Below, piece after piece: positions 1-46,183 of a stretch of DNA of 46,183 nt. The stretch is from IMG/VR virus record IMGVR_UViG_3300031673_000102. The stretch is one strand, 5' to 3'. The position numbers were made by a program, and so were the translations under genes. The stretch comes from a virus. The notes under the pieces were generated by a model, which saw only the letters and a list, made by a program, of their open reading frames with translations, did not search any database and had not been told where the DNA came from. Each line of letters begins with the position of its first letter. The stretch's first letter is position 1.

Positions 1-127
1 CCTAAGATAACTAGAAGTCCTGATGCGCCTGGCTGGAGCCAGGCAGACACCGCTAAGTTAGTGAAGAAAGATCCCTCAACCGTGGCTAAGGATCTTCAAC
101 TAGCCGAGGCCATCGAAAGATTTCCTG
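1..127. repeat. Terminal exact duplicate of 46057-46183 (circular assembly overlap)
   Basis: Read base by base: 1-127 (cctaagataactag...gaaagatttcctg) is identical to the last 127 nt of the window. Confidence 0.95.
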
Positions 128-951
128 AACTCCAACTAGACAAGTGTAAGAATAAGGCTGATGCTTTTAAGCGCCTTAAGAATGTAACCAAAACTCTAAA
201 CAATTCAGCCCAAGCTTCCGCATATACCAAGAGTGCCGGGGCCAATGATAAAGTATTCAAGAGACTCTCTTCTTCCTACATCATTGGAGATTGTCTTGAG
301 ACCTTTAAGAAGATTCCTAACAACACACTAGACTTCATTGAGATTGACCCTCCGTATGCAATCGACCTACAGAAGGTTAAGAAAGATAACGAGTGTATGG
401 GATACAACGAGATAGACAAGATGGAATATGCTTCCTTTATGTCTAAAGTATTCCAAGAATCCTATCGAGTACTCCGTGAGGGGTCATGGCTAGTGTGTTG
501 GTTCGCTGCTGATCCTTGGTTTCAGGAGATTGCATCTCTGATGCAGGGTGTGGGATTTAAGATGAATCTAATCCCTGGGATTTGGGCCAAGCCTAATGGT
601 CAAACTGCTCAGCCCGAAACCTTTCTAGGTAATGCTTATGAGATGTTCTTTTATGCTCGTAAGGGGCAGGCTAAGTTACAGAGACCAGGACGCTCCAATA
701 TCTTCCAGCACAATCCAGTGCCCCATACCAAGAAGTATCATCCAACTCAGCGTCCCATTGAGTTGATGCAAGATGTATATACCACATTCGCTAAGCCTGG
801 AACTAATGGGTTTATTCCTTTCTTAGGAAGTGGAGTGGGTCTTATAGTTGGGCATAACAACTCTATCAACATGATAGGTACAGACTTAACTCAACAATTC
901 AAAGATGGTTACATTCTTCAACTTAAAGAAATGTTAGGAGCGACAGAATGA
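1..951 (+). CDS. DNA methyltransferase (beta-class N6A/N4C type), C-terminal part of the ParB-domain fusion that starts at 45676; 5' partial in this window
   Basis: Frame 1 is open from base 1 (PKITRSPDAPGWSQADTAKLVKK...). Contains IEIDPPYA (motif IV DPPY), HPTQRP and FLGSGVG (motif I) after motif IV. Stop at 949-951. Confidence 0.85.
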   Translation, partial: PKITRSPDAPGWSQADTAKLVKKDPSTVAKDLQLAEAIERFPELQLDKCKNKADAFKRLKNVTKTLNNSAQASAYTKSAGANDKVFKRLSSSYIIGDCLETFKKIPNNTLDFIEIDPPYAIDLQKVKKDNECMGYNEIDKMEYASFMSKVFQESYRVLREGSWLVCWFAADPWFQEIASLMQGVGFKMNLIPGIWAKPNGQTAQPETFLGNAYEMFFYARKGQAKLQRPGRSNIFQHNPVPHTKKYHPTQRPIELMQDVYTTFAKPGTNGFIPFLGSGVGLIVGHNNSINMIGTDLTQQFKDGYILQLKEMLGATE

Positions 952-1547
952 TACTCTTCTTCGATACTGAAACAACCGGCCTACCTAATGGAAAGCTTCC
1001 CTTCAATCACCCTAATCAACCAGCTCTTCTCCAACTTGGAGCAGTCCTCACTGATGATAAGGGAGAAGTAATTGAAGAGTATGCCACTCTGGTAAAGATA
1101 GGTTCTAAACCCATCCATCCTATGGCTCTAGCTGCACATGGAATCTCCAGTGAGAAGGCAAACTCTGAAGGTATCCATCCTATGGAAGCTCTCACTAAAT
1201 TCCACTCTATGTCCCAAGATGCTGAGTTCTTTGTCTGTCATAACTTTGACTTTGACTATAAGTTGATTCAAATCTTGGCACATTCTCTCACTCAAACCCA
1301 TGGAGATGAACCTACTCTCATTCTTGATGAGATCAATGAACTCCCTTACAAATGCACCATGAAGAGTACCATTCAGTTTTGCGCCCTACCTTTCCCGTCC
1401 GGTAGGAAGGGTTGTAAGTTTCCAAAGCTTGAAGAACTTCATCGAATCTTATTTAATGAAGAATTCTCTGGTGCTCATGATGCTCTAGCTGATGTACTCG
1501 CAACTAAACGTTGTTACTTTGAACTTGCTAAGAGGGGGATACTCTAA
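948..1547 (+). CDS. DnaQ-like DEDDh 3'-5' exonuclease
   Basis: FFDTETTGL (Exo I), HNFDFDYKL (Exo II), GAHDALADV (Exo III with His). ATGA overlap with the upstream gene. Confidence 0.8.
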   Translation: MILFFDTETTGLPNGKLPFNHPNQPALLQLGAVLTDDKGEVIEEYATLVKIGSKPIHPMALAAHGISSEKANSEGIHPMEALTKFHSMSQDAEFFVCHNFDFDYKLIQILAHSLTQTHGDEPTLILDEINELPYKCTMKSTIQFCALPFPSGRKGCKFPKLEELHRILFNEEFSGAHDALADVLATKRCYFELAKRGIL

Positions 1548-2137
1548 TGGATGCTATGCAAAAGCCTACACATTACACAACTACAGAAAGCGGATTCTGG
1601 GAGCCTTGGCCTTTTGGATACCTAAATACTAATGATATTACAACACATATTAAAGACTTAGTAGATCTTACAAAACTTCCAATCTATGCAGTTAAATTTA
1701 AAGATGATACTATCTTTGAGATGCCCATTGAAAGTACATCCTTTTTAACTTCAGAAGATGTAGAGAGTCTGAAGAATGCAATAAGGCCTGGTAAGGTTAT
1801 AGAAATTGATGCAACTACTCTTCCTGAATATCCTATAAAAAAGATTATTAAAAAGAAACTAGGAGACTCTCTCAACGAAGCCCACTCTATCATCAATGGT
1901 GAGCGTCAGGATTCTTATGGAAATCCTGAGGATTCCTTCTCATTAATTGCTCAGTATTGGAACGCTTATTTTTCTGAGGGTAATATGGATTTAAAGAAAC
2001 TAACTGCACTCGACGTAGCCCACATGATGATGCTATTCAAGCTCGCTCGATGTTCAGGCCAACAGTCTAAGCGTGACAACTACATCGACATCCAGGGGTA
2101 TGCCGCTATTGCTGCGGATAGATTAGTGAAGGAGTAA
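1547..2137 (+). CDS. Conserved phage protein, C-terminal DUF6378-like region
   Basis: The C-terminal pattern SYGNPEDSFSLIAQYW...LDVAHMMMLFKLARC...KRDNYIDIQGYAAIA matches my memory of a phage family of unknown function. TAATG start overlap. Confidence 0.45.
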   Translation: MDAMQKPTHYTTTESGFWEPWPFGYLNTNDITTHIKDLVDLTKLPIYAVKFKDDTIFEMPIESTSFLTSEDVESLKNAIRPGKVIEIDATTLPEYPIKKIIKKKLGDSLNEAHSIINGERQDSYGNPEDSFSLIAQYWNAYFSEGNMDLKKLTALDVAHMMMLFKLARCSGQQSKRDNYIDIQGYAAIAADRLVKE

Positions 2138-2140
2138 GAT

Positions 2141-2347
2141 ATGAAGATTCTAGAAGATGGATTCTATGCTTTAACCATTCTCATAATTTTAATTCTTATG
2201 ACAATCTCTCATGTAGAACAAGACAAGAGACTCGATATTCTTGAACAGTCAAGACTTGAACAGGTTGAGAAAGAGAAACTGGTAGTAGGCTACTGGACTT
2301 GGAATCCTCAGTACTGCCAATATTTCTATGGAGCCAAAGATGAATAG
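2141..2347 (+). CDS. Small membrane protein, hypothetical
   Basis: Hydrophobic stretch FYALTILIILILMTI. Tightly packed after the upstream gene. Confidence 0.5.
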   Translation: MKILEDGFYALTILIILILMTISHVEQDKRLDILEQSRLEQVEKEKLVVGYWTWNPQYCQYFYGAKDE

Positions 2348-2444
2348 TATAACTTACACCTGCCCTAGATGTGGCCATGTACACTCAATGTCACGATGCC
2401 CTAAGTGTGGGTATTGTGCAACTTGTGATTATAAGGAGAATTGA
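2340..2444 (+). CDS. 34-aa zinc-ribbon peptide (not in the ORF track, under 60 aa)
   Basis: ATG at 2340 preceded by GGAG. Translates MNSITYTCPRCGHVHSMSRCPKCGYCATCDYKEN. It fills the gap before thyX, with its stop 1 nt before the thyX ATG. Confidence 0.45.
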   Translation: MNSITYTCPRCGHVHSMSRCPKCGYCATCDYKEN

Positions 2445-2445
2445 G

Positions 2446-3297
2446 ATGAAGATTATCAAACCATCTGTAGAGTTTTTTGGCGCCGTACCGACAGACTATG
2501 CTGGGGCACTGGCTTTCATTGAGAAGGCCGGGAGGACTTGCTACAAGTCTGAGGACAAGATCACTGCCGACAGTGCCGAGGGGTTTGTCAAGCGCTTGAT
2601 TAAGGCTAGGCATCTGGCCATGGTGGAGCACAGTAATTTTGTGGTGCGCATCCCGCTAGGTACTGGGGCCTCCGAACGGATACAGTCTGCCGACAAATAC
2701 TTGAACGTGTTTAATGATGAAGACTACGGCTATATCGGTGGGAGCTTAACCGCGTGGGTACAAACTCCATACCTAGCTGCAAAGGGAATGTTATTGTTCC
2801 GAGGGGTATACGGAGAGTTGTTTGGTCTGAATGTCGTTGATGGGAAAACTGACTGGCAAGTCTGCCCCCACAACGAAATCCCCAAAGCCCTCCACCGCTA
2901 CTCGGCCAAGTTCATCTGCGACCGGGGAGTCAGCCACGAACTTGTCCGGCACCGGCCTTGCAGTTTCGCTCAGGAGTCCACCCGCTATGTCAACTACGGC
3001 GGCAAGGACATGGAGTTCATTGAGCCTGCTGGGTTTGAGGAGTGGAGTCCTGGCAACCAGCAGAAGTTTGCAAATGCCTGTGGGCGATCTGAGGAGCTGT
3101 ACAAGGCAATGCTTTATGGTGGACTATCCCCCCAACAGGCTCGGGCTGTGCTGCCGAACTCCCTCAAAACCGAGATCATCATCACTGCCGATGCCGCTGA
3201 GTGGGCGCACATCAAGAAGTTGAGAACACATCCATCTGCCCATCCTGACATGGTGCGGATTATGAACATGATGCCTTGGAATGATTTCCTGTGTTGA
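2446..3297 (+). CDS. thyX: Flavin-dependent thymidylate synthase ThyX
   Basis: ThyX signature RHRPCSFAQESTRY (RHRxxSxxxxSxRY). ATG 2446 is preceded by AAGGAG. The track ORF start at 2371 is probably too far upstream. Confidence 0.9.
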   Translation: MKIIKPSVEFFGAVPTDYAGALAFIEKAGRTCYKSEDKITADSAEGFVKRLIKARHLAMVEHSNFVVRIPLGTGASERIQSADKYLNVFNDEDYGYIGGSLTAWVQTPYLAAKGMLLFRGVYGELFGLNVVDGKTDWQVCPHNEIPKALHRYSAKFICDRGVSHELVRHRPCSFAQESTRYVNYGGKDMEFIEPAGFEEWSPGNQQKFANACGRSEELYKAMLYGGLSPQQARAVLPNSLKTEIIITADAAEWAHIKKLRTHPSAHPDMVRIMNMMPWNDFLC

Positions 3298-3312
3298 TTA
3301 AATCCACATAGC
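3288..3312 (+). promoter_or_regulatory. 25-bp dyad motif copy 1: CCTGTGTTGATTAAATCCACATAGC
   Basis: Invariant GATTAAATC core. Overlaps the thyX stop codon and ends 15 nt before ATG 3328. Confidence 0.7.
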
Positions 3313-3327
3313 AATATGGAGACATAT

Positions 3328-3504
3328 ATGAAACGTATAGAAATTAAAAAAGAAATACGAATAGTATTAGAACTTACTGAAATAGAGGCTAATACACTTA
3401 AAGGGTTAATTCAAAATCCTATAACAAATAATGAGGAAGAGTGTATATCTAAATTTCGTTCAGAATTATTTAACTTATTAGATATTGAAGCCTGGGATAG
3501 GTAA
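3328..3504 (+). CDS. Hypothetical protein
   Basis: ATG 3328 follows GGAGA (3318-3322). The alternative ATG 3316 has no SD. Confidence 0.5.
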   Translation: MKRIEIKKEIRIVLELTEIEANTLKGLIQNPITNNEEECISKFRSELFNLLDIEAWDR

Positions 3505-3509
3505 ACAAG

Positions 3510-3695
3510 ATGAAATCATTAAAAAGAAAAGAGTTTGAAAAAGCTAAATGGATTCCAGATCGTCTTGGCTATCCTATAAATCCAAAGGCTGATCTTAAAT
3601 GTAAAGAATGTGGCGGACACGGAATAGTTGATGTAGGTTATACTGGATGCTCATTAGAAAATTGTCCCTCATGTCATATAAAGGATACTGTATGA
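3510..3695 (+). CDS. Small zinc-finger protein (DnaJ-type CxxCxGxG-like)
   Basis: CKECGGHG ... CPSCH. ATGA overlap with the polymerase start. Confidence 0.55.
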   Translation: MKSLKRKEFEKAKWIPDRLGYPINPKADLKCKECGGHGIVDVGYTGCSLENCPSCHIKDTV

Positions 3696-6229
3696 TACCC
3701 AAAGCAACATACGTCCCATCTTCGGGCGACAAACTAACTGCCAAGTACATCGTGATAGGCGAGCAACCTGGTCGATCTGAAGTAATGAAAGGTCGTCCAT
3801 TCTGTGGACTATCAGGCTTGGAGCTTGATGATAATCTTCACAAGGCAGGGATCACTAGGAGTGAGTGTTACTTTACTAATGTCATTAAAGATATAGACCG
3901 CCCTATTGCTCACTACATAGAGTTCACGAAGAAAGGTCCGGTAATCCATCCTGAAGGGCAGGAGTATATCAACCAACTGGCCGCTGAAATCAACTCATGT
4001 TCAGCTAAGGTAATCATAACCCTGGGAAATATACCTCTCTTTGCACTCACCGATAGGTGGGGTATTAACCGCTGGCGTAGTTCCATTCTCCGCTCCAATC
4101 TAATTGGTGGAGATAAGATAGTAATCCCTGCACTTCACCCAGATACTATCACTTACAAGTATGTCTACAAGAACAAACGTCTTCTGATCATGGATCTTAA
4201 ACGGGCTAAGAAGATCCAAGAGAATGGGCACATTCCTACCCCTCGTCAGATAACAATACGTCCTACCTTCTCACAATCTATGCAGTTCCTCACAGCCTGT
4301 GAGCAGTATGGTCTGATGGGGAATCCCATCTCATACGACATTGAAGTAGATGTATTCAACGGAGAAATGACCTGTATCTCCTTTGCCTACGATGCTGAGA
4401 ATATCATCAGCATTCCTTTCACATGTGAACATGGAGATTACTTTACCATTGATCAAGAGATAACCATTCTCCTTAAGATAGCCAGTCTACTAGAAAATGC
4501 TGAGATAGAAAAGTGTGGGCAAAATCTCTGCTTTGATTCCCACTATATGCTTCGTAAGTATGGGATCAAGGTAAGGAATATGCACGACACTATGATAGCT
4601 CAGAAGACCCTCCTCCCTGACTATGCTGTAGGTCTGCATTTCATCTGCTCTCTTTATACTGACATCCCATACTACAAGGATGATGGTAAGTATTGGCTGA
4701 AGGGAATAGGAAACTTTGAGAGTGGTTGGAGATACAATGCTCTTGACTCAGCAGTCTGTGCTGAAGCCCTGCCTAAGCAACTCCAAGATCTGATCCGTCA
4801 GCAGAACTACTATGCTTATGAGCGTAAGTGTAAAACTATCCCTGCCTACGTCTACATTATGGAGAAGGGAATTCGAATAAACGTAGCCTCCATGACTCAG
4901 GCTTACAATGAGATGGGCCATGAGATGGAGGATACTCTAAAGGAACTTCACAAGGTTTGTAAGTTTGACATCAATCCCAACTCACCTAAACAGGTAGCTA
5001 GTTATTTCTATAAACAGAAAGGCTTACCAGCATATAAGAATAAAACCGGAGGAGACACTACAGATGAGAAAGCACTTAAGAGGATTGCAAGAAAAGGTTA
5101 TGGAGAAGCTTCACTCATCCTTAGACTCCGGGGACTTTCAAAAGAGCGAAGCACTTTCCTCGACCCTGCTAAAGTTGATGTAGACGGAAGAATGCGGTGC
5201 TCATATAATCCCGTCGGAACCAGATTCTCCAGAGTTTCTTCCTCTGAAAACATATTTGGAACAGGAAATAACTTGCAAAATCAACCTCACAGAGTCCTCA
5301 CCCATTTCTTAGCAGACCCTTGGCATATCTTTTATGGGCTGGACTTAAGTCAAGCTGAGAATAGATTGGTCGCCTACATCGGCCGCATCACTCAGATGAT
5401 TGAAGCCTTTGAAAGAGGTGAGGATATTCACGGACTGACTGCCAGAATTATGATGAACATCTTCTTCAATGGTAAGTCTGATCACTTAACTGTGAAGGAC
5501 TTAGCCCCTATTGGCGATGGTAAGAAGACATGGCGTGACTGGGGAAAGAAAGCCAATCATGGTCTTAACTATGACCTCGGCTTTAAGACCTTCTCCTTGT
5601 ATAATGAGATCCCTGAACGTGATGGTAAGATGATTGTTGACATCTATCACAAAGCATATCCTGGGGTGCGAAGTGGCTTTCATGCTTACATCAAACAATG
5701 CATCAACAAGAATAGAACCTTAACTAATTACATGGGTCGTAAGACTCTCTTTACTGATCGCCTTGACGACGCACTCTATAAGGATGGCTATGCTTGCATA
5801 CCTCAAGGAACAGTTGGAGATGTGATTGATCAGAGGGGAATCAACTATGTATATTATAATACTAACCCACTCTTTAAATATGTTCAACTATTAATTCAGG
5901 TACATGATCAGATAGGATTTCAAATCCCATCTCCTCTGCATCCTGAAACTCCAGTGAGTTGGGAAGATCACTCAAGGATTCTGACCATGGTTAAGCAGAG
6001 TCTTGAGACACCACTCTATACTCACTATGGACAGCGGTTTATAATCCCTGCTGATGTAACTATGGGAGTTTGTCTTAATAAAGAATTAACTTTTGAAAAT
6101 CTGCGAAAGAAATATCCTTCAAATATGGCAGCAAATATGACAAAGGCTAAGGATCTTAAATCTATTGATCCTCAATCTATTGAACAATCTTACTATGAGG
6201 TAACACAAGGATGGCTACCGACGGTATGA
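3692..6229 (+). CDS. Family A DNA polymerase with N-terminal family-4 UDG-like domain and 3'-5' exonuclease domain
   Basis: UDG-like: GEQPG...RPFCGLSG and ALHPD. Exonuclease: YDIEVD, NLCFDSHY, YNALDS. Polymerase: LDLSQAENRL (motif A), KKANHGLNYDLG (motif B), VHDQ (motif C). Start moved to ATG 3692 (ATGA overlap, AAGGA upstream). Confidence 0.9.
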   Translation: MIPKATYVPSSGDKLTAKYIVIGEQPGRSEVMKGRPFCGLSGLELDDNLHKAGITRSECYFTNVIKDIDRPIAHYIEFTKKGPVIHPEGQEYINQLAAEINSCSAKVIITLGNIPLFALTDRWGINRWRSSILRSNLIGGDKIVIPALHPDTITYKYVYKNKRLLIMDLKRAKKIQENGHIPTPRQITIRPTFSQSMQFLTACEQYGLMGNPISYDIEVDVFNGEMTCISFAYDAENIISIPFTCEHGDYFTIDQEITILLKIASLLENAEIEKCGQNLCFDSHYMLRKYGIKVRNMHDTMIAQKTLLPDYAVGLHFICSLYTDIPYYKDDGKYWLKGIGNFESGWRYNALDSAVCAEALPKQLQDLIRQQNYYAYERKCKTIPAYVYIMEKGIRINVASMTQAYNEMGHEMEDTLKELHKVCKFDINPNSPKQVASYFYKQKGLPAYKNKTGGDTTDEKALKRIARKGYGEASLILRLRGLSKERSTFLDPAKVDVDGRMRCSYNPVGTRFSRVSSSENIFGTGNNLQNQPHRVLTHFLADPWHIFYGLDLSQAENRLVAYIGRITQMIEAFERGEDIHGLTARIMMNIFFNGKSDHLTVKDLAPIGDGKKTWRDWGKKANHGLNYDLGFKTFSLYNEIPERDGKMIVDIYHKAYPGVRSGFHAYIKQCINKNRTLTNYMGRKTLFTDRLDDALYKDGYACIPQGTVGDVIDQRGINYVYYNTNPLFKYVQLLIQVHDQIGFQIPSPLHPETPVSWEDHSRILTMVKQSLETPLYTHYGQRFIIPADVTMGVCLNKELTFENLRKKYPSNMAANMTKAKDLKSIDPQSIEQSYYEVTQGWLPTV

Positions 6230-6417
6230 CACAGTGCATAAAATGTAAAAGGCCTATAAAAGATATAGCTATTAGAGATGCACTAGTAACTTTAGGATGG
6301 ACTCCTCCTAAAGAGAAAGAAATACCTAAATGTTGTGTATGTGGCACTACTGAAAATTTACGTAAGGATGGATGGTATGGTTATAGATGTAGTTCTCCAG
6401 ACTGTATATGTTTTTAG
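6211..6417 (+). CDS. Small zinc-ribbon protein
   Basis: CIKC ... CCVC ... C..C. The alternative start ATG 6226 gives an ATGA overlap with the polymerase stop. Confidence 0.55.
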   Translation: MATDGMTQCIKCKRPIKDIAIRDALVTLGWTPPKEKEIPKCCVCGTTENLRKDGWYGYRCSSPDCICF

Positions 6418-6428
6418 GAGGGTAGAGA

Positions 6429-7631
6429 ATGCCTCGTAGACTTGCCGACTGGCTGGACTCTTACATGGAGTTCACTGATCAAAGTGAACCTCCAGAACTC
6501 TTTCATATATGGACAGCTATCTCCACAGTCGCTGCTGTTCTCCAAAGGAAATGTGTAATTAACTGGGGGCCTATCCGCTTCTTCCCCAATATGTATGTAG
6601 TGCTATGTGCCCCTCCTGGTAAGGCTCGTAAGGGTACAGCCATGGCTTATGGTTCCACATTCCTTTCTCGCATTGGAGTGAAGGTAGCTGCGGAATCTAT
6701 AACCAGGGAGGCTCTAGTCCGTGAGATAATGGAAGCTGCAACTACTGAGATTAATGATGAGACTGGAGAGCTTACTTTCCATTCTTCACTTACCATTTTC
6801 TCTCAGGAGTTAACAGTATTTCTTGGCTATAATCAGCAGCAACTGATGATGGATCTTACTGACTGGTTCGATTGTGGGAGAGGGCCAGAAGGAAAGTGGA
6901 CTTACCGTACCAAGCATCAAGGTACTGATGACATCACCGGGATTTGGATTAACCTGATTGGGGCCACAACTCCTGGCCTACTTAGATCAACCCTTAGTAT
7001 GGATGCTATCGGCGGTGGATTAACTTCACGAATTATCTTCGTGTATCAAGAGGAGAAAGGAAAGTCTTGCCCAGTTCTCTTTCAAACTCCGGAGATAATT
7101 AAACTTGGTGAGGATCTCTATTCCGACCTTGAGCAAATCTATTTACTCAAGGGACAGTTCAAACCATCCTCAGACTTCATTGACTTATGGGTTGAGTGGT
7201 ATGTTAAGCAAGAGGGTAGAACTGTATTCAACACCCCTCATCTTGAAGCCTACTGTGAACGCCGCCCAGTTCATGTAATGAAACTATCCATGATCCTAAA
7301 CGCTTGTCGCACAGATAGCATGGTGATTACATCTGTGGATCTTCAGAGGGCTATCAGCCTATTGGAAAAAACTGAATGCCACATGCCTAAGGTCTTCTCA
7401 GGTATAGGTAAATCTCAACATGCTGAAGTACTCAGCAAGATAATGAATGAGATTGGTTTGACTGGTACAATCTCACTCAGAGAACTTCAGAACAAATTCA
7501 AGTACGATGCCGATGCTAGAGTCCTAGATCTTATTGTTCAAACTCTGAAGAGCATGGGCTTTATCTCCACAAGAGATACAGAGAGTGACACAATCCTTAT
7601 ACATAATACTAAGGGAGGTGTCCAGTCATGA
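6429..7631 (+). CDS. DUF3987-like P-loop ATPase (putative replicative helicase or initiator)
   Basis: N-terminal pattern ELFHIWTAISTVAAVL... followed by VVLCAPPGKARKGTA (Walker-A-like). Sits beside the polymerase. GGAGG upstream. Confidence 0.5.
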   Translation: MPRRLADWLDSYMEFTDQSEPPELFHIWTAISTVAAVLQRKCVINWGPIRFFPNMYVVLCAPPGKARKGTAMAYGSTFLSRIGVKVAAESITREALVREIMEAATTEINDETGELTFHSSLTIFSQELTVFLGYNQQQLMMDLTDWFDCGRGPEGKWTYRTKHQGTDDITGIWINLIGATTPGLLRSTLSMDAIGGGLTSRIIFVYQEEKGKSCPVLFQTPEIIKLGEDLYSDLEQIYLLKGQFKPSSDFIDLWVEWYVKQEGRTVFNTPHLEAYCERRPVHVMKLSMILNACRTDSMVITSVDLQRAISLLEKTECHMPKVFSGIGKSQHAEVLSKIMNEIGLTGTISLRELQNKFKYDADARVLDLIVQTLKSMGFISTRDTESDTILIHNTKGGVQS

Positions 7632-7945
7632 AAGCCCTAGTGGATATGCTTCACTTACTTCTCTGTCAGATGCCTCATATCTATGACATTATGAAGATTG
7701 TTCATAGGGAAGAAGGTAACTGTTACTACTATCTGGAAAATGATATAGCACATGGTGATACCCTTCCAGACCACTTGAAGTGGCGTAAGGTAGTAGAAAA
7801 CTTTAAAGCCTCCACCGGAATGGTTACCGATAAGGAGGCTCTAGAGTTTATTAAAAGAAGTATAGAATGTACTCAAAATATTAAAAGGTTAGTAGGTACT
7901 AATGAAGCTAAAGTAAATTTCATTCGTACTCTTATAGACCTTTAG
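7628..7945 (+). CDS. Hypothetical protein (last gene of the plus-strand arm)
   Basis: ATGA overlap with the upstream gene and GGAGG SD. Its 3' end overlaps the convergent 1511-aa gene by 14 nt. Confidence 0.55.
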   Translation: MKALVDMLHLLLCQMPHIYDIMKIVHREEGNCYYYLENDIAHGDTLPDHLKWRKVVENFKASTGMVTDKEALEFIKRSIECTQNIKRLVGTNEAKVNFIRTLIDL

Positions 7946-10900
7946 GTAATTTAAGGGAGGGGCTTTCTAATTTAAAATTAGGAGTTCCTCCCTTCTTCTT
8001 TTTCTTTTCATCTATATAAATCCCCAAGATAATCTGATAAGGATCTCCCCCTCTGCTAGCAGTCTTAACTCCCTTAAGTATCTGATTAGTCATAGGAATA
8101 CCCCAAGCATATCCAACCGACTTAGCTATCAACATGCTAGCATTCAACTTCTGACGTTTAGTCATACTGCCCCAATCCATAAGATCATTAACAGCCTTAG
8201 CAGCCTCTGGCACATCCTGTGCAAACTCTCCAATTACCCCACCAAGACTACTTCCATACTTAGTTGATCCGCCCCATACTGGAAGCTTTTCAGTGAACTC
8301 TAACAAAGCACTAAAGGTGGCAGAAGGAATTCCTTTACCTTCATCTCTTGATTCCATAAACGCATCAACAGGTGTAGGAAATGGAGAGTTAAGTCCCGCT
8401 GCTTTGAACATTTCTCCTATAACCATTACACCTATGCTGTACCTAAAAGCTCTACTTACCTGTTGAGGTTTAGTTATATCAGGATTTTTAACCCCAGCTA
8501 TATCCTGTAAGATATAATTAAAATCTGCGATTCCAAAGGTCTGAAGAAGCGTAAGCCATTTGGTAGCAATGCTGGCCTGAATAGGAGAAACAGCTCCTCT
8601 AGTTCCCATACCTTGAGTTCTCTCTACAAGATCATCAGCATAGGCTATAGCATCTTTTTCCCTTAACTTCAATTTACCTTTAGCATAATGAAATCCAGCA
8701 TTCCATCCAATCTCAGCTACCACACTATCGATTAGGTCCATAGGGGCAAAAGCCATCTTAGTGGCTATAGCCTTTCCTCCCTTCAGAGTTCCCAACCTCA
8801 TCTGTTCTACAAAATCACTCCATATCAATTCAGCTTTACGGATATGAAGAGAGTTGGAAAGAGTCTGAGCTTCTGACTTACTTCCCTTAAAAGGTTTCTC
8901 AATCATATACCTACCTGCCCCATATAAAGATGCAAGTAAACCAAGGTTAGCATATACACCTATGAGGGCCGTAAATTGTTTGACAAATGTCTGAAGATTC
9001 CCACCTATAATTCCCACAACTATATTCTTACTCAACTGTTGAGCCACATTCCTGATGAATGGATTCTCAATAGCCATAATAGAAGAGGTTCTATCTATTC
9101 CCATTATCTCATCAGACCACTTAAGAAGAAGTTGAGACAGTGCTGGGTTATGATTCTTAAGTATAACAGTACCTTTACCTCCAGGCTTAGGTAGTGGTAC
9201 TGTAGCTAATTCCTTAAGTTGTGCAGCAAGAGGCCCAGTATAAATCTCCTCCAGTGTGTAATTAAGATAAGACTCCATTACTTTGAATACATCCAACTCA
9301 ATAGGAATATCTGATACCTTACGTACCTTAGCATGAGGATTAAAAATCCCATGGTAGTCACTAGATATGGATGAAATTCTACGAGCGTCCGTAGTGGTGA
9401 TTCCCTCTAGTACTCCCATCTCTCTGAGAACATTCATCTGTCTCATGAGAGGGAGATAGTTCTCTTTACCATTTTTATCAAGGAGTCTAGGAATAGGCTT
9501 CTGTCCTGTATGAGTACGGACATAGTTAACTCTATCCAACATCTTAGAGGTAGTCTTAGTCATCCAATTGAATACTTCCATTTGCTTAGCATTCATAATA
9601 GGAATATCTTCAGGCTTAATTCCCATAGCAGTGAAGGCTTCCTCTCCACCCTTCATATTTGCATAAGCAGCCAGAGCTAATCCTTCTCTTTCTTTTTTAG
9701 TAAGACTATCCTTCTTAAGTGTAATCTCCTTACCTAAAGAGTTATACTCCAACTCTTTTTTAGTCTTAAGCTCTCTCCAATCACGATAGATTTCAGAGAG
9801 TCCAAATCTTCTAAAGGCATTAATCCTAGTTTCAGTAGCCTGAAGATACCGCTGAATAGTTCCTGTGTGAACGTTAGTTATTTCCCTCCCACTAACAGGA
9901 TCAACCTTAACATTCAAGTCTCCCCAGATATTATGTCTAGTAGCATTCATTATCTTAGAAGATAATACTTGAGTGATAGGAGGCATTACACTTTTAATCT
10001 CACCTAACTTATTCCTCTTAACAGTTTGATGTACTACGGGGCCACTTGGATTAAGGATCCTTTCAGTAATAGGATCTAAACTTCTAAGCGTTTCCTTATC
10101 CTTAGGCATTTGTGCTAAGGCTACTTTGAACTGGGCAATAGATTCAGGACTCATACCTATCATATCTAAGAATTCATCAACACTCTTCCCTGCTTTCTTA
10201 GATGCCTCAACAACTTGTTCCATTTTATCTACCGCTATACGAAGAGGGGTTACATCTACTGACCCTCTCTCATTACTGAATATACTGAAGAGATCTCTAG
10301 TTCCATCCTCACTCATCTCACCATAGTCAAGAGTCTCATCTGAGATCCTATTCCTATGTTCAGAAGTAAGACTCTCCACTCCATCTTCCCATCCAAGATC
10401 TTCAAATCCTTCCAACTCAGGTTCAATAAACCATTCTTTACTCAAGGGATCTTGAATCAACTCCCCCTTTTTTCCAGTAGCTTCCTTGTAAGTATTACCC
10501 TCAGCCTCAGACTTGAAGGTAGCAAAGTTAGAATCAATGACCGGAAGATCTTTCGGTGTTACTGGAACTTCTTTTGCTACGTTGATTTTATCCACATAGC
10601 GTTCTTTATACTTCTTAAAAGCATCTGCAATCTCTGGACGGATTGTTTCTTTAGGAGCATCTACCTTCTTACTCTCCTTAACTAAAGCCTTAAGATCCTT
10701 TTTCAACTGAACCTCTTCAGCCTTAAGAACCTCAGGAGTAGGTTCAATCTCAGACTCTACACCTTTAACTTCTTCAGGTACAAAGTCTACATTAGGACGT
10801 ACAGGAGCATTAGGATCTTTAATAACAGTCCTATAATATTTATCCCCTACCTTAGCCACCCAGAATTCCGAACCCTCTGGCTGCTCAGCTTCTATCTTGG

Positions 10901-12467
10901 CTTTAGCATAGGGGATTTCACTCATAACTTCAAGATCAGCTTTAAGAGCATCCATCGAAGCATATTCAGGAATATCAGTTTCAATGAACTTTCCTACTGC
11001 ATACTTGTCACCTATCTTAATCACTTCATGATCTGCGCCTTTACGTTCAGCAACCTTTTGTGCTGACTCAGGAGATTCAAATCTTCTCTTATCTCTAATC
11101 TCATAACCCTCACCTTTGGCCAGAGATGTATTGTCGAATTCAGAGATTATCTTATCAACAGTAATCTCAGATTTATTAACTCCGCCTAGTACTTCTAACT
11201 TCTTTCCAGTCCTCTTCTCATAAACTCCACCTACCATATTAAATAGCTGTTGAGGAAAGGATACCTGCTCGTGTAATTTATTATCCCTAATATTCTTAAA
11301 CACATCAACCATTATAGCCTGATCTTCAACTGGAATAGAGTTCTCAAAATGTTTAAGAGCTACATCAGGATTATCCATTTCAGAAGTTAGAATATCAGTG
11401 CCTGTAGGTTCTAACTTCTTACCCATTTCTGGAAGATTAATAGGAGTTGCAGTCTCCTCAACAGGGGAAATCTCAGGAGTAAGTACAGCATCTCTATCTT
11501 TAATAAACTTCTCAATCAAAGCCTGAGACTTCGGACCTACACCTTTCATACTTTTAAAATCTACTCCTTTTGCGTCTCCTTCAAGATCACTGATAATCTT
11601 AGCAGTTCTATTCAATGCCCCCTTAGCATGGCCCTCTCTCTTAAGAGCCTCAGTCATAAGACCTTCAGCTATAGACTGATTACCTTCAAACTTAGTCTTA
11701 ACATTTGAAGATACAGCTTCCTTAATATTGAAATTCCTCAATGCCTCTAATGCTGCGGATGCTACATCAGGAGGTGTATCAACTGGGATAGCCTTCTCAA
11801 CTTCCTTGAAATCTGAGATAGTTAAAGGTTTACCTTTCTGCAATTTACCAGTAACTAATGGAAGTCCAAGAAGAAGTGAATTAGTAACATAATGAGATGC
11901 TTGAACTCTTTTATCAACCTCTTCTTTTGGAGTGGTAGGATCTGCCAACTGTCTTACAGTATTCCCTACTGATCCAAGAAGAGTTCCAAATACTAAATCA
12001 ATAGGCTTCATTAACAGTTTGCCTGTATCAGTAGTAGGATGATAAGTTCCGGCAGCACTTATCTTCTCTGCAACTTTCTGTCCTTCAGCAAAACCTCCAG
12101 CTACATCAAACTTATCACCCCTACTTTGAGGAAGCATAGCTGTAAGAGCTGTAGGAGCTGATGCAACTTGCCCAAATGGGAAAGCTATAAGTCCAGAGAT
12201 CATTCCTGCAATAGCTTCAGGAACTCCCAATGCTACATCCTTAGCAGCCCCATATAATCCAGGTTCTGCAACAGAAGGCTCAGACTTAGTTAGAGATTCC
12301 ATCAATGCAGGAACTACTGCATCTCCAAAGAGAGTCTTAGGTTGAACTTTAGGAGCCTCAACTTTAACTGGAGCTGCAGGAGTAGCAACTATAGGAACTT
12401 CATCAAACTGATCAAAAGCATTACTCCCAGTTGCTACAGAGTCAAACTGATCAAACGGGTTTGCCAT
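7932..12467 (-). CDS. Giant virion protein, 1511 aa (putative internal/ejection or tape-measure-like protein)
   Basis: Largest ORF and last gene of the structural arm. Long charged, coiled-coil-like middle and hydrophobic segments near the C-terminus. No catalytic motif recognised by eye. Confidence 0.5.
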   Translation of the reverse strand: MANPFDQFDSVATGSNAFDQFDEVPIVATPAAPVKVEAPKVQPKTLFGDAVVPALMESLTKSEPSVAEPGLYGAAKDVALGVPEAIAGMISGLIAFPFGQVASAPTALTAMLPQSRGDKFDVAGGFAEGQKVAEKISAAGTYHPTTDTGKLLMKPIDLVFGTLLGSVGNTVRQLADPTTPKEEVDKRVQASHYVTNSLLLGLPLVTGKLQKGKPLTISDFKEVEKAIPVDTPPDVASAALEALRNFNIKEAVSSNVKTKFEGNQSIAEGLMTEALKREGHAKGALNRTAKIISDLEGDAKGVDFKSMKGVGPKSQALIEKFIKDRDAVLTPEISPVEETATPINLPEMGKKLEPTGTDILTSEMDNPDVALKHFENSIPVEDQAIMVDVFKNIRDNKLHEQVSFPQQLFNMVGGVYEKRTGKKLEVLGGVNKSEITVDKIISEFDNTSLAKGEGYEIRDKRRFESPESAQKVAERKGADHEVIKIGDKYAVGKFIETDIPEYASMDALKADLEVMSEIPYAKAKIEAEQPEGSEFWVAKVGDKYYRTVIKDPNAPVRPNVDFVPEEVKGVESEIEPTPEVLKAEEVQLKKDLKALVKESKKVDAPKETIRPEIADAFKKYKERYVDKINVAKEVPVTPKDLPVIDSNFATFKSEAEGNTYKEATGKKGELIQDPLSKEWFIEPELEGFEDLGWEDGVESLTSEHRNRISDETLDYGEMSEDGTRDLFSIFSNERGSVDVTPLRIAVDKMEQVVEASKKAGKSVDEFLDMIGMSPESIAQFKVALAQMPKDKETLRSLDPITERILNPSGPVVHQTVKRNKLGEIKSVMPPITQVLSSKIMNATRHNIWGDLNVKVDPVSGREITNVHTGTIQRYLQATETRINAFRRFGLSEIYRDWRELKTKKELEYNSLGKEITLKKDSLTKKEREGLALAAYANMKGGEEAFTAMGIKPEDIPIMNAKQMEVFNWMTKTTSKMLDRVNYVRTHTGQKPIPRLLDKNGKENYLPLMRQMNVLREMGVLEGITTTDARRISSISSDYHGIFNPHAKVRKVSDIPIELDVFKVMESYLNYTLEEIYTGPLAAQLKELATVPLPKPGGKGTVILKNHNPALSQLLLKWSDEIMGIDRTSSIMAIENPFIRNVAQQLSKNIVVGIIGGNLQTFVKQFTALIGVYANLGLLASLYGAGRYMIEKPFKGSKSEAQTLSNSLHIRKAELIWSDFVEQMRLGTLKGGKAIATKMAFAPMDLIDSVVAEIGWNAGFHYAKGKLKLREKDAIAYADDLVERTQGMGTRGAVSPIQASIATKWLTLLQTFGIADFNYILQDIAGVKNPDITKPQQVSRAFRYSIGVMVIGEMFKAAGLNSPFPTPVDAFMESRDEGKGIPSATFSALLEFTEKLPVWGGSTKYGSSLGGVIGEFAQDVPEAAKAVNDLMDWGSMTKRQKLNASMLIAKSVGYAWGIPMTNQILKGVKTASRGGDPYQIILGIYIDEKKKKKGGTPNFKLESPSLKLPKGL
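7955..8005 (+). terminator. Candidate intrinsic terminator of the plus-strand arm
   Basis: GGGAGG (7955-7960) pairs with CCTCCC (7987-7992), with inner pairing CTAATTT/AAATTAG, followed by TTCTTCTTTTTCTTTT. Lies inside the 3' end of the convergent minus-strand CDS. Confidence 0.45.
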
Positions 12468-13204
12468 TAGATTCCCTCCGGCAAGTATCCATATTTCTTC
12501 TTGAATTGATCTTTAAGTGCAGGATTCTTTTTGAGCAAGTCTAATGCCTCTGCAGGAGCTACTCCAGTCTTAGGAACTTTAACATATCCACCTTTCTCAC
12601 CGGTGAAAGGAATCTCCACCCCGCCAATAGTCTTAGGGGAAGTATCAGGAGCTTTAACATACTTATCATTAGGTGAGTGTTTGTTATACAATGCTACATA
12701 ACTATCAAGTGAGGCAGGATCAAGAGTATTTCCTTTACTATCCTTACCACTTGCGATAGCAGCACCTATTCCAGCTATCTGAGTATCCATATCTAACTGC
12801 TGAGCAGGAGTAACAGGCTTAGGGGCATTAGCATCCCTAGTAGTCTTATCTGATATATCAGCTCTCCTACTAGCAATATCTGCATTCCTCATAGCCACTG
12901 CAAGCAGGCCCTGACTAACTGCAATCTGAGCATCACGGTCAGCTTGACTTGCACGATCTCTAGCTTCCTGTGCAGTAATTCTTTTCTCTGCAAGTTCCTG
13001 CTGAATATTAGCCTTCTTCTCATCCAATGCTAACTTGGCATTAGCTATTACATCTTTCTTACCTGCAATATCAGCAGCTTGCTGAGCCATAACTTGATCA
13101 GCTTTCATCTTACCTATACTCTGCCCACCTAATAACATCATCTTAATTTCTTCTGGGCCTAAACCTCTAAGATCTATATCTTGCCCAGCTAGAGCACCAG
13201 TCAA
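12467..13204 (-). CDS. Virion protein, Ala/Gln-rich coiled-coil (putative internal protein)
   Basis: Position in the structural operon. Repetitive A/Q/D-rich helical sequence. Start/stop overlap with the giant gene. Confidence 0.45.
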   Translation of the reverse strand: MTGALAGQDIDLRGLGPEEIKMMLLGGQSIGKMKADQVMAQQAADIAGKKDVIANAKLALDEKKANIQQELAEKRITAQEARDRASQADRDAQIAVSQGLLAVAMRNADIASRRADISDKTTRDANAPKPVTPAQQLDMDTQIAGIGAAIASGKDSKGNTLDPASLDSYVALYNKHSPNDKYVKAPDTSPKTIGGVEIPFTGEKGGYVKVPKTGVAPAEALDLLKKNPALKDQFKKKYGYLPEGI

Positions 13205-13224
13205 ATCTTGCCCTACTCCAGTAC

Positions 13225-13692
13225 TTACTGAAGCAGGGCTTTCCAGAAAGGGGATTGCTCAACGGCTCCTCCCTTAGCACTCATATTCTCTGCAGGAACA
13301 TTAGTTCCATAACTACTTAGATTTGCAGCAGAGGGCTCTTGTACAGTTGTAGTAGTTCCATCAGCAGTCCTCTTAGTAGTAACTGCATCAGGCCCAGCCA
13401 TGCCTCTAGGAGTAGGTGTAGGAATAGTAGTCCCACCCCCTAGAAGTTGTTTAAGAATATTCCCCCCAGCTTTCTGCACTTGCTGATTCCTTATCATCTC
13501 AGTTGTAGCACCTCCTATAGCCTCTCCAGCCCCAAGACCTTTAGAGAATCCTGAACCCATACCTGCTAACAACCTAAGAAAATTTGGATCAGTTAGAAGT
13601 TTTCCAGATGTAGAAGTTTCTGTAGCTGGTGGAACTTGGCCTGGTATATCAGTAGCAGCTGTATCACTAGATAGAAAATCAAAAATGCCCAT
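13225..13692 (-). CDS. Gly/Thr-rich virion protein, hypothetical
   Basis: In the operon. Low-complexity G/T/A-rich sequence. Confidence 0.4.
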   Translation of the reverse strand: MGIFDFLSSDTAATDIPGQVPPATETSTSGKLLTDPNFLRLLAGMGSGFSKGLGAGEAIGGATTEMIRNQQVQKAGGNILKQLLGGGTTIPTPTPRGMAGPDAVTTKRTADGTTTTVQEPSAANLSSYGTNVPAENMSAKGGAVEQSPFWKALLQ

Positions 13693-13706
13693 ATCATACC
13701 TCTAAA

Positions 13707-14192
13707 TTAAGTAGTTAACCCACCGATAATAATCTGTCCGTTATTATTGCATATAGCATTTGCTACTGGTAGAGTAGTTGATAAGCTATAAGTTTTATCT
13801 GCCACACTTCTAGTTACTGCTACCATACCATTACTCATATATACATAGTCATTAAAGTCTACTAAACTCCAAGTATTGCCAGCAGTTACAGTTAACTTCT
13901 CTATCAGCACCCCTTCTACTATCTCATAAATCTTGGTCAACCCGCATACTATAATCATGCTAGTCAATACAAACACTTGAGGGTAGGGAAACCCATCTAC
14001 AATAACATCAGTAACCATTCTAGTCAACTGATCTATAGTACATAAAACTCCATCTCTACCTACTGCCCCGTTACAAACCGTTAAGAAATTACTATCCCTT
14101 TGCAGTCTCTTACTAGGGCGTAACCCCTTAGATAATTGTTCACTCTCAATAGATAATGTAAAACCACCACCTCTATCAATTACTAAAGACAT
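13707..14192 (-). CDS. Hypothetical structural-module protein
   Basis: Compact packing in the operon. No motif recognised. Confidence 0.4.
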   Translation of the reverse strand: MSLVIDRGGGFTLSIESEQLSKGLRPSKRLQRDSNFLTVCNGAVGRDGVLCTIDQLTRMVTDVIVDGFPYPQVFVLTSMIIVCGLTKIYEIVEGVLIEKLTVTAGNTWSLVDFNDYVYMSNGMVAVTRSVADKTYSLSTTLPVANAICNNNGQIIIGGLTT

Positions 14193-14566
14193 TAAAGTTC
14201 TCCATTAGTAGATTTAACTTCACCTTCTACAATTCCCATAGTACTGAAATCCCGATTAGGGCTTGGTTTAACACTATCCACATCAGCAGTTTTTAAAATG
14301 CTGATACGTTCTCTAATCTTAGGAACTGCCTTTTTAAGAAGATCTTCGTAATTATCAATAGGATTTTCCCCCTCTACCATTTCCATAACTGCCACCACAA
14401 CATCTTTCTTATCTCTAAACTCAGGATGCGCTGCATAGAATTCACTATTAAGTTTACTCATAGCCATATGATTAGCTATAAGATTACCTACAGTTTCTGG
14501 AAGAAGCAACAAAGTTCTCTCAACTGTAGCATTTATAATATCTTCTCTCTCTTCTGCAGTAATCAT
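14192..14566 (-). CDS. Hypothetical structural-module protein
   Basis: Compact packing, GGAG upstream. No motif recognised. Confidence 0.4.
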   Translation of the reverse strand: MITAEEREDIINATVERTLLLLPETVGNLIANHMAMSKLNSEFYAAHPEFRDKKDVVVAVMEMVEGENPIDNYEDLLKKAVPKIRERISILKTADVDSVKPSPNRDFSTMGIVEGEVKSTNGEL

Positions 14567-14584
14567 AGTAATCTCCTAATAGTA

Positions 14585-15463
14585 TTATTCAAAGAATAAA
14601 GTTGCTATTCCAATTACAAAACCTACAACAGCTCCAACTACTGTTCCTACAGGCCCCCATGATGATCCAATATAAGCACCAGTTACAGTATTTGAAAGTA
14701 CTAAAAGCCCTTTAGAAACTCCAGACCTTCCTACTCTATCAGCAGTTTTTTGAAATGCTCTAGTTCCCTGAAGGGCTCCAATAGCCATTAATTCAAATCC
14801 TAATACTGTAAAAGGCCATAGAATGTCTCTTGCAGCATTAGTATAATTATCATCATCTGCAGCCAACTTTGATGTAAAGTATAACTTCATAGATAATGCA
14901 TATACTTTAACATTTCCTGAATTCCAATTCAACGAGGTTATAAAATCAGTTTGGATATTAGGGAGAAGTCTAAACTTTACTTCCTTACTTACATCACTCA
15001 GCATCTTTAATCTATAATCCTCTATTACTGCTTTACCTACTACAAAGGATGATGAGTTGGTACAGTTTACATTACGCATACTTAAAGTAAATGCTGCAAG
15101 CTTTAATGTTATATCATCATCTATAACCTGCATCCTAGATTTAATATCTGAATCTATATCTGGATTATTAAATATCTCTGAAGCTACCTTATTCCATAAC
15201 TCCTCAATATCCAATCCTGCCATGTACTTTCCGAAGGTATCATAGAGAGATGGAAAACTCCCCATAATATATCCAATTCCAAAGAATGCCTCATCTGTAG
15301 TGATGTTAGTAAACCCTAAATAAGGGGAATCATCTATGATAGTATTTCTAACTGCTGTAGTATTGTTAAGAAAACTATTATGAGCTTCCTCTACATATGG
15401 AGCATACCTAGTAGTCCTTACTACATCTCCCCCAGAACTTCCCCCACTTCCACCCCCGCCCAT
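14585..15463 (-). CDS. Virion protein with C-terminal glycine-zipper membrane segment (paralog of 15476-16480)
   Basis: Shares TTRYAPYVEEAH and FPSLYDTFGKYMAGLDIEELWN blocks with its neighbour. C-terminus GPVGTVVGAVVGFVIGIATLFF. Confidence 0.5.
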   Translation of the reverse strand: MGGGGSGGSSGGDVVRTTRYAPYVEEAHNSFLNNTTAVRNTIIDDSPYLGFTNITTDEAFFGIGYIMGSFPSLYDTFGKYMAGLDIEELWNKVASEIFNNPDIDSDIKSRMQVIDDDITLKLAAFTLSMRNVNCTNSSSFVVGKAVIEDYRLKMLSDVSKEVKFRLLPNIQTDFITSLNWNSGNVKVYALSMKLYFTSKLAADDDNYTNAARDILWPFTVLGFELMAIGALQGTRAFQKTADRVGRSGVSKGLLVLSNTVTGAYIGSSWGPVGTVVGAVVGFVIGIATLFFE

Positions 15464-15475
15464 AATTAATCCTTA

Positions 15476-16480
15476 TTAGTAAGTAAGAGCTGCAGCAACT
15501 CCTAATACAGCACCAGCTCCAGCTCCCCAAGCACTGCCTGCAGTACTTGCAGCTGTAGTTGAGGTAGCCGCAGTATTAAAATTACTACCTATAGCTGCTC
15601 CCATAGCAGCACCACTAAGAGCTCCCCCTAATACTTTAGAGGCAGTAGAGGCTCCAGCTACGTCTGTCTTCGTATTAATAGCGCCTTGAAGAGCTCCGAG
15701 AGCTGCCCTCTCAAAATCCAAAACTGTAAATGGCCATAACCTATCCTTAGCAACCATAGAATAATTAGCATCATCTACGTCAATCTTGGTAGAATAGTAG
15801 AACTTCATTATCTCAGAATATACACCTATAACATTCTTATTCCAGTCAAGATGAGCTCTCCATCTACCATCAGCCAGTGAGATCATCTGGTACTTTAAAT
15901 TAGCACTGAATAAGGATAATGCTTTAGTTTTAGCATCTTCTATAATAGCTTTACCTATAACAAATGATGAACTCATTACAGAATTAATATCTCTAGCACC
16001 TGTCTGTAATCTAGGAACAGAGTTGATAATTATATCTTCATCCAACATAGCAGATTGTGCAGATATTAAATCTTTAACTACTGCAGATTCTACTGTACTT
16101 CCCAATATCTCATTCCACAAAGCTTCGATATCAAGCCCTGCCATGAACTTCCCGTACATATCATACAAGGAAGGGAAACTACTTATAATATATCCAGCCC
16201 CAAAAAATCCATCATCTACATCTATATTAACATACCCTACAAATGGAGAGTTATTTATAACAAGATTTCTTTTAGCCTGTATTGTAGATAGGAAATTACT
16301 ATGGGCAGACTCTACATAAGGAGCATATCTTACAGTAGTAGTCTGATCACCCCCACTACTACTACTGCCACCTTTACATAAAGCTACCTCTCCTACATAC
16401 TCTTCATAATTAGAAGATACTTCTATATAGGAATTAGTAACCCCATCCCATATAAACTTTATCTCAGAATATATACGCAT
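15476..16480 (-). CDS. Virion protein with C-terminal Gly/Ala-rich hydrophobic tail (paralog of 14585-15463)
   Basis: Contains VRYAPYVESAH, FPSLYDMYGKFMAGLDIEALWN and LWPFTVLDFE, matching its neighbour. C-terminus AGSAWGAGAGAVLGVAAAL. Confidence 0.5.
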   Translation of the reverse strand: MRIYSEIKFIWDGVTNSYIEVSSNYEEYVGEVALCKGGSSSSGGDQTTTVRYAPYVESAHSNFLSTIQAKRNLVINNSPFVGYVNIDVDDGFFGAGYIISSFPSLYDMYGKFMAGLDIEALWNEILGSTVESAVVKDLISAQSAMLDEDIIINSVPRLQTGARDINSVMSSSFVIGKAIIEDAKTKALSLFSANLKYQMISLADGRWRAHLDWNKNVIGVYSEIMKFYYSTKIDVDDANYSMVAKDRLWPFTVLDFERAALGALQGAINTKTDVAGASTASKVLGGALSGAAMGAAIGSNFNTAATSTTAASTAGSAWGAGAGAVLGVAAALTY

Positions 16481-16482
16481 AG

Positions 16483-16920
16483 TTAATCTCCTACTTTAAG
16501 ACTATACTTCCTGAGAATTTCCTTAAATCCACAAAGTTCATACAACTCCCAGCATCTTGCAATATCTGATTCACAGGTAATGTATTTACAATTCTCTTTC
16601 TTTGCAAACTTTGTTATAAACTCGAAGTCCTCTTTCCACTCATCATTACCTGTAGGCCTCCACGAATATAAAACAGGTACAAATAATTGCTTATTACCAT
16701 TAATCTTATCTACTTGAATCTCAGTAATCATAAGAGCTACAAGCATCCTTTTATCATTCAATCTAACCCAACACTGGGCCTTATCATTTAAGAGTTTATG
16801 AAGTGTATGATTGAATATAGATCTAAAATCCTCTGTCTTTACCTCATATACTTTAGAGATGGCAAACTTAATTAATTCCCAGAAGGGGGTAATTTGTGTA
16901 ACTGGAAGTTTAACTATCAT
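16483..16920 (-). CDS. Hypothetical protein, possibly GNAT-fold
   Basis: The C-terminal pattern ITCESDIARCWELYELCGFKEI resembles the GNAT A..lY...GF motif. Weak call. Confidence 0.3.
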   Translation of the reverse strand: MIVKLPVTQITPFWELIKFAISKVYEVKTEDFRSIFNHTLHKLLNDKAQCWVRLNDKRMLVALMITEIQVDKINGNKQLFVPVLYSWRPTGNDEWKEDFEFITKFAKKENCKYITCESDIARCWELYELCGFKEILRKYSLKVGD

Positions 16921-16935
16921 ACTATACCCCTATAA

Positions 16936-18204
16936 CTATTGTTTATTAAGAACATCCAAATATGCAAAGTTTAATACCTTGCCATATACCTTTATATAAT
17001 CTATCTTAAAGTCCTCAAGTACTGGAGCTCTAAGTTTAAACTTAAACTCTATCCCAAAACACGGAAGATGAAAGATTCCATTAGGATTTACTAATACCCA
17101 GGGAGTGCTTTGGAAAGCAGCATCTTTAGAAAGTCTATAATCTATTGAACCTTCTAATAAACCACTAAGATTAGTCCCCACTTCTACATATTTAATACTC
17201 TTATTCTTCCTACTACTAAGATCAAATATATCTGTACTTATCTCAAAGGTAGGAGTTGTTATTACAATAGGAGATCCTACATACTGAATCCCTCCCTGAG
17301 TTTCTACGCTAGTTATATTATTAGGACCTTTCCCAAAACTTTTACTTGAAGGATTATATATATAACCTGTAACCCCGTCACATATATATAAGAGTTTATT
17401 TAAACTATCCCAAGACAGAGTAAGATCACCCATACTTGATAAGTACTCAGAATACCCTAAATCTTCTGGCCGCATAGTCTCTTCAAACAATGACGATTTT
17501 CTAGCTAATTCTCCCATAGAAAATAAGTGCCCAGAAGTATCAACAAAGAAGTGTATTGAATTATCTCCATTAACAGCCCCTCTTCCTTTAATACCTATTT
17601 TATAGATAGTCTGCATTCCATAAGTAACACCAGAAGGAAATAAACTAGAGACTCCATTCTCACCATATACTATAACTTTATTTCCTAATTTCTTAATACT
17701 GTAAACCCACCCAGCCCAATCAAGAGGTCTAGCCCCTGCTATATTATCTTTCCAGATTGTAAAATCAGAACTGCCAATATTAGACCACTTTACCCAATTC
17801 TTCTTAACAGTGTCTACCCAAATATCTCCTAGACTTCCAATTACTAATTGGTTAAGTCCAGAAGGTATTAAGGAAATTCCTACCGTAAATTTACTAGTAG
17901 TTCCAATACCTAATTTGGAGGTACTACTTGATACAACTCCGTTATAAAATTCTCCGTAAGATACTGCTGCTAAGCCATCAATATCTACATCATACCAATT
18001 TACGTTTATAGTAGCGGTATAATCTATAGGAGCTGCAGGATACTTAGTTATTACTCCTATAGACCTGATACCAGTTTTAGAGGTAGTATTAGGAAAATTA
18101 TTTCCTGGAGATTCAGTTACCAATTTTAACGCAAGTGTAGATACAGGGTATGTAGTAAATACCTTCGCTACACCTTTAAATATGGGAGTAGTAACTTGAG
18201 ACAT
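16936..18204 (-). CDS. Tail or virion structural protein, 422 aa
   Basis: Beta-rich sequence in the tail module. No specific motif. Confidence 0.4.
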   Translation of the reverse strand: MSQVTTPIFKGVAKVFTTYPVSTLALKLVTESPGNNFPNTTSKTGIRSIGVITKYPAAPIDYTATINVNWYDVDIDGLAAVSYGEFYNGVVSSSTSKLGIGTTSKFTVGISLIPSGLNQLVIGSLGDIWVDTVKKNWVKWSNIGSSDFTIWKDNIAGARPLDWAGWVYSIKKLGNKVIVYGENGVSSLFPSGVTYGMQTIYKIGIKGRGAVNGDNSIHFFVDTSGHLFSMGELARKSSLFEETMRPEDLGYSEYLSSMGDLTLSWDSLNKLLYICDGVTGYIYNPSSKSFGKGPNNITSVETQGGIQYVGSPIVITTPTFEISTDIFDLSSRKNKSIKYVEVGTNLSGLLEGSIDYRLSKDAAFQSTPWVLVNPNGIFHLPCFGIEFKFKLRAPVLEDFKIDYIKVYGKVLNFAYLDVLNKQ

Positions 18205-18217
18205 TTATGCCTCCAGT

Positions 18218-18652
18218 TTAAATACTTACAACCGCATAAGCATCAAGTACTGAGTTAATGGCCAGGTTCCATAATACTAAACTTCCAGATACTGGAATTA
18301 CTAAACCTTCAGGAAATGTCCAAATCACCCCAGTTCCGATAGTTGCAGGAAGGGAAATTCTCCTTATTAAATTAGCAGGTACAGTAGGCCCTGTAGCCCA
18401 TGCAAGAGCAGACTGGATAGTTCCAGTAGCCAGCACATCATTCGGATCTTCAGGTTGAAAATCTACAGGGGTCGTAGGAGTATCTCCAACAGCTGCAGGC
18501 CTTCCCAGTCCAATAGTACTAGCTGTTGCAGCAGCCAGGAAGAATCCAATCTCATGAACTTTAACTCTTCCTGGAGTAGCACCAGTTCTAATCTCCCAGC
18601 CAGCTGTAGCATCCGCACCACTTACAGTTCTAACCGCTAGACTTAATTTCAT
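18218..18652 (-). CDS. Hypothetical structural-module protein
   Basis: Preceded by GGGAGGG SD and dyad motif copy 2. Confidence 0.45.
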   Translation of the reverse strand: MKLSLAVRTVSGADATAGWEIRTGATPGRVKVHEIGFFLAAATASTIGLGRPAAVGDTPTTPVDFQPEDPNDVLATGTIQSALAWATGPTVPANLIRRISLPATIGTGVIWTFPEGLVIPVSGSLVLWNLAINSVLDAYAVVSI

Positions 18653-18664
18653 AACTTAACCCTC

Positions 18665-18689
18665 CCTATGTGGATTTAATCCACACAGC
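18665..18689 (-). promoter_or_regulatory. 25-bp dyad motif copy 2 (sense: GCTGTGTGGATTAAATCCACATAGG)
   Basis: The plus strand reads CCTATGTGGATTTAATCCACACAGC. Intergenic, 12 nt upstream of ATG 18652, followed in sense by GAGGG. Confidence 0.7.
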
Positions 18690-18696
18690 AATAATA

Positions 18697-19137
18697 TTAT
18701 ACCTTATCTTCAACCGTTTCCATAACTGCGCTAACAATAATAGGAGTACCATCCGTAGCAGTGATAGTTCCACCTGCATCCTTATAACTTACAATAATAT
18801 CAGTACGTTCATAGATAGTTCCTACGGCCGCATTCATATAGATGATAGCCCCAGAAGTAATAATACTTCCACCTGTAGCATTCCACTGTGCAGGATTCCA
18901 AGTCATCTCCACTCTATCATCTACTATATTCAACGTACGAGTAATGCCTGAAAGTGTGAGACCTCCAGCAGTATAACCATTTCCAGTAGGAAGTTCACTA
19001 ACCAACACATCTGCATAGGTATAGTGAGTATCCTTATTAAATACAAATCCTGGACTCATTAGAATCATTTTAAAAGTAGAGGCTAGATACGGATACCACA
19101 ATTGAGACTTCCATGCATTCGGAACTTGATTAGCCAT
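18697..19137 (-). CDS. Hypothetical structural-module protein
   Basis: In the operon, GGAGGAG upstream. Confidence 0.45.
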   Translation of the reverse strand: MANQVPNAWKSQLWYPYLASTFKMILMSPGFVFNKDTHYTYADVLVSELPTGNGYTAGGLTLSGITRTLNIVDDRVEMTWNPAQWNATGGSIITSGAIIYMNAAVGTIYERTDIIVSYKDAGGTITATDGTPIIVSAVMETVEDKV

Positions 19138-19158
19138 TGGTTAACTCCTCCTGTTTAA

Positions 19159-19743
19159 CTATATATTTAACTCTAAAGAAAACTGCATCCGGAGTTTACT
19201 ACTCATACCCATCTTTATTAACCTCTTATACAACCCTGCCGTTAATATATACTCAATTAAAAATCTATCTCTTTGCTGTCTATAACATAAACCATTATTC
19301 TTTATATATGCTAAGATTATATCTCTGTTACTATCCTGAGTAATTCTCTTATCATCTAATGCCACCCTAGGAGTTTTAGCATAAGGGATATCTATCACAG
19401 AATATGCTGGAATACTTGTATCATACCAGCGTAACTTAGGAATACTATCCTGTACAAATGCTACGGCAGGTTTCAAGTTAGAATCAAATGTAAAACTTAT
19501 CTCTGTTATATTAGGAGCGCTATAAATAATTAGAGGTAAGATGCTAGGGTCATTAGGAACATCTACAGTAATATCATCTCCTATCAACCTGCATCTCCAG
19601 ATTTGATAGAGTCTTCCTTGGCTATTATCTCCTATAGCAATTCCGCCATCTTCATAATCTAGTAGATTATTTACATCAAACTGTTTAGCTTGGATGAAAT
19701 TACCCGCTATTACAGAAGATGATATTACATTATCTGGTAACAT
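19159..19743 (-). CDS. Hypothetical tail-module protein
   Basis: In the operon. Start overlaps the upstream stop. Confidence 0.4.
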   Translation of the reverse strand: MLPDNVISSSVIAGNFIQAKQFDVNNLLDYEDGGIAIGDNSQGRLYQIWRCRLIGDDITVDVPNDPSILPLIIYSAPNITEISFTFDSNLKPAVAFVQDSIPKLRWYDTSIPAYSVIDIPYAKTPRVALDDKRITQDSNRDIILAYIKNNGLCYRQQRDRFLIEYILTAGLYKRLIKMGMSSKLRMQFSLELNI

Positions 19744-20660
19744 TATATAGTTTTCCTTCCCCAGGAATGTCTAACTACCAAGACTAGGATATCGGAAGAG
19801 GTCTTCATAATATTAGGAACAAATCCTATTTGATAGGTTCCGATACCTAAATATAATTGTAATGCCCCTAAACCATCAGCATTATTGCCTATAGTTAGGT
19901 CTGCTGTAATAGTAGCATCAGCGTAAAATGAGTTATTTATATATGTTGCCCATGTAGGATAAATTCCGCCATATGCAGTGCCCGTAGGATAAGATTCTAT
20001 AGCAGCTATTGCAGCAGTAAGACCTCCATAAAAAATAGCCCCAGAGATACTAGCATTCTCAGCCTGCCCCCTAATATTAGACCACCAAAGAGTTGTAGTA
20101 CACCTACAAGCTCTACTAGTCCAATCATGTGTAGTAGTTCTAAGTAATATACTACCAGTTAAATCTACTGTAGGTACATAATATCTACACTGATAAGTTA
20201 CATCAAGAGTTTCAGTGCTTAAAATAGTAAGTGTAGTAGGGGCTCCTGTACCATCAAGAATTAAAGCCCTACTATATAGATTACCTACTGTTGCAGTAAT
20301 ACCTACTCCTACTTCAGAAAGAGTTCCAGTTGCGACTCCAGCAGCAAATCTATAAGTCACAGTCCTTGACGCATAATAGGGAGGAGTAGATTGTATACCC
20401 TGTACAGTACTCTGAACTGCTGTAGTCCCAGCAACTAATGTAACTAACTGGGTATCACTAACTGCTGGGACTGTAGATCCACTCCCTACCTGGCAAGCAT
20501 CTAGCCAGGTGCTTAGAGTCCCCATTTGATTCAAACCCTGATTTGTAATCAAATTAGGGAACCAGTCAGCTAGGACCCTCTTAGTACCATCCTCACTAAT
20601 AGCCTCAAACTTAAACCATCCTTCAACTTCTGTATGTAACTCTAAAATAGGCTTATCCAA
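19743..20660 (-). CDS. Putative tail fibre or receptor-binding-like protein
   Basis: T/G/A-rich beta-type sequence following the repeat protein. Positional call only. Confidence 0.35.
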   Translation of the reverse strand: MDKPILELHTEVEGWFKFEAISEDGTKRVLADWFPNLITNQGLNQMGTLSTWLDACQVGSGSTVPAVSDTQLVTLVAGTTAVQSTVQGIQSTPPYYASRTVTYRFAAGVATGTLSEVGVGITATVGNLYSRALILDGTGAPTTLTILSTETLDVTYQCRYYVPTVDLTGSILLRTTTHDWTSRACRCTTTLWWSNIRGQAENASISGAIFYGGLTAAIAAIESYPTGTAYGGIYPTWATYINNSFYADATITADLTIGNNADGLGALQLYLGIGTYQIGFVPNIMKTSSDILVLVVRHSWGRKTI

Positions 20661-21276
20661 GACTTCCTCCTATAACTGTTGAACCTAAAGATTCTGTAGC
20701 CTCAGGTAACATACTATAACTTACTATTGTAATACCTACTCCTAAATCTCCAGATATTAAACTTGCCCCATAAGCTTCAGTAGCTTCAGGTTGATAATTA
20801 CTGTAAACTTTAAGTATAAATGCTACTCCAAGATTACCAGTAATTATAGAAGCTCCTGAAGATTCTACCCCTTCAGCCGCCCCACTAGTATAAGACACTA
20901 AGAAGAATGTCTGAGTAAGATTTCCTCCAACTAATGGAGCTCCGTATGATTCAACTCCCTCAGGTAATCCACTATTGTATGTTTGATTAGTATACCTCAT
21001 ACTAATCAATGTAGCACCTAAGGATTCAGTAGCCTCAAAAACTTCAATTGGATAAGGTTTACTTGTAACTTCTGTAAAAGGATCAATTAGATCTAAAACA
21101 TTATTCCAGTATCCACAAGGATCATGAGTAGAAGTTATAGGAATTCCACTTTTATCTTTAAGATTCCACACTGGATGATTAACATCTACTATAGCATCAC
21201 CAGTATTATACCTAGTACCTGCTAAAGTCTTATCTATTTTAAAAGGCCCTGGATTTTTATAAGTTTTCCAATCCAT
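20653..21276 (-). CDS. Tail-module protein with about five tandem ~30-aa repeats
   Basis: Recurring unit PEATE(S/A)(L/Y)GA(S/T)LI(S/G)G(D/N)LG...Y, for example EATESLGATLIS, EGVESYGAPLVGGNL, EGVESSGASIITGNLG, EATEAYGASLISGDLG, EATESLGSTVIGGSLG. Confidence 0.5.
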   Translation of the reverse strand: MDWKTYKNPGPFKIDKTLAGTRYNTGDAIVDVNHPVWNLKDKSGIPITSTHDPCGYWNNVLDLIDPFTEVTSKPYPIEVFEATESLGATLISMRYTNQTYNSGLPEGVESYGAPLVGGNLTQTFFLVSYTSGAAEGVESSGASIITGNLGVAFILKVYSNYQPEATEAYGASLISGDLGVGITIVSYSMLPEATESLGSTVIGGSLG

Positions 21277-21289
21277 AATATTTCCAATA

Positions 21290-22027
21290 CTAGCCTTCTA
21301 ATTCAACTGCATCAGTAGTACTTTGGCTTATAAAGTCATATTCTAAATCCCTAAGATCAGTAGCCATAGCTTCATCAAAGGTTCTGAGGTTTCGTGCACT
21401 ATTGTACATTATATCTAATTGCCGCAAAGCAGCAGTGATTAACAAGTTAGGGTGATTAAGAGTCCAATAGTTAGTATCAATATCAGCAACTAATTTAGGA
21501 CTATAAAACAATCCTGAAACTTCAATAGCATAATCAGTTGCAGGAGGTGGGATTATTATTAACCCATTGACAGTTGAGTCAGTAGGTGAAGTTGTATCTA
21601 AATAAGATATAAGAGTTGCAGAATCAGTAAAAGTTCCAGTATCTGGTACACGTCTAAAGTTTGTAGGATAGTAGTATAAAGGCCTATCCTGAGTCATGGT
21701 AGTTAACGGTGTAGAATATACACTATTACTTTGATATATAGATCTAAGTTCATATTCATCTAGAGGTTTGAGCTCAGTTCTACTATCAGAATTGAGAACC
21801 CATACTTCCAGGACTGATCGACAATCAGTAAGAGGGACTTTAAAAGTACCTGCTGTCAAGTCTTTATAATATTTCCCTAATGCTGGCCCGTAGTCAAACT
21901 TACGATCTAGAAATCTCTGTCCTTCATTTATATATACGTCTGCCCCGGCATCTATAAATGCGGTGCCAACTAGATCATATCTTCCAGAAATCTTAGTAAA
22001 CTGAGTTCTTACTTCTAAGAGGTTCAT
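21290..22027 (-). CDS. Hypothetical head-tail joining or tail protein
   Basis: Positional call downstream of the capsid genes. Confidence 0.35.
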   Translation of the reverse strand: MNLLEVRTQFTKISGRYDLVGTAFIDAGADVYINEGQRFLDRKFDYGPALGKYYKDLTAGTFKVPLTDCRSVLEVWVLNSDSRTELKPLDEYELRSIYQSNSVYSTPLTTMTQDRPLYYYPTNFRRVPDTGTFTDSATLISYLDTTSPTDSTVNGLIIIPPPATDYAIEVSGLFYSPKLVADIDTNYWTLNHPNLLITAALRQLDIMYNSARNLRTFDEAMATDLRDLEYDFISQSTTDAVELEG

Positions 22028-22028
22028 T

Positions 22029-22271
22029 TCAGAAGTCCATATTCATATTGATGTTAACAGTTACTACATCTCCACGATCTTCATTATAAGGCATAGGACC
22101 ACAACATCCGCCACCTTTCTCTTCATGATCTCTCTTACGTACTGTGTCTATATATCCAACCCTAGTACCAGTTTCAGTCTCAAATTTCTGAATGGCTTCT
22201 GCTATAGTAGCGTTAAGCTCCCCTCTCTTCTTCTCAAGATCACCAATAGTTAAATTCTTATTAGGTTCCAT
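22029..22271 (-). CDS. Small hypothetical protein, 80 aa
   Basis: ATG 22271 lies 7 nt after dyad motif copy 3. Confidence 0.45.
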   Translation of the reverse strand: MEPNKNLTIGDLEKKRGELNATIAEAIQKFETETGTRVGYIDTVRKRDHEEKGGGCCGPMPYNEDRGDVVTVNINMNMDF

Positions 22272-22278
22272 TGTTATC

Positions 22279-22303
22279 CCTATGATGATTTAATCAACGT
22301 AGC
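22279..22303 (-). promoter_or_regulatory. 25-bp dyad motif copy 3 (sense: GCTACGTTGATTAAATCATCATAGG)
   Basis: The plus strand reads CCTATGATGATTTAATCAACGTAGC. Intergenic between the capsid gene and the 80-aa ORF. Confidence 0.7.
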
Positions 22304-22304
22304 A

Positions 22305-22328
22305 CCGAGGGGACTCTCATCCCCCCGG
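22305..22328 (-). terminator. GC-rich hairpin 16 nt downstream of the capsid-gene stop (attenuator or stabiliser candidate; no U-tract)
   Basis: Sense CCGGGGGGA-ugagag-UCCCCUCGG: nine pairs including one G.U. On the plus strand the same position is an A.C mismatch, so the pairing is best in the minus-strand transcript. Confidence 0.4.
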
Positions 22329-22343
22329 CACTCATGTTAAATA

Positions 22344-23660
22344 TTAGACTGCGTTAGCAGTATTGAAACCATACAGATAACCCCAACCATCAGGGTGATG
22401 GTACTCAAGACCACACTCAGTGAGATACTCTTCCTTGATGCCATCACGAGAAGTCCAACCACCCTTCTGCAGACGATCATCGGCTTTGTACATAGTATCC
22501 TGAATGAAGCGATACTTAATGTCCTTCGGCTCCAAGATCACCATTGCATTCCTGGTGGTGACCTCATGAGAGAAGAGTGGATGGGTCATGATGTTGATAG
22601 TACCGAAAGCAGTTACCCACTTGGTTACTTTGATACCATAGTCCATCGTGGCCGCAGAGTAATCGAAATTACCTCCGGCCTTAATCAGGGAGTTAATACC
22701 AAGAATTGCGCCCGATCCAGCGAATGCCAACTTCTCAGAACTTCCCTTCCTGAAGATAACTTCCAACTGAGTATCCAACCACTCCTCACCGCCCTGCAAC
22801 CAAGTCTGCCCGGAGAAATCAGTATTGGCTGCAAAGTTATTGACCGTGCCGGCATCACCGCCACTTCCAGTATACCCACCCTTGATTGCAGGAATGATAC
22901 CCAGAGTAGTACGTTCAGGCTTACCATTATCACCAGTACGCTCAGAAGGTACACCAAACAAGAAAGCTTTCTCCATCTCAATGGAGTGCAATTCCAGAGC
23001 TTCCCTCTTAGCTCCCTTATAATGCTCACCAGTCCGAAGACGGGTCTGCATAGCAGTACGAGTCATCTCAAGAGGGGTCCTAAAGATTTGAGTGAAGTTG
23101 TACCACTTAGCTGGGCCATAACTAATCGCATCAGGCATAGCAGCGCCCTCAGCATTAGCATTACCGATGATCAAAGCTGCATCACAATTACTGAGATCAC
23201 CAGCAGTAGAGTTATCATCAGCCTCAAGCAGTACTACCTGGATGTAAGAGTTTTCCCCACTAGAAACACGGCCAATAACCTTAGCCACTACATCAACTGT
23301 AAGATCACTTGCATCCCGAAGAAGTGCAATATGACCAGTACGGAAGTGACTAATATCATCAGAACTCATCTTCACATAGAGTTGATCATTAGCAAGAGCC
23401 CCACTTACATAAGCTACAGAAAGGCCAGAGTCAGTGTAGACCCCAGTCACCGTTGCCCGCTGAGTGGCCAGAGATTTAGTCCACCAGTTGAACTCAGGAT
23501 CAGTAGTTTTCTCACTTGTCATTTTACTCAAGATTGCAGTAAGAGGGGCGGAGCCATTGGGATAGCGATAGAGAATCGCCTCCCGCCAATTTTTCGGACG
23601 CTGATCAGTAACCCAATCACCAGTACCACGCATACCAAGAAATGCCATCTCATTCACCAT
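22344..23660 (-). CDS. Major capsid protein (HK97-fold type)
   Basis: 438 aa, located after the scaffold. The N-terminus FLGMRGTGDWVTDQRPKNWREAILYRYPNGSAPLTAILSKM...DPEFNWW is typical of podovirus-like capsid families as I remember them. Confidence 0.75.
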   Translation of the reverse strand: MVNEMAFLGMRGTGDWVTDQRPKNWREAILYRYPNGSAPLTAILSKMTSEKTTDPEFNWWTKSLATQRATVTGVYTDSGLSVAYVSGALANDQLYVKMSSDDISHFRTGHIALLRDASDLTVDVVAKVIGRVSSGENSYIQVVLLEADDNSTAGDLSNCDAALIIGNANAEGAAMPDAISYGPAKWYNFTQIFRTPLEMTRTAMQTRLRTGEHYKGAKREALELHSIEMEKAFLFGVPSERTGDNGKPERTTLGIIPAIKGGYTGSGGDAGTVNNFAANTDFSGQTWLQGGEEWLDTQLEVIFRKGSSEKLAFAGSGAILGINSLIKAGGNFDYSAATMDYGIKVTKWVTAFGTINIMTHPLFSHEVTTRNAMVILEPKDIKYRFIQDTMYKADDRLQKGGWTSRDGIKEEYLTECGLEYHHPDGWGYLYGFNTANAV

Positions 23661-23675
23661 TCATTAAAAGTTAGA

Positions 23676-24671
23676 TTAGACTGCCGCACTAAACGGCGAG
23701 GCAGTATCAGAACCAGCCGGACAAGATACAACACCATTTACTGCCCACACATCAGCTGCTACGTCAACCAATTCGATGAAATCTCCAAGTTGCCCACCAG
23801 TAGAAGTTCCATTAAGAGTGATGGTATCTGCATTAGCAGGAGCAGGGTACATAATCGCAGCAATAGTACCTACAAGATCAGCATCTTGATTGATTACATT
23901 ACCTATGAAGTTAGCATTAGTTGTATCCGCTACAACAATTACATAACTTGAGGTATTAAGGACACTTACGATAAACTTGTATCGTGCCCCACTTCCAGTA
24001 GCTTCAGGAAGAGTGAGAGTAACGAGAGCATTGCCGCCTACTTCCCCAAGCATACATACTCGACCTTCATGAAGAACTTCTGTAATTGCTCCAGTATCTG
24101 TTAGAGTAACTACCCTACCAGTGAGATCACAAGTTCTGACAATCTCAGCAGCAGTGGCCGTATTACCGTCACATACTCCATTTACCTCAGCAGCAGTTGC
24201 CAGATTATTAATCTTAGCAATGGTAGCTACACCTGCATTATTAATAGTAACATCCTGACTAAGAGCTACACTAGTCATAGTAGTTCCATTACCTACTAGG
24301 ATTTTACCATCACCCTTACCATCAAGAGCTGCAGCCACTCCAGCAGTACCAAGAAGAATACTGCCAGTAGCTAGGGTGATTTCACCTGCTGAAATCGCTC
24401 CGATAGCATTAAAGTTACAGGAAGAGTTAGTCCCAATATTCTCATAGAGACCAGTAATACCTGTAGCTACATTACGATCTATGAATATGCACCCTTTTGC
24501 ATATCCAGCAGTTGCATTTGAAGGTACATCAGTACCTGTAGCCATAAGGATCTTTTTATCCTTATCGCGCATAAGAACCAAGATCTGTCCTGAGGTTCCT
24601 GCCAGCGAAGATGCTACTGGAGCTCCCCAAGGATTAAGACCAAATTTAGCTAGCCTACCTAAAAGACTCAT
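23676..24671 (-). CDS. Head-associated structural protein (decoration or accessory candidate)
   Basis: 331 aa, G/T/A/N-rich beta-type sequence immediately upstream of the capsid gene. Confidence 0.4.
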   Translation of the reverse strand: MSLLGRLAKFGLNPWGAPVASSLAGTSGQILVLMRDKDKKILMATGTDVPSNATAGYAKGCIFIDRNVATGITGLYENIGTNSSCNFNAIGAISAGEITLATGSILLGTAGVAAALDGKGDGKILVGNGTTMTSVALSQDVTINNAGVATIAKINNLATAAEVNGVCDGNTATAAEIVRTCDLTGRVVTLTDTGAITEVLHEGRVCMLGEVGGNALVTLTLPEATGSGARYKFIVSVLNTSSYVIVVADTTNANFIGNVINQDADLVGTIAAIMYPAPANADTITLNGTSTGGQLGDFIELVDVAADVWAVNGVVSCPAGSDTASPFSAAV

Positions 24672-24685
24672 TGATTACCTCCTCC

Positions 24686-25462
24686 TTACACGTAAGAGCT
24701 TTCAAATTCACTAAGAACAATAGCGCCGGTCTGCGAAGCATTGGCCTGCAAGAAGAACATAAACGGAATTACTACTTCTCCAGCATCGAAAGAGAAGGTA
24801 GATACTACAGAAGGTTCAGCGCCATCTACTGCAAAGGTTACACTACCATCAACAGCTACATCTACTCTAAGTTCATGGGTTTCAGTATCTGCCCAATTCT
24901 CAGTAGTGGCAGTAGTAGTAGTAGTAGCAGCATTAAGAATAGTTTCAATCTTAATATCACCACTGATTACGTTGAGAACTGCCATTTCATCATAATCATC
25001 CAGATTGGTCTGGTATGCTTCAGCTTTACGAAAACCAAATGCACAGTCGTCAGTACCGGCTACTACTGCAATACTGAATTTAAGGCGAGCGAAAAAGGCC
25101 CGACCTACAGTATAAGAGCGAATAGCCCGAGCAGTAATACCCGCAGCAAAGTTAATTTCTCTACCATCATTATCTGCCTGGTCACCAGATACACTACAGC
25201 CAGTAGCAGCTAGAGATCCTAGACCGATAATAGTCTGAGTACCTTTAGCTACATACTCAAATACATTAGTACCAAACTGTGCAGTATTTGCAGTATCGGC
25301 AGTACCACTGGGATTAGCAGTAGTTGCATTTACTACCTGACAGACGGGCTGAACTTTAAATTCCTCGAAGCAATACCTAGCTTCATTACCCTGCTTGATA
25401 GCACCAGGAACTTTAAGATCCCCTTTCATCAAATTATCAATAAATCCACCTTCGCCAACCAT
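24686..25462 (-). CDS. Head-associated structural protein (decoration candidate)
   Basis: 258 aa between the scaffold and capsid genes, with GGAGAC upstream. The antisense plus-strand ORFs are low complexity. Confidence 0.4.
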   Translation of the reverse strand: MVGEGGFIDNLMKGDLKVPGAIKQGNEARYCFEEFKVQPVCQVVNATTANPSGTADTANTAQFGTNVFEYVAKGTQTIIGLGSLAATGCSVSGDQADNDGREINFAAGITARAIRSYTVGRAFFARLKFSIAVVAGTDDCAFGFRKAEAYQTNLDDYDEMAVLNVISGDIKIETILNAATTTTTATTENWADTETHELRVDVAVDGSVTFAVDGAEPSVVSTFSFDAGEVVIPFMFFLQANASQTGAIVLSEFESSYV

Positions 25463-25475
25463 AACTGTCTCCTTA

Positions 25476-26396
25476 TTAATCAGTAATTAAATCGTTGATC
25501 TCATCTTGAAATCCATTAGAAGGGGCCTTAGGAGTTTTAGAACTCTGAGTCCCTCCAGGAAGAGAAGGCTTATGTTTAGTAGTATCAGTCTTCTCTGTAC
25601 TTACATCCTCTACAACAGCCTGTAAATTAAGAGTTTCCTTAGTACGTTTAGCTGCTTCAATAAGTACCTGACTAATATTCCACTCGGGTTGTTCAGCAGA
25701 TACTGTATTAGCTACATGCGCCACATACTGTTTTACTTTCTTAAGTTCAGGATATGTAGTATAAAACTCAGTTGCTACATCCCTAATGCTAGTTTGGCGT
25801 TGAACAAAATCTCCAACAACATTAGGAAGATTAACCAAGGTTTCTTGTTTTGCATGTTCTTTAACTACAGCCATAGCATCTTTGAAGAACTTTACGAAGT
25901 TTTCTTTAGACTCCATAACTGAGTCGAAATCCATATCCTTGAAAAGATCATCAAGTTCTGAAATTTTTACTTCTACTGCTGGAGTCTCAGTTGTAGTAGG
26001 AACAACCTTAGCAGTTCCAGACATCGTATCCACCAAAGTGGTTAAGGTCTCAATCTGCTTCTTAAGTGCTTCTACCTCACTAAGTTCAGGAGTAGTAGTG
26101 GTTGGAGCAGGAGGAGTTGCACCTTCTGTCGCAGTAGTTGCTGGAGTTTCAGTCACAGTAGTACTCTCCACAGGCTCTTTACCCGAAGGCGTTACATCTG
26201 TAGCGAGTGCTGCATCTGAGGGTTTATCAGCAGATTCTATAGTATAAGGTGTCGCATCAGCAGCTGCACCATCACTAAACAATTCTGCAATTACTTCTAC
26301 ATTTCCCATACCTGTGGAATCCGTATTGTCAGTGGCCGGTGCTTCCACAATAGGATTACCATTCTCATCAAGGTTCATCTTCAATTTCCTCTTCAT
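25476..26396 (-). CDS. Scaffolding protein (putative)
   Basis: Acidic, T/A/P/E-rich, helical C-terminal half. Located between the portal and capsid genes. Confidence 0.5.
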   Translation of the reverse strand: MKRKLKMNLDENGNPIVEAPATDNTDSTGMGNVEVIAELFSDGAAADATPYTIESADKPSDAALATDVTPSGKEPVESTTVTETPATTATEGATPPAPTTTTPELSEVEALKKQIETLTTLVDTMSGTAKVVPTTTETPAVEVKISELDDLFKDMDFDSVMESKENFVKFFKDAMAVVKEHAKQETLVNLPNVVGDFVQRQTSIRDVATEFYTTYPELKKVKQYVAHVANTVSAEQPEWNISQVLIEAAKRTKETLNLQAVVEDVSTEKTDTTKHKPSLPGGTQSSKTPKAPSNGFQDEINDLITD

Positions 26397-26670
26397 TTGG
26401 AGTAGTGTTATCAGTCATAGCATTTTGCATCAAGTCTTGGAATATATCCCCTACAAGTCTTAAAGCTGCTATGGCCCCACGTGTTTCAAGATACTTCTTA
26501 CTATCACAAACTTCATTATAATCTCTAAGTTGCTCGATACGAAGAGTTAACTCATTGATGAAGTCTATATGGATAGTACTTTCGATAAAACTTCCAATAG
26601 ATCCAGGTGAAGAGATAGGTGTATAGTCTCTTACTGGATTCAATGGTAGATTTTTAAGTTCACGTTCCAT
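26368..26670 (-). CDS. Hypothetical protein, 100 aa
   Basis: AAGGAG SD upstream. First gene after the long 229-nt spacer. Confidence 0.5.
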   Translation of the reverse strand: MERELKNLPLNPVRDYTPISSPGSIGSFIESTIHIDFINELTLRIEQLRDYNEVCDSKKYLETRGAIAALRLVGDIFQDLMQNAMTDNTTPNEEEIEDEP

Positions 26671-26899
26671 AAGACTCCTTAAACTTTTCTATGCTCGCAT
26701 GGTGCGTTCCGCGCCAATGCTCGCTAAAAAAACCTACATCAAACACGTATAAAGATGAGAATACCAAATGTGCATCTAACATGCCCGTCGCAGGTACACA
26801 ATGAGAATACCATGGGCTTGCCAGGCCACTGTCCTACATCAGCAGTAGTATAATACAACAGCAACAGCACCTTGAAAAAGAATAAGCATGATTTGAGAT
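26671..26899 (-). other. Unusually long 229-nt spacer inside the late operon, with direct repeats
   Basis: Plus-strand ATGAGAATACCA at 26755-26766 and 26801-26812. CCTACATCA at 26733-26741 and 26833-26841. ATGCTCGC at 26691-26698 and 26717-26724, flanking a hairpin. Confidence 0.5.
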
Positions 26900-28846
26900 C
26901 TAAGTTAATGGCACCAAGTTACCTGCATCAACTTGACTTCTAATTCCTTCATTCGACATAGATTTCTGTTGGATGTTACCACCCTTCCTTACAAAGTCAT
27001 TAACGTTCTTTGCACCCAAGTTACGGGCAATATGTGTGAAGATACGTACTACATCAAAGTTCTGCGCGAGTTCAGGATTAGATCCTAGGATCTGAAATAG
27101 TTGAACCCAAGTATCAGCGTAGTTTCCACCTGGGATGGATCCATCCCTGACCATTACATTATAGTTGATGTCTAGCTGATCAGGACTTACAATGACTCGT
27201 CCACGATCTACAGACTGTTCAAATTCCTTGAGAAGAACATCTTGCCAATCTCCAGCAAGTTTAATATAACTCTCATTAGTCATCATTTGTTTGTTATGAT
27301 GGCCGAAGAACATACCTATATCTTGCAAGCCCTGCATACCTACTACTTTAGCAATTCTCTCCAGCCTGTTAAGTCCTCCAGCGCGGGTACCTTGGAATTC
27401 TGTCCCAGTAAGCCGATCAGGACCTCCCTGCCTAAGTGATCCTGACATAGCGGAATCGGCTCCAGAAATCCGATCCATCCACTGTACGAGCCATGTTGAA
27501 TCAGCAATGTTTCCCCGTGTGACGTCCGAAACCCCAAGCTGTTGAGCGACGTCTTTAACTCCCTTTCCCCAAGCTGGGCGACGGAGTCTGATGAGTTTTC
27601 CAGGAGCCGGGTTCTTAAGATCATTACTATTCACTAGGTAAGGATCGTAGATAATCATATCGTTAATGGCTTTCCTCACATTAGCAACATGACTGTTGAA
27701 CATGAAGTCGAGGACTCCTTGCATTCCGTAGAGAATTTCTATCCTACTGATGGGGGCCAATGAGTATCCATCATAATCAGGGGCGATTACACTCACTGGG
27801 AACTTATTGTGATCTAGATTAGCTGGGTTAGCCCGTAGTACAATCTCATCAGACCCAAGTTCAAAGTACCACATCTCAGGGTACTCACTATCTCCCAGGC
27901 CCCAATCCTTAGGAATGAGTCTAACGAACATTTTCACCCTGTCCAAAGCACTGGAAGTACTCTCAGCAAATTGATCCCTAGTGGACATACCACTCTTGGT
28001 ATTCCTACCAGTATTGTCACCAGAGATAATCCCCGATCTTCTCCCATTCAACTGTTTGAGATACTTAACATTGAACAGGTCTGAGTCATTCCTTTCTTCA
28101 CTCAACAGAGTCATGTAGTTGGTAGTGTTCAACCATCCTACATACTCCCCCCTTTGAGGTTCATGTATAGGGACATTAACATCTGGGAGATATAAATAAG
28201 GGTCAATATTTTCAAGAGAATTCCCCTCAAAAAGAAGTTGATTCTCCATTACAGTAGTAGTCTTACTACCAAATCCCAGGAATCCCCCAGAAGTCTTTTT
28301 AACAGACTTCCTCCCATACTCAGTAACCCAAGTAGGGGTAGTAACTCCAAACCCATAAGAGAATGCATCTCTAGCTTGAGTATGTAAGTTAAGCCCCACC
28401 TTATTCTTTTGGCACTGGAGGCTGATAAGTTTTTCTAGAAGGATTGCTCCAATTACATCACTCGGTCCAGTACCTTCATATCTGAAGATAGGTTCCTGAA
28501 GAAAGGCCGCTACATAGTAACTCAGAAGAGTTTCCAATACTGTATAAGAGTATGGAAAGACTACAGAGATAGGCTTTCTTGAATCCTTCTCCTTAAGAAG
28601 ATTCTCCTTCTCATCTGCAGGGATGTAGGCTGTAAGAGTGAAGTCTATCTCATTCCACGCAGCATGTCTCCTAGACATAACCTTAGCACTATTGTAGGCC
28701 CTCTCCATAACTTCATCTCTGACGCGATTATGAAGTTTAGAGCCAGGAGTAAAATCCAATCCATCTGGATAAGCATACTCATGCTTAACTCCCATGGACG
28801 GGTTAGATGATCTATAATTACCTTCTCCCCTTAGAACTGGAGGCAT
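26900..28846 (-). CDS. Portal protein (putative)
   Basis: About 648 aa immediately downstream of the large terminase. The track start at 28855 is GTG; ATG 28846 (MPPVLRGEG) is preferred. Confidence 0.7.
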   Translation of the reverse strand: MPPVLRGEGNYRSSNPSMGVKHEYAYPDGLDFTPGSKLHNRVRDEVMERAYNSAKVMSRRHAAWNEIDFTLTAYIPADEKENLLKEKDSRKPISVVFPYSYTVLETLLSYYVAAFLQEPIFRYEGTGPSDVIGAILLEKLISLQCQKNKVGLNLHTQARDAFSYGFGVTTPTWVTEYGRKSVKKTSGGFLGFGSKTTTVMENQLLFEGNSLENIDPYLYLPDVNVPIHEPQRGEYVGWLNTTNYMTLLSEERNDSDLFNVKYLKQLNGRRSGIISGDNTGRNTKSGMSTRDQFAESTSSALDRVKMFVRLIPKDWGLGDSEYPEMWYFELGSDEIVLRANPANLDHNKFPVSVIAPDYDGYSLAPISRIEILYGMQGVLDFMFNSHVANVRKAINDMIIYDPYLVNSNDLKNPAPGKLIRLRRPAWGKGVKDVAQQLGVSDVTRGNIADSTWLVQWMDRISGADSAMSGSLRQGGPDRLTGTEFQGTRAGGLNRLERIAKVVGMQGLQDIGMFFGHHNKQMMTNESYIKLAGDWQDVLLKEFEQSVDRGRVIVSPDQLDINYNVMVRDGSIPGGNYADTWVQLFQILGSNPELAQNFDVVRIFTHIARNLGAKNVNDFVRKGGNIQQKSMSNEGIRSQVDAGNLVPLT

Positions 28847-28860
28847 AGTACACACCGATT

Positions 28861-28885
28861 GCTATAATGATTTAATCAACGTAGC
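28861..28885 (-). promoter_or_regulatory. 25-bp dyad motif copy 4 (sense: GCTACGTTGATTAAATCATTATAGC)
   Basis: The plus strand reads GCTATAATGATTTAATCAACGTAGC. It fills most of the 34-nt terminase-portal gap. Confidence 0.7.
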
Positions 28886-28889
28886 AAGG

Positions 28890-30407
28890 TCAAATGATCT
28901 GACCCATATCTTCCATCTCGCCTTCGCACTCCAATGAAGCATAATCTTCATCTGGGGGAGCTTCTTCAGTATCATCTGAAGGGTCAAAGTAAATAGCATG
29001 CTTATCTAGGATGTAGTTGATGTAAGCTAATGCATCCATCGCGTCCCACAACTTACTACGGGGAAACCCCAGGAGTTGCCCCTCTAACTTTCCGCAGCCA
29101 CTCTTGTTATGATACACATATCCCATCTTGTAGAGGGGGGCAAGAGTGGCAACTCTCTCCTCTTTACTCCGCTTAGCAGGAAGCTCAATAAGCATGGGAT
29201 GCTTACTTCGGATCCTACACTCATTCTCAATCGGCTGGGTTATAAAGTTACTCAACCCCACTGCGTCGTAACCAAGAATGAAAGACCCATAGACAGTCAC
29301 CTGTCTGAACATCTCCTCATATAACTCATCAGGGTAGAACTTCCTACTAGTCACTTCCCTGACATATATGCGACGACTCTTCCTATCAATGGCCACAGTA
29401 AGGATGGCCGAATCAGCACTCTGCAATTTAACTGTTCTTGCAGGATCCACTATGGTAATGTGAAGAAGATTATAAGTCCTAACCTCCTCCTCACCAATCT
29501 TCAACTTATCCATCTGATCTTCAAAGTACTTGAAGTACTCTTGCTTGAAGACCGCATCTTCCGAGGATATAGGAATATTCATGCGCTCCATATAGAAGGC
29601 ATCCAGTGTTCCCAGCCTCCTATGTTCCTCAACCTCCTTGGCAATCTCCTCATCTGTCATATAGTTGGGATCATAACTCTTGTAATCCCCATCACAGATG
29701 GACAACTGAACAGATGCCCACTCGGGAGATTCTATTAAATCAACCAGGAGAGAATCCTCATGTTTGATGGTATCTATGTAAATGAATACGCACCCCTCTG
29801 AGTATTTATCCTCTGTCTTCATCAAGTCTGAGTGAAACCATTCCTTCAGCTTCTTCCTATTCTCCTCACTCTTGATCTCATTCTTATCTTCCAAGTCATC
29901 AATGATAACTAACTCCGGGCGATGATTAGCCCAGTTGAGTCCACGTACCTGTTGACCTGCACCACGAGGTAGAATGAATGTTGATCCATAAGCAGTCCAA
30001 GCACTCTTAGCAAAGCTCTCATCCATCCCTTTATCAGTACCAATAGCATCCTTGATATTCCCGAACATCTGTTTTACTTGCTGATTACTGAGAAGATCCC
30101 TCTTAACATTCTCCGTCTGCATTTCAGCACTAGTGGCTGAATTACTCATATATACGATAAATGAGTGAAGTCGAAATAGAATCGACCTCATTACTACAGC
30201 CCGGGCTATAGAAGTCTTACCAATACCACGAGGAGCTGCAATAGCAATTCTCTTATGACCTGCATTGATCAACTCAAATATCTGATCATGTAGGGTGGAG
30301 AAGTCAGCATAGAATATATCTGGAAAGATCACCTTACAAAAGACCTTAACATCCAGAATACAATGTGCTAGGACTTCATCTAACCCTGAGTCTTGATTAG
30401 GGTTCAT
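28890..30407 (-). CDS. terL: Terminase large subunit
   Basis: Walker A AAPRGIGKTS, Walker B LVIIDDLED, and a C-terminal nuclease-like half. 505 aa, upstream of the portal. Confidence 0.9.
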   Translation of the reverse strand: MNPNQDSGLDEVLAHCILDVKVFCKVIFPDIFYADFSTLHDQIFELINAGHKRIAIAAPRGIGKTSIARAVVMRSILFRLHSFIVYMSNSATSAEMQTENVKRDLLSNQQVKQMFGNIKDAIGTDKGMDESFAKSAWTAYGSTFILPRGAGQQVRGLNWANHRPELVIIDDLEDKNEIKSEENRKKLKEWFHSDLMKTEDKYSEGCVFIYIDTIKHEDSLLVDLIESPEWASVQLSICDGDYKSYDPNYMTDEEIAKEVEEHRRLGTLDAFYMERMNIPISSEDAVFKQEYFKYFEDQMDKLKIGEEEVRTYNLLHITIVDPARTVKLQSADSAILTVAIDRKSRRIYVREVTSRKFYPDELYEEMFRQVTVYGSFILGYDAVGLSNFITQPIENECRIRSKHPMLIELPAKRSKEERVATLAPLYKMGYVYHNKSGCGKLEGQLLGFPRSKLWDAMDALAYINYILDKHAIYFDPSDDTEEAPPDEDYASLECEGEMEDMGQII

Positions 30408-30733
30408 TAAATTTCCACAATAAGCATTACTGTAGCTGTAGCTTCATTACCTGTTATATAAAGTTTCTGAGGTTTACCCGTCAAGGAAAGTTGCTTAAGG
30501 TCATATGCATTGGCTGCTTTACACTTGAAGATCACAGGGCCAGAGGCACTACCTTCACGTACAGTAAGAATATTATCAGTAGCGGCCGGGACAAACTGTA
30601 GGGACTTTGCTCTAATCCCATTTACCCTAGCCCCATCTGCCAACCCCAAAGTTGCAGAAGTAATATCGAAAGCCGTAGCCCCATCCAATGTCACATTGAT
30701 AAAACTCTCACCAACTACAACTGTGTTAGACAT
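30407..30733 (-). CDS. Hypothetical beta-rich protein, 108 aa
   Basis: Overlapping start and stop with its neighbours. Not helical like a typical small terminase. Confidence 0.4.
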   Translation of the reverse strand: MSNTVVVGESFINVTLDGATAFDITSATLGLADGARVNGIRAKSLQFVPAATDNILTVREGSASGPVIFKCKAANAYDLKQLSLTGKPQKLYITGNEATATVMLIVEI

Positions 30734-31141
30734 TTAGAACCTCATAATAGTATTCCACCATGATCTAACATCGAACTGTGGACAAGTCTTATTCTTATCA
30801 AGGTCACAGTGACCAAGAACTTCTGCATTTTTGTAAGTAAACTTAAGACCCTCAATCAACTTGGCAAGAGAGGCCCACTGCTCAATGGTGTAATTAGCTT
30901 TAGGCTTACCACCTATAAGACATACTCCAATACTGTGAGCATTATGGCCTGCTACATGAGCACCTGCCACTTCAAGATCTCGACCAAACTCTACAGTACC
31001 ATTCCTACGAATCACATAGTGATAGCCAATATCTTTCCAGCCCCTCTCTTTAATGTGCCACTGACGAATCTCATCAGTACCAATATCCATAGTTGATGGA
31101 GTATCTGCGCAATGAATGACTATTAAATTGATGGATCTCAT
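30734..31141 (-). CDS. N-acetylmuramoyl-L-alanine amidase, T7-lysozyme-like (Amidase_2/PGRP)
   Basis: IVIHCADTP, EIRQWH, GYHYVIRRNGTVEFGRD, SIGVCLIGG and CPQFDVRSWW align block by block with T7 gp3.5 as I remember it. Confidence 0.92.
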   Translation of the reverse strand: MRSINLIVIHCADTPSTMDIGTDEIRQWHIKERGWKDIGYHYVIRRNGTVEFGRDLEVAGAHVAGHNAHSIGVCLIGGKPKANYTIEQWASLAKLIEGLKFTYKNAEVLGHCDLDKNKTCPQFDVRSWWNTIMRF

Positions 31142-31413
31142 TTTGCTAACTCCTTCACAAGAGTGGATAAATCAGAGAACCCCTTATCAATGGAAGTCTC
31201 TACTCTGGATAATCTATCAGTTATATCTTTAAACCTGTGGTCTGAATCCTTCTGACACACAGTACAAGTATCTTTATATACTACATCTTTCTCAAGTTGA
31301 ATTGCTCTATCTTCCCCTACAGCAAGTCTTTCTCTAAATCCTGCCCAAGCTAAGAGAGCTCCAAAGAGTGCGCCAATTCCTCCAATACCTCCAGATTGAA
31401 TCAGATCATCCAT
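31138..31413 (-). CDS. Single-TM membrane protein (holin or lysis accessory candidate)
   Basis: N-terminal GGIGGIGALFGALLAWAGF followed by a charged helical tail. Lies between the amidase and the PLA2-like gene. Confidence 0.45.
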   Translation of the reverse strand: MDDLIQSGGIGGIGALFGALLAWAGFRERLAVGEDRAIQLEKDVVYKDTCTVCQKDSDHRFKDITDRLSRVETSIDKGFSDLSTLVKELAK

Positions 31414-31798
31414 TACTATACCCTAAGGATTCTGGCTTATTCTTAGCAGCCCAAAATGCTGGCCCACCACATAAATGTACTGCTTGATAGTATATCTTTG
31501 CTCGTCGAATTCTCAATAGCTTCAGCCATTTCCAACTACAGCCATCATCTATTAACCGAAGCATATTGTTTAAGAAAACTCGATCCGCTTCATTTTTATC
31601 CTCTAATGTGGCCCCACAGATATACATCCAATCGTGGATATTACAAGCTGGAGTAATACATAGTCCATAGATTGTATCTGGAACCAGTATACCAATGACC
31701 CCTCTCGTACCACATCCATTCGTAGCATTAGCACGAGCTTCTGGTGTCAACTTCCAATACTGGTCAGGGGCAAATAACTTACTCATAATCAGTTTCAT
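31406..31798 (-). CDS. Protein with secreted-phospholipase-A2-like motifs
   Basis: NGCGTRG (resembles the Ca-loop xCGxGG), then ACNIHDWMY 23 aa later (resembles CCxxHDxxY), then EADRVF downstream. Cys-rich, 130 aa. Confidence 0.4.
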   Translation of the reverse strand: MKLIMSKLFAPDQYWKLTPEARANATNGCGTRGVIGILVPDTIYGLCITPACNIHDWMYICGATLEDKNEADRVFLNNMLRLIDDGCSWKWLKLLRIRRAKIYYQAVHLCGGPAFWAAKNKPESLGYSNG

Positions 31799-32409
31799 CC
31801 TGGTTCAATAGCCATCTGACCTGAAAATCCAGCTAGTTCTCTAGCTCTCTCTTTAATCCTTTCTATATCATCCAACGTAAAATGCCCATGGACATTTCTA
31901 GTGTCAATCCTCTGAGTAGGTTTCCCAATCTCACGATCCATCAGATTGTTCGCTTCCTTCATAATGGAAGACCCGCTCAGCTCACGGCCAAGAACTTGAC
32001 CAGTCTCCAGAGCTTCCCTCACTCTTTGAAGAGCGATAGGAGCTAGGTCAGCAATATCCTTCGCCAGGTCGATAGTCCCAGCATCACGAGCCGCCCTCAT
32101 GATGGTGATCTTATCCTGCACCACCGGAGAGTTCCTAACATTGGAAACCTGTTGAGCAGTTACATTAAGAGCTTCACCAATCTCTTGGTTATTCTGCCCG
32201 AGGATAATCCTCCTAGCAATCTCATGATGCCTATCCCACATCTCAGCTACTTGCCATCCCTTCTTCTTAGCAACTTCACCAGGCGCAGTTTTATTCTCAA
32301 TCCTACGGGCATCCTTACGATCAGGCTGTAGATACCTATCCCCTGGATAAGAGTACACTACCTCCTGCCCAGCAGCATTGATGACAGTATTTGTGATAAC
32401 ACTAGACAT
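31795..32409 (-). CDS. HTH DNA-binding protein (small terminase or late regulator candidate)
   Basis: LGQNNQEIGEALNVTAQQVSNV resembles a sigma70-region-4/LuxR-type HTH. Start set to ATG 32409, which is preceded by GGAGG. First gene of the minus arm. Confidence 0.4.
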   Translation of the reverse strand: MSSVITNTVINAAGQEVVYSYPGDRYLQPDRKDARRIENKTAPGEVAKKKGWQVAEMWDRHHEIARRIILGQNNQEIGEALNVTAQQVSNVRNSPVVQDKITIMRAARDAGTIDLAKDIADLAPIALQRVREALETGQVLGRELSGSSIMKEANNLMDREIGKPTQRIDTRNVHGHFTLDDIERIKERARELAGFSGQMAIEPG

Positions 32410-32542
32410 AAAAGTCCTCCAATTGTGAATCCATTTTACCATGCTCATAGGAATAAATCAAGGCATCATTTGGCACATAGTAGGCTACTAGTTAGCAATT
32501 CTGAACCTCGCCCAGTGGATCACCTCAGTGATCTTGGCCTGT

Positions 32543-32567
32543 GCTGTATGGATTAAATCCACATAGC
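32543..32567 (+). promoter_or_regulatory. 25-bp dyad motif copy 5: GCTGTATGGATTAAATCCACATAGC
   Basis: In the divergent control region, 153 nt upstream of the -35 box of P1. Confidence 0.7.
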
Positions 32568-32720
32568 ACAAAGTGCTAAGGATAGAGTGCTAAGAGGATG
32601 GATTAATCACCAATTGGTACCAATACCAAACTTACGACACAACTTACATACAAGGATCTATGGGGTACAGCCAACCCCCAACCCCCGATGGGGGGACCAT
32701 GCGGGTTTTGGACGCCTAAT

Positions 32721-32748
32721 TTGACAAATCCCTCAAATTTGGTATAAT
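32721..32748 (+). promoter_or_regulatory. Near-consensus sigma70-type early promoter P1
   Basis: TTGACA (32721-32726), 16-nt spacer ending in TGg, then TATAAT (32743-32748). About 180 nt upstream of ATG 32932. Confidence 0.7.
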
Positions 32749-32931
32749 GGGATCAACATCGGGGCACAATACATAACGCCCCACCGATCATTGACATAAC
32801 GGGCATCGCCCGAACCAGTAGGGCTGGCGACATGGGATACGGGAGAGCCGTAGGGCATGGCGTAACAGAGCTGGAATACATGATACCTGGCCTAAAGGGC
32901 AGATGACTTTCCGACAATAAGGAGAATCATC

Positions 32932-33423
32932 ATGAGCACAACAACTGTGAAGTTTAAAGTGGCAATGGATGCGGAGCAGAAGGCCGCGAAGAATTTCAAG
33001 GAAGTAGAGTTTGAATGTTCATTTGACGGGGTTGATCCCTCGATCATTCAGCGTCATGCCATTGCGAATCAGATTGTCATATGGCAGGGGCAGATCAGGA
33101 ACAACTGGGATAAGTTCCTCAGTGGGAAACTCCCGAAGATTGTAACATTCGGAGTCCCTCTCTTCGAGGGCGGCCGCAATCGTACCCGCCCGATTACTGA
33201 GGACGACATTCGGGCATACCTTGCCGGGAAGTCACCGGAGGAGGTTAGGGCTTTCTTGTGGAATGTACGAGGGGGATGGCAGGGGCAGATCAGGAACGAC
33301 TGGAGTAAGTTTCTCGAAGCAGGTGGCAACGAAGTAAAGCAGGAGGAAGTGGACAACACTCCAGAGTTGGACGAGGATGGCGATCCGATCTTTGTCGATC
33401 CTGGGGACGCAGAAGAATATTAA
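32932..33423 (+). CDS. First early protein: acidic, with an internal duplicated WQGQIRNxWxKFL motif
   Basis: AAGGAG SD. By my count 29 D/E versus 20 K/R. C-terminus DEDGDPIFVDPGDAEEY. 21-nt identical repeat at 33082-33102 and 33277-33297. Confidence 0.7.
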   Translation: MSTTTVKFKVAMDAEQKAAKNFKEVEFECSFDGVDPSIIQRHAIANQIVIWQGQIRNNWDKFLSGKLPKIVTFGVPLFEGGRNRTRPITEDDIRAYLAGKSPEEVRAFLWNVRGGWQGQIRNDWSKFLEAGGNEVKQEEVDNTPELDEDGDPIFVDPGDAEEY

Positions 33424-33512
33424 GTCAATCAGTAGGCTCACCAACTAACCAACCAAAGTTATCTGCTCTTTATGCTGGGTATCATCAACATTAACTTAAC
33501 AAGGAGATTATC

Positions 33513-33659
33513 ATGCTATATGCAAAATGCCCAGACTGTGGAAAGTTATTATTTAAGTATGACTCTAAATTAGTAATGATATTTGGACGTGAGATATTCA
33601 TCAAAGAAGGTCAGATATATCTAGGGGAACTTCTGTGTTCTTGTCAGGGTGGAGTGTAA
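33513..33659 (+). CDS. 48-aa zinc-ribbon-like peptide (not in the ORF track)
   Basis: AAGGAG plus 7 nt, then ATG. Translates MLYAKCPDCGKLLFKYDSKLVMIFGREIFIKEGQIYLGELLCSCQGGV. Confidence 0.45.
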   Translation: MLYAKCPDCGKLLFKYDSKLVMIFGREIFIKEGQIYLGELLCSCQGGV

Positions 33660-34203
33660 TGGGGTGCATTGGTTGAATTGAAAAAGCCGAAAGAATGGAT
33701 TAAACGCACCCCATGCACACACAAATTTAAATGGAATTGTAACGCAGTAACTGGGTAATGGCGTAACGGGAAAATGCCTTAGAGTTAAGGTGGTACCAAA
33801 AAATATTATATAACTAAGAAGGATTATATATAGATTGAATATCAACTCTCTCCATTACAAAATTTTGATTGAATGGTGTGTGTATGGGGTGGATTCATTG
33901 GGTTTATGAGACTCTTGACGCTCATTCCATTTGGTGCATTCGGGACTATCGTCCCAATAGTCAGTAGAACTATATACTGGAGGAGGTAGAGATATGGATG
34001 GACTACTGGGGTGGAGTACCTACTCGTTGAGATTCTGTGGGTGGTGGATTCGGAGTGGCCGGACTTCTGAATGGGCATTAGTGGTGATTGCTACTAATGT
34101 TCGTGTCCTTAATGTATGGAACTAATGGGATTCCGCAAGGAATCATGCTGACCTCTCCAGTCAGACTTTCTCATCTATTAGCCTGACTAGGAGAAGTTGG
34201 AAT
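33660..34203 (+). other. ORF-free, hairpin-rich region (candidate structured RNA or origin)
   Basis: No plus-strand ORF with an SD. Stems GGGGTGC/GCACCCC, GGGAC-tatc-GTCCC, GATTCC-GCAA-GGAATC and AGTCAG/CTGACT. TAATG(G/T) recurs. Confidence 0.3.
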
Positions 34204-34228
34204 GCTATGTGGATTAAATCATCATAGC
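34204..34228 (+). promoter_or_regulatory. 25-bp dyad motif copy 6: GCTATGTGGATTAAATCATCATAGC
   Basis: 39 nt upstream of the -35 box of P2. Confidence 0.7.
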
Positions 34229-34267
34229 ATAACCATCTCCACTACTCAAATTAAAATTGGTTAGATA

Positions 34268-34296
34268 TTGACAACTGGTGTAATGTGGTGTATGGT
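34268..34296 (+). promoter_or_regulatory. Sigma70-type promoter candidate P2
   Basis: TTGACA (34268-34273), 17 nt, TATGGT (34291-34296). Shares TTGACAACTG with P3. Confidence 0.5.
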
Positions 34297-34359
34297 GTAA
34301 TGGTATGAATGGGGTAATGGATTTGCCCTTAGATCAACAATAACTGGGAGGAAATATTC

Positions 34360-34608
34360 ATGGGACATGAAATGTTACTCATCTGGACTGTACGAGTGGG
34401 GATGCTAATCATTGCCATAGTCATGGGAATTTGCATCTATGTCATTAACTTTCCTTATAAATGTATCAGAACATTTGGCTTACCTGCTAAAGGTCGATCT
34501 TTTGGTAAGATAGATCCTCATGTTAACGAGTGGGAAGTCCTCTACATTAACAGTGATGGGGATACTCTCAACCGGTGTAAACACTGTCCTGCGGAGACTT
34601 GGTCATGA
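34360..34608 (+). CDS. Small membrane protein
   Basis: GGGAGG SD. TM segment VGMLIIAIVMGICIYVI. C-terminal CKHC. Confidence 0.55.
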   Translation: MGHEMLLIWTVRVGMLIIAIVMGICIYVINFPYKCIRTFGLPAKGRSFGKIDPHVNEWEVLYINSDGDTLNRCKHCPAETWS

Positions 34609-34823
34609 TCGTCTATGAAGTAGTTGAAGAAGGCTTTAATGGTGGTACTGATGCTACGGATGAAAAGATTATATGGATTATATCTAAGGATAAAGAATCT
34701 GTAATAAGGTTCTGTAATTCTAAAGATATAATTTATACATCTATTGAAGTTACATCTATCAGTATTGACAGTATAGGCATTGACTATGTTATTATAGGAG
34801 GTAATTTCTATGAGAAAATCTAA
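34599..34823 (+). CDS. Hypothetical early protein
   Basis: Overlapping start. Acidic 74 aa. Confidence 0.45.
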   Translation: MVMIVYEVVEEGFNGGTDATDEKIIWIISKDKESVIRFCNSKDIIYTSIEVTSISIDSIGIDYVIIGGNFYEKI

Positions 34824-35070
34824 GAAATCAAAATTCCCTGACATGGATCGTTCTCCAGAAGTTCGACGTGGAAAGGAGATGGGATTCTTAAACTTCCAGC
34901 CTCTCCACGTGAATCGATGGCAGTGGTCGGATCAAGTGATCTTCTGGACCTGGAGGGATGCTCAGAGGGAGTTCTTCGAGTCTAAGCGTAGAACTGTAAG
35001 GGGGAAGAGGTTGATAGTACTCACTGGGCTGGCTATAGTGATTGGCTCAATAATCTGGATGGTAATTTAG
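34810..35070 (+). CDS. Small protein with C-terminal TM segment
   Basis: AGGAGG SD. LIVLTGLAIVIGSIIWMVI. Confidence 0.5.
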   Translation: MRKSKKSKFPDMDRSPEVRRGKEMGFLNFQPLHVNRWQWSDQVIFWTWRDAQREFFESKRRTVRGKRLIVLTGLAIVIGSIIWMVI

Positions 35071-35078
35071 GAGGTTAT

Positions 35079-35261
35079 ATGAGAAAGCCTAAATCATGTA
35101 GTATTACTACTTTAAAAGATTTTCCTGACTCTATCAATATAACTGTTGATAGATATAGGACTTTCGATATTATAGAGAGTCTTCTTAGACAGTTACGAAA
35201 TGGAGAAACTAAAATTACTTATTCATTTGTAGGAAGATTAACAATTCATAAGGAGGATTAA
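35079..35261 (+). CDS. Hypothetical early protein
   Basis: AGGAGG SD. 60 aa. Confidence 0.5.
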   Translation: MRKPKSCSITTLKDFPDSINITVDRYRTFDIIESLLRQLRNGETKITYSFVGRLTIHKED

Positions 35262-35264
35262 CTC

Positions 35265-35492
35265 ATGTCTCTCAGAATCTGTAATAATTGTACTCGTGTG
35301 GAATGTAAAGGTATTGCCTCTATCGGGCCTTGTGGCAAGTATAAGGCTCCCAAACTTCCCACCACCACCCTTCTTCATCACATAGTATCCAAGCCCAACG
35401 GACTGGGTACTTTGTACATCCTTCTAGCCGCTTATAAGATGGAGATTGGAGAAACTCCTCGCTACCCTGGATTCTCCCTCATTCTTCACTGA
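35265..35492 (+). CDS. Small Cys-rich protein
   Basis: AAGGAGG SD. CNNC..C...C. Confidence 0.45.
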   Translation: MSLRICNNCTRVECKGIASIGPCGKYKAPKLPTTTLLHHIVSKPNGLGTLYILLAAYKMEIGETPRYPGFSLILH

Positions 35493-35513
35493 TAACTTGG
35501 GAGGCCTAAGGTT

Positions 35514-35681
35514 ATGGATTCCAAAGAGATTCTCTCCGAAGTGGTCTATGAGATTAAGAAGCACTCTTTGTATCGTCCGCATCCTAAGCCTACCTACCGA
35601 CGGACTCGATCCTCTCCTCGGAGTGGCAGAGTCCATCGGATTCCTATTGAACTTTACATGAAGGAGAAGAACAGTGAGTGA
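35514..35681 (+). CDS. 55-aa basic peptide (not in the ORF track)
   Basis: GGGAGG upstream. Translates MDSKEILSEVVYEIKKHSLYRPHPKPTYRRTRSSPRSGRVHRIPIELYMKEKNSE. Preferred over the track ORF 35446-35661, which lacks an SD. Confidence 0.35.
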   Translation: MDSKEILSEVVYEIKKHSLYRPHPKPTYRRTRSSPRSGRVHRIPIELYMKEKNSE

Positions 35682-35865
35682 ATTATCTAAAGCCATACAA
35701 GAAAGTGGCATCAATCGTTTAAGTCTCGACACTGACACTATGAAAATAATGAAGGATGCTTTCAAGGGTGGGTGGGAGGCTAGAGAGGCACTCTTAAATC
35801 GAAGAGTATCTGAGATAGAAAAAGCTGCTGTTAAGAGATATAAGGAGAAGAACAATGCTACTTAA
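35674..35865 (+). CDS. Hypothetical early protein (GTG start)
   Basis: AAGGAG plus 7 nt, then GTG. Helical 63 aa. Confidence 0.45.
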   Translation: MSELSKAIQESGINRLSLDTDTMKIMKDAFKGGWEAREALLNRRVSEIEKAAVKRYKEKNNAT

Positions 35866-35947
35866 AATCATCTACCTACTCGTAGTCCTTCTACTTTACA
35901 TCTGTCTGACTGGGTGGAGTAGGAGGAAATTCAAGGAGGATATTTAA
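35855..35947 (+). CDS. 30-aa hydrophobic peptide (not in the ORF track)
   Basis: AAGGAG SD. Translates MLLKIIYLLVVLLLYICLTGWSRRKFKEDI. Confidence 0.35.
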   Translation: MLLKIIYLLVVLLLYICLTGWSRRKFKEDI

Positions 35948-35949
35948 CT

Positions 35950-36105
35950 ATGTATAATTATGAAGGATTTACACCCTCTGATATAAATATACTTAAAGAA
36001 ATTTTAAGTGAAATACCATCAGAAATTACTCGTAATAAATTATTAGATTTACTTAAGTCTTATGATATGATTTCTGAGGAGGTCTTCAATGAAGGTATAT
36101 CCTGA
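35950..36105 (+). CDS. 51-aa hypothetical peptide (not in the ORF track)
   Basis: AAGGAGG SD. Translates MYNYEGFTPSDINILKEILSEIPSEITRNKLLDLLKSYDMISEEVFNEGIS. Confidence 0.4.
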   Translation: MYNYEGFTPSDINILKEILSEIPSEITRNKLLDLLKSYDMISEEVFNEGIS

Positions 36106-36352
36106 ATGTCCTATACCTTTTAACACTGTCGAATGCAAAGGTCTCTGGTATCGCATTAGTAAGGAGTCCTACCGTACTGGGCGAGGATTCTCAGTTCGCA
36201 TCCAAGCTAGATTCCTTAAGAGTGAATCCTGCTCTGGATGTCCTGAGTGTGAGGAGATCAGAATTAAGGCTAAAGAATATCTTTTAAAAGTGAATAATCT
36301 CCACACTAAAGAGCATGGTCAGAAGTACCGATTACGGCTGATTAAGAAATAA
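36089..36352 (+). CDS. Small Cys-containing protein
   Basis: GAGGAGG SD. C..C motif near the middle (CSGCPEC). Confidence 0.5.
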   Translation: MKVYPECPIPFNTVECKGLWYRISKESYRTGRGFSVRIQARFLKSESCSGCPECEEIRIKAKEYLLKVNNLHTKEHGQKYRLRLIKK

Positions 36353-36361
36353 GGAAATCTT

Positions 36362-36712
36362 ATGAATTTAACAAGAGATGCTGCTATAGAACTTTCTGCA
36401 TCATTATGGAGAGAGGTTGCAGAGACTGGAAAGTTAAAGAGTCGTATTCTATATGAATGGTATTTTGATCCCATGCTACATGACTGTCCTTGTTGTGAGT
36501 ATGTAAGTCAGGAATATCCTAGGATGTATGTAGGATACCCTGAACTTCAATGCCAAAAAGTATGCCCTCTGTGCAGTTTGTGGCCTTCTGGCTGTGCAAG
36601 GGAAGGAGAGTTATACATGCAGTATGTAAGACTTGAGCATGATCCTGAAGCACAACTAAAAGTTGCTAACGAAATTGCTACCAGAGCAGCTAAATTAGCC
36701 AAACTTATATAG
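36362..36712 (+). CDS. Cys-rich hypothetical protein
   Basis: CPCC ... C...CPLC ... C. 116 aa. Confidence 0.5.
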   Translation: MNLTRDAAIELSASLWREVAETGKLKSRILYEWYFDPMLHDCPCCEYVSQEYPRMYVGYPELQCQKVCPLCSLWPSGCAREGELYMQYVRLEHDPEAQLKVANEIATRAAKLAKLI

Positions 36713-36997
36713 GTGCACAAGATGCCCTCCTACACCTTAATCGAACTATCCAATAAATCTCTCGAATTCACAACTCGAAAGGTAACTAGCCCTGAGAAGT
36801 TCACAACTCAAGTCCATAGGACTTCTTGGGGCTACTTTGTTTACACCCTCCTCACCAAGGAAATAGATATAGAATTCAACAAGCAGAGACTCCTGGACAA
36901 TATGATTTCGGATACTGCCACTGCCATGAAAGAATGTGGAGAGTGTCTTAAGAAGCTCAATAAGATTAAGAAAGAAAGAGGAGAAAGAATACCATGA
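36713..36997 (+). CDS. Hypothetical protein
   Basis: GTG 36713 or ATG 36722. Compact packing. Confidence 0.45.
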   Translation: MHKMPSYTLIELSNKSLEFTTRKVTSPEKFTTQVHRTSWGYFVYTLLTKEIDIEFNKQRLLDNMISDTATAMKECGECLKKLNKIKKERGERIP

Positions 36998-37320
36998 AAA
37001 CTGACTACCCTGAACTTGAAGGAGTAGAAATTGACTATATCTATAATGATGGATCAGTTTGTAAGTCCAAAGTAGTAGGAGTTAACTATCACATAGGCAT
37101 TACTATAGTAAGAATTGCAAATGCTTCAAGATTTACTGTATGCCTTAATAAGAAACTTCATGATCCTAAAATAAATATTAAGAGTGCTTTGAATAATTAT
37201 AGGAAATACTTTCATGAAGTTGTAAAAGGTATTAAAGCAGGTCAGATAAAAGGTACTGATCTTGATAAGCATTATGAAAGACTCAGCTGTTATATAAACA
37301 CTAACTGTGCATTTCAATAG
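36994..37320 (+). CDS. Hypothetical protein
   Basis: ATGA overlap. 108 aa. Confidence 0.5.
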   Translation: MKTDYPELEGVEIDYIYNDGSVCKSKVVGVNYHIGITIVRIANASRFTVCLNKKLHDPKINIKSALNNYRKYFHEVVKGIKAGQIKGTDLDKHYERLSCYINTNCAFQ

Positions 37321-37329
37321 GAGATCCTC

Positions 37330-37581
37330 ATGAAAGATCTAACCATGGCTCAAGTAACCGCCCAACTGAGCAAGCTCACCGAGCATCCATGCTCATTGCA
37401 GAATTCCTATCTTCAATATCCTTGGTATTCTAAGGAAGAGATGGCTCAAATCAATAAGAAACAGAAGAAAGGATTCATCAACTTTCCTAATGACTGTCAG
37501 ATATCTCCTGGATTCCATACATGGAGAGAAGTTCTGGATTACTTTAAGGATTTGATTGAAAAGAGGAAAACTAATGAGTAA
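37330..37581 (+). CDS. Hypothetical protein
   Basis: GGAG SD. 83 aa. Confidence 0.5.
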   Translation: MKDLTMAQVTAQLSKLTEHPCSLQNSYLQYPWYSKEEMAQINKKQKKGFINFPNDCQISPGFHTWREVLDYFKDLIEKRKTNE

Positions 37582-38083
37582 ACTATCCGAAGTAAAGAAC
37601 CGTCCTGCAACCCTCATCCTCACCAGTCGAGTGGATGCTCGTTACCTGGCGACCCTCGCTCTTTATTGGGCCTCAGTCGGTGAGACTCCCTCCTCCATTA
37701 GTGAACTTATCCGACTAAGTATGGAGAGTTTCGCTGAACTCCTCACACTCTCAGGTAAAGCTGACTTCCCGCAGACCCAAGAAGAGGCCATGATGGTGTT
37801 GGAGAGAATGAGCCTCAAGGTTCAGAAGATAAACCCTCGGAATATGGCCACTGCTATGATTGCCGAAGGTATGTCTCTTGACTCTTTGACCACATCCCTC
37901 CAGCCTTCAGCCGCCCTTACTACTCCTAAGACTAAAGTAAGTAAACCTACCCATCAGATGGCTCTGGCTAATCTGGAGAACCGACTGAGTGAGGAACTCC
38001 AAGAGAGAGTGGCTGAATCTAATGAAAGAACTGAGGAGTTCAAGAAATCTCTTGGGATGATTCCTGAGCAGGCTAAAGAATAG
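37574..38083 (+). CDS. Hypothetical protein (possible DNA-binding)
   Basis: Start moved to ATG 37574 (MSKLSEVKNRPATL...). No firm motif. Confidence 0.45.
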   Translation: MSKLSEVKNRPATLILTSRVDARYLATLALYWASVGETPSSISELIRLSMESFAELLTLSGKADFPQTQEEAMMVLERMSLKVQKINPRNMATAMIAEGMSLDSLTTSLQPSAALTTPKTKVSKPTHQMALANLENRLSEELQERVAESNERTEEFKKSLGMIPEQAKE

Positions 38084-38091
38084 GGGGAGTT

Positions 38092-38116
38092 GCTATGTTG
38101 ATTAAATCCATACAGG
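38092..38116 (+). promoter_or_regulatory. 25-bp dyad motif copy 7: GCTATGTTGATTAAATCCATACAGG
   Basis: Begins 9 nt after the upstream stop and lies 44 nt upstream of ATG 38161. The track ORF start at 38095 lies inside the motif. Confidence 0.65.
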
Positions 38117-38160
38117 AATCCACTCTCAACTTATTGGAAGAAAGCCTGGAGACTGGGAAG

Positions 38161-38328
38161 ATGAAAACCTATATTTGTGGGCACCTACATTGCCCGTCCT
38201 GCAAGAACCAACTAGATATCGACCTTGTGTGTAGTGTTTGCGGCAAGGCTTGGACAGAAAGAATAATAGAGCAATATATCGGAACAGTACAGATAGACAT
38301 TACGAAACTGTATGAGGATAAACTATGA
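38161..38328 (+). CDS. Small zinc-ribbon protein
   Basis: MKTYICGHLHCPSCKNQ...CSVCGK. Start chosen downstream of the motif. Confidence 0.5.
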   Translation: MKTYICGHLHCPSCKNQLDIDLVCSVCGKAWTERIIEQYIGTVQIDITKLYEDKL

Positions 38329-38540
38329 GTGAATATAAACAAAGTGAGCTTTACTGGCATGAAGCTCTGGACAGGTCAAGTCTTGCTGTTGATTTTTTCA
38401 GTGATAACGTAGCCAACCATGAAGCCGTGTCACATGATGAAGAGTTGAAAGCCGCCGCTGAGAAAATAACTGAGCTTATGGCCGATTTCTATCAAGCTGT
38501 GGGAAGAAAAGCTTTTGCGTTTAAGGAGGATAAATCATGA
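38325..38540 (+). CDS. Hypothetical acidic protein
   Basis: ATGA overlap. 71 aa. Confidence 0.5.
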   Translation: MSEYKQSELYWHEALDRSSLAVDFFSDNVANHEAVSHDEELKAAAEKITELMADFYQAVGRKAFAFKEDKS

Positions 38541-38893
38541 GTGAAAAATTACAATCTAATCCCCGTCTCCAAGAGTTGGCCATAGTTCTTAAAGAACTTC
38601 GTGAGGAAATCCAAGATATTAAGGATAAACTAGCCTCTCGTCAGAAACTCTTCCAATCTCTGGATAGGGAGAGAATCAACCTCCAGATCAACATCTGGGA
38701 ATCAGCTGGTAAGATCACTAAACTTCCTACTATAATCCCTAAAGTCCGTCGATCTACAATCCCCACCGCACCACTTCGTGAGGAGGAACTCTTCGCATCC
38801 CTCGACAGCATGACTACTGAAGCCCGTGAGAGTCTCATCCACTCTCTACTTGAATCCAATAGGAAGGAAGCTAGCATCAATCCAACAACTTAA
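38537..38893 (+). CDS. Hypothetical coiled-coil protein
   Basis: AAGGAGG SD and ATGA overlap. 118 aa. Confidence 0.5.
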   Translation: MSEKLQSNPRLQELAIVLKELREEIQDIKDKLASRQKLFQSLDRERINLQINIWESAGKITKLPTIIPKVRRSTIPTAPLREEELFASLDSMTTEARESLIHSLLESNRKEASINPTT

Positions 38894-38914
38894 AGAATCA
38901 TGATCTTATTCTTT

Positions 38915-39082
38915 TTCAAAAGCGCAGTTGCTTTTGTATGTCGGGTAGTACCGATAGGAAAGTGGCCGGGCAGACGGACTGGCTCTCATGTATGGCGGCG
39001 GATACTCGCTTTAGATCGAAGCGGTACACTGGTTTTCTCATGTATGTTGTTGCGCAGGGCGGAGCTTGCGACGCCCGCGCAC
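38915..39082 (+). ncRNA. Candidate small structured RNA (GC-rich island, family unknown)
   Basis: The only ORF (38900-39085) lacks an SD and is Arg-rich. Stems AAAAGC/GCTTTT, TCGG/CCGA, CGCTT/AAGCG and GCGC(A)GGGCG/CGCCCGCGC. TCTCATGTATG is repeated 42 nt apart. Confidence 0.3.
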
Positions 39083-39105
39083 TGATAAATAATTAGGAGA
39101 CTTCA

Positions 39106-39312
39106 ATGACTAAGAAAACTAAGAAGAAGAAATTCTACATTAACAATCAGTATAAGAGAGTTCAGATATTCTGTGCTTGTGATAGGGAATATGATTATGC
39201 TAATAAGGTTGGTCTCCAGTCTGGTGATAGATGCCCATCTGATATAAGTAGTTCAGAAGAGCAGTGTCCTATTTGTAATTACTACTATTGGATTCATAAG
39301 CCCAAAAAATAA
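39106..39312 (+). CDS. Small basic zinc-ribbon protein
   Basis: AGGAG SD. KKTKKKKF N-terminus. CAC...CPIC. Confidence 0.5.
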   Translation: MTKKTKKKKFYINNQYKRVQIFCACDREYDYANKVGLQSGDRCPSDISSSEEQCPICNYYYWIHKPKK

Positions 39313-39325
39313 TTTCACCAAGATG

Positions 39326-39354
39326 TTGACAACTGTACATTCATATGGTATTGT
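39326..39354 (+). promoter_or_regulatory. Sigma70-type promoter P3
   Basis: TTGACA (39326-39331), 17-nt spacer ending in TGg, then TATTGT (39349-39354). Confidence 0.6.
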
Positions 39355-39412
39355 GTATTCAACAAATGGCAATTATGCCGATTCACTTCAATTCAAACAA
39401 GGAGTCTCAATC

Positions 39413-39805
39413 ATGGCTATGGAAACTGTAGAAGCAAAGTATCAGGTAAAGGACAAAGACGGTAATGTTGTACTGAATGAGGAAGGTCAGCCGTCCTGGA
39501 AGCAGGCTACTGTTGAATTTGACTTTGGTGACAATCTGGATTCTGCAGTTGAAATCTGTGGTGCTGAGGCCGTGCACTCCAACTACAAGGCCAATGCCAA
39601 GGTTGGTCTCCAGTCTATCATTCGTGCCAAGTTGAAAGCTGGTCTCTCCGTAGATCAGATTCAGACCCTCGTATCCGCTTGGAAGCCCGGTATGGTTATC
39701 GAGAAGACTCAGGTCGATCCTGCTGTGGCAATTCAGAATGCCTTCTCTTCTTGGTCTCCTGAGAAGCAGGCTGAGTTCCTGGCCTCTCTGGGTGTGCAGT
39801 CCTAA
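39413..39805 (+). CDS. 130-aa protein in a stand-alone promoter-gene-terminator unit
   Basis: AAGGAG SD plus ATG 39413, downstream of P3. The track start at 39323 lies upstream of the -35 box. Confidence 0.6.
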   Translation: MAMETVEAKYQVKDKDGNVVLNEEGQPSWKQATVEFDFGDNLDSAVEICGAEAVHSNYKANAKVGLQSIIRAKLKAGLSVDQIQTLVSAWKPGMVIEKTQVDPAVAIQNAFSSWSPEKQAEFLASLGVQS

Positions 39806-39833
39806 CCCCCTGTAGGACTGTATTAAAGGTGTG

Positions 39834-39869
39834 GTCCCGTGCCTTCTTCATCAACGGGACTTTTATTTT
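39834..39869 (+). terminator. Intrinsic terminator
   Basis: GTCCCGT (39834-39840) pairs with ACGGGAC (39854-39860), followed by TTTTATTTT. Confidence 0.7.
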
Positions 39870-39910
39870 ACTCTTAGATTGTACCAACCCGATCATTTGA
39901 GGTTACTTAT

Positions 39911-40084
39911 ATGGAATTTAATTTAAAGACTATATTCAGAATTAAGGAGACAGGAAAAGTCCTGTGCTTCAAACATGCAGTTATGGAAGTAATTACAAAT
40001 GATACTAATATAGAAGTTATAACCGATGAGTTTGGACAATCAGGTAATGATATGAGAACTTATTGGTGTCAGGAGTGTAACTAA
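39911..40084 (+). CDS. 57-aa Cys-containing peptide (not in the ORF track)
   Basis: Translates MEFNLKTIFRIKETGKVLCFKH...YWCQECN. TAATG overlap with the ligase start. Confidence 0.4.
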   Translation: MEFNLKTIFRIKETGKVLCFKHAVMEVITNDTNIEVITDEFGQSGNDMRTYWCQECN

Positions 40085-40974
40085 TGGCTATCCGATCTGG
40101 AATCCAACTTGCTGAACCATTCTCAGAACGTCGCATCCTTAATCAAGGGCGCTTCAAAACCACTTGGTCTCAGCCCTGGATAGTTCAACCCAAGTTGAAT
40201 GGTGAACGCTGCCGCCTTATTAAGGAAGGTTCTCGCTGCCTTCTCCTATCTTCAAGTGAAGACATTATTCCCGCAGTGCCTCACATAAATCAGGCTGGCC
40301 TATCCTTACCAGACGGTGAGTATGATGGTGAACTCTACGTCCACGGTATGTCTTGGAGTGAAATCCACTCTATCGTCAGCCGTGAAACTAACATGCACTC
40401 TAATTCAGGAGTGATGGAACTTCATCTATTCGACTTGATAGATAACTCTCCCCAATGGTTTCGTCTACAAAATCTCAACAAGATATTACAATCAATCCCT
40501 AATGGCCCAATCAAGTCAGTGCCAGTAAGAGTTTCCGATAGTTTGGAGAAACTCTACTCCCTATATGAACAGTATATAGAGATGGGCTATGAGGGATTTA
40601 TTGTACGAGAGATGAACTCTTTCTATACGCGCCGCAGAGTTGGTGCGATGATGAAGTTTAAACCTAAGAAGACCGATCACTATATGATTGCTCGTGTGAT
40701 TGAGGCAATCTCTGAAGAAGGTAAACCTCTTGGAATGATTGGCGCTTTCGAGTGTGTAGATACAGAAGGTACTTATTTCAAAGTAGGAGCCGGTAAACTT
40801 TCTCATGATGCCCGCAGAAATAGTTGGATAGACTATAAAATATTCCCCGAACATTTTAAAGGGGAGTATCTTGAGATAGAATACCAAACTATGTCTGATG
40901 CCAAGGGAGTCCCCCTATTCTCCCGGGCTGTACGGATTGTATCAGATAAACCTGAGTGCGGAAATGAGGACTAA
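40084..40974 (+). CDS. ATP-dependent DNA ligase
   Basis: Motif I variant QPKLNGERC (KxDGxR with N in place of D), EGFIVRE (motif IV-like), MKFKPKK (motif V-like). 296 aa. Confidence 0.75.
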   Translation: MAIRSGIQLAEPFSERRILNQGRFKTTWSQPWIVQPKLNGERCRLIKEGSRCLLLSSSEDIIPAVPHINQAGLSLPDGEYDGELYVHGMSWSEIHSIVSRETNMHSNSGVMELHLFDLIDNSPQWFRLQNLNKILQSIPNGPIKSVPVRVSDSLEKLYSLYEQYIEMGYEGFIVREMNSFYTRRRVGAMMKFKPKKTDHYMIARVIEAISEEGKPLGMIGAFECVDTEGTYFKVGAGKLSHDARRNSWIDYKIFPEHFKGEYLEIEYQTMSDAKGVPLFSRAVRIVSDKPECGNED

Positions 40975-40976
40975 TT

Positions 40977-41159
40977 ATGGAACGTCAACTTTTAGATATT
41001 AGAATTCAATTAGAAATGTGTATAACTGAACGTGAAGGTATGATTGCTGAAAACTTACAACGTGCTGCCTGTAGCCAGTCTATGGCTTATGTAAGTACAG
41101 ACTTTGAATCAGTTAATATAACTCTTTCTGGCCTAATGGATGTTATACGTAATCTTTAG
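40977..41159 (+). CDS. Hypothetical protein
   Basis: Tightly packed after the ligase. 60 aa. Confidence 0.45.
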   Translation: MERQLLDIRIQLEMCITEREGMIAENLQRAACSQSMAYVSTDFESVNITLSGLMDVIRNL

Positions 41160-41167
41160 AAAATATT

Positions 41168-41192
41168 GCTATCATGATTAAATCAACATAGG
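41168..41192 (+). promoter_or_regulatory. 25-bp dyad motif copy 8: GCTATCATGATTAAATCAACATAGG
   Basis: Intergenic, 56 nt upstream of ATG 41249. Followed by AATCC, as is copy 7. Confidence 0.65.
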
Positions 41193-41248
41193 AATCCGCC
41201 ACCCTAGAGGATGAAGTCAATCCTTAATTATAAAGAAGGAGAATTGTC

Positions 41249-41467
41249 ATGACCACTAAGAAAGTAGTAAGCGTTAAATTTTCAGAGAAACGTAAGATCA
41301 ATGAGCTTCGGCATCAACTCCGTGCTCGTAAAGAAGAATATGAATATCTTATATATCAACAACTTGCTAAGATTGACCCTTCAATAAAAGCTCTTATGTC
41401 TGAGTTGTATGATCTTGATCCTGAGGCATGTCTTATGATTGAAGCTCCTAAGAAGGGGATAAAGTAA
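41249..41467 (+). CDS. Hypothetical protein
   Basis: AAGGAG SD. 72 aa. Confidence 0.5.
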   Translation: MTTKKVVSVKFSEKRKINELRHQLRARKEEYEYLIYQQLAKIDPSIKALMSELYDLDPEACLMIEAPKKGIK

Positions 41468-41468
41468 T

Positions 41469-42437
41469 ATGAACATCTCTGAACTACCCCTCCCCATCTC
41501 ATACCATTCAAGTATGGACATTCTCGATAGCACCAAGATTCAATCCTATCAGGATTGCCCGCGTGCTTTCTTCTACGAGTACGTCCTCGGGTGGAGATCC
41601 TCCTATCCCAATAACCACTTGCACTTCGGCAAGGCAGTCCACATAGCAATGGAGCATATCATCCTCCACGGCTATCGAGTGGAAGCAGTAATGGAAGCTC
41701 TCACCCTCTTCAACGATGAATATCGTAGTGCATTTCCTGAATCTACTGATGAAATCTTTTCACCTAAAACTCCGGGAAGATTTTTCGAGATGTTGATCCT
41801 ATATCTCAAACAGTATGCAGATGATCTCACCAACTACAAAGTCTACAAGACAGAATTCGGAGGAACTATCCACCTTTCACCTAAGCACAAGATTGCCTTC
41901 AAGATGGACACCGTACTCCAAGATCAGCGTGATGGAAAATACTGCTCACTTGAGCATAAGACCAAGGGTGGAAACTATATCTCCGACTCCTACCTATACG
42001 AACATATGATGGGAATTCAGTGCGGTACCTATACTCACGTCCTCAACTGCCTCTTCCCGCCTGAAGAAGTAAGTGGTATCATCATCAACTGTATGTGCTT
42101 TAAGAAAACCAAAATCGCTGATTATATTCTCAAAAGATTCCCTATTAACTATTCCAACTCCCAGATGTTCAACTGGCTGGAGAATACAAAGAGTTGGATG
42201 GATCGCATCTATAAAGACTTCGCTCTGTTGGCGGGTACTACTATTGGAGCTGACCGTATGGATTGCTTCCCTCTGAATGGTAGGAGTTGTTGTAACTGGG
42301 GGAGGACTTGCACCTATTTAGGCCTCTGTAATAGTTGGAATAACCCTATTCAGCATCAGGAGAAACTTCCTGCTGATATGAAGGTTGAGTTTTGGAATCC
42401 GTTGGAAGAAGATCTTCGAGAGGTACTATCCTTATGA
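41469..42437 (+). CDS. Cas4/RecB-like PD-(D/E)xK exonuclease with Fe-S cysteine cluster
   Basis: YQDCPRAFFYEYVLG N-terminal Cys. FKMD...LEHKTK (D...ExK). C-terminal CFPLNGRSCCNWGRTCTYLGLC. Confidence 0.75.
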   Translation: MNISELPLPISYHSSMDILDSTKIQSYQDCPRAFFYEYVLGWRSSYPNNHLHFGKAVHIAMEHIILHGYRVEAVMEALTLFNDEYRSAFPESTDEIFSPKTPGRFFEMLILYLKQYADDLTNYKVYKTEFGGTIHLSPKHKIAFKMDTVLQDQRDGKYCSLEHKTKGGNYISDSYLYEHMMGIQCGTYTHVLNCLFPPEEVSGIIINCMCFKKTKIADYILKRFPINYSNSQMFNWLENTKSWMDRIYKDFALLAGTTIGADRMDCFPLNGRSCCNWGRTCTYLGLCNSWNNPIQHQEKLPADMKVEFWNPLEEDLREVLSL

Positions 42438-42688
42438 GCACTTCATATAATCTAACACATAAAACATTTCACAATCTACATATTAATGAGAGTTCTAATA
42501 CACTTGAGTTAGCTGTAGATATTAAAGATTCTAATGGAGATTTAGTAGAATATTATCCAATAACTAAATATTTAACTCCTAGAGATATGGTAGTTATATT
42601 TCTTGAGGGTTTAAAAGTCTGTTCTTATTGGATGGATTCTAAGGATTTTAAGGATGCTTTAAGTAAGTTGGAGGACTACTCATTATGA
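42434..42688 (+). CDS. Hypothetical protein
   Basis: ATGA overlap. Start moved to ATG 42434. Confidence 0.45.
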   Translation: MSTSYNLTHKTFHNLHINESSNTLELAVDIKDSNGDLVEYYPITKYLTPRDMVVIFLEGLKVCSYWMDSKDFKDALSKLEDYSL

Positions 42689-42975
42689 GTAATGATCATC
42701 TAATTCTATCTGAGACAAAGCCAGAACTAATCGGAGGACTAACCATTGAAGACGAACGTCAGGCTGAGTTGACTCTTCTGATGCTCCTTGAAGATATGCT
42801 TCAATCAGAGAGAGTCCCCTTCCTACAAGAAGCCGGAGTTTCTTTCGACGAGTTTAATAGAATTTACGAGAAATGGTTTAGAGTTCTTGAACGTTATAGA
42901 AAGGAGAAAGCAAATGGCAGAACCGACAAAACCCCCAGTCCCACCAATAACTCAGACTACAGTGAAACCTATTGA
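42685..42975 (+). CDS. Hypothetical acidic protein
   Basis: ATGA overlap. Its 3' end overlaps the next gene by 62 nt if that gene starts at 42914. Confidence 0.45.
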   Translation: MSNDHLILSETKPELIGGLTIEDERQAELTLLMLLEDMLQSERVPFLQEAGVSFDEFNRIYEKWFRVLERYRKEKANGRTDKTPSPTNNSDYSETY

Positions 42976-43708
42976 GGCCAACCTAACTCAGGCTGCTTCT
43001 GAGAATGCAGAGTCTATGTACAAAGGTCAGAAGTCCCAACTCATTCTTGGTATATCCAAAAGTGGGCGAGGAAAGTCTAACTCCATTCGTAACTTGAACC
43101 CGGAGAATACCTTTCTAATAAACGTGGTGGGAAAGTCTCTTCCCTTTCCCAAAGGTATGCAATACCAAGAGAAGAAGAACATGCTGAACTCAGCCGATCC
43201 TGCTACCATCTCTCGGACTATGATGGAAGTATCACGGGATGAGAAGTGGAAACACCTAGTCATTGATGATGCCCAGTACATCATGGCTACTGAGTTCATG
43301 GCTAAAGCCCTTGAGAAAGGATTCGATAAGTTCACCCTTATGGCTAAACACATCTTCGATGTGGTAATACTAGCTACTAAATTAAGAGGTAGCCTTAAGG
43401 TATTCATTCTTACACACGAAGAAGATACTGGCACTGAGAGGAAGATGAAAACTCTGGGTAAACTCCTTGATGATAAGGTAACTCTTGAAGGCCTGAGTAC
43501 CATCGTCCTATTTGCCGAAGTAGTAGCCGACGATACCAAGCGATCCTATTACTTCACCACACAAAGTGATGGTTACACCACTGCTAAAACTCCATTCGAT
43601 ATGTTTCCATATCGGATTGATAATGACTTGGACTTAGTGTCTAAGAGGATAGATGAGTATTATAAGGGAGTCCCTCTAAAGGATTCTAAACTGAAGTTCA
43701 TTCCATAA
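42914..43708 (+). CDS. AAA_24/Sak4-like recombination ATPase
   Basis: Walker A GISKSGRGKS, Walker B HLVIDDAQY. AAGGAG SD before ATG 42914. The alternative ATG 43016 gives a typically short N-terminus. Confidence 0.6.
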   Translation: MAEPTKPPVPPITQTTVKPIEANLTQAASENAESMYKGQKSQLILGISKSGRGKSNSIRNLNPENTFLINVVGKSLPFPKGMQYQEKKNMLNSADPATISRTMMEVSRDEKWKHLVIDDAQYIMATEFMAKALEKGFDKFTLMAKHIFDVVILATKLRGSLKVFILTHEEDTGTERKMKTLGKLLDDKVTLEGLSTIVLFAEVVADDTKRSYYFTTQSDGYTTAKTPFDMFPYRIDNDLDLVSKRIDEYYKGVPLKDSKLKFIP

Positions 43709-43718
43709 GGAGGAAGTT

Positions 43719-44123
43719 ATGCCTGAGACTAAGAAGTATTGCACACCATTGCCTGAAGAAGTAATTAAAATCTCTGGGGTAGAAATCACTTACGGTGGAG
43801 AGTTTGATGAAACTCTACTTGAAAAATGTTTAGACATGTTACCAGACAGTGAACTTGATGAGCCTAAGTATGAAGATGGCCCTGGAGTTCCTGGATGGGA
43901 AGATCGTAGTAAGGATATTGAGCTTGGCATAACTGATGAATCCGCTCCTCAAGCTCAGTGTGAAACCACTCCTAAATCCATTGGGTGCAAAGTGCTCGGA
44001 GATCAATTCATATATGCAATTCAAGGTCTCATCACCGACCTCGAATCAACAAAACCTCCTGGCTATATCCTCGCTATAGGAAAGCTGAAAGGTGCAATCA
44101 TCAAACTTCAGGCTGGCGACTAA
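43719..44123 (+). CDS. Hypothetical protein
   Basis: AAGGAGG SD. 134 aa. Confidence 0.5.
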   Translation: MPETKKYCTPLPEEVIKISGVEITYGGEFDETLLEKCLDMLPDSELDEPKYEDGPGVPGWEDRSKDIELGITDESAPQAQCETTPKSIGCKVLGDQFIYAIQGLITDLESTKPPGYILAIGKLKGAIIKLQAGD

Positions 44124-44176
44124 GCCTGTCCTGACAATCAGCGCATTAGCGCTAATCAACAACAAGGAGTATTGCA

Positions 44177-44623
44177 ATGAGTGAAGAAATCTATCAGGAT
44201 GTAGCAAGTGAAATGGGTGAGAGTATTCTGGACATCGACACAGGTGATGCAGTTGAGCCTACCTGTGTTGAGGATGGGGAATATAAGATCCGGATTACTG
44301 GATTCAAGAAGGACACTGATGGTAAGATCGTTCGAACCAAAACTGAGACCGGCAACAAGTTCTTCATCGTGAACTTTGATATTCCTGATGAAGCTAGTTC
44401 CAGAAACTTCAGTAAGATCTTCTCTGTGCCGGTCGAAGGTATGGATGCCAAGAAGTTGAACGGTGTTAAGTGGGATCTGGAGTGCCTCAAGCGTGCATTC
44501 AATCTCACCGAGCTGAACTTCAATGAGATGGTAGGGAGGGAAGGCTATGCTATCCTACGCAAGTCCCACTCCGAGCAGTATGGTGATCAGAATGATGTTG
44601 TAAAGTTTATCATTGGTGCGTAA
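44177..44623 (+). CDS. DUF669-like putative ssDNA-binding protein
   Basis: Acidic N-terminus and beta-rich core. The call rests mainly on the known Sak4-DUF669 gene pairing. Confidence 0.35.
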   Translation: MSEEIYQDVASEMGESILDIDTGDAVEPTCVEDGEYKIRITGFKKDTDGKIVRTKTETGNKFFIVNFDIPDEASSRNFSKIFSVPVEGMDAKKLNGVKWDLECLKRAFNLTELNFNEMVGREGYAILRKSHSEQYGDQNDVVKFIIGA

Positions 44624-44638
44624 GTAAGTTAGCAAACT

Positions 44639-44704
44639 GGTTAAGGCTCTCGTACGAAGTAGGTAAGGCAAGCCGGGCGCTCCGGTAATCCTTAACCATG
44701 TTTT
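44639..44704 (+). terminator. Long hairpin plus T-run (terminator candidate)
   Basis: GGTTAAGG (44639-44646) pairs with CCTTAACC (44690-44697). Inner stem CCGG-gcgct-CCGG. TTTT at 44701-44704. Immediately precedes dyad motif copy 9. Confidence 0.35.
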
Positions 44705-44729
44705 GCTACATTGATTAAATCCACATAGC
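44705..44729 (+). promoter_or_regulatory. 25-bp dyad motif copy 9: GCTACATTGATTAAATCCACATAGC
   Basis: Intergenic, 31 nt upstream of ATG 44761. Followed by AAGGAGG and a GGGGA/TCCCC hairpin. Confidence 0.7.
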
Positions 44730-44760
44730 AAGGAGGGGATAGAATCCCCCTTAACTAATC

Positions 44761-44973
44761 ATGCCCCCTGAGAAAGTAGACGAGTTGTATAAGAAGATGG
44801 ACTGCCTATGCCCTTTATGTAGAGAAACCCATGTGATGGAACTCTACTGGACAGGTATCGGCATTCCCCGAAAGTATTGCAAACCCTGTCTATCCACAGT
44901 CTCAGGAACTTTCAATGCTATAAAAATAGGTATAAGGAGGGCCCTCATACGTGAGCACGGATCAAAAGAGTAG
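44761..44973 (+). CDS. Small zinc-ribbon protein
   Basis: CLCPLC ... CKPC. No SD directly upstream. Confidence 0.45.
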   Translation: MPPEKVDELYKKMDCLCPLCRETHVMELYWTGIGIPRKYCKPCLSTVSGTFNAIKIGIRRALIREHGSKE

Positions 44974-45262
44974 CTCAGCAGGTGGAGATTATCGTCCACG
45001 TCTAGCAGCTGAACTCACTCCCGAACAGCACCAAAAACTTCTGCAGATCCTACCTCATGGTATGCAGAAACCACTATTTCAAGCTCTTGTGCAGGGAGTC
45101 TTAGATCTCTACGACAAGGGAGGTCTTCCCGCTATAGGAGCCATCGTATCAAACCACATCGGAATTACCCAAGTAGTAACTTGTGGCCTGTCCCGATCTC
45201 GTAACAGTCAGATAGAATTCTTTGAGAATAAACTAAAGGAACTTAGGAATGGCCACGATTGA
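44951..45262 (+). CDS. Hypothetical protein (GTG start)
   Basis: AAGGAGG upstream of GTG 44951. 103 aa. Confidence 0.45.
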   Translation: MSTDQKSSSAGGDYRPRLAAELTPEQHQKLLQILPHGMQKPLFQALVQGVLDLYDKGGLPAIGAIVSNHIGITQVVTCGLSRSRNSQIEFFENKLKELRNGHD

Positions 45263-45500
45263 TTCCTTAGGAATATCCATATCAGATATGAGTCGGCCTG
45301 AACTTATGGTTAAGATCCACAAGATCAGAGCCACTCGTCGTACTCGACCTGCTGCTCGTAAATCTGCACCGGCTAAGGTCTCTCGTGCACCTAGCAAGAA
45401 AGCTCCAAAGCAACAAGATTTATTTGCCCTAGCTAATGGTATGACCACTGAAGCAAAGGCCGCCTTAGCGGCATCCCTCATGAAAGGAGTTAAGAAATGA
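45249..45500 (+). CDS. Hypothetical basic protein
   Basis: R/K/A/P-rich middle (ATRRTRPAARKSAPAKVSRAPSKKAPK). 83 aa. Confidence 0.5.
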   Translation: MATIDSLGISISDMSRPELMVKIHKIRATRRTRPAARKSAPAKVSRAPSKKAPKQQDLFALANGMTTEAKAALAASLMKGVKK

Positions 45501-45676
45501 CACCAGAAGAAAAGAAAGAATTCCTTAAAGAGTTCCTTGATTTTATAATGGGAGTGGAGGATACAGTTCTCTGCATTGAGTCTAATGATCCTGAATCTGA
45601 TCAGCAATACAGTGAAACTACTAAGGATGAAGTCGAACTTATTGATAGTTTCCTCAGTGCAAGAGAGGGGTGCTAA
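45497..45676 (+). CDS. 59-aa acidic peptide (not in the ORF track)
   Basis: ATGA overlap upstream and TAATG overlap downstream. Begins MTPEEKKEFLKEFLDFIMGVEDTV... Confidence 0.45.
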   Translation: MTPEEKKEFLKEFLDFIMGVEDTVLCIESNDPESDQQYSETTKDEVELIDSFLSAREGC

Positions 45677-46183
45677 TGGATACTCCGGAAATTCCTATAA
45701 CTTCCATAGAACTGGGAGAACGCTTCCGTAAAGATTACGGAAACATTGAGCAACTCATGTTCTCAATCAAGAAGAATGGCCTAATCACTCCAGTCGCTGT
45801 AGGCGTAGCCGACAAGGTTAAGGTGGGAAGAGAGACTGATCTCCCTTATATCCTACTTGCTGGGGGTCGAAGGATGGCGGCCCTAACTGCTATGGGCTGG
45901 ACTTCTATCCCTGTCCGGATTTACGACCAACCTATCTCCGAACTAGACTTACGTTCCATTGAGTTGGCTGAGAACTTTGATCGAAAGAGTATGGAGTACG
46001 CAGAAGAGATTGCTCTCATGAGACAGATCAACAATCTCCAGATTGAAATTCATGGCCCTAAGATAACTAGAAGTCCTGATGCGCCTGGCTGGAGCCAGGC
46101 AGACACCGCTAAGTTAGTGAAGAAAGATCCCTCAACCGTGGCTAAGGATCTTCAACTAGCCGAGGCCATCGAAAGATTTCCTG
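45676..46183 (+). CDS. ParB-like N-terminal domain of the ParB/methyltransferase fusion; 3' partial here, continues at position 128 after the duplicated 127 nt
   Basis: MDTPEIPITSIELGERFRKDYG... and LLAGGRRMAAL (ParB box GxRR). In phase with 1-951, giving 443 aa in total on the circular genome. Confidence 0.8.
   Translation, partial: MDTPEIPITSIELGERFRKDYGNIEQLMFSIKKNGLITPVAVGVADKVKVGRETDLPYILLAGGRRMAALTAMGWTSIPVRIYDQPISELDLRSIELAENFDRKSMEYAEEIALMRQINNLQIEIHGPKITRSPDAPGWSQADTAKLVKKDPSTVAKDLQLAEAIERFP
46057..46183. repeat. Terminal exact duplicate of 1-127 (circular assembly overlap)
   Basis: Identical to 1-127. The reading frame of the gene starting at 45676 continues in phase into position 1. 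Confidence 0.95.

Follow-up and report, generated by a model that had tools for sequence, protein, structure and literature searches.

Intergenic palindromes of a 46-kb phage genome as probable parS-like sites of a ParB/Noc-type methyltransferase fusion

We found nine 25-bp near-palindromes dispersed along a phage genome that are probably (we put the probability at about 0.7) the cognate parS-like DNA sites of a ParB/Noc-type protein that the phage encodes as a fusion with a methyltransferase. Covariation between amino acids of the protein and bases of the site suggests that the fusion protein probably binds the palindromes. The window (the whole stretch of 46,183 nucleotides that was analysed) has a 127-bp terminal overlap and therefore represents a circular assembly with 46,056 bp of unique sequence. 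The overlap is an assembly artefact and does not speak for headful packaging. The ~46-kb phage is apparently lytic and, as an earlier note on this DNA had stated, has no RNA polymerase gene: Pfam, PHROGs, PDB sequence and motif scans of its proteins found none, and the 1511-aa virion protein has neither polymerase matches nor catalytic motifs. Pfam and PHROGs scans, which covered ~70 proteins, also revealed no sigma-like gene, no ParA-like protein, and neither integrase nor repressor. Hence, there is no lysogeny circuit for the palindromes to serve. A ligase is encoded (as annotated for the homologue in L036; homology is established), and ~40 small early proteins belong to no recognisable family. 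Only 6.0% of the window is non-coding according to the manual gene list (94% coding).

The core GATTAAATC occurs exactly nine times, each time within a 25-bp near-palindrome (Table 1), at the count, coordinates and strands that the earlier note had reported. Dinucleotide shuffles contain 0.81 +/- 0.85 cores, and nine were reached in 0 of 100 shuffles. The 25-mer spellings and the invariant positions (2-3, 9-17, 21, 23 and 24) were likewise reproduced, and in none of the nine copies are the arms perfectly complementary. Outside the nine sites, 19 one-mismatch variants of the core were observed versus 18 expected, leaving no hidden tail of copies that are degenerate or lie in coding regions. The earlier claim that all copies are intergenic is right for the nine centres, which lie in non-coding DNA (~1e-11 by chance), and for eight complete sites, but copy 1 extends over the final 10 nt of thyX, stop codon included. 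The phage DNA carries one site per 2-7 kb. Copies 5 and 6 belong to a divergent, large non-coding region (32449-34359), and their 'sense' strand is an assumption.

Table 1. Palindrome copies and parts of the fusion gene in the window
Feature	Coordinates	Strand	Description
Copy 1	3288-3312	+	CCTGTGTTGATTAAATCCACATAGC; overlaps thyX stop codon, precedes DNA polymerase block
Copy 2	18665-18689	-	between genes 18697-19137 and 18218-18652; orthologous copy inverted in L118
Copy 3	22279-22303	-	downstream of major capsid gene; RNA fold at shuffle level
Copy 4	28861-28885	-	TerL-portal junction; position occupied in relatives with seven different cores
Copy 5	32543-32567	+	divergent intergenic region, upstream of sigma-70 promoter 32721-32748
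Copy 6	34204-34228	+	right edge of ~930-bp non-coding region
Copy 7	38092-38116	+	all invariant positions kept; hairpin predicted on neither strand
Copy 8	41168-41192	+	upstream of exonuclease/Sak4 block
Copy 9	44705-44729	+	heads gene block with ParB-methyltransferase gene
Fusion gene, 5' part	45676-46183	+	residues 1-169, NTPase-fold domain and HTH; Pfam ParB_N
Recognition-helix codons	46129-46149	+	predicted residues 152-158, PSTVAKD
Fusion gene, 3' part	128-951	+	after the 127-bp overlap: linker, N6_N4 DNA methyltransferase domain, DPPY motif

The earlier note had proposed looking for the motif in intergenic regions of related phages, and it is present there. Desulfofustis phage LS06-2018-MD01 has nine copies of GCTATGTCCCAAATTGGGACATAGC, and the same kind of element is found in over 100 metagenomic contigs of related phages. 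With the family pattern defined as CT-N4-[5 nt]-N-[reverse complement of 5 nt]-N4-AG in at least two copies, 101 fetched loci qualify, and related genomes have 3-12 copies per fetched locus (loci up to ~21 kb). At family level the consensus reads TTS-CTAYGT-N11-ACRTAG-SAA and is symmetric over 29 bp. A logo built from 122 unique copies shows two-fold symmetry along this length, and nothing is conserved outside. The site is an odd-length palindrome with an A/T-rich centre, conserved outer CTAYG arms and an invariant outer CT/AG, while the inner half-site is genome-specific (TGATT, TACAT, TCAAA, AAACC, CCCAA and others). At the TerL-portal junction, phages of seven different cores each carry a copy with the genome's own core. 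Comparison of the loci shows that copies at orthologous positions change with the other copies of the same genome, i.e. undergo concerted evolution in place. No repeated palindrome was detectable in three fusion-bearing phages, Microcystis phage Mel-JY34, L165 and L203.

The motif had also been described as directional, with a central A in the sense strand. This base is A in 9/9 copies here, but the regularity is confined to this genome, and the orientation of the central base is not conserved even among close relatives. It is T in 7/8 copies of L154, which has the same core; in L036 the orientation is mixed; and in L118, whose TerL is 98% identical to that of this phage, the orthologue of copy 2 (at 12158) is inverted.

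Pfam recognises ParB_N and N6_N4_Mtase in the fusion protein. PF02195 gives E = 1.3e-5 and 25.5 bits, just below the 26.3-bit cut-off, and homologues of the fusion are precomputed as PF02195. A phmmer search of PDB sequences returned Noc (E = 4.6e-6, residues 16-189). The AF2 model (pLDDT 80) has helices at residues 141-147 and 152-167, and Foldseek matched it to Noc (7nfu, E = 4.7e-9, TM 0.63), a ParB-parS complex (6t1f, TM 0.62) and KorB (8qa9, TM 0.60), with E-values from 5e-9 to 3e-7 for the Noc, ParB and KorB matches. In 7nfu and 6t1f, 163 aligned columns span the N-domain and the HTH. MAFFT places KKDP-STVAKDLQLA of the fusion opposite GKGQ-STIANKLRLL of Noc, so that P152, the first residue of the recognition helix, aligns with ParB R173 and Noc Q158. 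The box II arginine motif (GxxRxxA) is present, and LLAGGRRxxA is invariant in the fusion alignment; GERR of ParB is GGRR here (Glu -> Gly). Sequence comparison and the modelled structure together show that the protein has a ParB/Noc/KorB fold. Its C-terminus is the N6_N4 methyltransferase, and the canonical C-terminal ParB dimerisation domain is absent. With neither this domain nor a ParA-like protein among those scanned, a canonical ParABS partition system was rejected. The fusion is encoded in 53 related loci, and scans of the phage's other proteins found no DNA-binding domain except in TerS.

The ParB-domain protein had been named earlier as a candidate binder, and its recognition helix indeed co-varies with the motif. 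Where motif position 6, located 6 bp from the dyad, is G, residue 152 is His (7) or Arg (5) in 12/12 cases. Where it is T, His or Arg occurs in 0/35 cases, and Pro, Lys, Val, Ala, Ser or Thr is present instead. In the single case of A, residue 152 is Gln. The rule was found in a first set and then tried on an independently fetched set, in which His/Arg scored 9/9 versus 0/11 (Fisher test, P-value = 6e-6, uncorrected for kinship). His/Arg lineages are scattered among Pro/Lys lineages; L159 (Pro, T) is the closest relative of L157 and L163 (His, G). Without correction for kinship, the pair of residue 152 and position 6 ranks 4th of 3060 column-by-position pairs and is the top pair for position 6. 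Further along the helix, Lys157 is accompanied by G at core position 8 in 7/7 proteins versus 1/41 others. The HTH was not enriched overall in a global mutual-information scan, and some columns of the methyltransferase domain rival the HTH column (residue 434 versus position 8, z = 7.2). In experiments, ParB R173/Noc Q158 is a specificity switch, with Arg retained in proteins that bind parS and Gln favouring adenine (PMC7383237). The natural code that we read at residue 152 from the aligned protein/site pairs is the same as this experimental code.

A palindrome may also act through RNA or DNA structure. The elements could form a hairpin serving as an mRNA processing site, a 3'-end stabiliser, a factor-dependent terminator, or a single-stranded or cruciform promoter of the N4 type, and the palindromic consensus in every genome, the folding of copies 2 and 5 at -13 to -14 kcal/mol and the location just past stop codons are consistent with this. 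So is the excess of C.A over G.T among arm mismatches of the sense strand (89 versus 37), which amounts to would-be G.T wobbles on the antisense strand, but this bias comes largely from a few related clades. Against pairing, arm deviations within core groups are one-sided in 462 cases versus 58 compensated (shuffle mean 46.8), and individual copies deviate in one half at a time. Folding energies range from -1.8 to -14 kcal/mol; hairpins are weak in three to four of the nine copies, and the fold of copies 3 and 7 is at shuffle level although they keep all invariant bases. An Rfam search gave no match, and the phage has no gene for a virion RNA polymerase or any other. A consensus sigma-70 promoter, the rightward early promoter, lies downstream of copy 5, so this copy may not be transcribed. 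Intrinsic terminators were rejected as well: S-A-A follows the element and TT precedes it, leaving no U-run, and a terminator scan called 0/9 sites. The terminator-then-promoter layout suggested earlier for copy 9 fails likewise, as the hairpin before this copy lacks a T-run and was not called. We therefore consider a hairpin quite improbable; sequence is better conserved than pairing, which argues for a DNA-level protein site, as the earlier note had proposed. That note's suggestion of a promoter fared worse. Sites do lie upstream of gene blocks, 5/9 copies have TGnTAnnnT-like arms, 5' UTRs would measure 20-25 nt in this geometry, and one copy resembles the T7 initiation core. An unrecognised phage polymerase or sigma-like factor might be invoked, or host polymerase acting through the extended -10-like TGCTAYGTT of the left arm. 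However, the T7-group likeness (CACTATAGGGAGA) is owed to an adjacent Shine-Dalgarno sequence in that copy, neither a polymerase nor a sigma gene was found in the scans, and a -35, -10 or initiation element is not conserved at a fixed distance. The symmetric logo means that such a promoter would fire convergently; the sense-side arms lack the essential A-11 or T-7 in 4/9 copies, the antisense arms being equally good; orientation is not conserved; and the genome-specific inner core is left without a role. Promoters of the T7 group do occur in many copies at block boundaries and combine a conserved portion with one that is phage-specific and evolves together with a protein of the phage, but they are asymmetric, have a direction and depend on a phage RNA polymerase, unlike the symmetric element of this polymerase-less phage. 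Promoters are thus a very unlikely explanation. Concerted change, one-sided deviations, the poor RNA folds of several copies and the lack of a conserved promoter or terminator together point to the site of a dimeric DNA-binding protein.

This protein might be another dimeric regulator of the phage, in which case the sites would be operators of a genome-wide 'punctuation' regulon that tunes or blocks transcription at block boundaries, akin to cluster A mycobacteriophage stoperators or to the inverted repeats conserved in phiC31. The protein-site signature and the in-place concerted evolution fit such a regulator equally well, and the many small early proteins of no recognisable family leave room for one. 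The sites lie at block boundaries, with a median distance of 7 nt from the preceding stop codon, which suits an expression role and could mean one rather than mere tolerance of the site. Stoperators, too, have a genome-specific consensus that tracks the repressor (PMC6550527). Yet the only conserved candidate, of 130 aa, matches no DNA-binding fold, core-sharing phages show no excess similarity in it, the other proteins are without a detected DNA-binding domain, a lysogeny circuit is lacking, and the covariation that obeys a known recognition code sits in the ParB-type HTH. Such a regulon is accordingly unlikely. Stoperators (L5, Bxb1), which number in the tens, share with the phage sites their dispersal, a short length, a largely intergenic position and a genome-specific consensus co-varying with the cognate DNA-binding protein (PMC6550527, PMC9283540), but they are asymmetric 13-bp sites of a monomeric repressor, oriented with transcription, in temperate phages. 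We rejected a stoperator-type system, as the phage site is palindromic with unconserved orientation and no repressor or integrase was found. LuxR-type HTH dimers bind palindromes of ~20 bp, and the other binder proposed in the earlier note, an HTH protein, has such a domain (NarL/LuxR-type; NarL ~1e-3). It is the small terminase subunit (31795-32448; PDB 7joq, E = 2e-5), and the assembly is circular or permuted, so the palindromes might be multiple terminase recognition sites for pac-like packaging initiation or synapsis. Its recognition helix, however, follows phylogeny and not the motif, the same SYTRNS occurring with TCAAA, TCATT, GGAAT and AAAAA cores; the artefactual overlap gives no evidence of headful packaging; and nine dispersed packaging sites would be, to our knowledge, unprecedented. 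We regard this possibility as highly doubtful. Least of all do we expect targets of site-specific nicking of the kind that leaves localised nicks in T5, phiKMV and LUZ24/tf-type phages. A ligase is present, and the CT/ATGT arm loosely resembles the tf nick consensus TACT/RTGMC, but the nick sites of tf are not palindromes, occur on a single strand and are not reported as intergenic (PMC3517423). Here the arm is present on both strands ~19 bp apart, so that nicks would give staggered double-strand breaks, and no nickase was identified.

Returning to the ParB/Noc-type fusion, we suggest that it would bind as a two-fold symmetric dimer with one helix-turn-helix per half-site. The first residue of the recognition helix would recognise motif position 6 and the position that mirrors it, later helix residues would recognise the inner bases that differ between genomes, and the methyltransferase would take the place of the usual C-terminal dimerisation domain. 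Through co-evolution of protein and sites, each phage lineage would have a distinct variant of the site, at positions that are conserved and intergenic. They are intergenic because a palindrome of 25-29 bp cannot fit inside a gene and the genome is 94% coding. A symmetric binder does not explain the uniform orientation of the central A in this genome or the excess of C.A over G.T, and this model gives the invariant outer CT/AG no reader. Binding would most likely serve to bring the fused methyltransferase to phage DNA or load it there, with KorB/Noc-like regulation or organisation as the alternative. A more specific and rather doubtful version makes the palindromes loading sites of a 'travelling' DNA methyltransferase, a self-addressed device for anti-restriction or self-marking. 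The ParB-type module would recognise the site, close as an NTP-dependent clamp like ParB and KorB, and slide off with the fused methyltransferase. Since phage DNA has the sites and host DNA does not, phage DNA would be methylated fast and selectively, and the address code (site plus recognition helix) would diversify among phage lineages.

The phage system resembles ParB-parS and Noc-NBS in its N-terminal NTPase-fold domain followed by an HTH, in palindromic sites present several times per replicon, and in the code at the outer half-site base, G with Arg (here also His) and A with Gln. The corresponding G of parS (TGTTTCACGTGAAACA) lies 6.5 bp from the dyad, versus 6 bp for position 6 of the phage site. 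The systems differ in site length (16 bp for parS/NBS versus an odd-length 25-29 bp), in box II, and in that the apparently lytic phage replicon has no ParA and carries a methyltransferase in place of the dimerisation domain. KorB of the IncP plasmid RK2 is also a ParB-family protein of similar fold with a many-copy palindromic operator across its replicon, and its OB core TTTAGCGGCTAAA is of odd length, as is the phage site. KorB acts on distant targets as a CTP-dependent sliding clamp (PMC11790492). It serves in transcriptional co-repression and in partition, with KorA and IncC as partners; the phage has neither partner, and its protein is fused to a methyltransferase. Fusions of the ParB-CTPase fold with N6_N4 methyltransferases are frequent in phages, with unknown function and varying nucleotide preference, and a 2025 survey offers 'perhaps anti-defense' as their role (PMC12704722). 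Phage ParB-like proteins also activate T-dioxygenases, being 'repurposed as regulator of DNA base modification' (PMC13229309). No cognate DNA sites are described in these works (PMC12704722, PMC13229309), whereas the present large clade of such fusions offers candidate sites together with a proposed specificity rule.

ParB-fold/methyltransferase fusions are among the commonest ParB-like architectures of phages, and their DNA targets were previously undescribed. For ~45-kb marine and sediment phages that form a large uncultured clade, our analysis provides concrete candidate target sites and a natural specificity code matching the ParB R173/Noc Q158 switch known from experimental mapping. It also yields dozens of protein/site pairs from nature that are open to synthesis and direct testing. 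For annotation, it follows that intergenic repeats of this kind should not be labelled promoters or terminators. If binding is confirmed, the pairs would supply an orthogonal ParB/site panel for DNA labelling tools and a way to test how phages direct DNA-modifying enzymes to their own DNA.

Nine copies of the element lie between 3288 and 44729, and their coordinates and strands, as well as the 25-mers transcribed in the earlier note in its own orientation, proved exact. We counted nine occurrences of GATTAAATC across the 46,183-bp window, versus 0.81 ± 0.85 in dinucleotide-preserving shuffles (0/100 shuffles reach nine). As had been claimed, positions 2-3 (CT), 9-17, 21 and 23-24 (AG) of the 25-mer are invariant in all nine copies, and the arms are perfectly complementary in none (0/9). 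Core variants with one mismatch outside the nine sites are as numerous as expected (19 versus 18). Hence, no surplus of weaker or intragenic copies exists, and the worry that equally good matches might be common in coding sequence is dispelled. Eight of the nine sites are wholly non-coding, while copy 1 overlaps the final 10 nt of thyX. With 6.0% of the window non-coding (coding fraction from a manual gene list), the probability that nine random positions would all be non-coding is ~1e-11. Adjacent sites are separated by 1.7-6.6 kb, save for one 15-kb gap.

The only clearly similar GenBank phage is Desulfofustis phage LS06-2018-MD01 (L036), which has the same two-arm layout and a TerL 50% identical to that of the window. 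It carries nine copies of GCTATGTCCCAAATTGGGACATAGC, which agree with the window element in length and outer arms; the inner 11 nt are different yet palindromic. Pattern-based and protein-anchored scans of IMG/VR gathered ~350 loci. In 101 of them CT-N4-[5 nt]-N-[reverse complement]-N4-AG is found twice or more, so the motif is indeed present in related phages, in repeated, genome-specific versions. The inner half-sites are TGATT, TAATT, TACAT, TACAA, TCAAA, TCAAT, TCATT, TAAAT, AACAA, AAACC, CCCAA, CCAAT and GGAAT among others, and the outer arms also have symmetric variants (CTATGT/ACATAG, CTATGG/CCATAG, CTTCGT/ACAAAG, CTTTGA/TCATAG). The logo of 122 unique copies, oriented by flanking genes, is symmetric over 29 bp (TTS CTAYGTT.A.....T.AACRTAG SAA); outside it, no -35, -10, T-run or other element is conserved at a fixed distance in these copies. 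The TerL-portal junction is occupied in phages of seven different cores, and each copy there bears the core of its own genome, which excludes independent insertion of the sites. Orthologous sites have thus changed jointly, which requires a trans-acting reader whose specificity differs by lineage. Two related loci, L161 and L202, encode the ParB-methyltransferase fusion but lack the CT...AG motif; other repeated 25-bp palindromes are found instead. These are further site variants and could extend the protein/site code.

A palindromic consensus with copies that are imperfect half by half has the look of binding sites for two-fold symmetric dimers. Among groups sharing a core, we counted 462 deviations from the group consensus in one arm only versus 58 in both arms with pairing kept; shuffling gives 46.8 ± 5.4 compensated deviations, with a value of 58 or more in 27 of 1000 shuffles. 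RNA folding energies of the nine window copies range from -1.8 to -14 kcal/mol, with shuffle-level values for copies 3 and 7; copy 7 folds on neither strand although every invariant base is kept. The excess of one-armed deviations and the shuffle-like folding of copies 3 and 7 uphold the earlier preference for a DNA-level protein site over a hairpin. No Rfam family was matched and no tRNA was found in the window. A reading based on RNA wobble pairs was rejected for the window, since G.T and A.C mismatches are nearly equal in number (5 versus 6 by manual count, 5 and 5 when oriented by genes) and show no strand preference. Across the family (122 oriented copies), C.A/A.C arm mismatches on the sense strand outnumber G.T (89 versus 37). 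Such pairs, present in window copies 3, 4, 5, 7 and 9, would amount to G.T wobbles if the antisense strand is read; the excess is concentrated at arm positions 4 and 5, with left arm CTACAT facing right arm ACATAG. This bias is driven in part by clades; strand-specific mutation could be its source, or the site could be truly asymmetric.

The central base, the sole asymmetric position, is A in the assumed sense strand of 9/9 window copies and had been taken to make the element directional. This regularity is confined to the window. In L036 the central bases of one arm are A, A, A and T, and those of the other are T, C, T, G and A; in L154, a related locus with the same GATTWAATC core, it is T in 7/8 copies; and in L118, whose TerL is 98% identical to that of the window, the orthologue of window copy 2 is inverted. 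Copies 5 and 6 lie in non-coding DNA, and their 'sense' strand is an assumption. We regard the 9/9 central A as an unexplained lineage-specific bias. The genome has no RNA polymerase gene, as had been stated: Pfam, PHROGs and PDB sequence searches revealed none among the large proteins, and a regex scan found none of the catalytic motifs DxDGD, TxxGR and RxxxK...YG. Family searches and catalytic-motif scans of the window likewise found no sigma factor, integrase, repressor or ParA. Lack of a polymerase or sigma factor, together with a symmetric logo without -35/-10 at a fixed distance, speaks against a promoter. Linkage of the sites to sigma-70 promoters or terminators was dismissed as well, because scan matches are no more numerous than in shuffles. 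The proposed terminator-then-promoter layout is not borne out. Having tested defining features of each class and found them lacking, we conclude that the element is not a T7/N4-type promoter, intrinsic terminator or stoperator and that structured RNA is excluded as a class. CRP, FNR, LexA, DnaA box, dif/Xer and hix/gix sites were dismissed, as they have the wrong spacing or resemble the core of one phage only. The nick sites of tf and LUZ24 are one-stranded and non-palindromic, unlike the element.

The gene for the ParB-methyltransferase fusion spans the assembly junction, and its 443-aa product combines a ParB N-terminal domain, a helix-turn-helix (HTH) and an N6_N4 DNA methyltransferase bearing a DPPY motif. 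A sequence search matched the N-terminal 190 residues to Noc (E = 4.6e-6). Residues 1-169, as modelled by AlphaFold2 (pLDDT 80; helices 141-147 and 152-167), superpose on Noc 7nfu (E = 4.7e-9, TM 0.63), the Caulobacter ParB-parS complex 6t1f (TM 0.62) and KorB 8qa9 (TM 0.60). The fusion was found in 53 related loci. Among the 41 proteins of a first set, G at motif position 6, the last arm base (CTATGG, CTTTGG), goes with His152 or, once, Arg at this first residue of the second helix, and T never goes with either. The His/G lineages do not form a single clade: L157 and L163 (His, G) are most closely related to L159 (Pro, T). The pair of residue 152 and position 6 ranks 4th of 3060 column-by-position pairs in 28 representatives and best for position 6 (z = 5.85; covariation statistics are without phylogenetic correction). 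In a second, independent set of loci, drawn from a search anchored on the fusion protein that detected 466 relatives, His/Arg is found in 9/9 new G-type loci versus 0/11 new T-type loci (Fisher p = 6e-6). Over all 48 unique proteins, His or Arg accompanies G in 12/12 cases and T in 0/35 (Pro, Lys, Val, Ala, Ser or Thr instead), and the sole A-type genome has Gln. Lys157 is present in 7/7 proteins with G at core position 8 (TGATT, TGAAT, TGAAA) and in 1/41 others; Arg157 goes with the three cores having C at position 9. Given the link between HTH residue 152 and motif position 6, the earlier suggestion of the ParB-domain protein gains support, and we put the probability that the fusion protein binds the sites at about 0.7.

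Methyltransferase and linker columns 434, 377, 232 and 225 (numbered as in the window protein) show covariation with core positions 8 and 11 that is as strong as for the HTH residue (z = 5.5-7.2). Phylogenetic noise may account for this, or else the methyltransferase part could touch or modify the site. Global mutual information between fusion columns and core type was uninformative, as phylogeny swamps the result.

In parS the outer half-site base is G, and in NBS it is A. When a Noc fragment is aligned with the 48 phage proteins, residue 152 falls on the Gln of Noc GKGQ-STIANKLRLL, that is, Noc Q158, equivalent to ParB R173. Experiments of Jalal et al. established R173/Q158 as a specificity switch; parS binders retain Arg173, and with Gln173 adenine is favoured as the outer variable base of the half-site (PMC7383237). 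Natural variation in the phage family obeys this rule, G going with Arg/His and A with Gln, and the base in question lies 6 bp from the dyad in the phage element and 6.5 bp in 16-bp parS. The element would function in the manner of parS, NBS and OB sites. The fusion protein shares fold, HTH and specificity position with ParB, Noc and KorB. However, with neither ParA nor a C-terminal dimerisation domain, this is not a canonical ParABS system.

Other candidate binders fared worse. The 'HTH protein' of the earlier note is the small terminase (PDB 7joq, E = 2e-5; 6w7t, E = 4e-4) with a NarL/LuxR-type HTH; its recognition helix follows phylogeny and is not linked to the core, the same SYTRNS helix occurring with five different cores. 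The TerS-like protein has no conserved stretch in the alignment. A 130-aa protein is conserved across the phage group (>40 homologues, 55-95% identity) and modelled by AF2 as a beta-hairpin plus five helices (pLDDT 88). No PDB fold matches it at E < 0.4, it belongs to no Pfam family or PHROG, and core-sharing phages are not more alike in it, so it was set aside; the listed start of its ORF is 30 codons too early. A search for a divergent gene between two genomes with different cores failed, the genomes being too far diverged. Overall, the earlier interpretation was partly right, namely on the DNA-level protein site and the ParB candidate, and wrong on promoter, directionality and the terminator-promoter arrangement.

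Features of the window and of related loci (window gene calls from Pfam, PHROGs and PDB searches)
Feature	Position	Description
Window element		25-mer GCTATGTGGATTAAATCCACATAGC
Fusion gene	45676-46183 + 128-951	ParB-methyltransferase
DNA polymerase	3647-6229	plus-strand replication arm; family A, N-terminal UDG-like domain
Primase	6429-7631	plus-strand replication arm
ThyX, DnaQ-like exonuclease, ligase, PD-(D/E)XK exonuclease, Sak4-like protein		plus-strand replication arm
Small terminase	31795-32448	minus-strand structural arm
TerL	28890-30407	minus-strand structural arm
Lysis genes, portal, major capsid, tail fibre, 1511-aa virion protein		minus-strand structural arm
130-aa protein	39413-39805	
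Sigma-70 promoter	32721-32748 (+)	TTGACA-16-TATAAT + upstream TG, 12/12; 150 bp downstream of copy 5
Second promoter	34268-34296 (+)	10/12; 40 bp downstream of copy 6
Geneless stretch	33424-34359	~930 bp without convincing gene
Half-copy of motif	33695-33709	ATGGATTAAACGCAC, within geneless stretch
Terminal overlap	1-127 = 46057-46183	exact, direct, 127 bp
L036 terminal overlap	1-127 = 44317-44443	127 bp
L036 site core		CCCAAATTGGG
L161 palindrome	e.g. 904-932, 2560-2590, 8270-8300, 12660-12690	AGTCATGATA-W5-TATCATGACT (right half TATCAYGACT)
L202 palindrome	777, 2056, 4830, 8608, 13869, 16720	CGTTTAAAT-ATTAAACGATCT

Its terminal overlap marks the window as a circular assembly with 46,056 unique bp; as the overlap in L036 has the same length, a k-mer-127 assembler artefact is more likely than a terminal repeat. 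The two sigma-70 promoters are likely early promoters of the host polymerase. The first is perfect, hence the host polymerase presumably starts the early arm, and together they suggest a host with canonical sigma-70 promoters. The geneless stretch contains inverted repeats and GT-rich repeats (GTGTAATGGGGTG-like at 33654, 34278 and 34295) and coincides with the GC-skew turning point; it could be a replication origin or encode RNA. In the first early gene (32932-33423), a 40-nt segment at 33081-33120 is repeated at 33276-33315 (90% identity, 195 bp apart), which implies an internal duplication of ~65 codons. Where the arms converge, genes 7628-7945 (+) and 7932-12467 (-) overlap by 14 bp (7932-7945) with no terminator between them. 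The UDG-superfamily domain of the DNA polymerase (Pfam UDG, E = 2.6e-15) precedes its 3'-5' exonuclease and polymerase domains, and the ThyX gene is directly upstream. In L036, tandem 42-nt and 132-nt repeats at 31674-32318, within a 2.3-kb gene annotated 'capsid protein', imply a repetitive protein domain.

A distant relative available in culture, Microcystis phage Mel-JY34 (L206, PP438425.1), shares the two-arm architecture. The order of methylase, DNA polymerase and DUF3987 primase is preserved, the virion protein gene is 5.7 kb long and the fusion gene is present. We found no repeated palindrome of this kind in it. Common to its intergenic regions are instead a CCATTCT motif and ATTACGCGTAAT-like palindromes.

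Our search of the literature found no account of the motif, nor of cognate sites for ParB-methyltransferase fusions. Fusions of a ParB fold with N6_N4 methyltransferases are reported to be frequent in phages, with no known function (PMC12704722), and phage ParB-like proteins activate DNA-modifying dioxygenases (PMC13229309). Palindromes are the loading sites of ParB, Noc and KorB, which in the presence of CTP form closed clamps that slide (PMC11790492). The median site lies 7 nt past the upstream stop codon and 27 nt ahead of the next start. This placement would suit a role at the borders of gene blocks; it is also expected if a 25-29-bp palindrome fits only between the genes of a 94%-coding genome. 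By analogy with these systems, the simplest reading is that the sites would direct the fused methyltransferase to the DNA of the phage itself, and equally they may have a KorB/Noc-like regulatory or organising role.

Follow-up and report, generated by a model that had tools for sequence, protein, structure and literature searches.

At the origins of phages and plasmids, replication proteins usually bind to arrays of repeats in non-coding DNA. The origin of phage lambda combines iterons for the O protein with an AT-rich region, and both ori and crr of phage P4 carry 8-bp type I repeats that are bound by the alpha primase-helicase. In the lactococcal phages (c2, sk1, P335 group) the origins are ORF-free, AT-rich fragments of a few hundred bp with direct and inverted repeats, transcribed from an early promoter, and they were demonstrated by plasmid replication and interference assays. 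Short tandem repeats also serve as operators: MetJ binds tandem 8-bp metboxes, and omega binds the 7-bp heptads of pSM19035. The iterons of RepA_N replicons contain 8-9-bp repeats (PMC7145576).

The locus described here lies in a viral genome from IMG/VR (record IMGVR_UViG_3300031673_000102), whose complete 46,183-nt stretch we refer to as the window. Its short repeats adjoin an easily melted AT-rich stretch, as in the iteron origins of lambda, P4 and RepA_N elements such as the PLE non-coding region, and here too the layout is conserved while the repeat sequence is lineage-specific. A second, distant cluster of the same repeat recalls crr of P4, or an operator on a plasmid's rep promoter; here it sits on a promoter, P2. 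Unlike the iteron origins, the locus has no recognizable initiator gene, no enrichment of DnaA boxes and a period of only 8-9 bp, and its arrays form a large dyad that encloses the AT-rich core instead of lying to one side of it. With the lactococcal phage origins it shares a repeat-rich fragment in or beside an early transcription unit, but there is no sequence similarity and the phage belongs to another group, probably with a host from another phylum; moreover, those origins were experimentally shown, whereas the one here is a candidate. The MetJ and omega operators likewise have a period of 7-9 bp (under one helical turn), both orientations and promoter overlap, yet here the arrays surround a core prone to melting that is 500 nt away from the promoter, and a search of the early proteins gave no ribbon-helix-helix member. 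We give about an even chance to the reading in which the core of this locus is a replication origin of the iteron type and is coupled to control of the following promoter.

A 127-bp direct repeat at both ends of the window, produced by assembly overlap, identifies it as a complete, circularly assembled phage genome of ∼46.06 kb. The minus strand, from 32448 down to 7932, carries the structural and lysis genes, among them the genes for the portal, the large terminase subunit and an amidase. The same group includes the gene of a TerS-like protein (31795-32448, minus strand), which contains a helix-turn-helix-like segment and is similar to the protein annotated as TerS in Desulfofustis phage MD01. 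Early and replication genes occupy the plus strand between 32932 and 7945, passing over the assembly junction; among these, Pfam and PHROG searches recognized a ligase, a PD-(D/E)XK-type exonuclease, a Sak4-like annealing protein, a methylase, an RNase T-like exonuclease, ThyX, a family A polymerase fused to a UDG domain, and a primase. This operon is headed by P1, a perfect sigma-70 promoter at 32721 on the plus strand (TTGACA, 16-nt spacer, TATAAT). A scan for tRNA and tmRNA genes found none, and a search of the large terminase subunit against PDB sequences for its packaging type gave no match. The nearest named relative is Desulfofustis phage LS06-2018-MD01 (L019), with a polymerase identity of 43.5%. 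That phage was assembled from a metagenome and predicted to have a strictly lytic lifestyle, and its host was assigned through CRISPR spacers (PMC10370329).

Just upstream of the locus, an early gene conserved in the relatives (32932-33423, plus strand) encodes a 163-aa protein without a Pfam or PHROG family and without a match in a PDB sequence search. Its AlphaFold model (pLDDT 72, with a confident N-terminal half) found no match in a fold search of PDB and BFVD. Compared with its counterpart in the Desulfofustis phage it gave an hhalign probability of 4.5%; the link between the two proteins is only suggestive. No match was obtained by tblastn against phages, nor in a prophage and host scan of bacterial and archaeal genomes. 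Relatives of the locus were recovered with this gene from viral contigs, metagenomes and a large protein collection; searching viral contigs with the downstream 86-aa protein added no new loci, and BLASTN of the region against 50,697 phage records returned no match.

The syntenic gap of more than 12 related uncultivated phages revealed one common architecture, with a repeat sequence specific to the lineage. Its carriers are the window, L001/L028, L006, L022, L014/L026, L023, L003, L029, L010/L016, L011, L030 and L019, of which the close relatives (L006, L001/L028, L022 and L014/L026) are 60-70% identical to the window in their non-coding parts. The layout runs from a left direct-repeat array through a G/C run and an AT-rich core, the latter present in all relatives, to inverted copies of the repeat; the next sigma-70-type promoter then follows directly or beyond a small gene. 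The repeat unit is GTAAY in the window, L001, L022, L014 and L023, CCATATAAT or TAACCCAT in L003 and L029, AAATGCC in L010, TTGTAGGCG in L011, and TAGTGGGATAATAT in the Desulfofustis phage. Across loci the period is always 8, 9 or 17 nt: 8 nt in the lineage of the window, 9 nt in L003, L029 and L011, and 17 nt at P2 and in L019 and L023.

The original prediction had taken positions 33660-34203 for a single ORF-free, hairpin-rich unit of ∼550 nt in an otherwise tightly packed genome, either a large ornate RNA or a replication origin, two options between which it did not decide. The gap in coding sequence is real. Using a lenient rule, by which any same-direction ORF of at least 40 aa was counted as coding and gaps of at least 200 nt were listed, 33660-33993 and 34126-34359 were both without a same-direction ORF, and these two were, together with the divergent promoter region (32449-32931), the only such gaps in the whole genome. 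The notion of a single unit was wrong, since the stretch holds a 43-codon gene, terminator-like hairpins, a recurrent palindrome and the promoter of the next operon; at about 700 bases, it is a composite control region of the early operon and not one element. Two minus-strand ORFs (33621-33845 and 33842-34078) were rejected as genes: they are not conserved, and the counterpart in L001 is cut to 48 aa.

The 43-codon gene (33994-34125, plus strand; product MDGLLGWSTYSLRFCGWWIRSGRTSEWALVVIATNVRVLNVWN) had been overlooked in the statement that the plus strand has no ORF with an SD; its ribosome-binding site, GGAGGAGG (33979-33986, plus strand), lies 8 bases before the ATG. The gene and its strong SD occupy the same position in L001, L028, L022, L014 and L026. 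When the window is compared with L001, 14 codons differ synonymously; examples are a serine codon (AGT to TCT) and an arginine codon (CGG to AGA). Comparisons of the window, L022 and L001 with one another gave a pN/pS of 0.35-0.40; for L014 and L026, which differ by 10 changes, 8 of them synonymous, the value was 0.07. Judged by its SD, its conservation and this substitution pattern, 33994-34125 is a real coding gene, evidently under purifying selection in five relatives. It had already been called in a public protein collection (P0001); in a homolog search of that collection the only indexed entry returned was the protein itself, and no match was found in Pfam. An ORF of 38 aa at 33873-33989 was rejected as a gene, as it has no SD, its substitutions are spread 6/9/9 over the codon positions, and it shrinks to ∼21 aa in L022.

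All four stems named in the original prediction are present. Two, GGGAC-TATC-GTCCC (33942-33955, plus strand) and AGTCAG/CTGACT (34159-34164/34183-34188), lie exactly where they were placed, and the other two were one base off: the GCACCCC arm of GGGGTGC/GCACCCC is at 33706-33712 and GATTCC-GCAA-GGAATC at 34129-34144. Only two of the four find support in relatives, the GGGAC/GTCCC stem being kept and the hairpin with the GNRA-type loop being replaced by other stems; GGGGTGC/GCACCCC and AGTCAG/CTGACT are not kept. The GGGAC/GTCCC hairpin, ∼25 nt upstream of the ribosome-binding site of the 43-codon gene, is identical in L001 and L028, has a TAC loop in L022, and is absent from L014 and L026. 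As the stem is invariant wherever it occurs, it offers no evidence of covariation.

The core element spans 33654-33935. Its left edge is marked by the first GTGTAATGG box (33654-33662, plus strand), which overlaps the TAA stop of an upstream 48-aa gene, and the non-coding homology with L001, L006, L022 and L014 begins exactly at this box despite differing upstream genes. Two imperfect dyad arms of 60-70 nt flank the G/C run and the AT-rich stretch. The left arm (33658-33722) carries the half-repeats AATGG, GCATTG and GAATGG plus CACCCCATGCACACAC; the right arm (33876-33931), which overlaps the rejected 38-aa ORF, contains GTGTGTGTATGGGGTGGATTCATT...CTCATTCCATT. The two arms pair in the consensus of five relatives, and a 16-nt core (33707-33722) is 94% complementary to 33876-33891. 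Between the arms lies a tandem array of four GTAAY boxes (33739-33767, plus strand) with starts at 33739, 33747, 33755 and 33763, an exact 8-nt period; arrays of 4-7 copies occupy the equivalent place in L001, L028, L022, L014 and L026. On the other side of the AT-rich core, an inverted box, CCATTAC (33852-33858, minus strand), is invariant in five relatives, and the relatives carry 2-6 right-side inverted copies. This clustering is not expected by chance: 7 of the 20 copies of GTAAYG in the genome fall within 681 nt here (Poisson P = 3e-8). The recurrence of TAATG noticed in the original prediction was likewise confirmed, with 8 copies on the plus strand between 33640 and 34340 versus ∼1.1 expected from the 75 copies in the genome; the motif that underlies it is GTAAY(G).

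The AT-rich core (33795-33845), a putative DNA-unwinding element, contains the conserved ATTATATAAC...ATATATAG, a sequence common even to L010, whose repeats differ. Positions 33802-33842 form the least stable 40-mer duplex of the genome (dG -38.5 versus a mean of -51.6), a first rank that holds at the 40-nt scale only, the core being third at 60 nt. The dyad was evaluated by aligning the left half of the element to the reverse complement of the right half at nine loci, and it was significant in all nine (z = 5.3-16.5). The window, where z was 5.4, was the weakest case, and its dyad was only narrowly the top 352-nt segment of its own genome (45 versus 44.5).

A symmetry of this kind may reside in the DNA or in a transcript, and the arms could in principle form a long helix in the P1 transcript that closes a multi-hairpin RNA. 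Folding of the region is stronger than that of shuffled sequence. The plus strand has a minimum free energy (MFE) of -192 kcal/mol (z = -4.0), and two 350-nt segments folded on both strands gave z values of -2.7/-3.4 and -2.3/-2.7, compared to a background of -0.8/-0.6 (sd 1) for 29 segments across the genome. RNAalifold joined 33658-33722 to 33876-33931 in a long helix, 9 of whose pairs have changed on both sides; P1 transcripts probably cover the region, and long-range RNA stems are used nearby by this phage family. Against such an RNA, however, the minus strand folds at least as well, and the 250-nt "loop" consists of repeats and AT-rich DNA. Furthermore, a search of the window and of 10 related loci against Rfam yielded nothing at gathering score, hits with E values up to 10 being noise, and no strand-specific covariation was detected in the dyad arms among the aligned relatives.

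Since inverted arrays of binding sites that co-evolve with a protein would mimic the RNAalifold helix, we compared the types of mismatch, using an alignment that gave no credit for wobble pairs. Over the dyad arms of the nine loci there were 772 Watson-Crick pairs, 97 G·T, 78 A·C and 233 others; that is, the arms are ∼65% complementary, their mismatches are mostly non-wobble, and G·T is about equal to A·C. A positive control for an RNA helix was provided by the neighboring gene. An inverted repeat of 23-35 nt brackets the gene of the 163-aa family at 13 of 13 loci (z = 7.5-13), joining its leader with the spacer after its stop codon; in the window its arms are at 32880-32910 and 33455-33485. 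The sequences of this stem are wholly different between lineages, and in the 12 loci with ungapped arms it comprises 302 Watson-Crick pairs, 37 G·T, 1 A·C and 6 others. The helix is present in both the MFE and the centroid folds, and by its substitution pattern it is evidently a true plus-strand RNA helix in this phage family. The dyad lacks the G·U bias of this stem (37 to 1), which places its symmetry in the DNA and not in RNA. In addition, its G-rich and C-rich partners exchange sides between lineages, and its repeats are replaced wholesale. We conclude that the dyad is a DNA-level feature to which protein presumably binds, the binding itself being our inference from these patterns. A structured non-coding RNA is therefore a most improbable account of the arms, and the option of a large ornate RNA in the original prediction is unsupported: with ROOL, GOLLD, HEARO and the group I/II introns the stretch has in common only its size, its location in a phage and an apparent lack of ORFs, whereas it lacks a covariance-model match and strand-specific covariation and contains a gene and a promoter. 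Comparing G·T with A·C mismatches, with a positive control built into the same loci, tells DNA-level dyads from RNA helices.

To the right of the 43-codon gene (34126-34359), the hairpin GATTCC-GCAA-GGAATC (34129-34144, plus strand) lies just past the stop codon and is followed by CATGCT. It is identical in L001 and L028 and absent in L022; its equivalents are GACAGCC-GCA-GGATGTC in L014 and GACACC-ATA-GGTGTC in L026, with CATGCT after both. These replacements of the stem are real compensatory changes. A weak terminator-like hairpin with a T-rich tail, CTGAC-CTCTCCA-GTCAG (34148-34174, plus strand), is not conserved in relatives; it is the sole terminator-like site in 32300-35000, a number that shuffled sequences reach as well. 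Next comes a 27-bp palindrome, TGCTATGTGGATTAAATCATCATAGCA (34203-34229), within a longer purine/pyrimidine stem (34190-34240) whose flanks show compensatory changes in relatives. The palindrome is found 40-60 nt upstream of the -35 hexamer in L001, L028, L022, L014 and L026, and belongs to a family with ∼10 copies genome-wide. Beside the main finding, this palindrome family and the RNA duplex that brackets the first early gene are the most interesting by-products of the analysis.

P2 (34268-34296, plus strand) is a sigma-70-type promoter with TTGACA, a 17-nt spacer and TATGGT, both hexamers being kept in five relatives. It belongs to the next early operon, in which the first gene begins at 34360. 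Three GTAAY boxes (34280-34318, plus strand; starts at 34280, 34297 and 34314) overlie the promoter with a 17-nt period, one in the spacer and two just past the -10. Their placement is the same in L001, L022, L014, L026 and L023.

These boxes bear directly on the alternative that the whole arrangement is a purely regulatory operator array without a role in replication, in which a regulator polymerizes on boxes with an 8-9-bp period and switches P2 on or off. One possibility within this alternative is a switch from immediate-early to delayed-early transcription, and the protein could be of the ribbon-helix-helix type. Boxes in the P2 spacer and at the start site in all relatives of the GTAAY type are the arrangement of tandem operators, and where a lineage lacks the small gene, its right array directly adjoins the -35 of P2. 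The -10 of P2 is weak (TATGGT), and the 8-9-bp period with direct and inverted copies is that of the MetJ and omega operators. A promoter, however, would hardly need 300 bp with 10-20 symmetric sites around the least stable DNA and with poly-G and poly-A adjoining. In the window, moreover, the main array lies 500 nt upstream of P2 with a gene and hairpins between, and no ribbon-helix-helix or helix-turn-helix domain was found among 20 early proteins (Pfam, E≤0.1), a screen that small divergent ones can escape. We consider a purely regulatory array unlikely.

If the core is instead a replication origin, an early protein would cover the boxes of the two arms and distort the DNA, and the AT-rich core thus opened would load the phage primase and the family A polymerase. 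Forks would then leave outward, following the direction in which the two diverging operons are transcribed. As the scan gave no terminator-like site from P1 (32721) up to the core, P1 transcription probably runs through the core; it could assist the opening, and the same transcript would also carry the 43-codon gene (33994-34125). The hairpins and the 27-bp palindrome would close the origin unit. Given the three GTAAY boxes on P2, the same protein would tie the activity of P2 to the occupancy of the origin, a coupling that we liken to that of plasmid Rep proteins.

The anatomy fits this part of the original prediction, in arrays, AT-rich core, dyad and position. The cluster of tandem direct repeats expected of iterons is there, as four boxes of 8-nt period with flanking copies in the window and as arrays in all relatives, and so is the adjacent AT-rich stretch expected of a DNA-unwinding element. 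The element lies 1.2 kb from the point where the minus- and plus-strand operons diverge, at the minimum of the cumulative GC skew, a minimum that is confounded with the switch in gene orientation. The phage also has replication genes of its own, for a primase, a family A polymerase, a ligase, exonucleases and a Sak4-like annealing protein. An initiator, by contrast, was not found: Pfam and PHROG searches of ∼40 proteins gave no Rep, O, DnaA-like or P4-alpha-type family among the early genes, and no integrase, partition or DNA-binding family either. DnaA boxes (TTATCCACA, at most 1 mismatch) had 13 matches in the genome versus 15 expected, with no cluster in the region, and neither scan nor inspection found a sigma-70 promoter within the AT-rich core. 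The 8-9-bp period is short compared to classical iterons, and repressor arrays fit it too.

A further alternative is a pac-like or cos-like packaging site, at which the small terminase subunit would bind the arrays and cut in or near the AT-rich core. P1 pac and SPP1 pacL/pacR are repeat clusters that flank a cleavage region, a TerS-like protein is encoded 1.2 kb away, and the short metagenomic contigs L006, L016, L017 and L018 end inside the element. Such breaks, however, are expected assembly artefacts at internal repeats and AT-rich DNA, and the near-complete relative contigs of 43-51 kb neither begin nor end at the element, although this is weak evidence. The element is situated within the early operon, with the promoter region and 1-3 early genes before terS in every relative (in the window, the promoter region and two genes separate it from the TerS-like gene), and a terminase has no reason to bind an early promoter. 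The early-operon location, the boxes on the early promoter and the contig ends elsewhere in the relatives therefore weaken the packaging reading, which we regard as very unlikely.

Returning to the replication origin, a more specific version of it can be put forward tentatively, with a probability well short of even: the clade whose nearest named relative infects Desulfofustis may hold a previously undescribed origin-initiator pair, with an orphan early protein that coats the arrays and gates P2. The module would comprise, in order, the duplex-bracketed gene of the 163-aa family, the dyad array around the AT-rich core, and P2. The 163-aa protein or another early protein would open the core and simultaneously gate the next promoter, and a separate regulon of the 27-bp palindrome would punctuate both operons.

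As a whole, the stretch represents an ordinary type of phage control region, here in a clade of phages that is undescribed, and it adds neither a new RNA class nor a new mechanism. What it provides is a testable origin candidate and a recognizable architecture for a whole clade of ∼45 kb uncultivated phages. Routine pipelines miss or mis-call three of its features, namely the 43-codon gene, the probable origin, and the promoter with its operator; in the nearest GenBank relative, spurious reverse-strand ORFs were called over the equivalent region.

The first gene of the early operon (window 32932-33423, plus strand), which encodes a 163-aa protein without known family, is flanked by a long-range inverted repeat whose arms, at window 32880-32910 and 33455-33485, pair as a plus-strand RNA helix. 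A duplex of 23-35 bp surrounded the genes of this family at all 13 loci considered, namely the window and the related phage loci L001, L006, L028, L022, L014, L026, L023, L003, L010, L029, L030 and L031. Across lineages the arm sequences were wholly unlike one another. Mismatches counted at the 12 loci whose arms align without gaps comprised 37 G·T pairs versus a single A·C pair (6 others), a spectrum that identifies the duplex as a helix of the plus-strand RNA, and this helix was present in both the minimum free energy and the centroid folds. The role of the duplex may be RNase III-type processing or stabilisation: the stem would cut the 163-aa family mRNA out of the transcript initiated at P1 (the sigma-70 promoter at window 32721).

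The window's 163-aa gene also carries a 40-nt direct repeat (33081-33120 and 33276-33315; 90% identity), in which the motif WQGQIRNNWDKFL is copied as WQGQIRNDWSKFL. This repeat accounts for a 20-residue insertion in the protein that is absent from all relatives.

An imperfect 27-bp palindrome (consensus TGCTAYGTKGATTAAATCMACATAGCA) was found scattered over the genome, with copies of 27 bp each at window 3287, 10575, 18664, 22278, 28860, 32542, 34203, 38091, 41167 and 44704; nearly all are located in short intergenic gaps of the two operons. When copies within an operon that retained the GATT-N-AATC centre were considered, leaving out the divergent promoter region, the central N was A on the coding strand in eight of eight. 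Palindromes in the relatives retained the outer TGCTATG/CATAGCA and differed in their palindromic centres. Mismatches in this family (7 G·U, 6 A·C and 16 other) lacked wobble bias, which favours a site on DNA, bound by a dimeric regulator, over an RNA hairpin. The family resembles the stoperators of mycobacteriophages.

Four short metagenomic contigs of relatives (L006, L016, L017 and L018) terminate within the repeat/AT-rich dyad element. These ends probably mark places where the assembly broke, whether on internal repeats or in DNA that is hypervariable or of low coverage, though they may be physical DNA ends. The window itself ends in an exact 127-bp direct repeat (1-127 and 46057-46183), as is typical of circular contigs assembled with k = 127. 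The window is therefore a complete genome, in which the methylase gene (61-951) runs on from the opposite end.

In Desulfofustis phage MD01, the nearest named relative, six short reverse-strand CDSs (35-120 aa) labelled ‘hypothetical protein’ or ‘ligase’ are annotated at L019 (OP947158.1) 6209-7538, corresponding to record 42208-43537. These calls are probably annotation artefacts; they overlie an apparent 153-codon plus-strand gene (L019 6357-6818) and MD01's own repeat/AT-rich dyad element.
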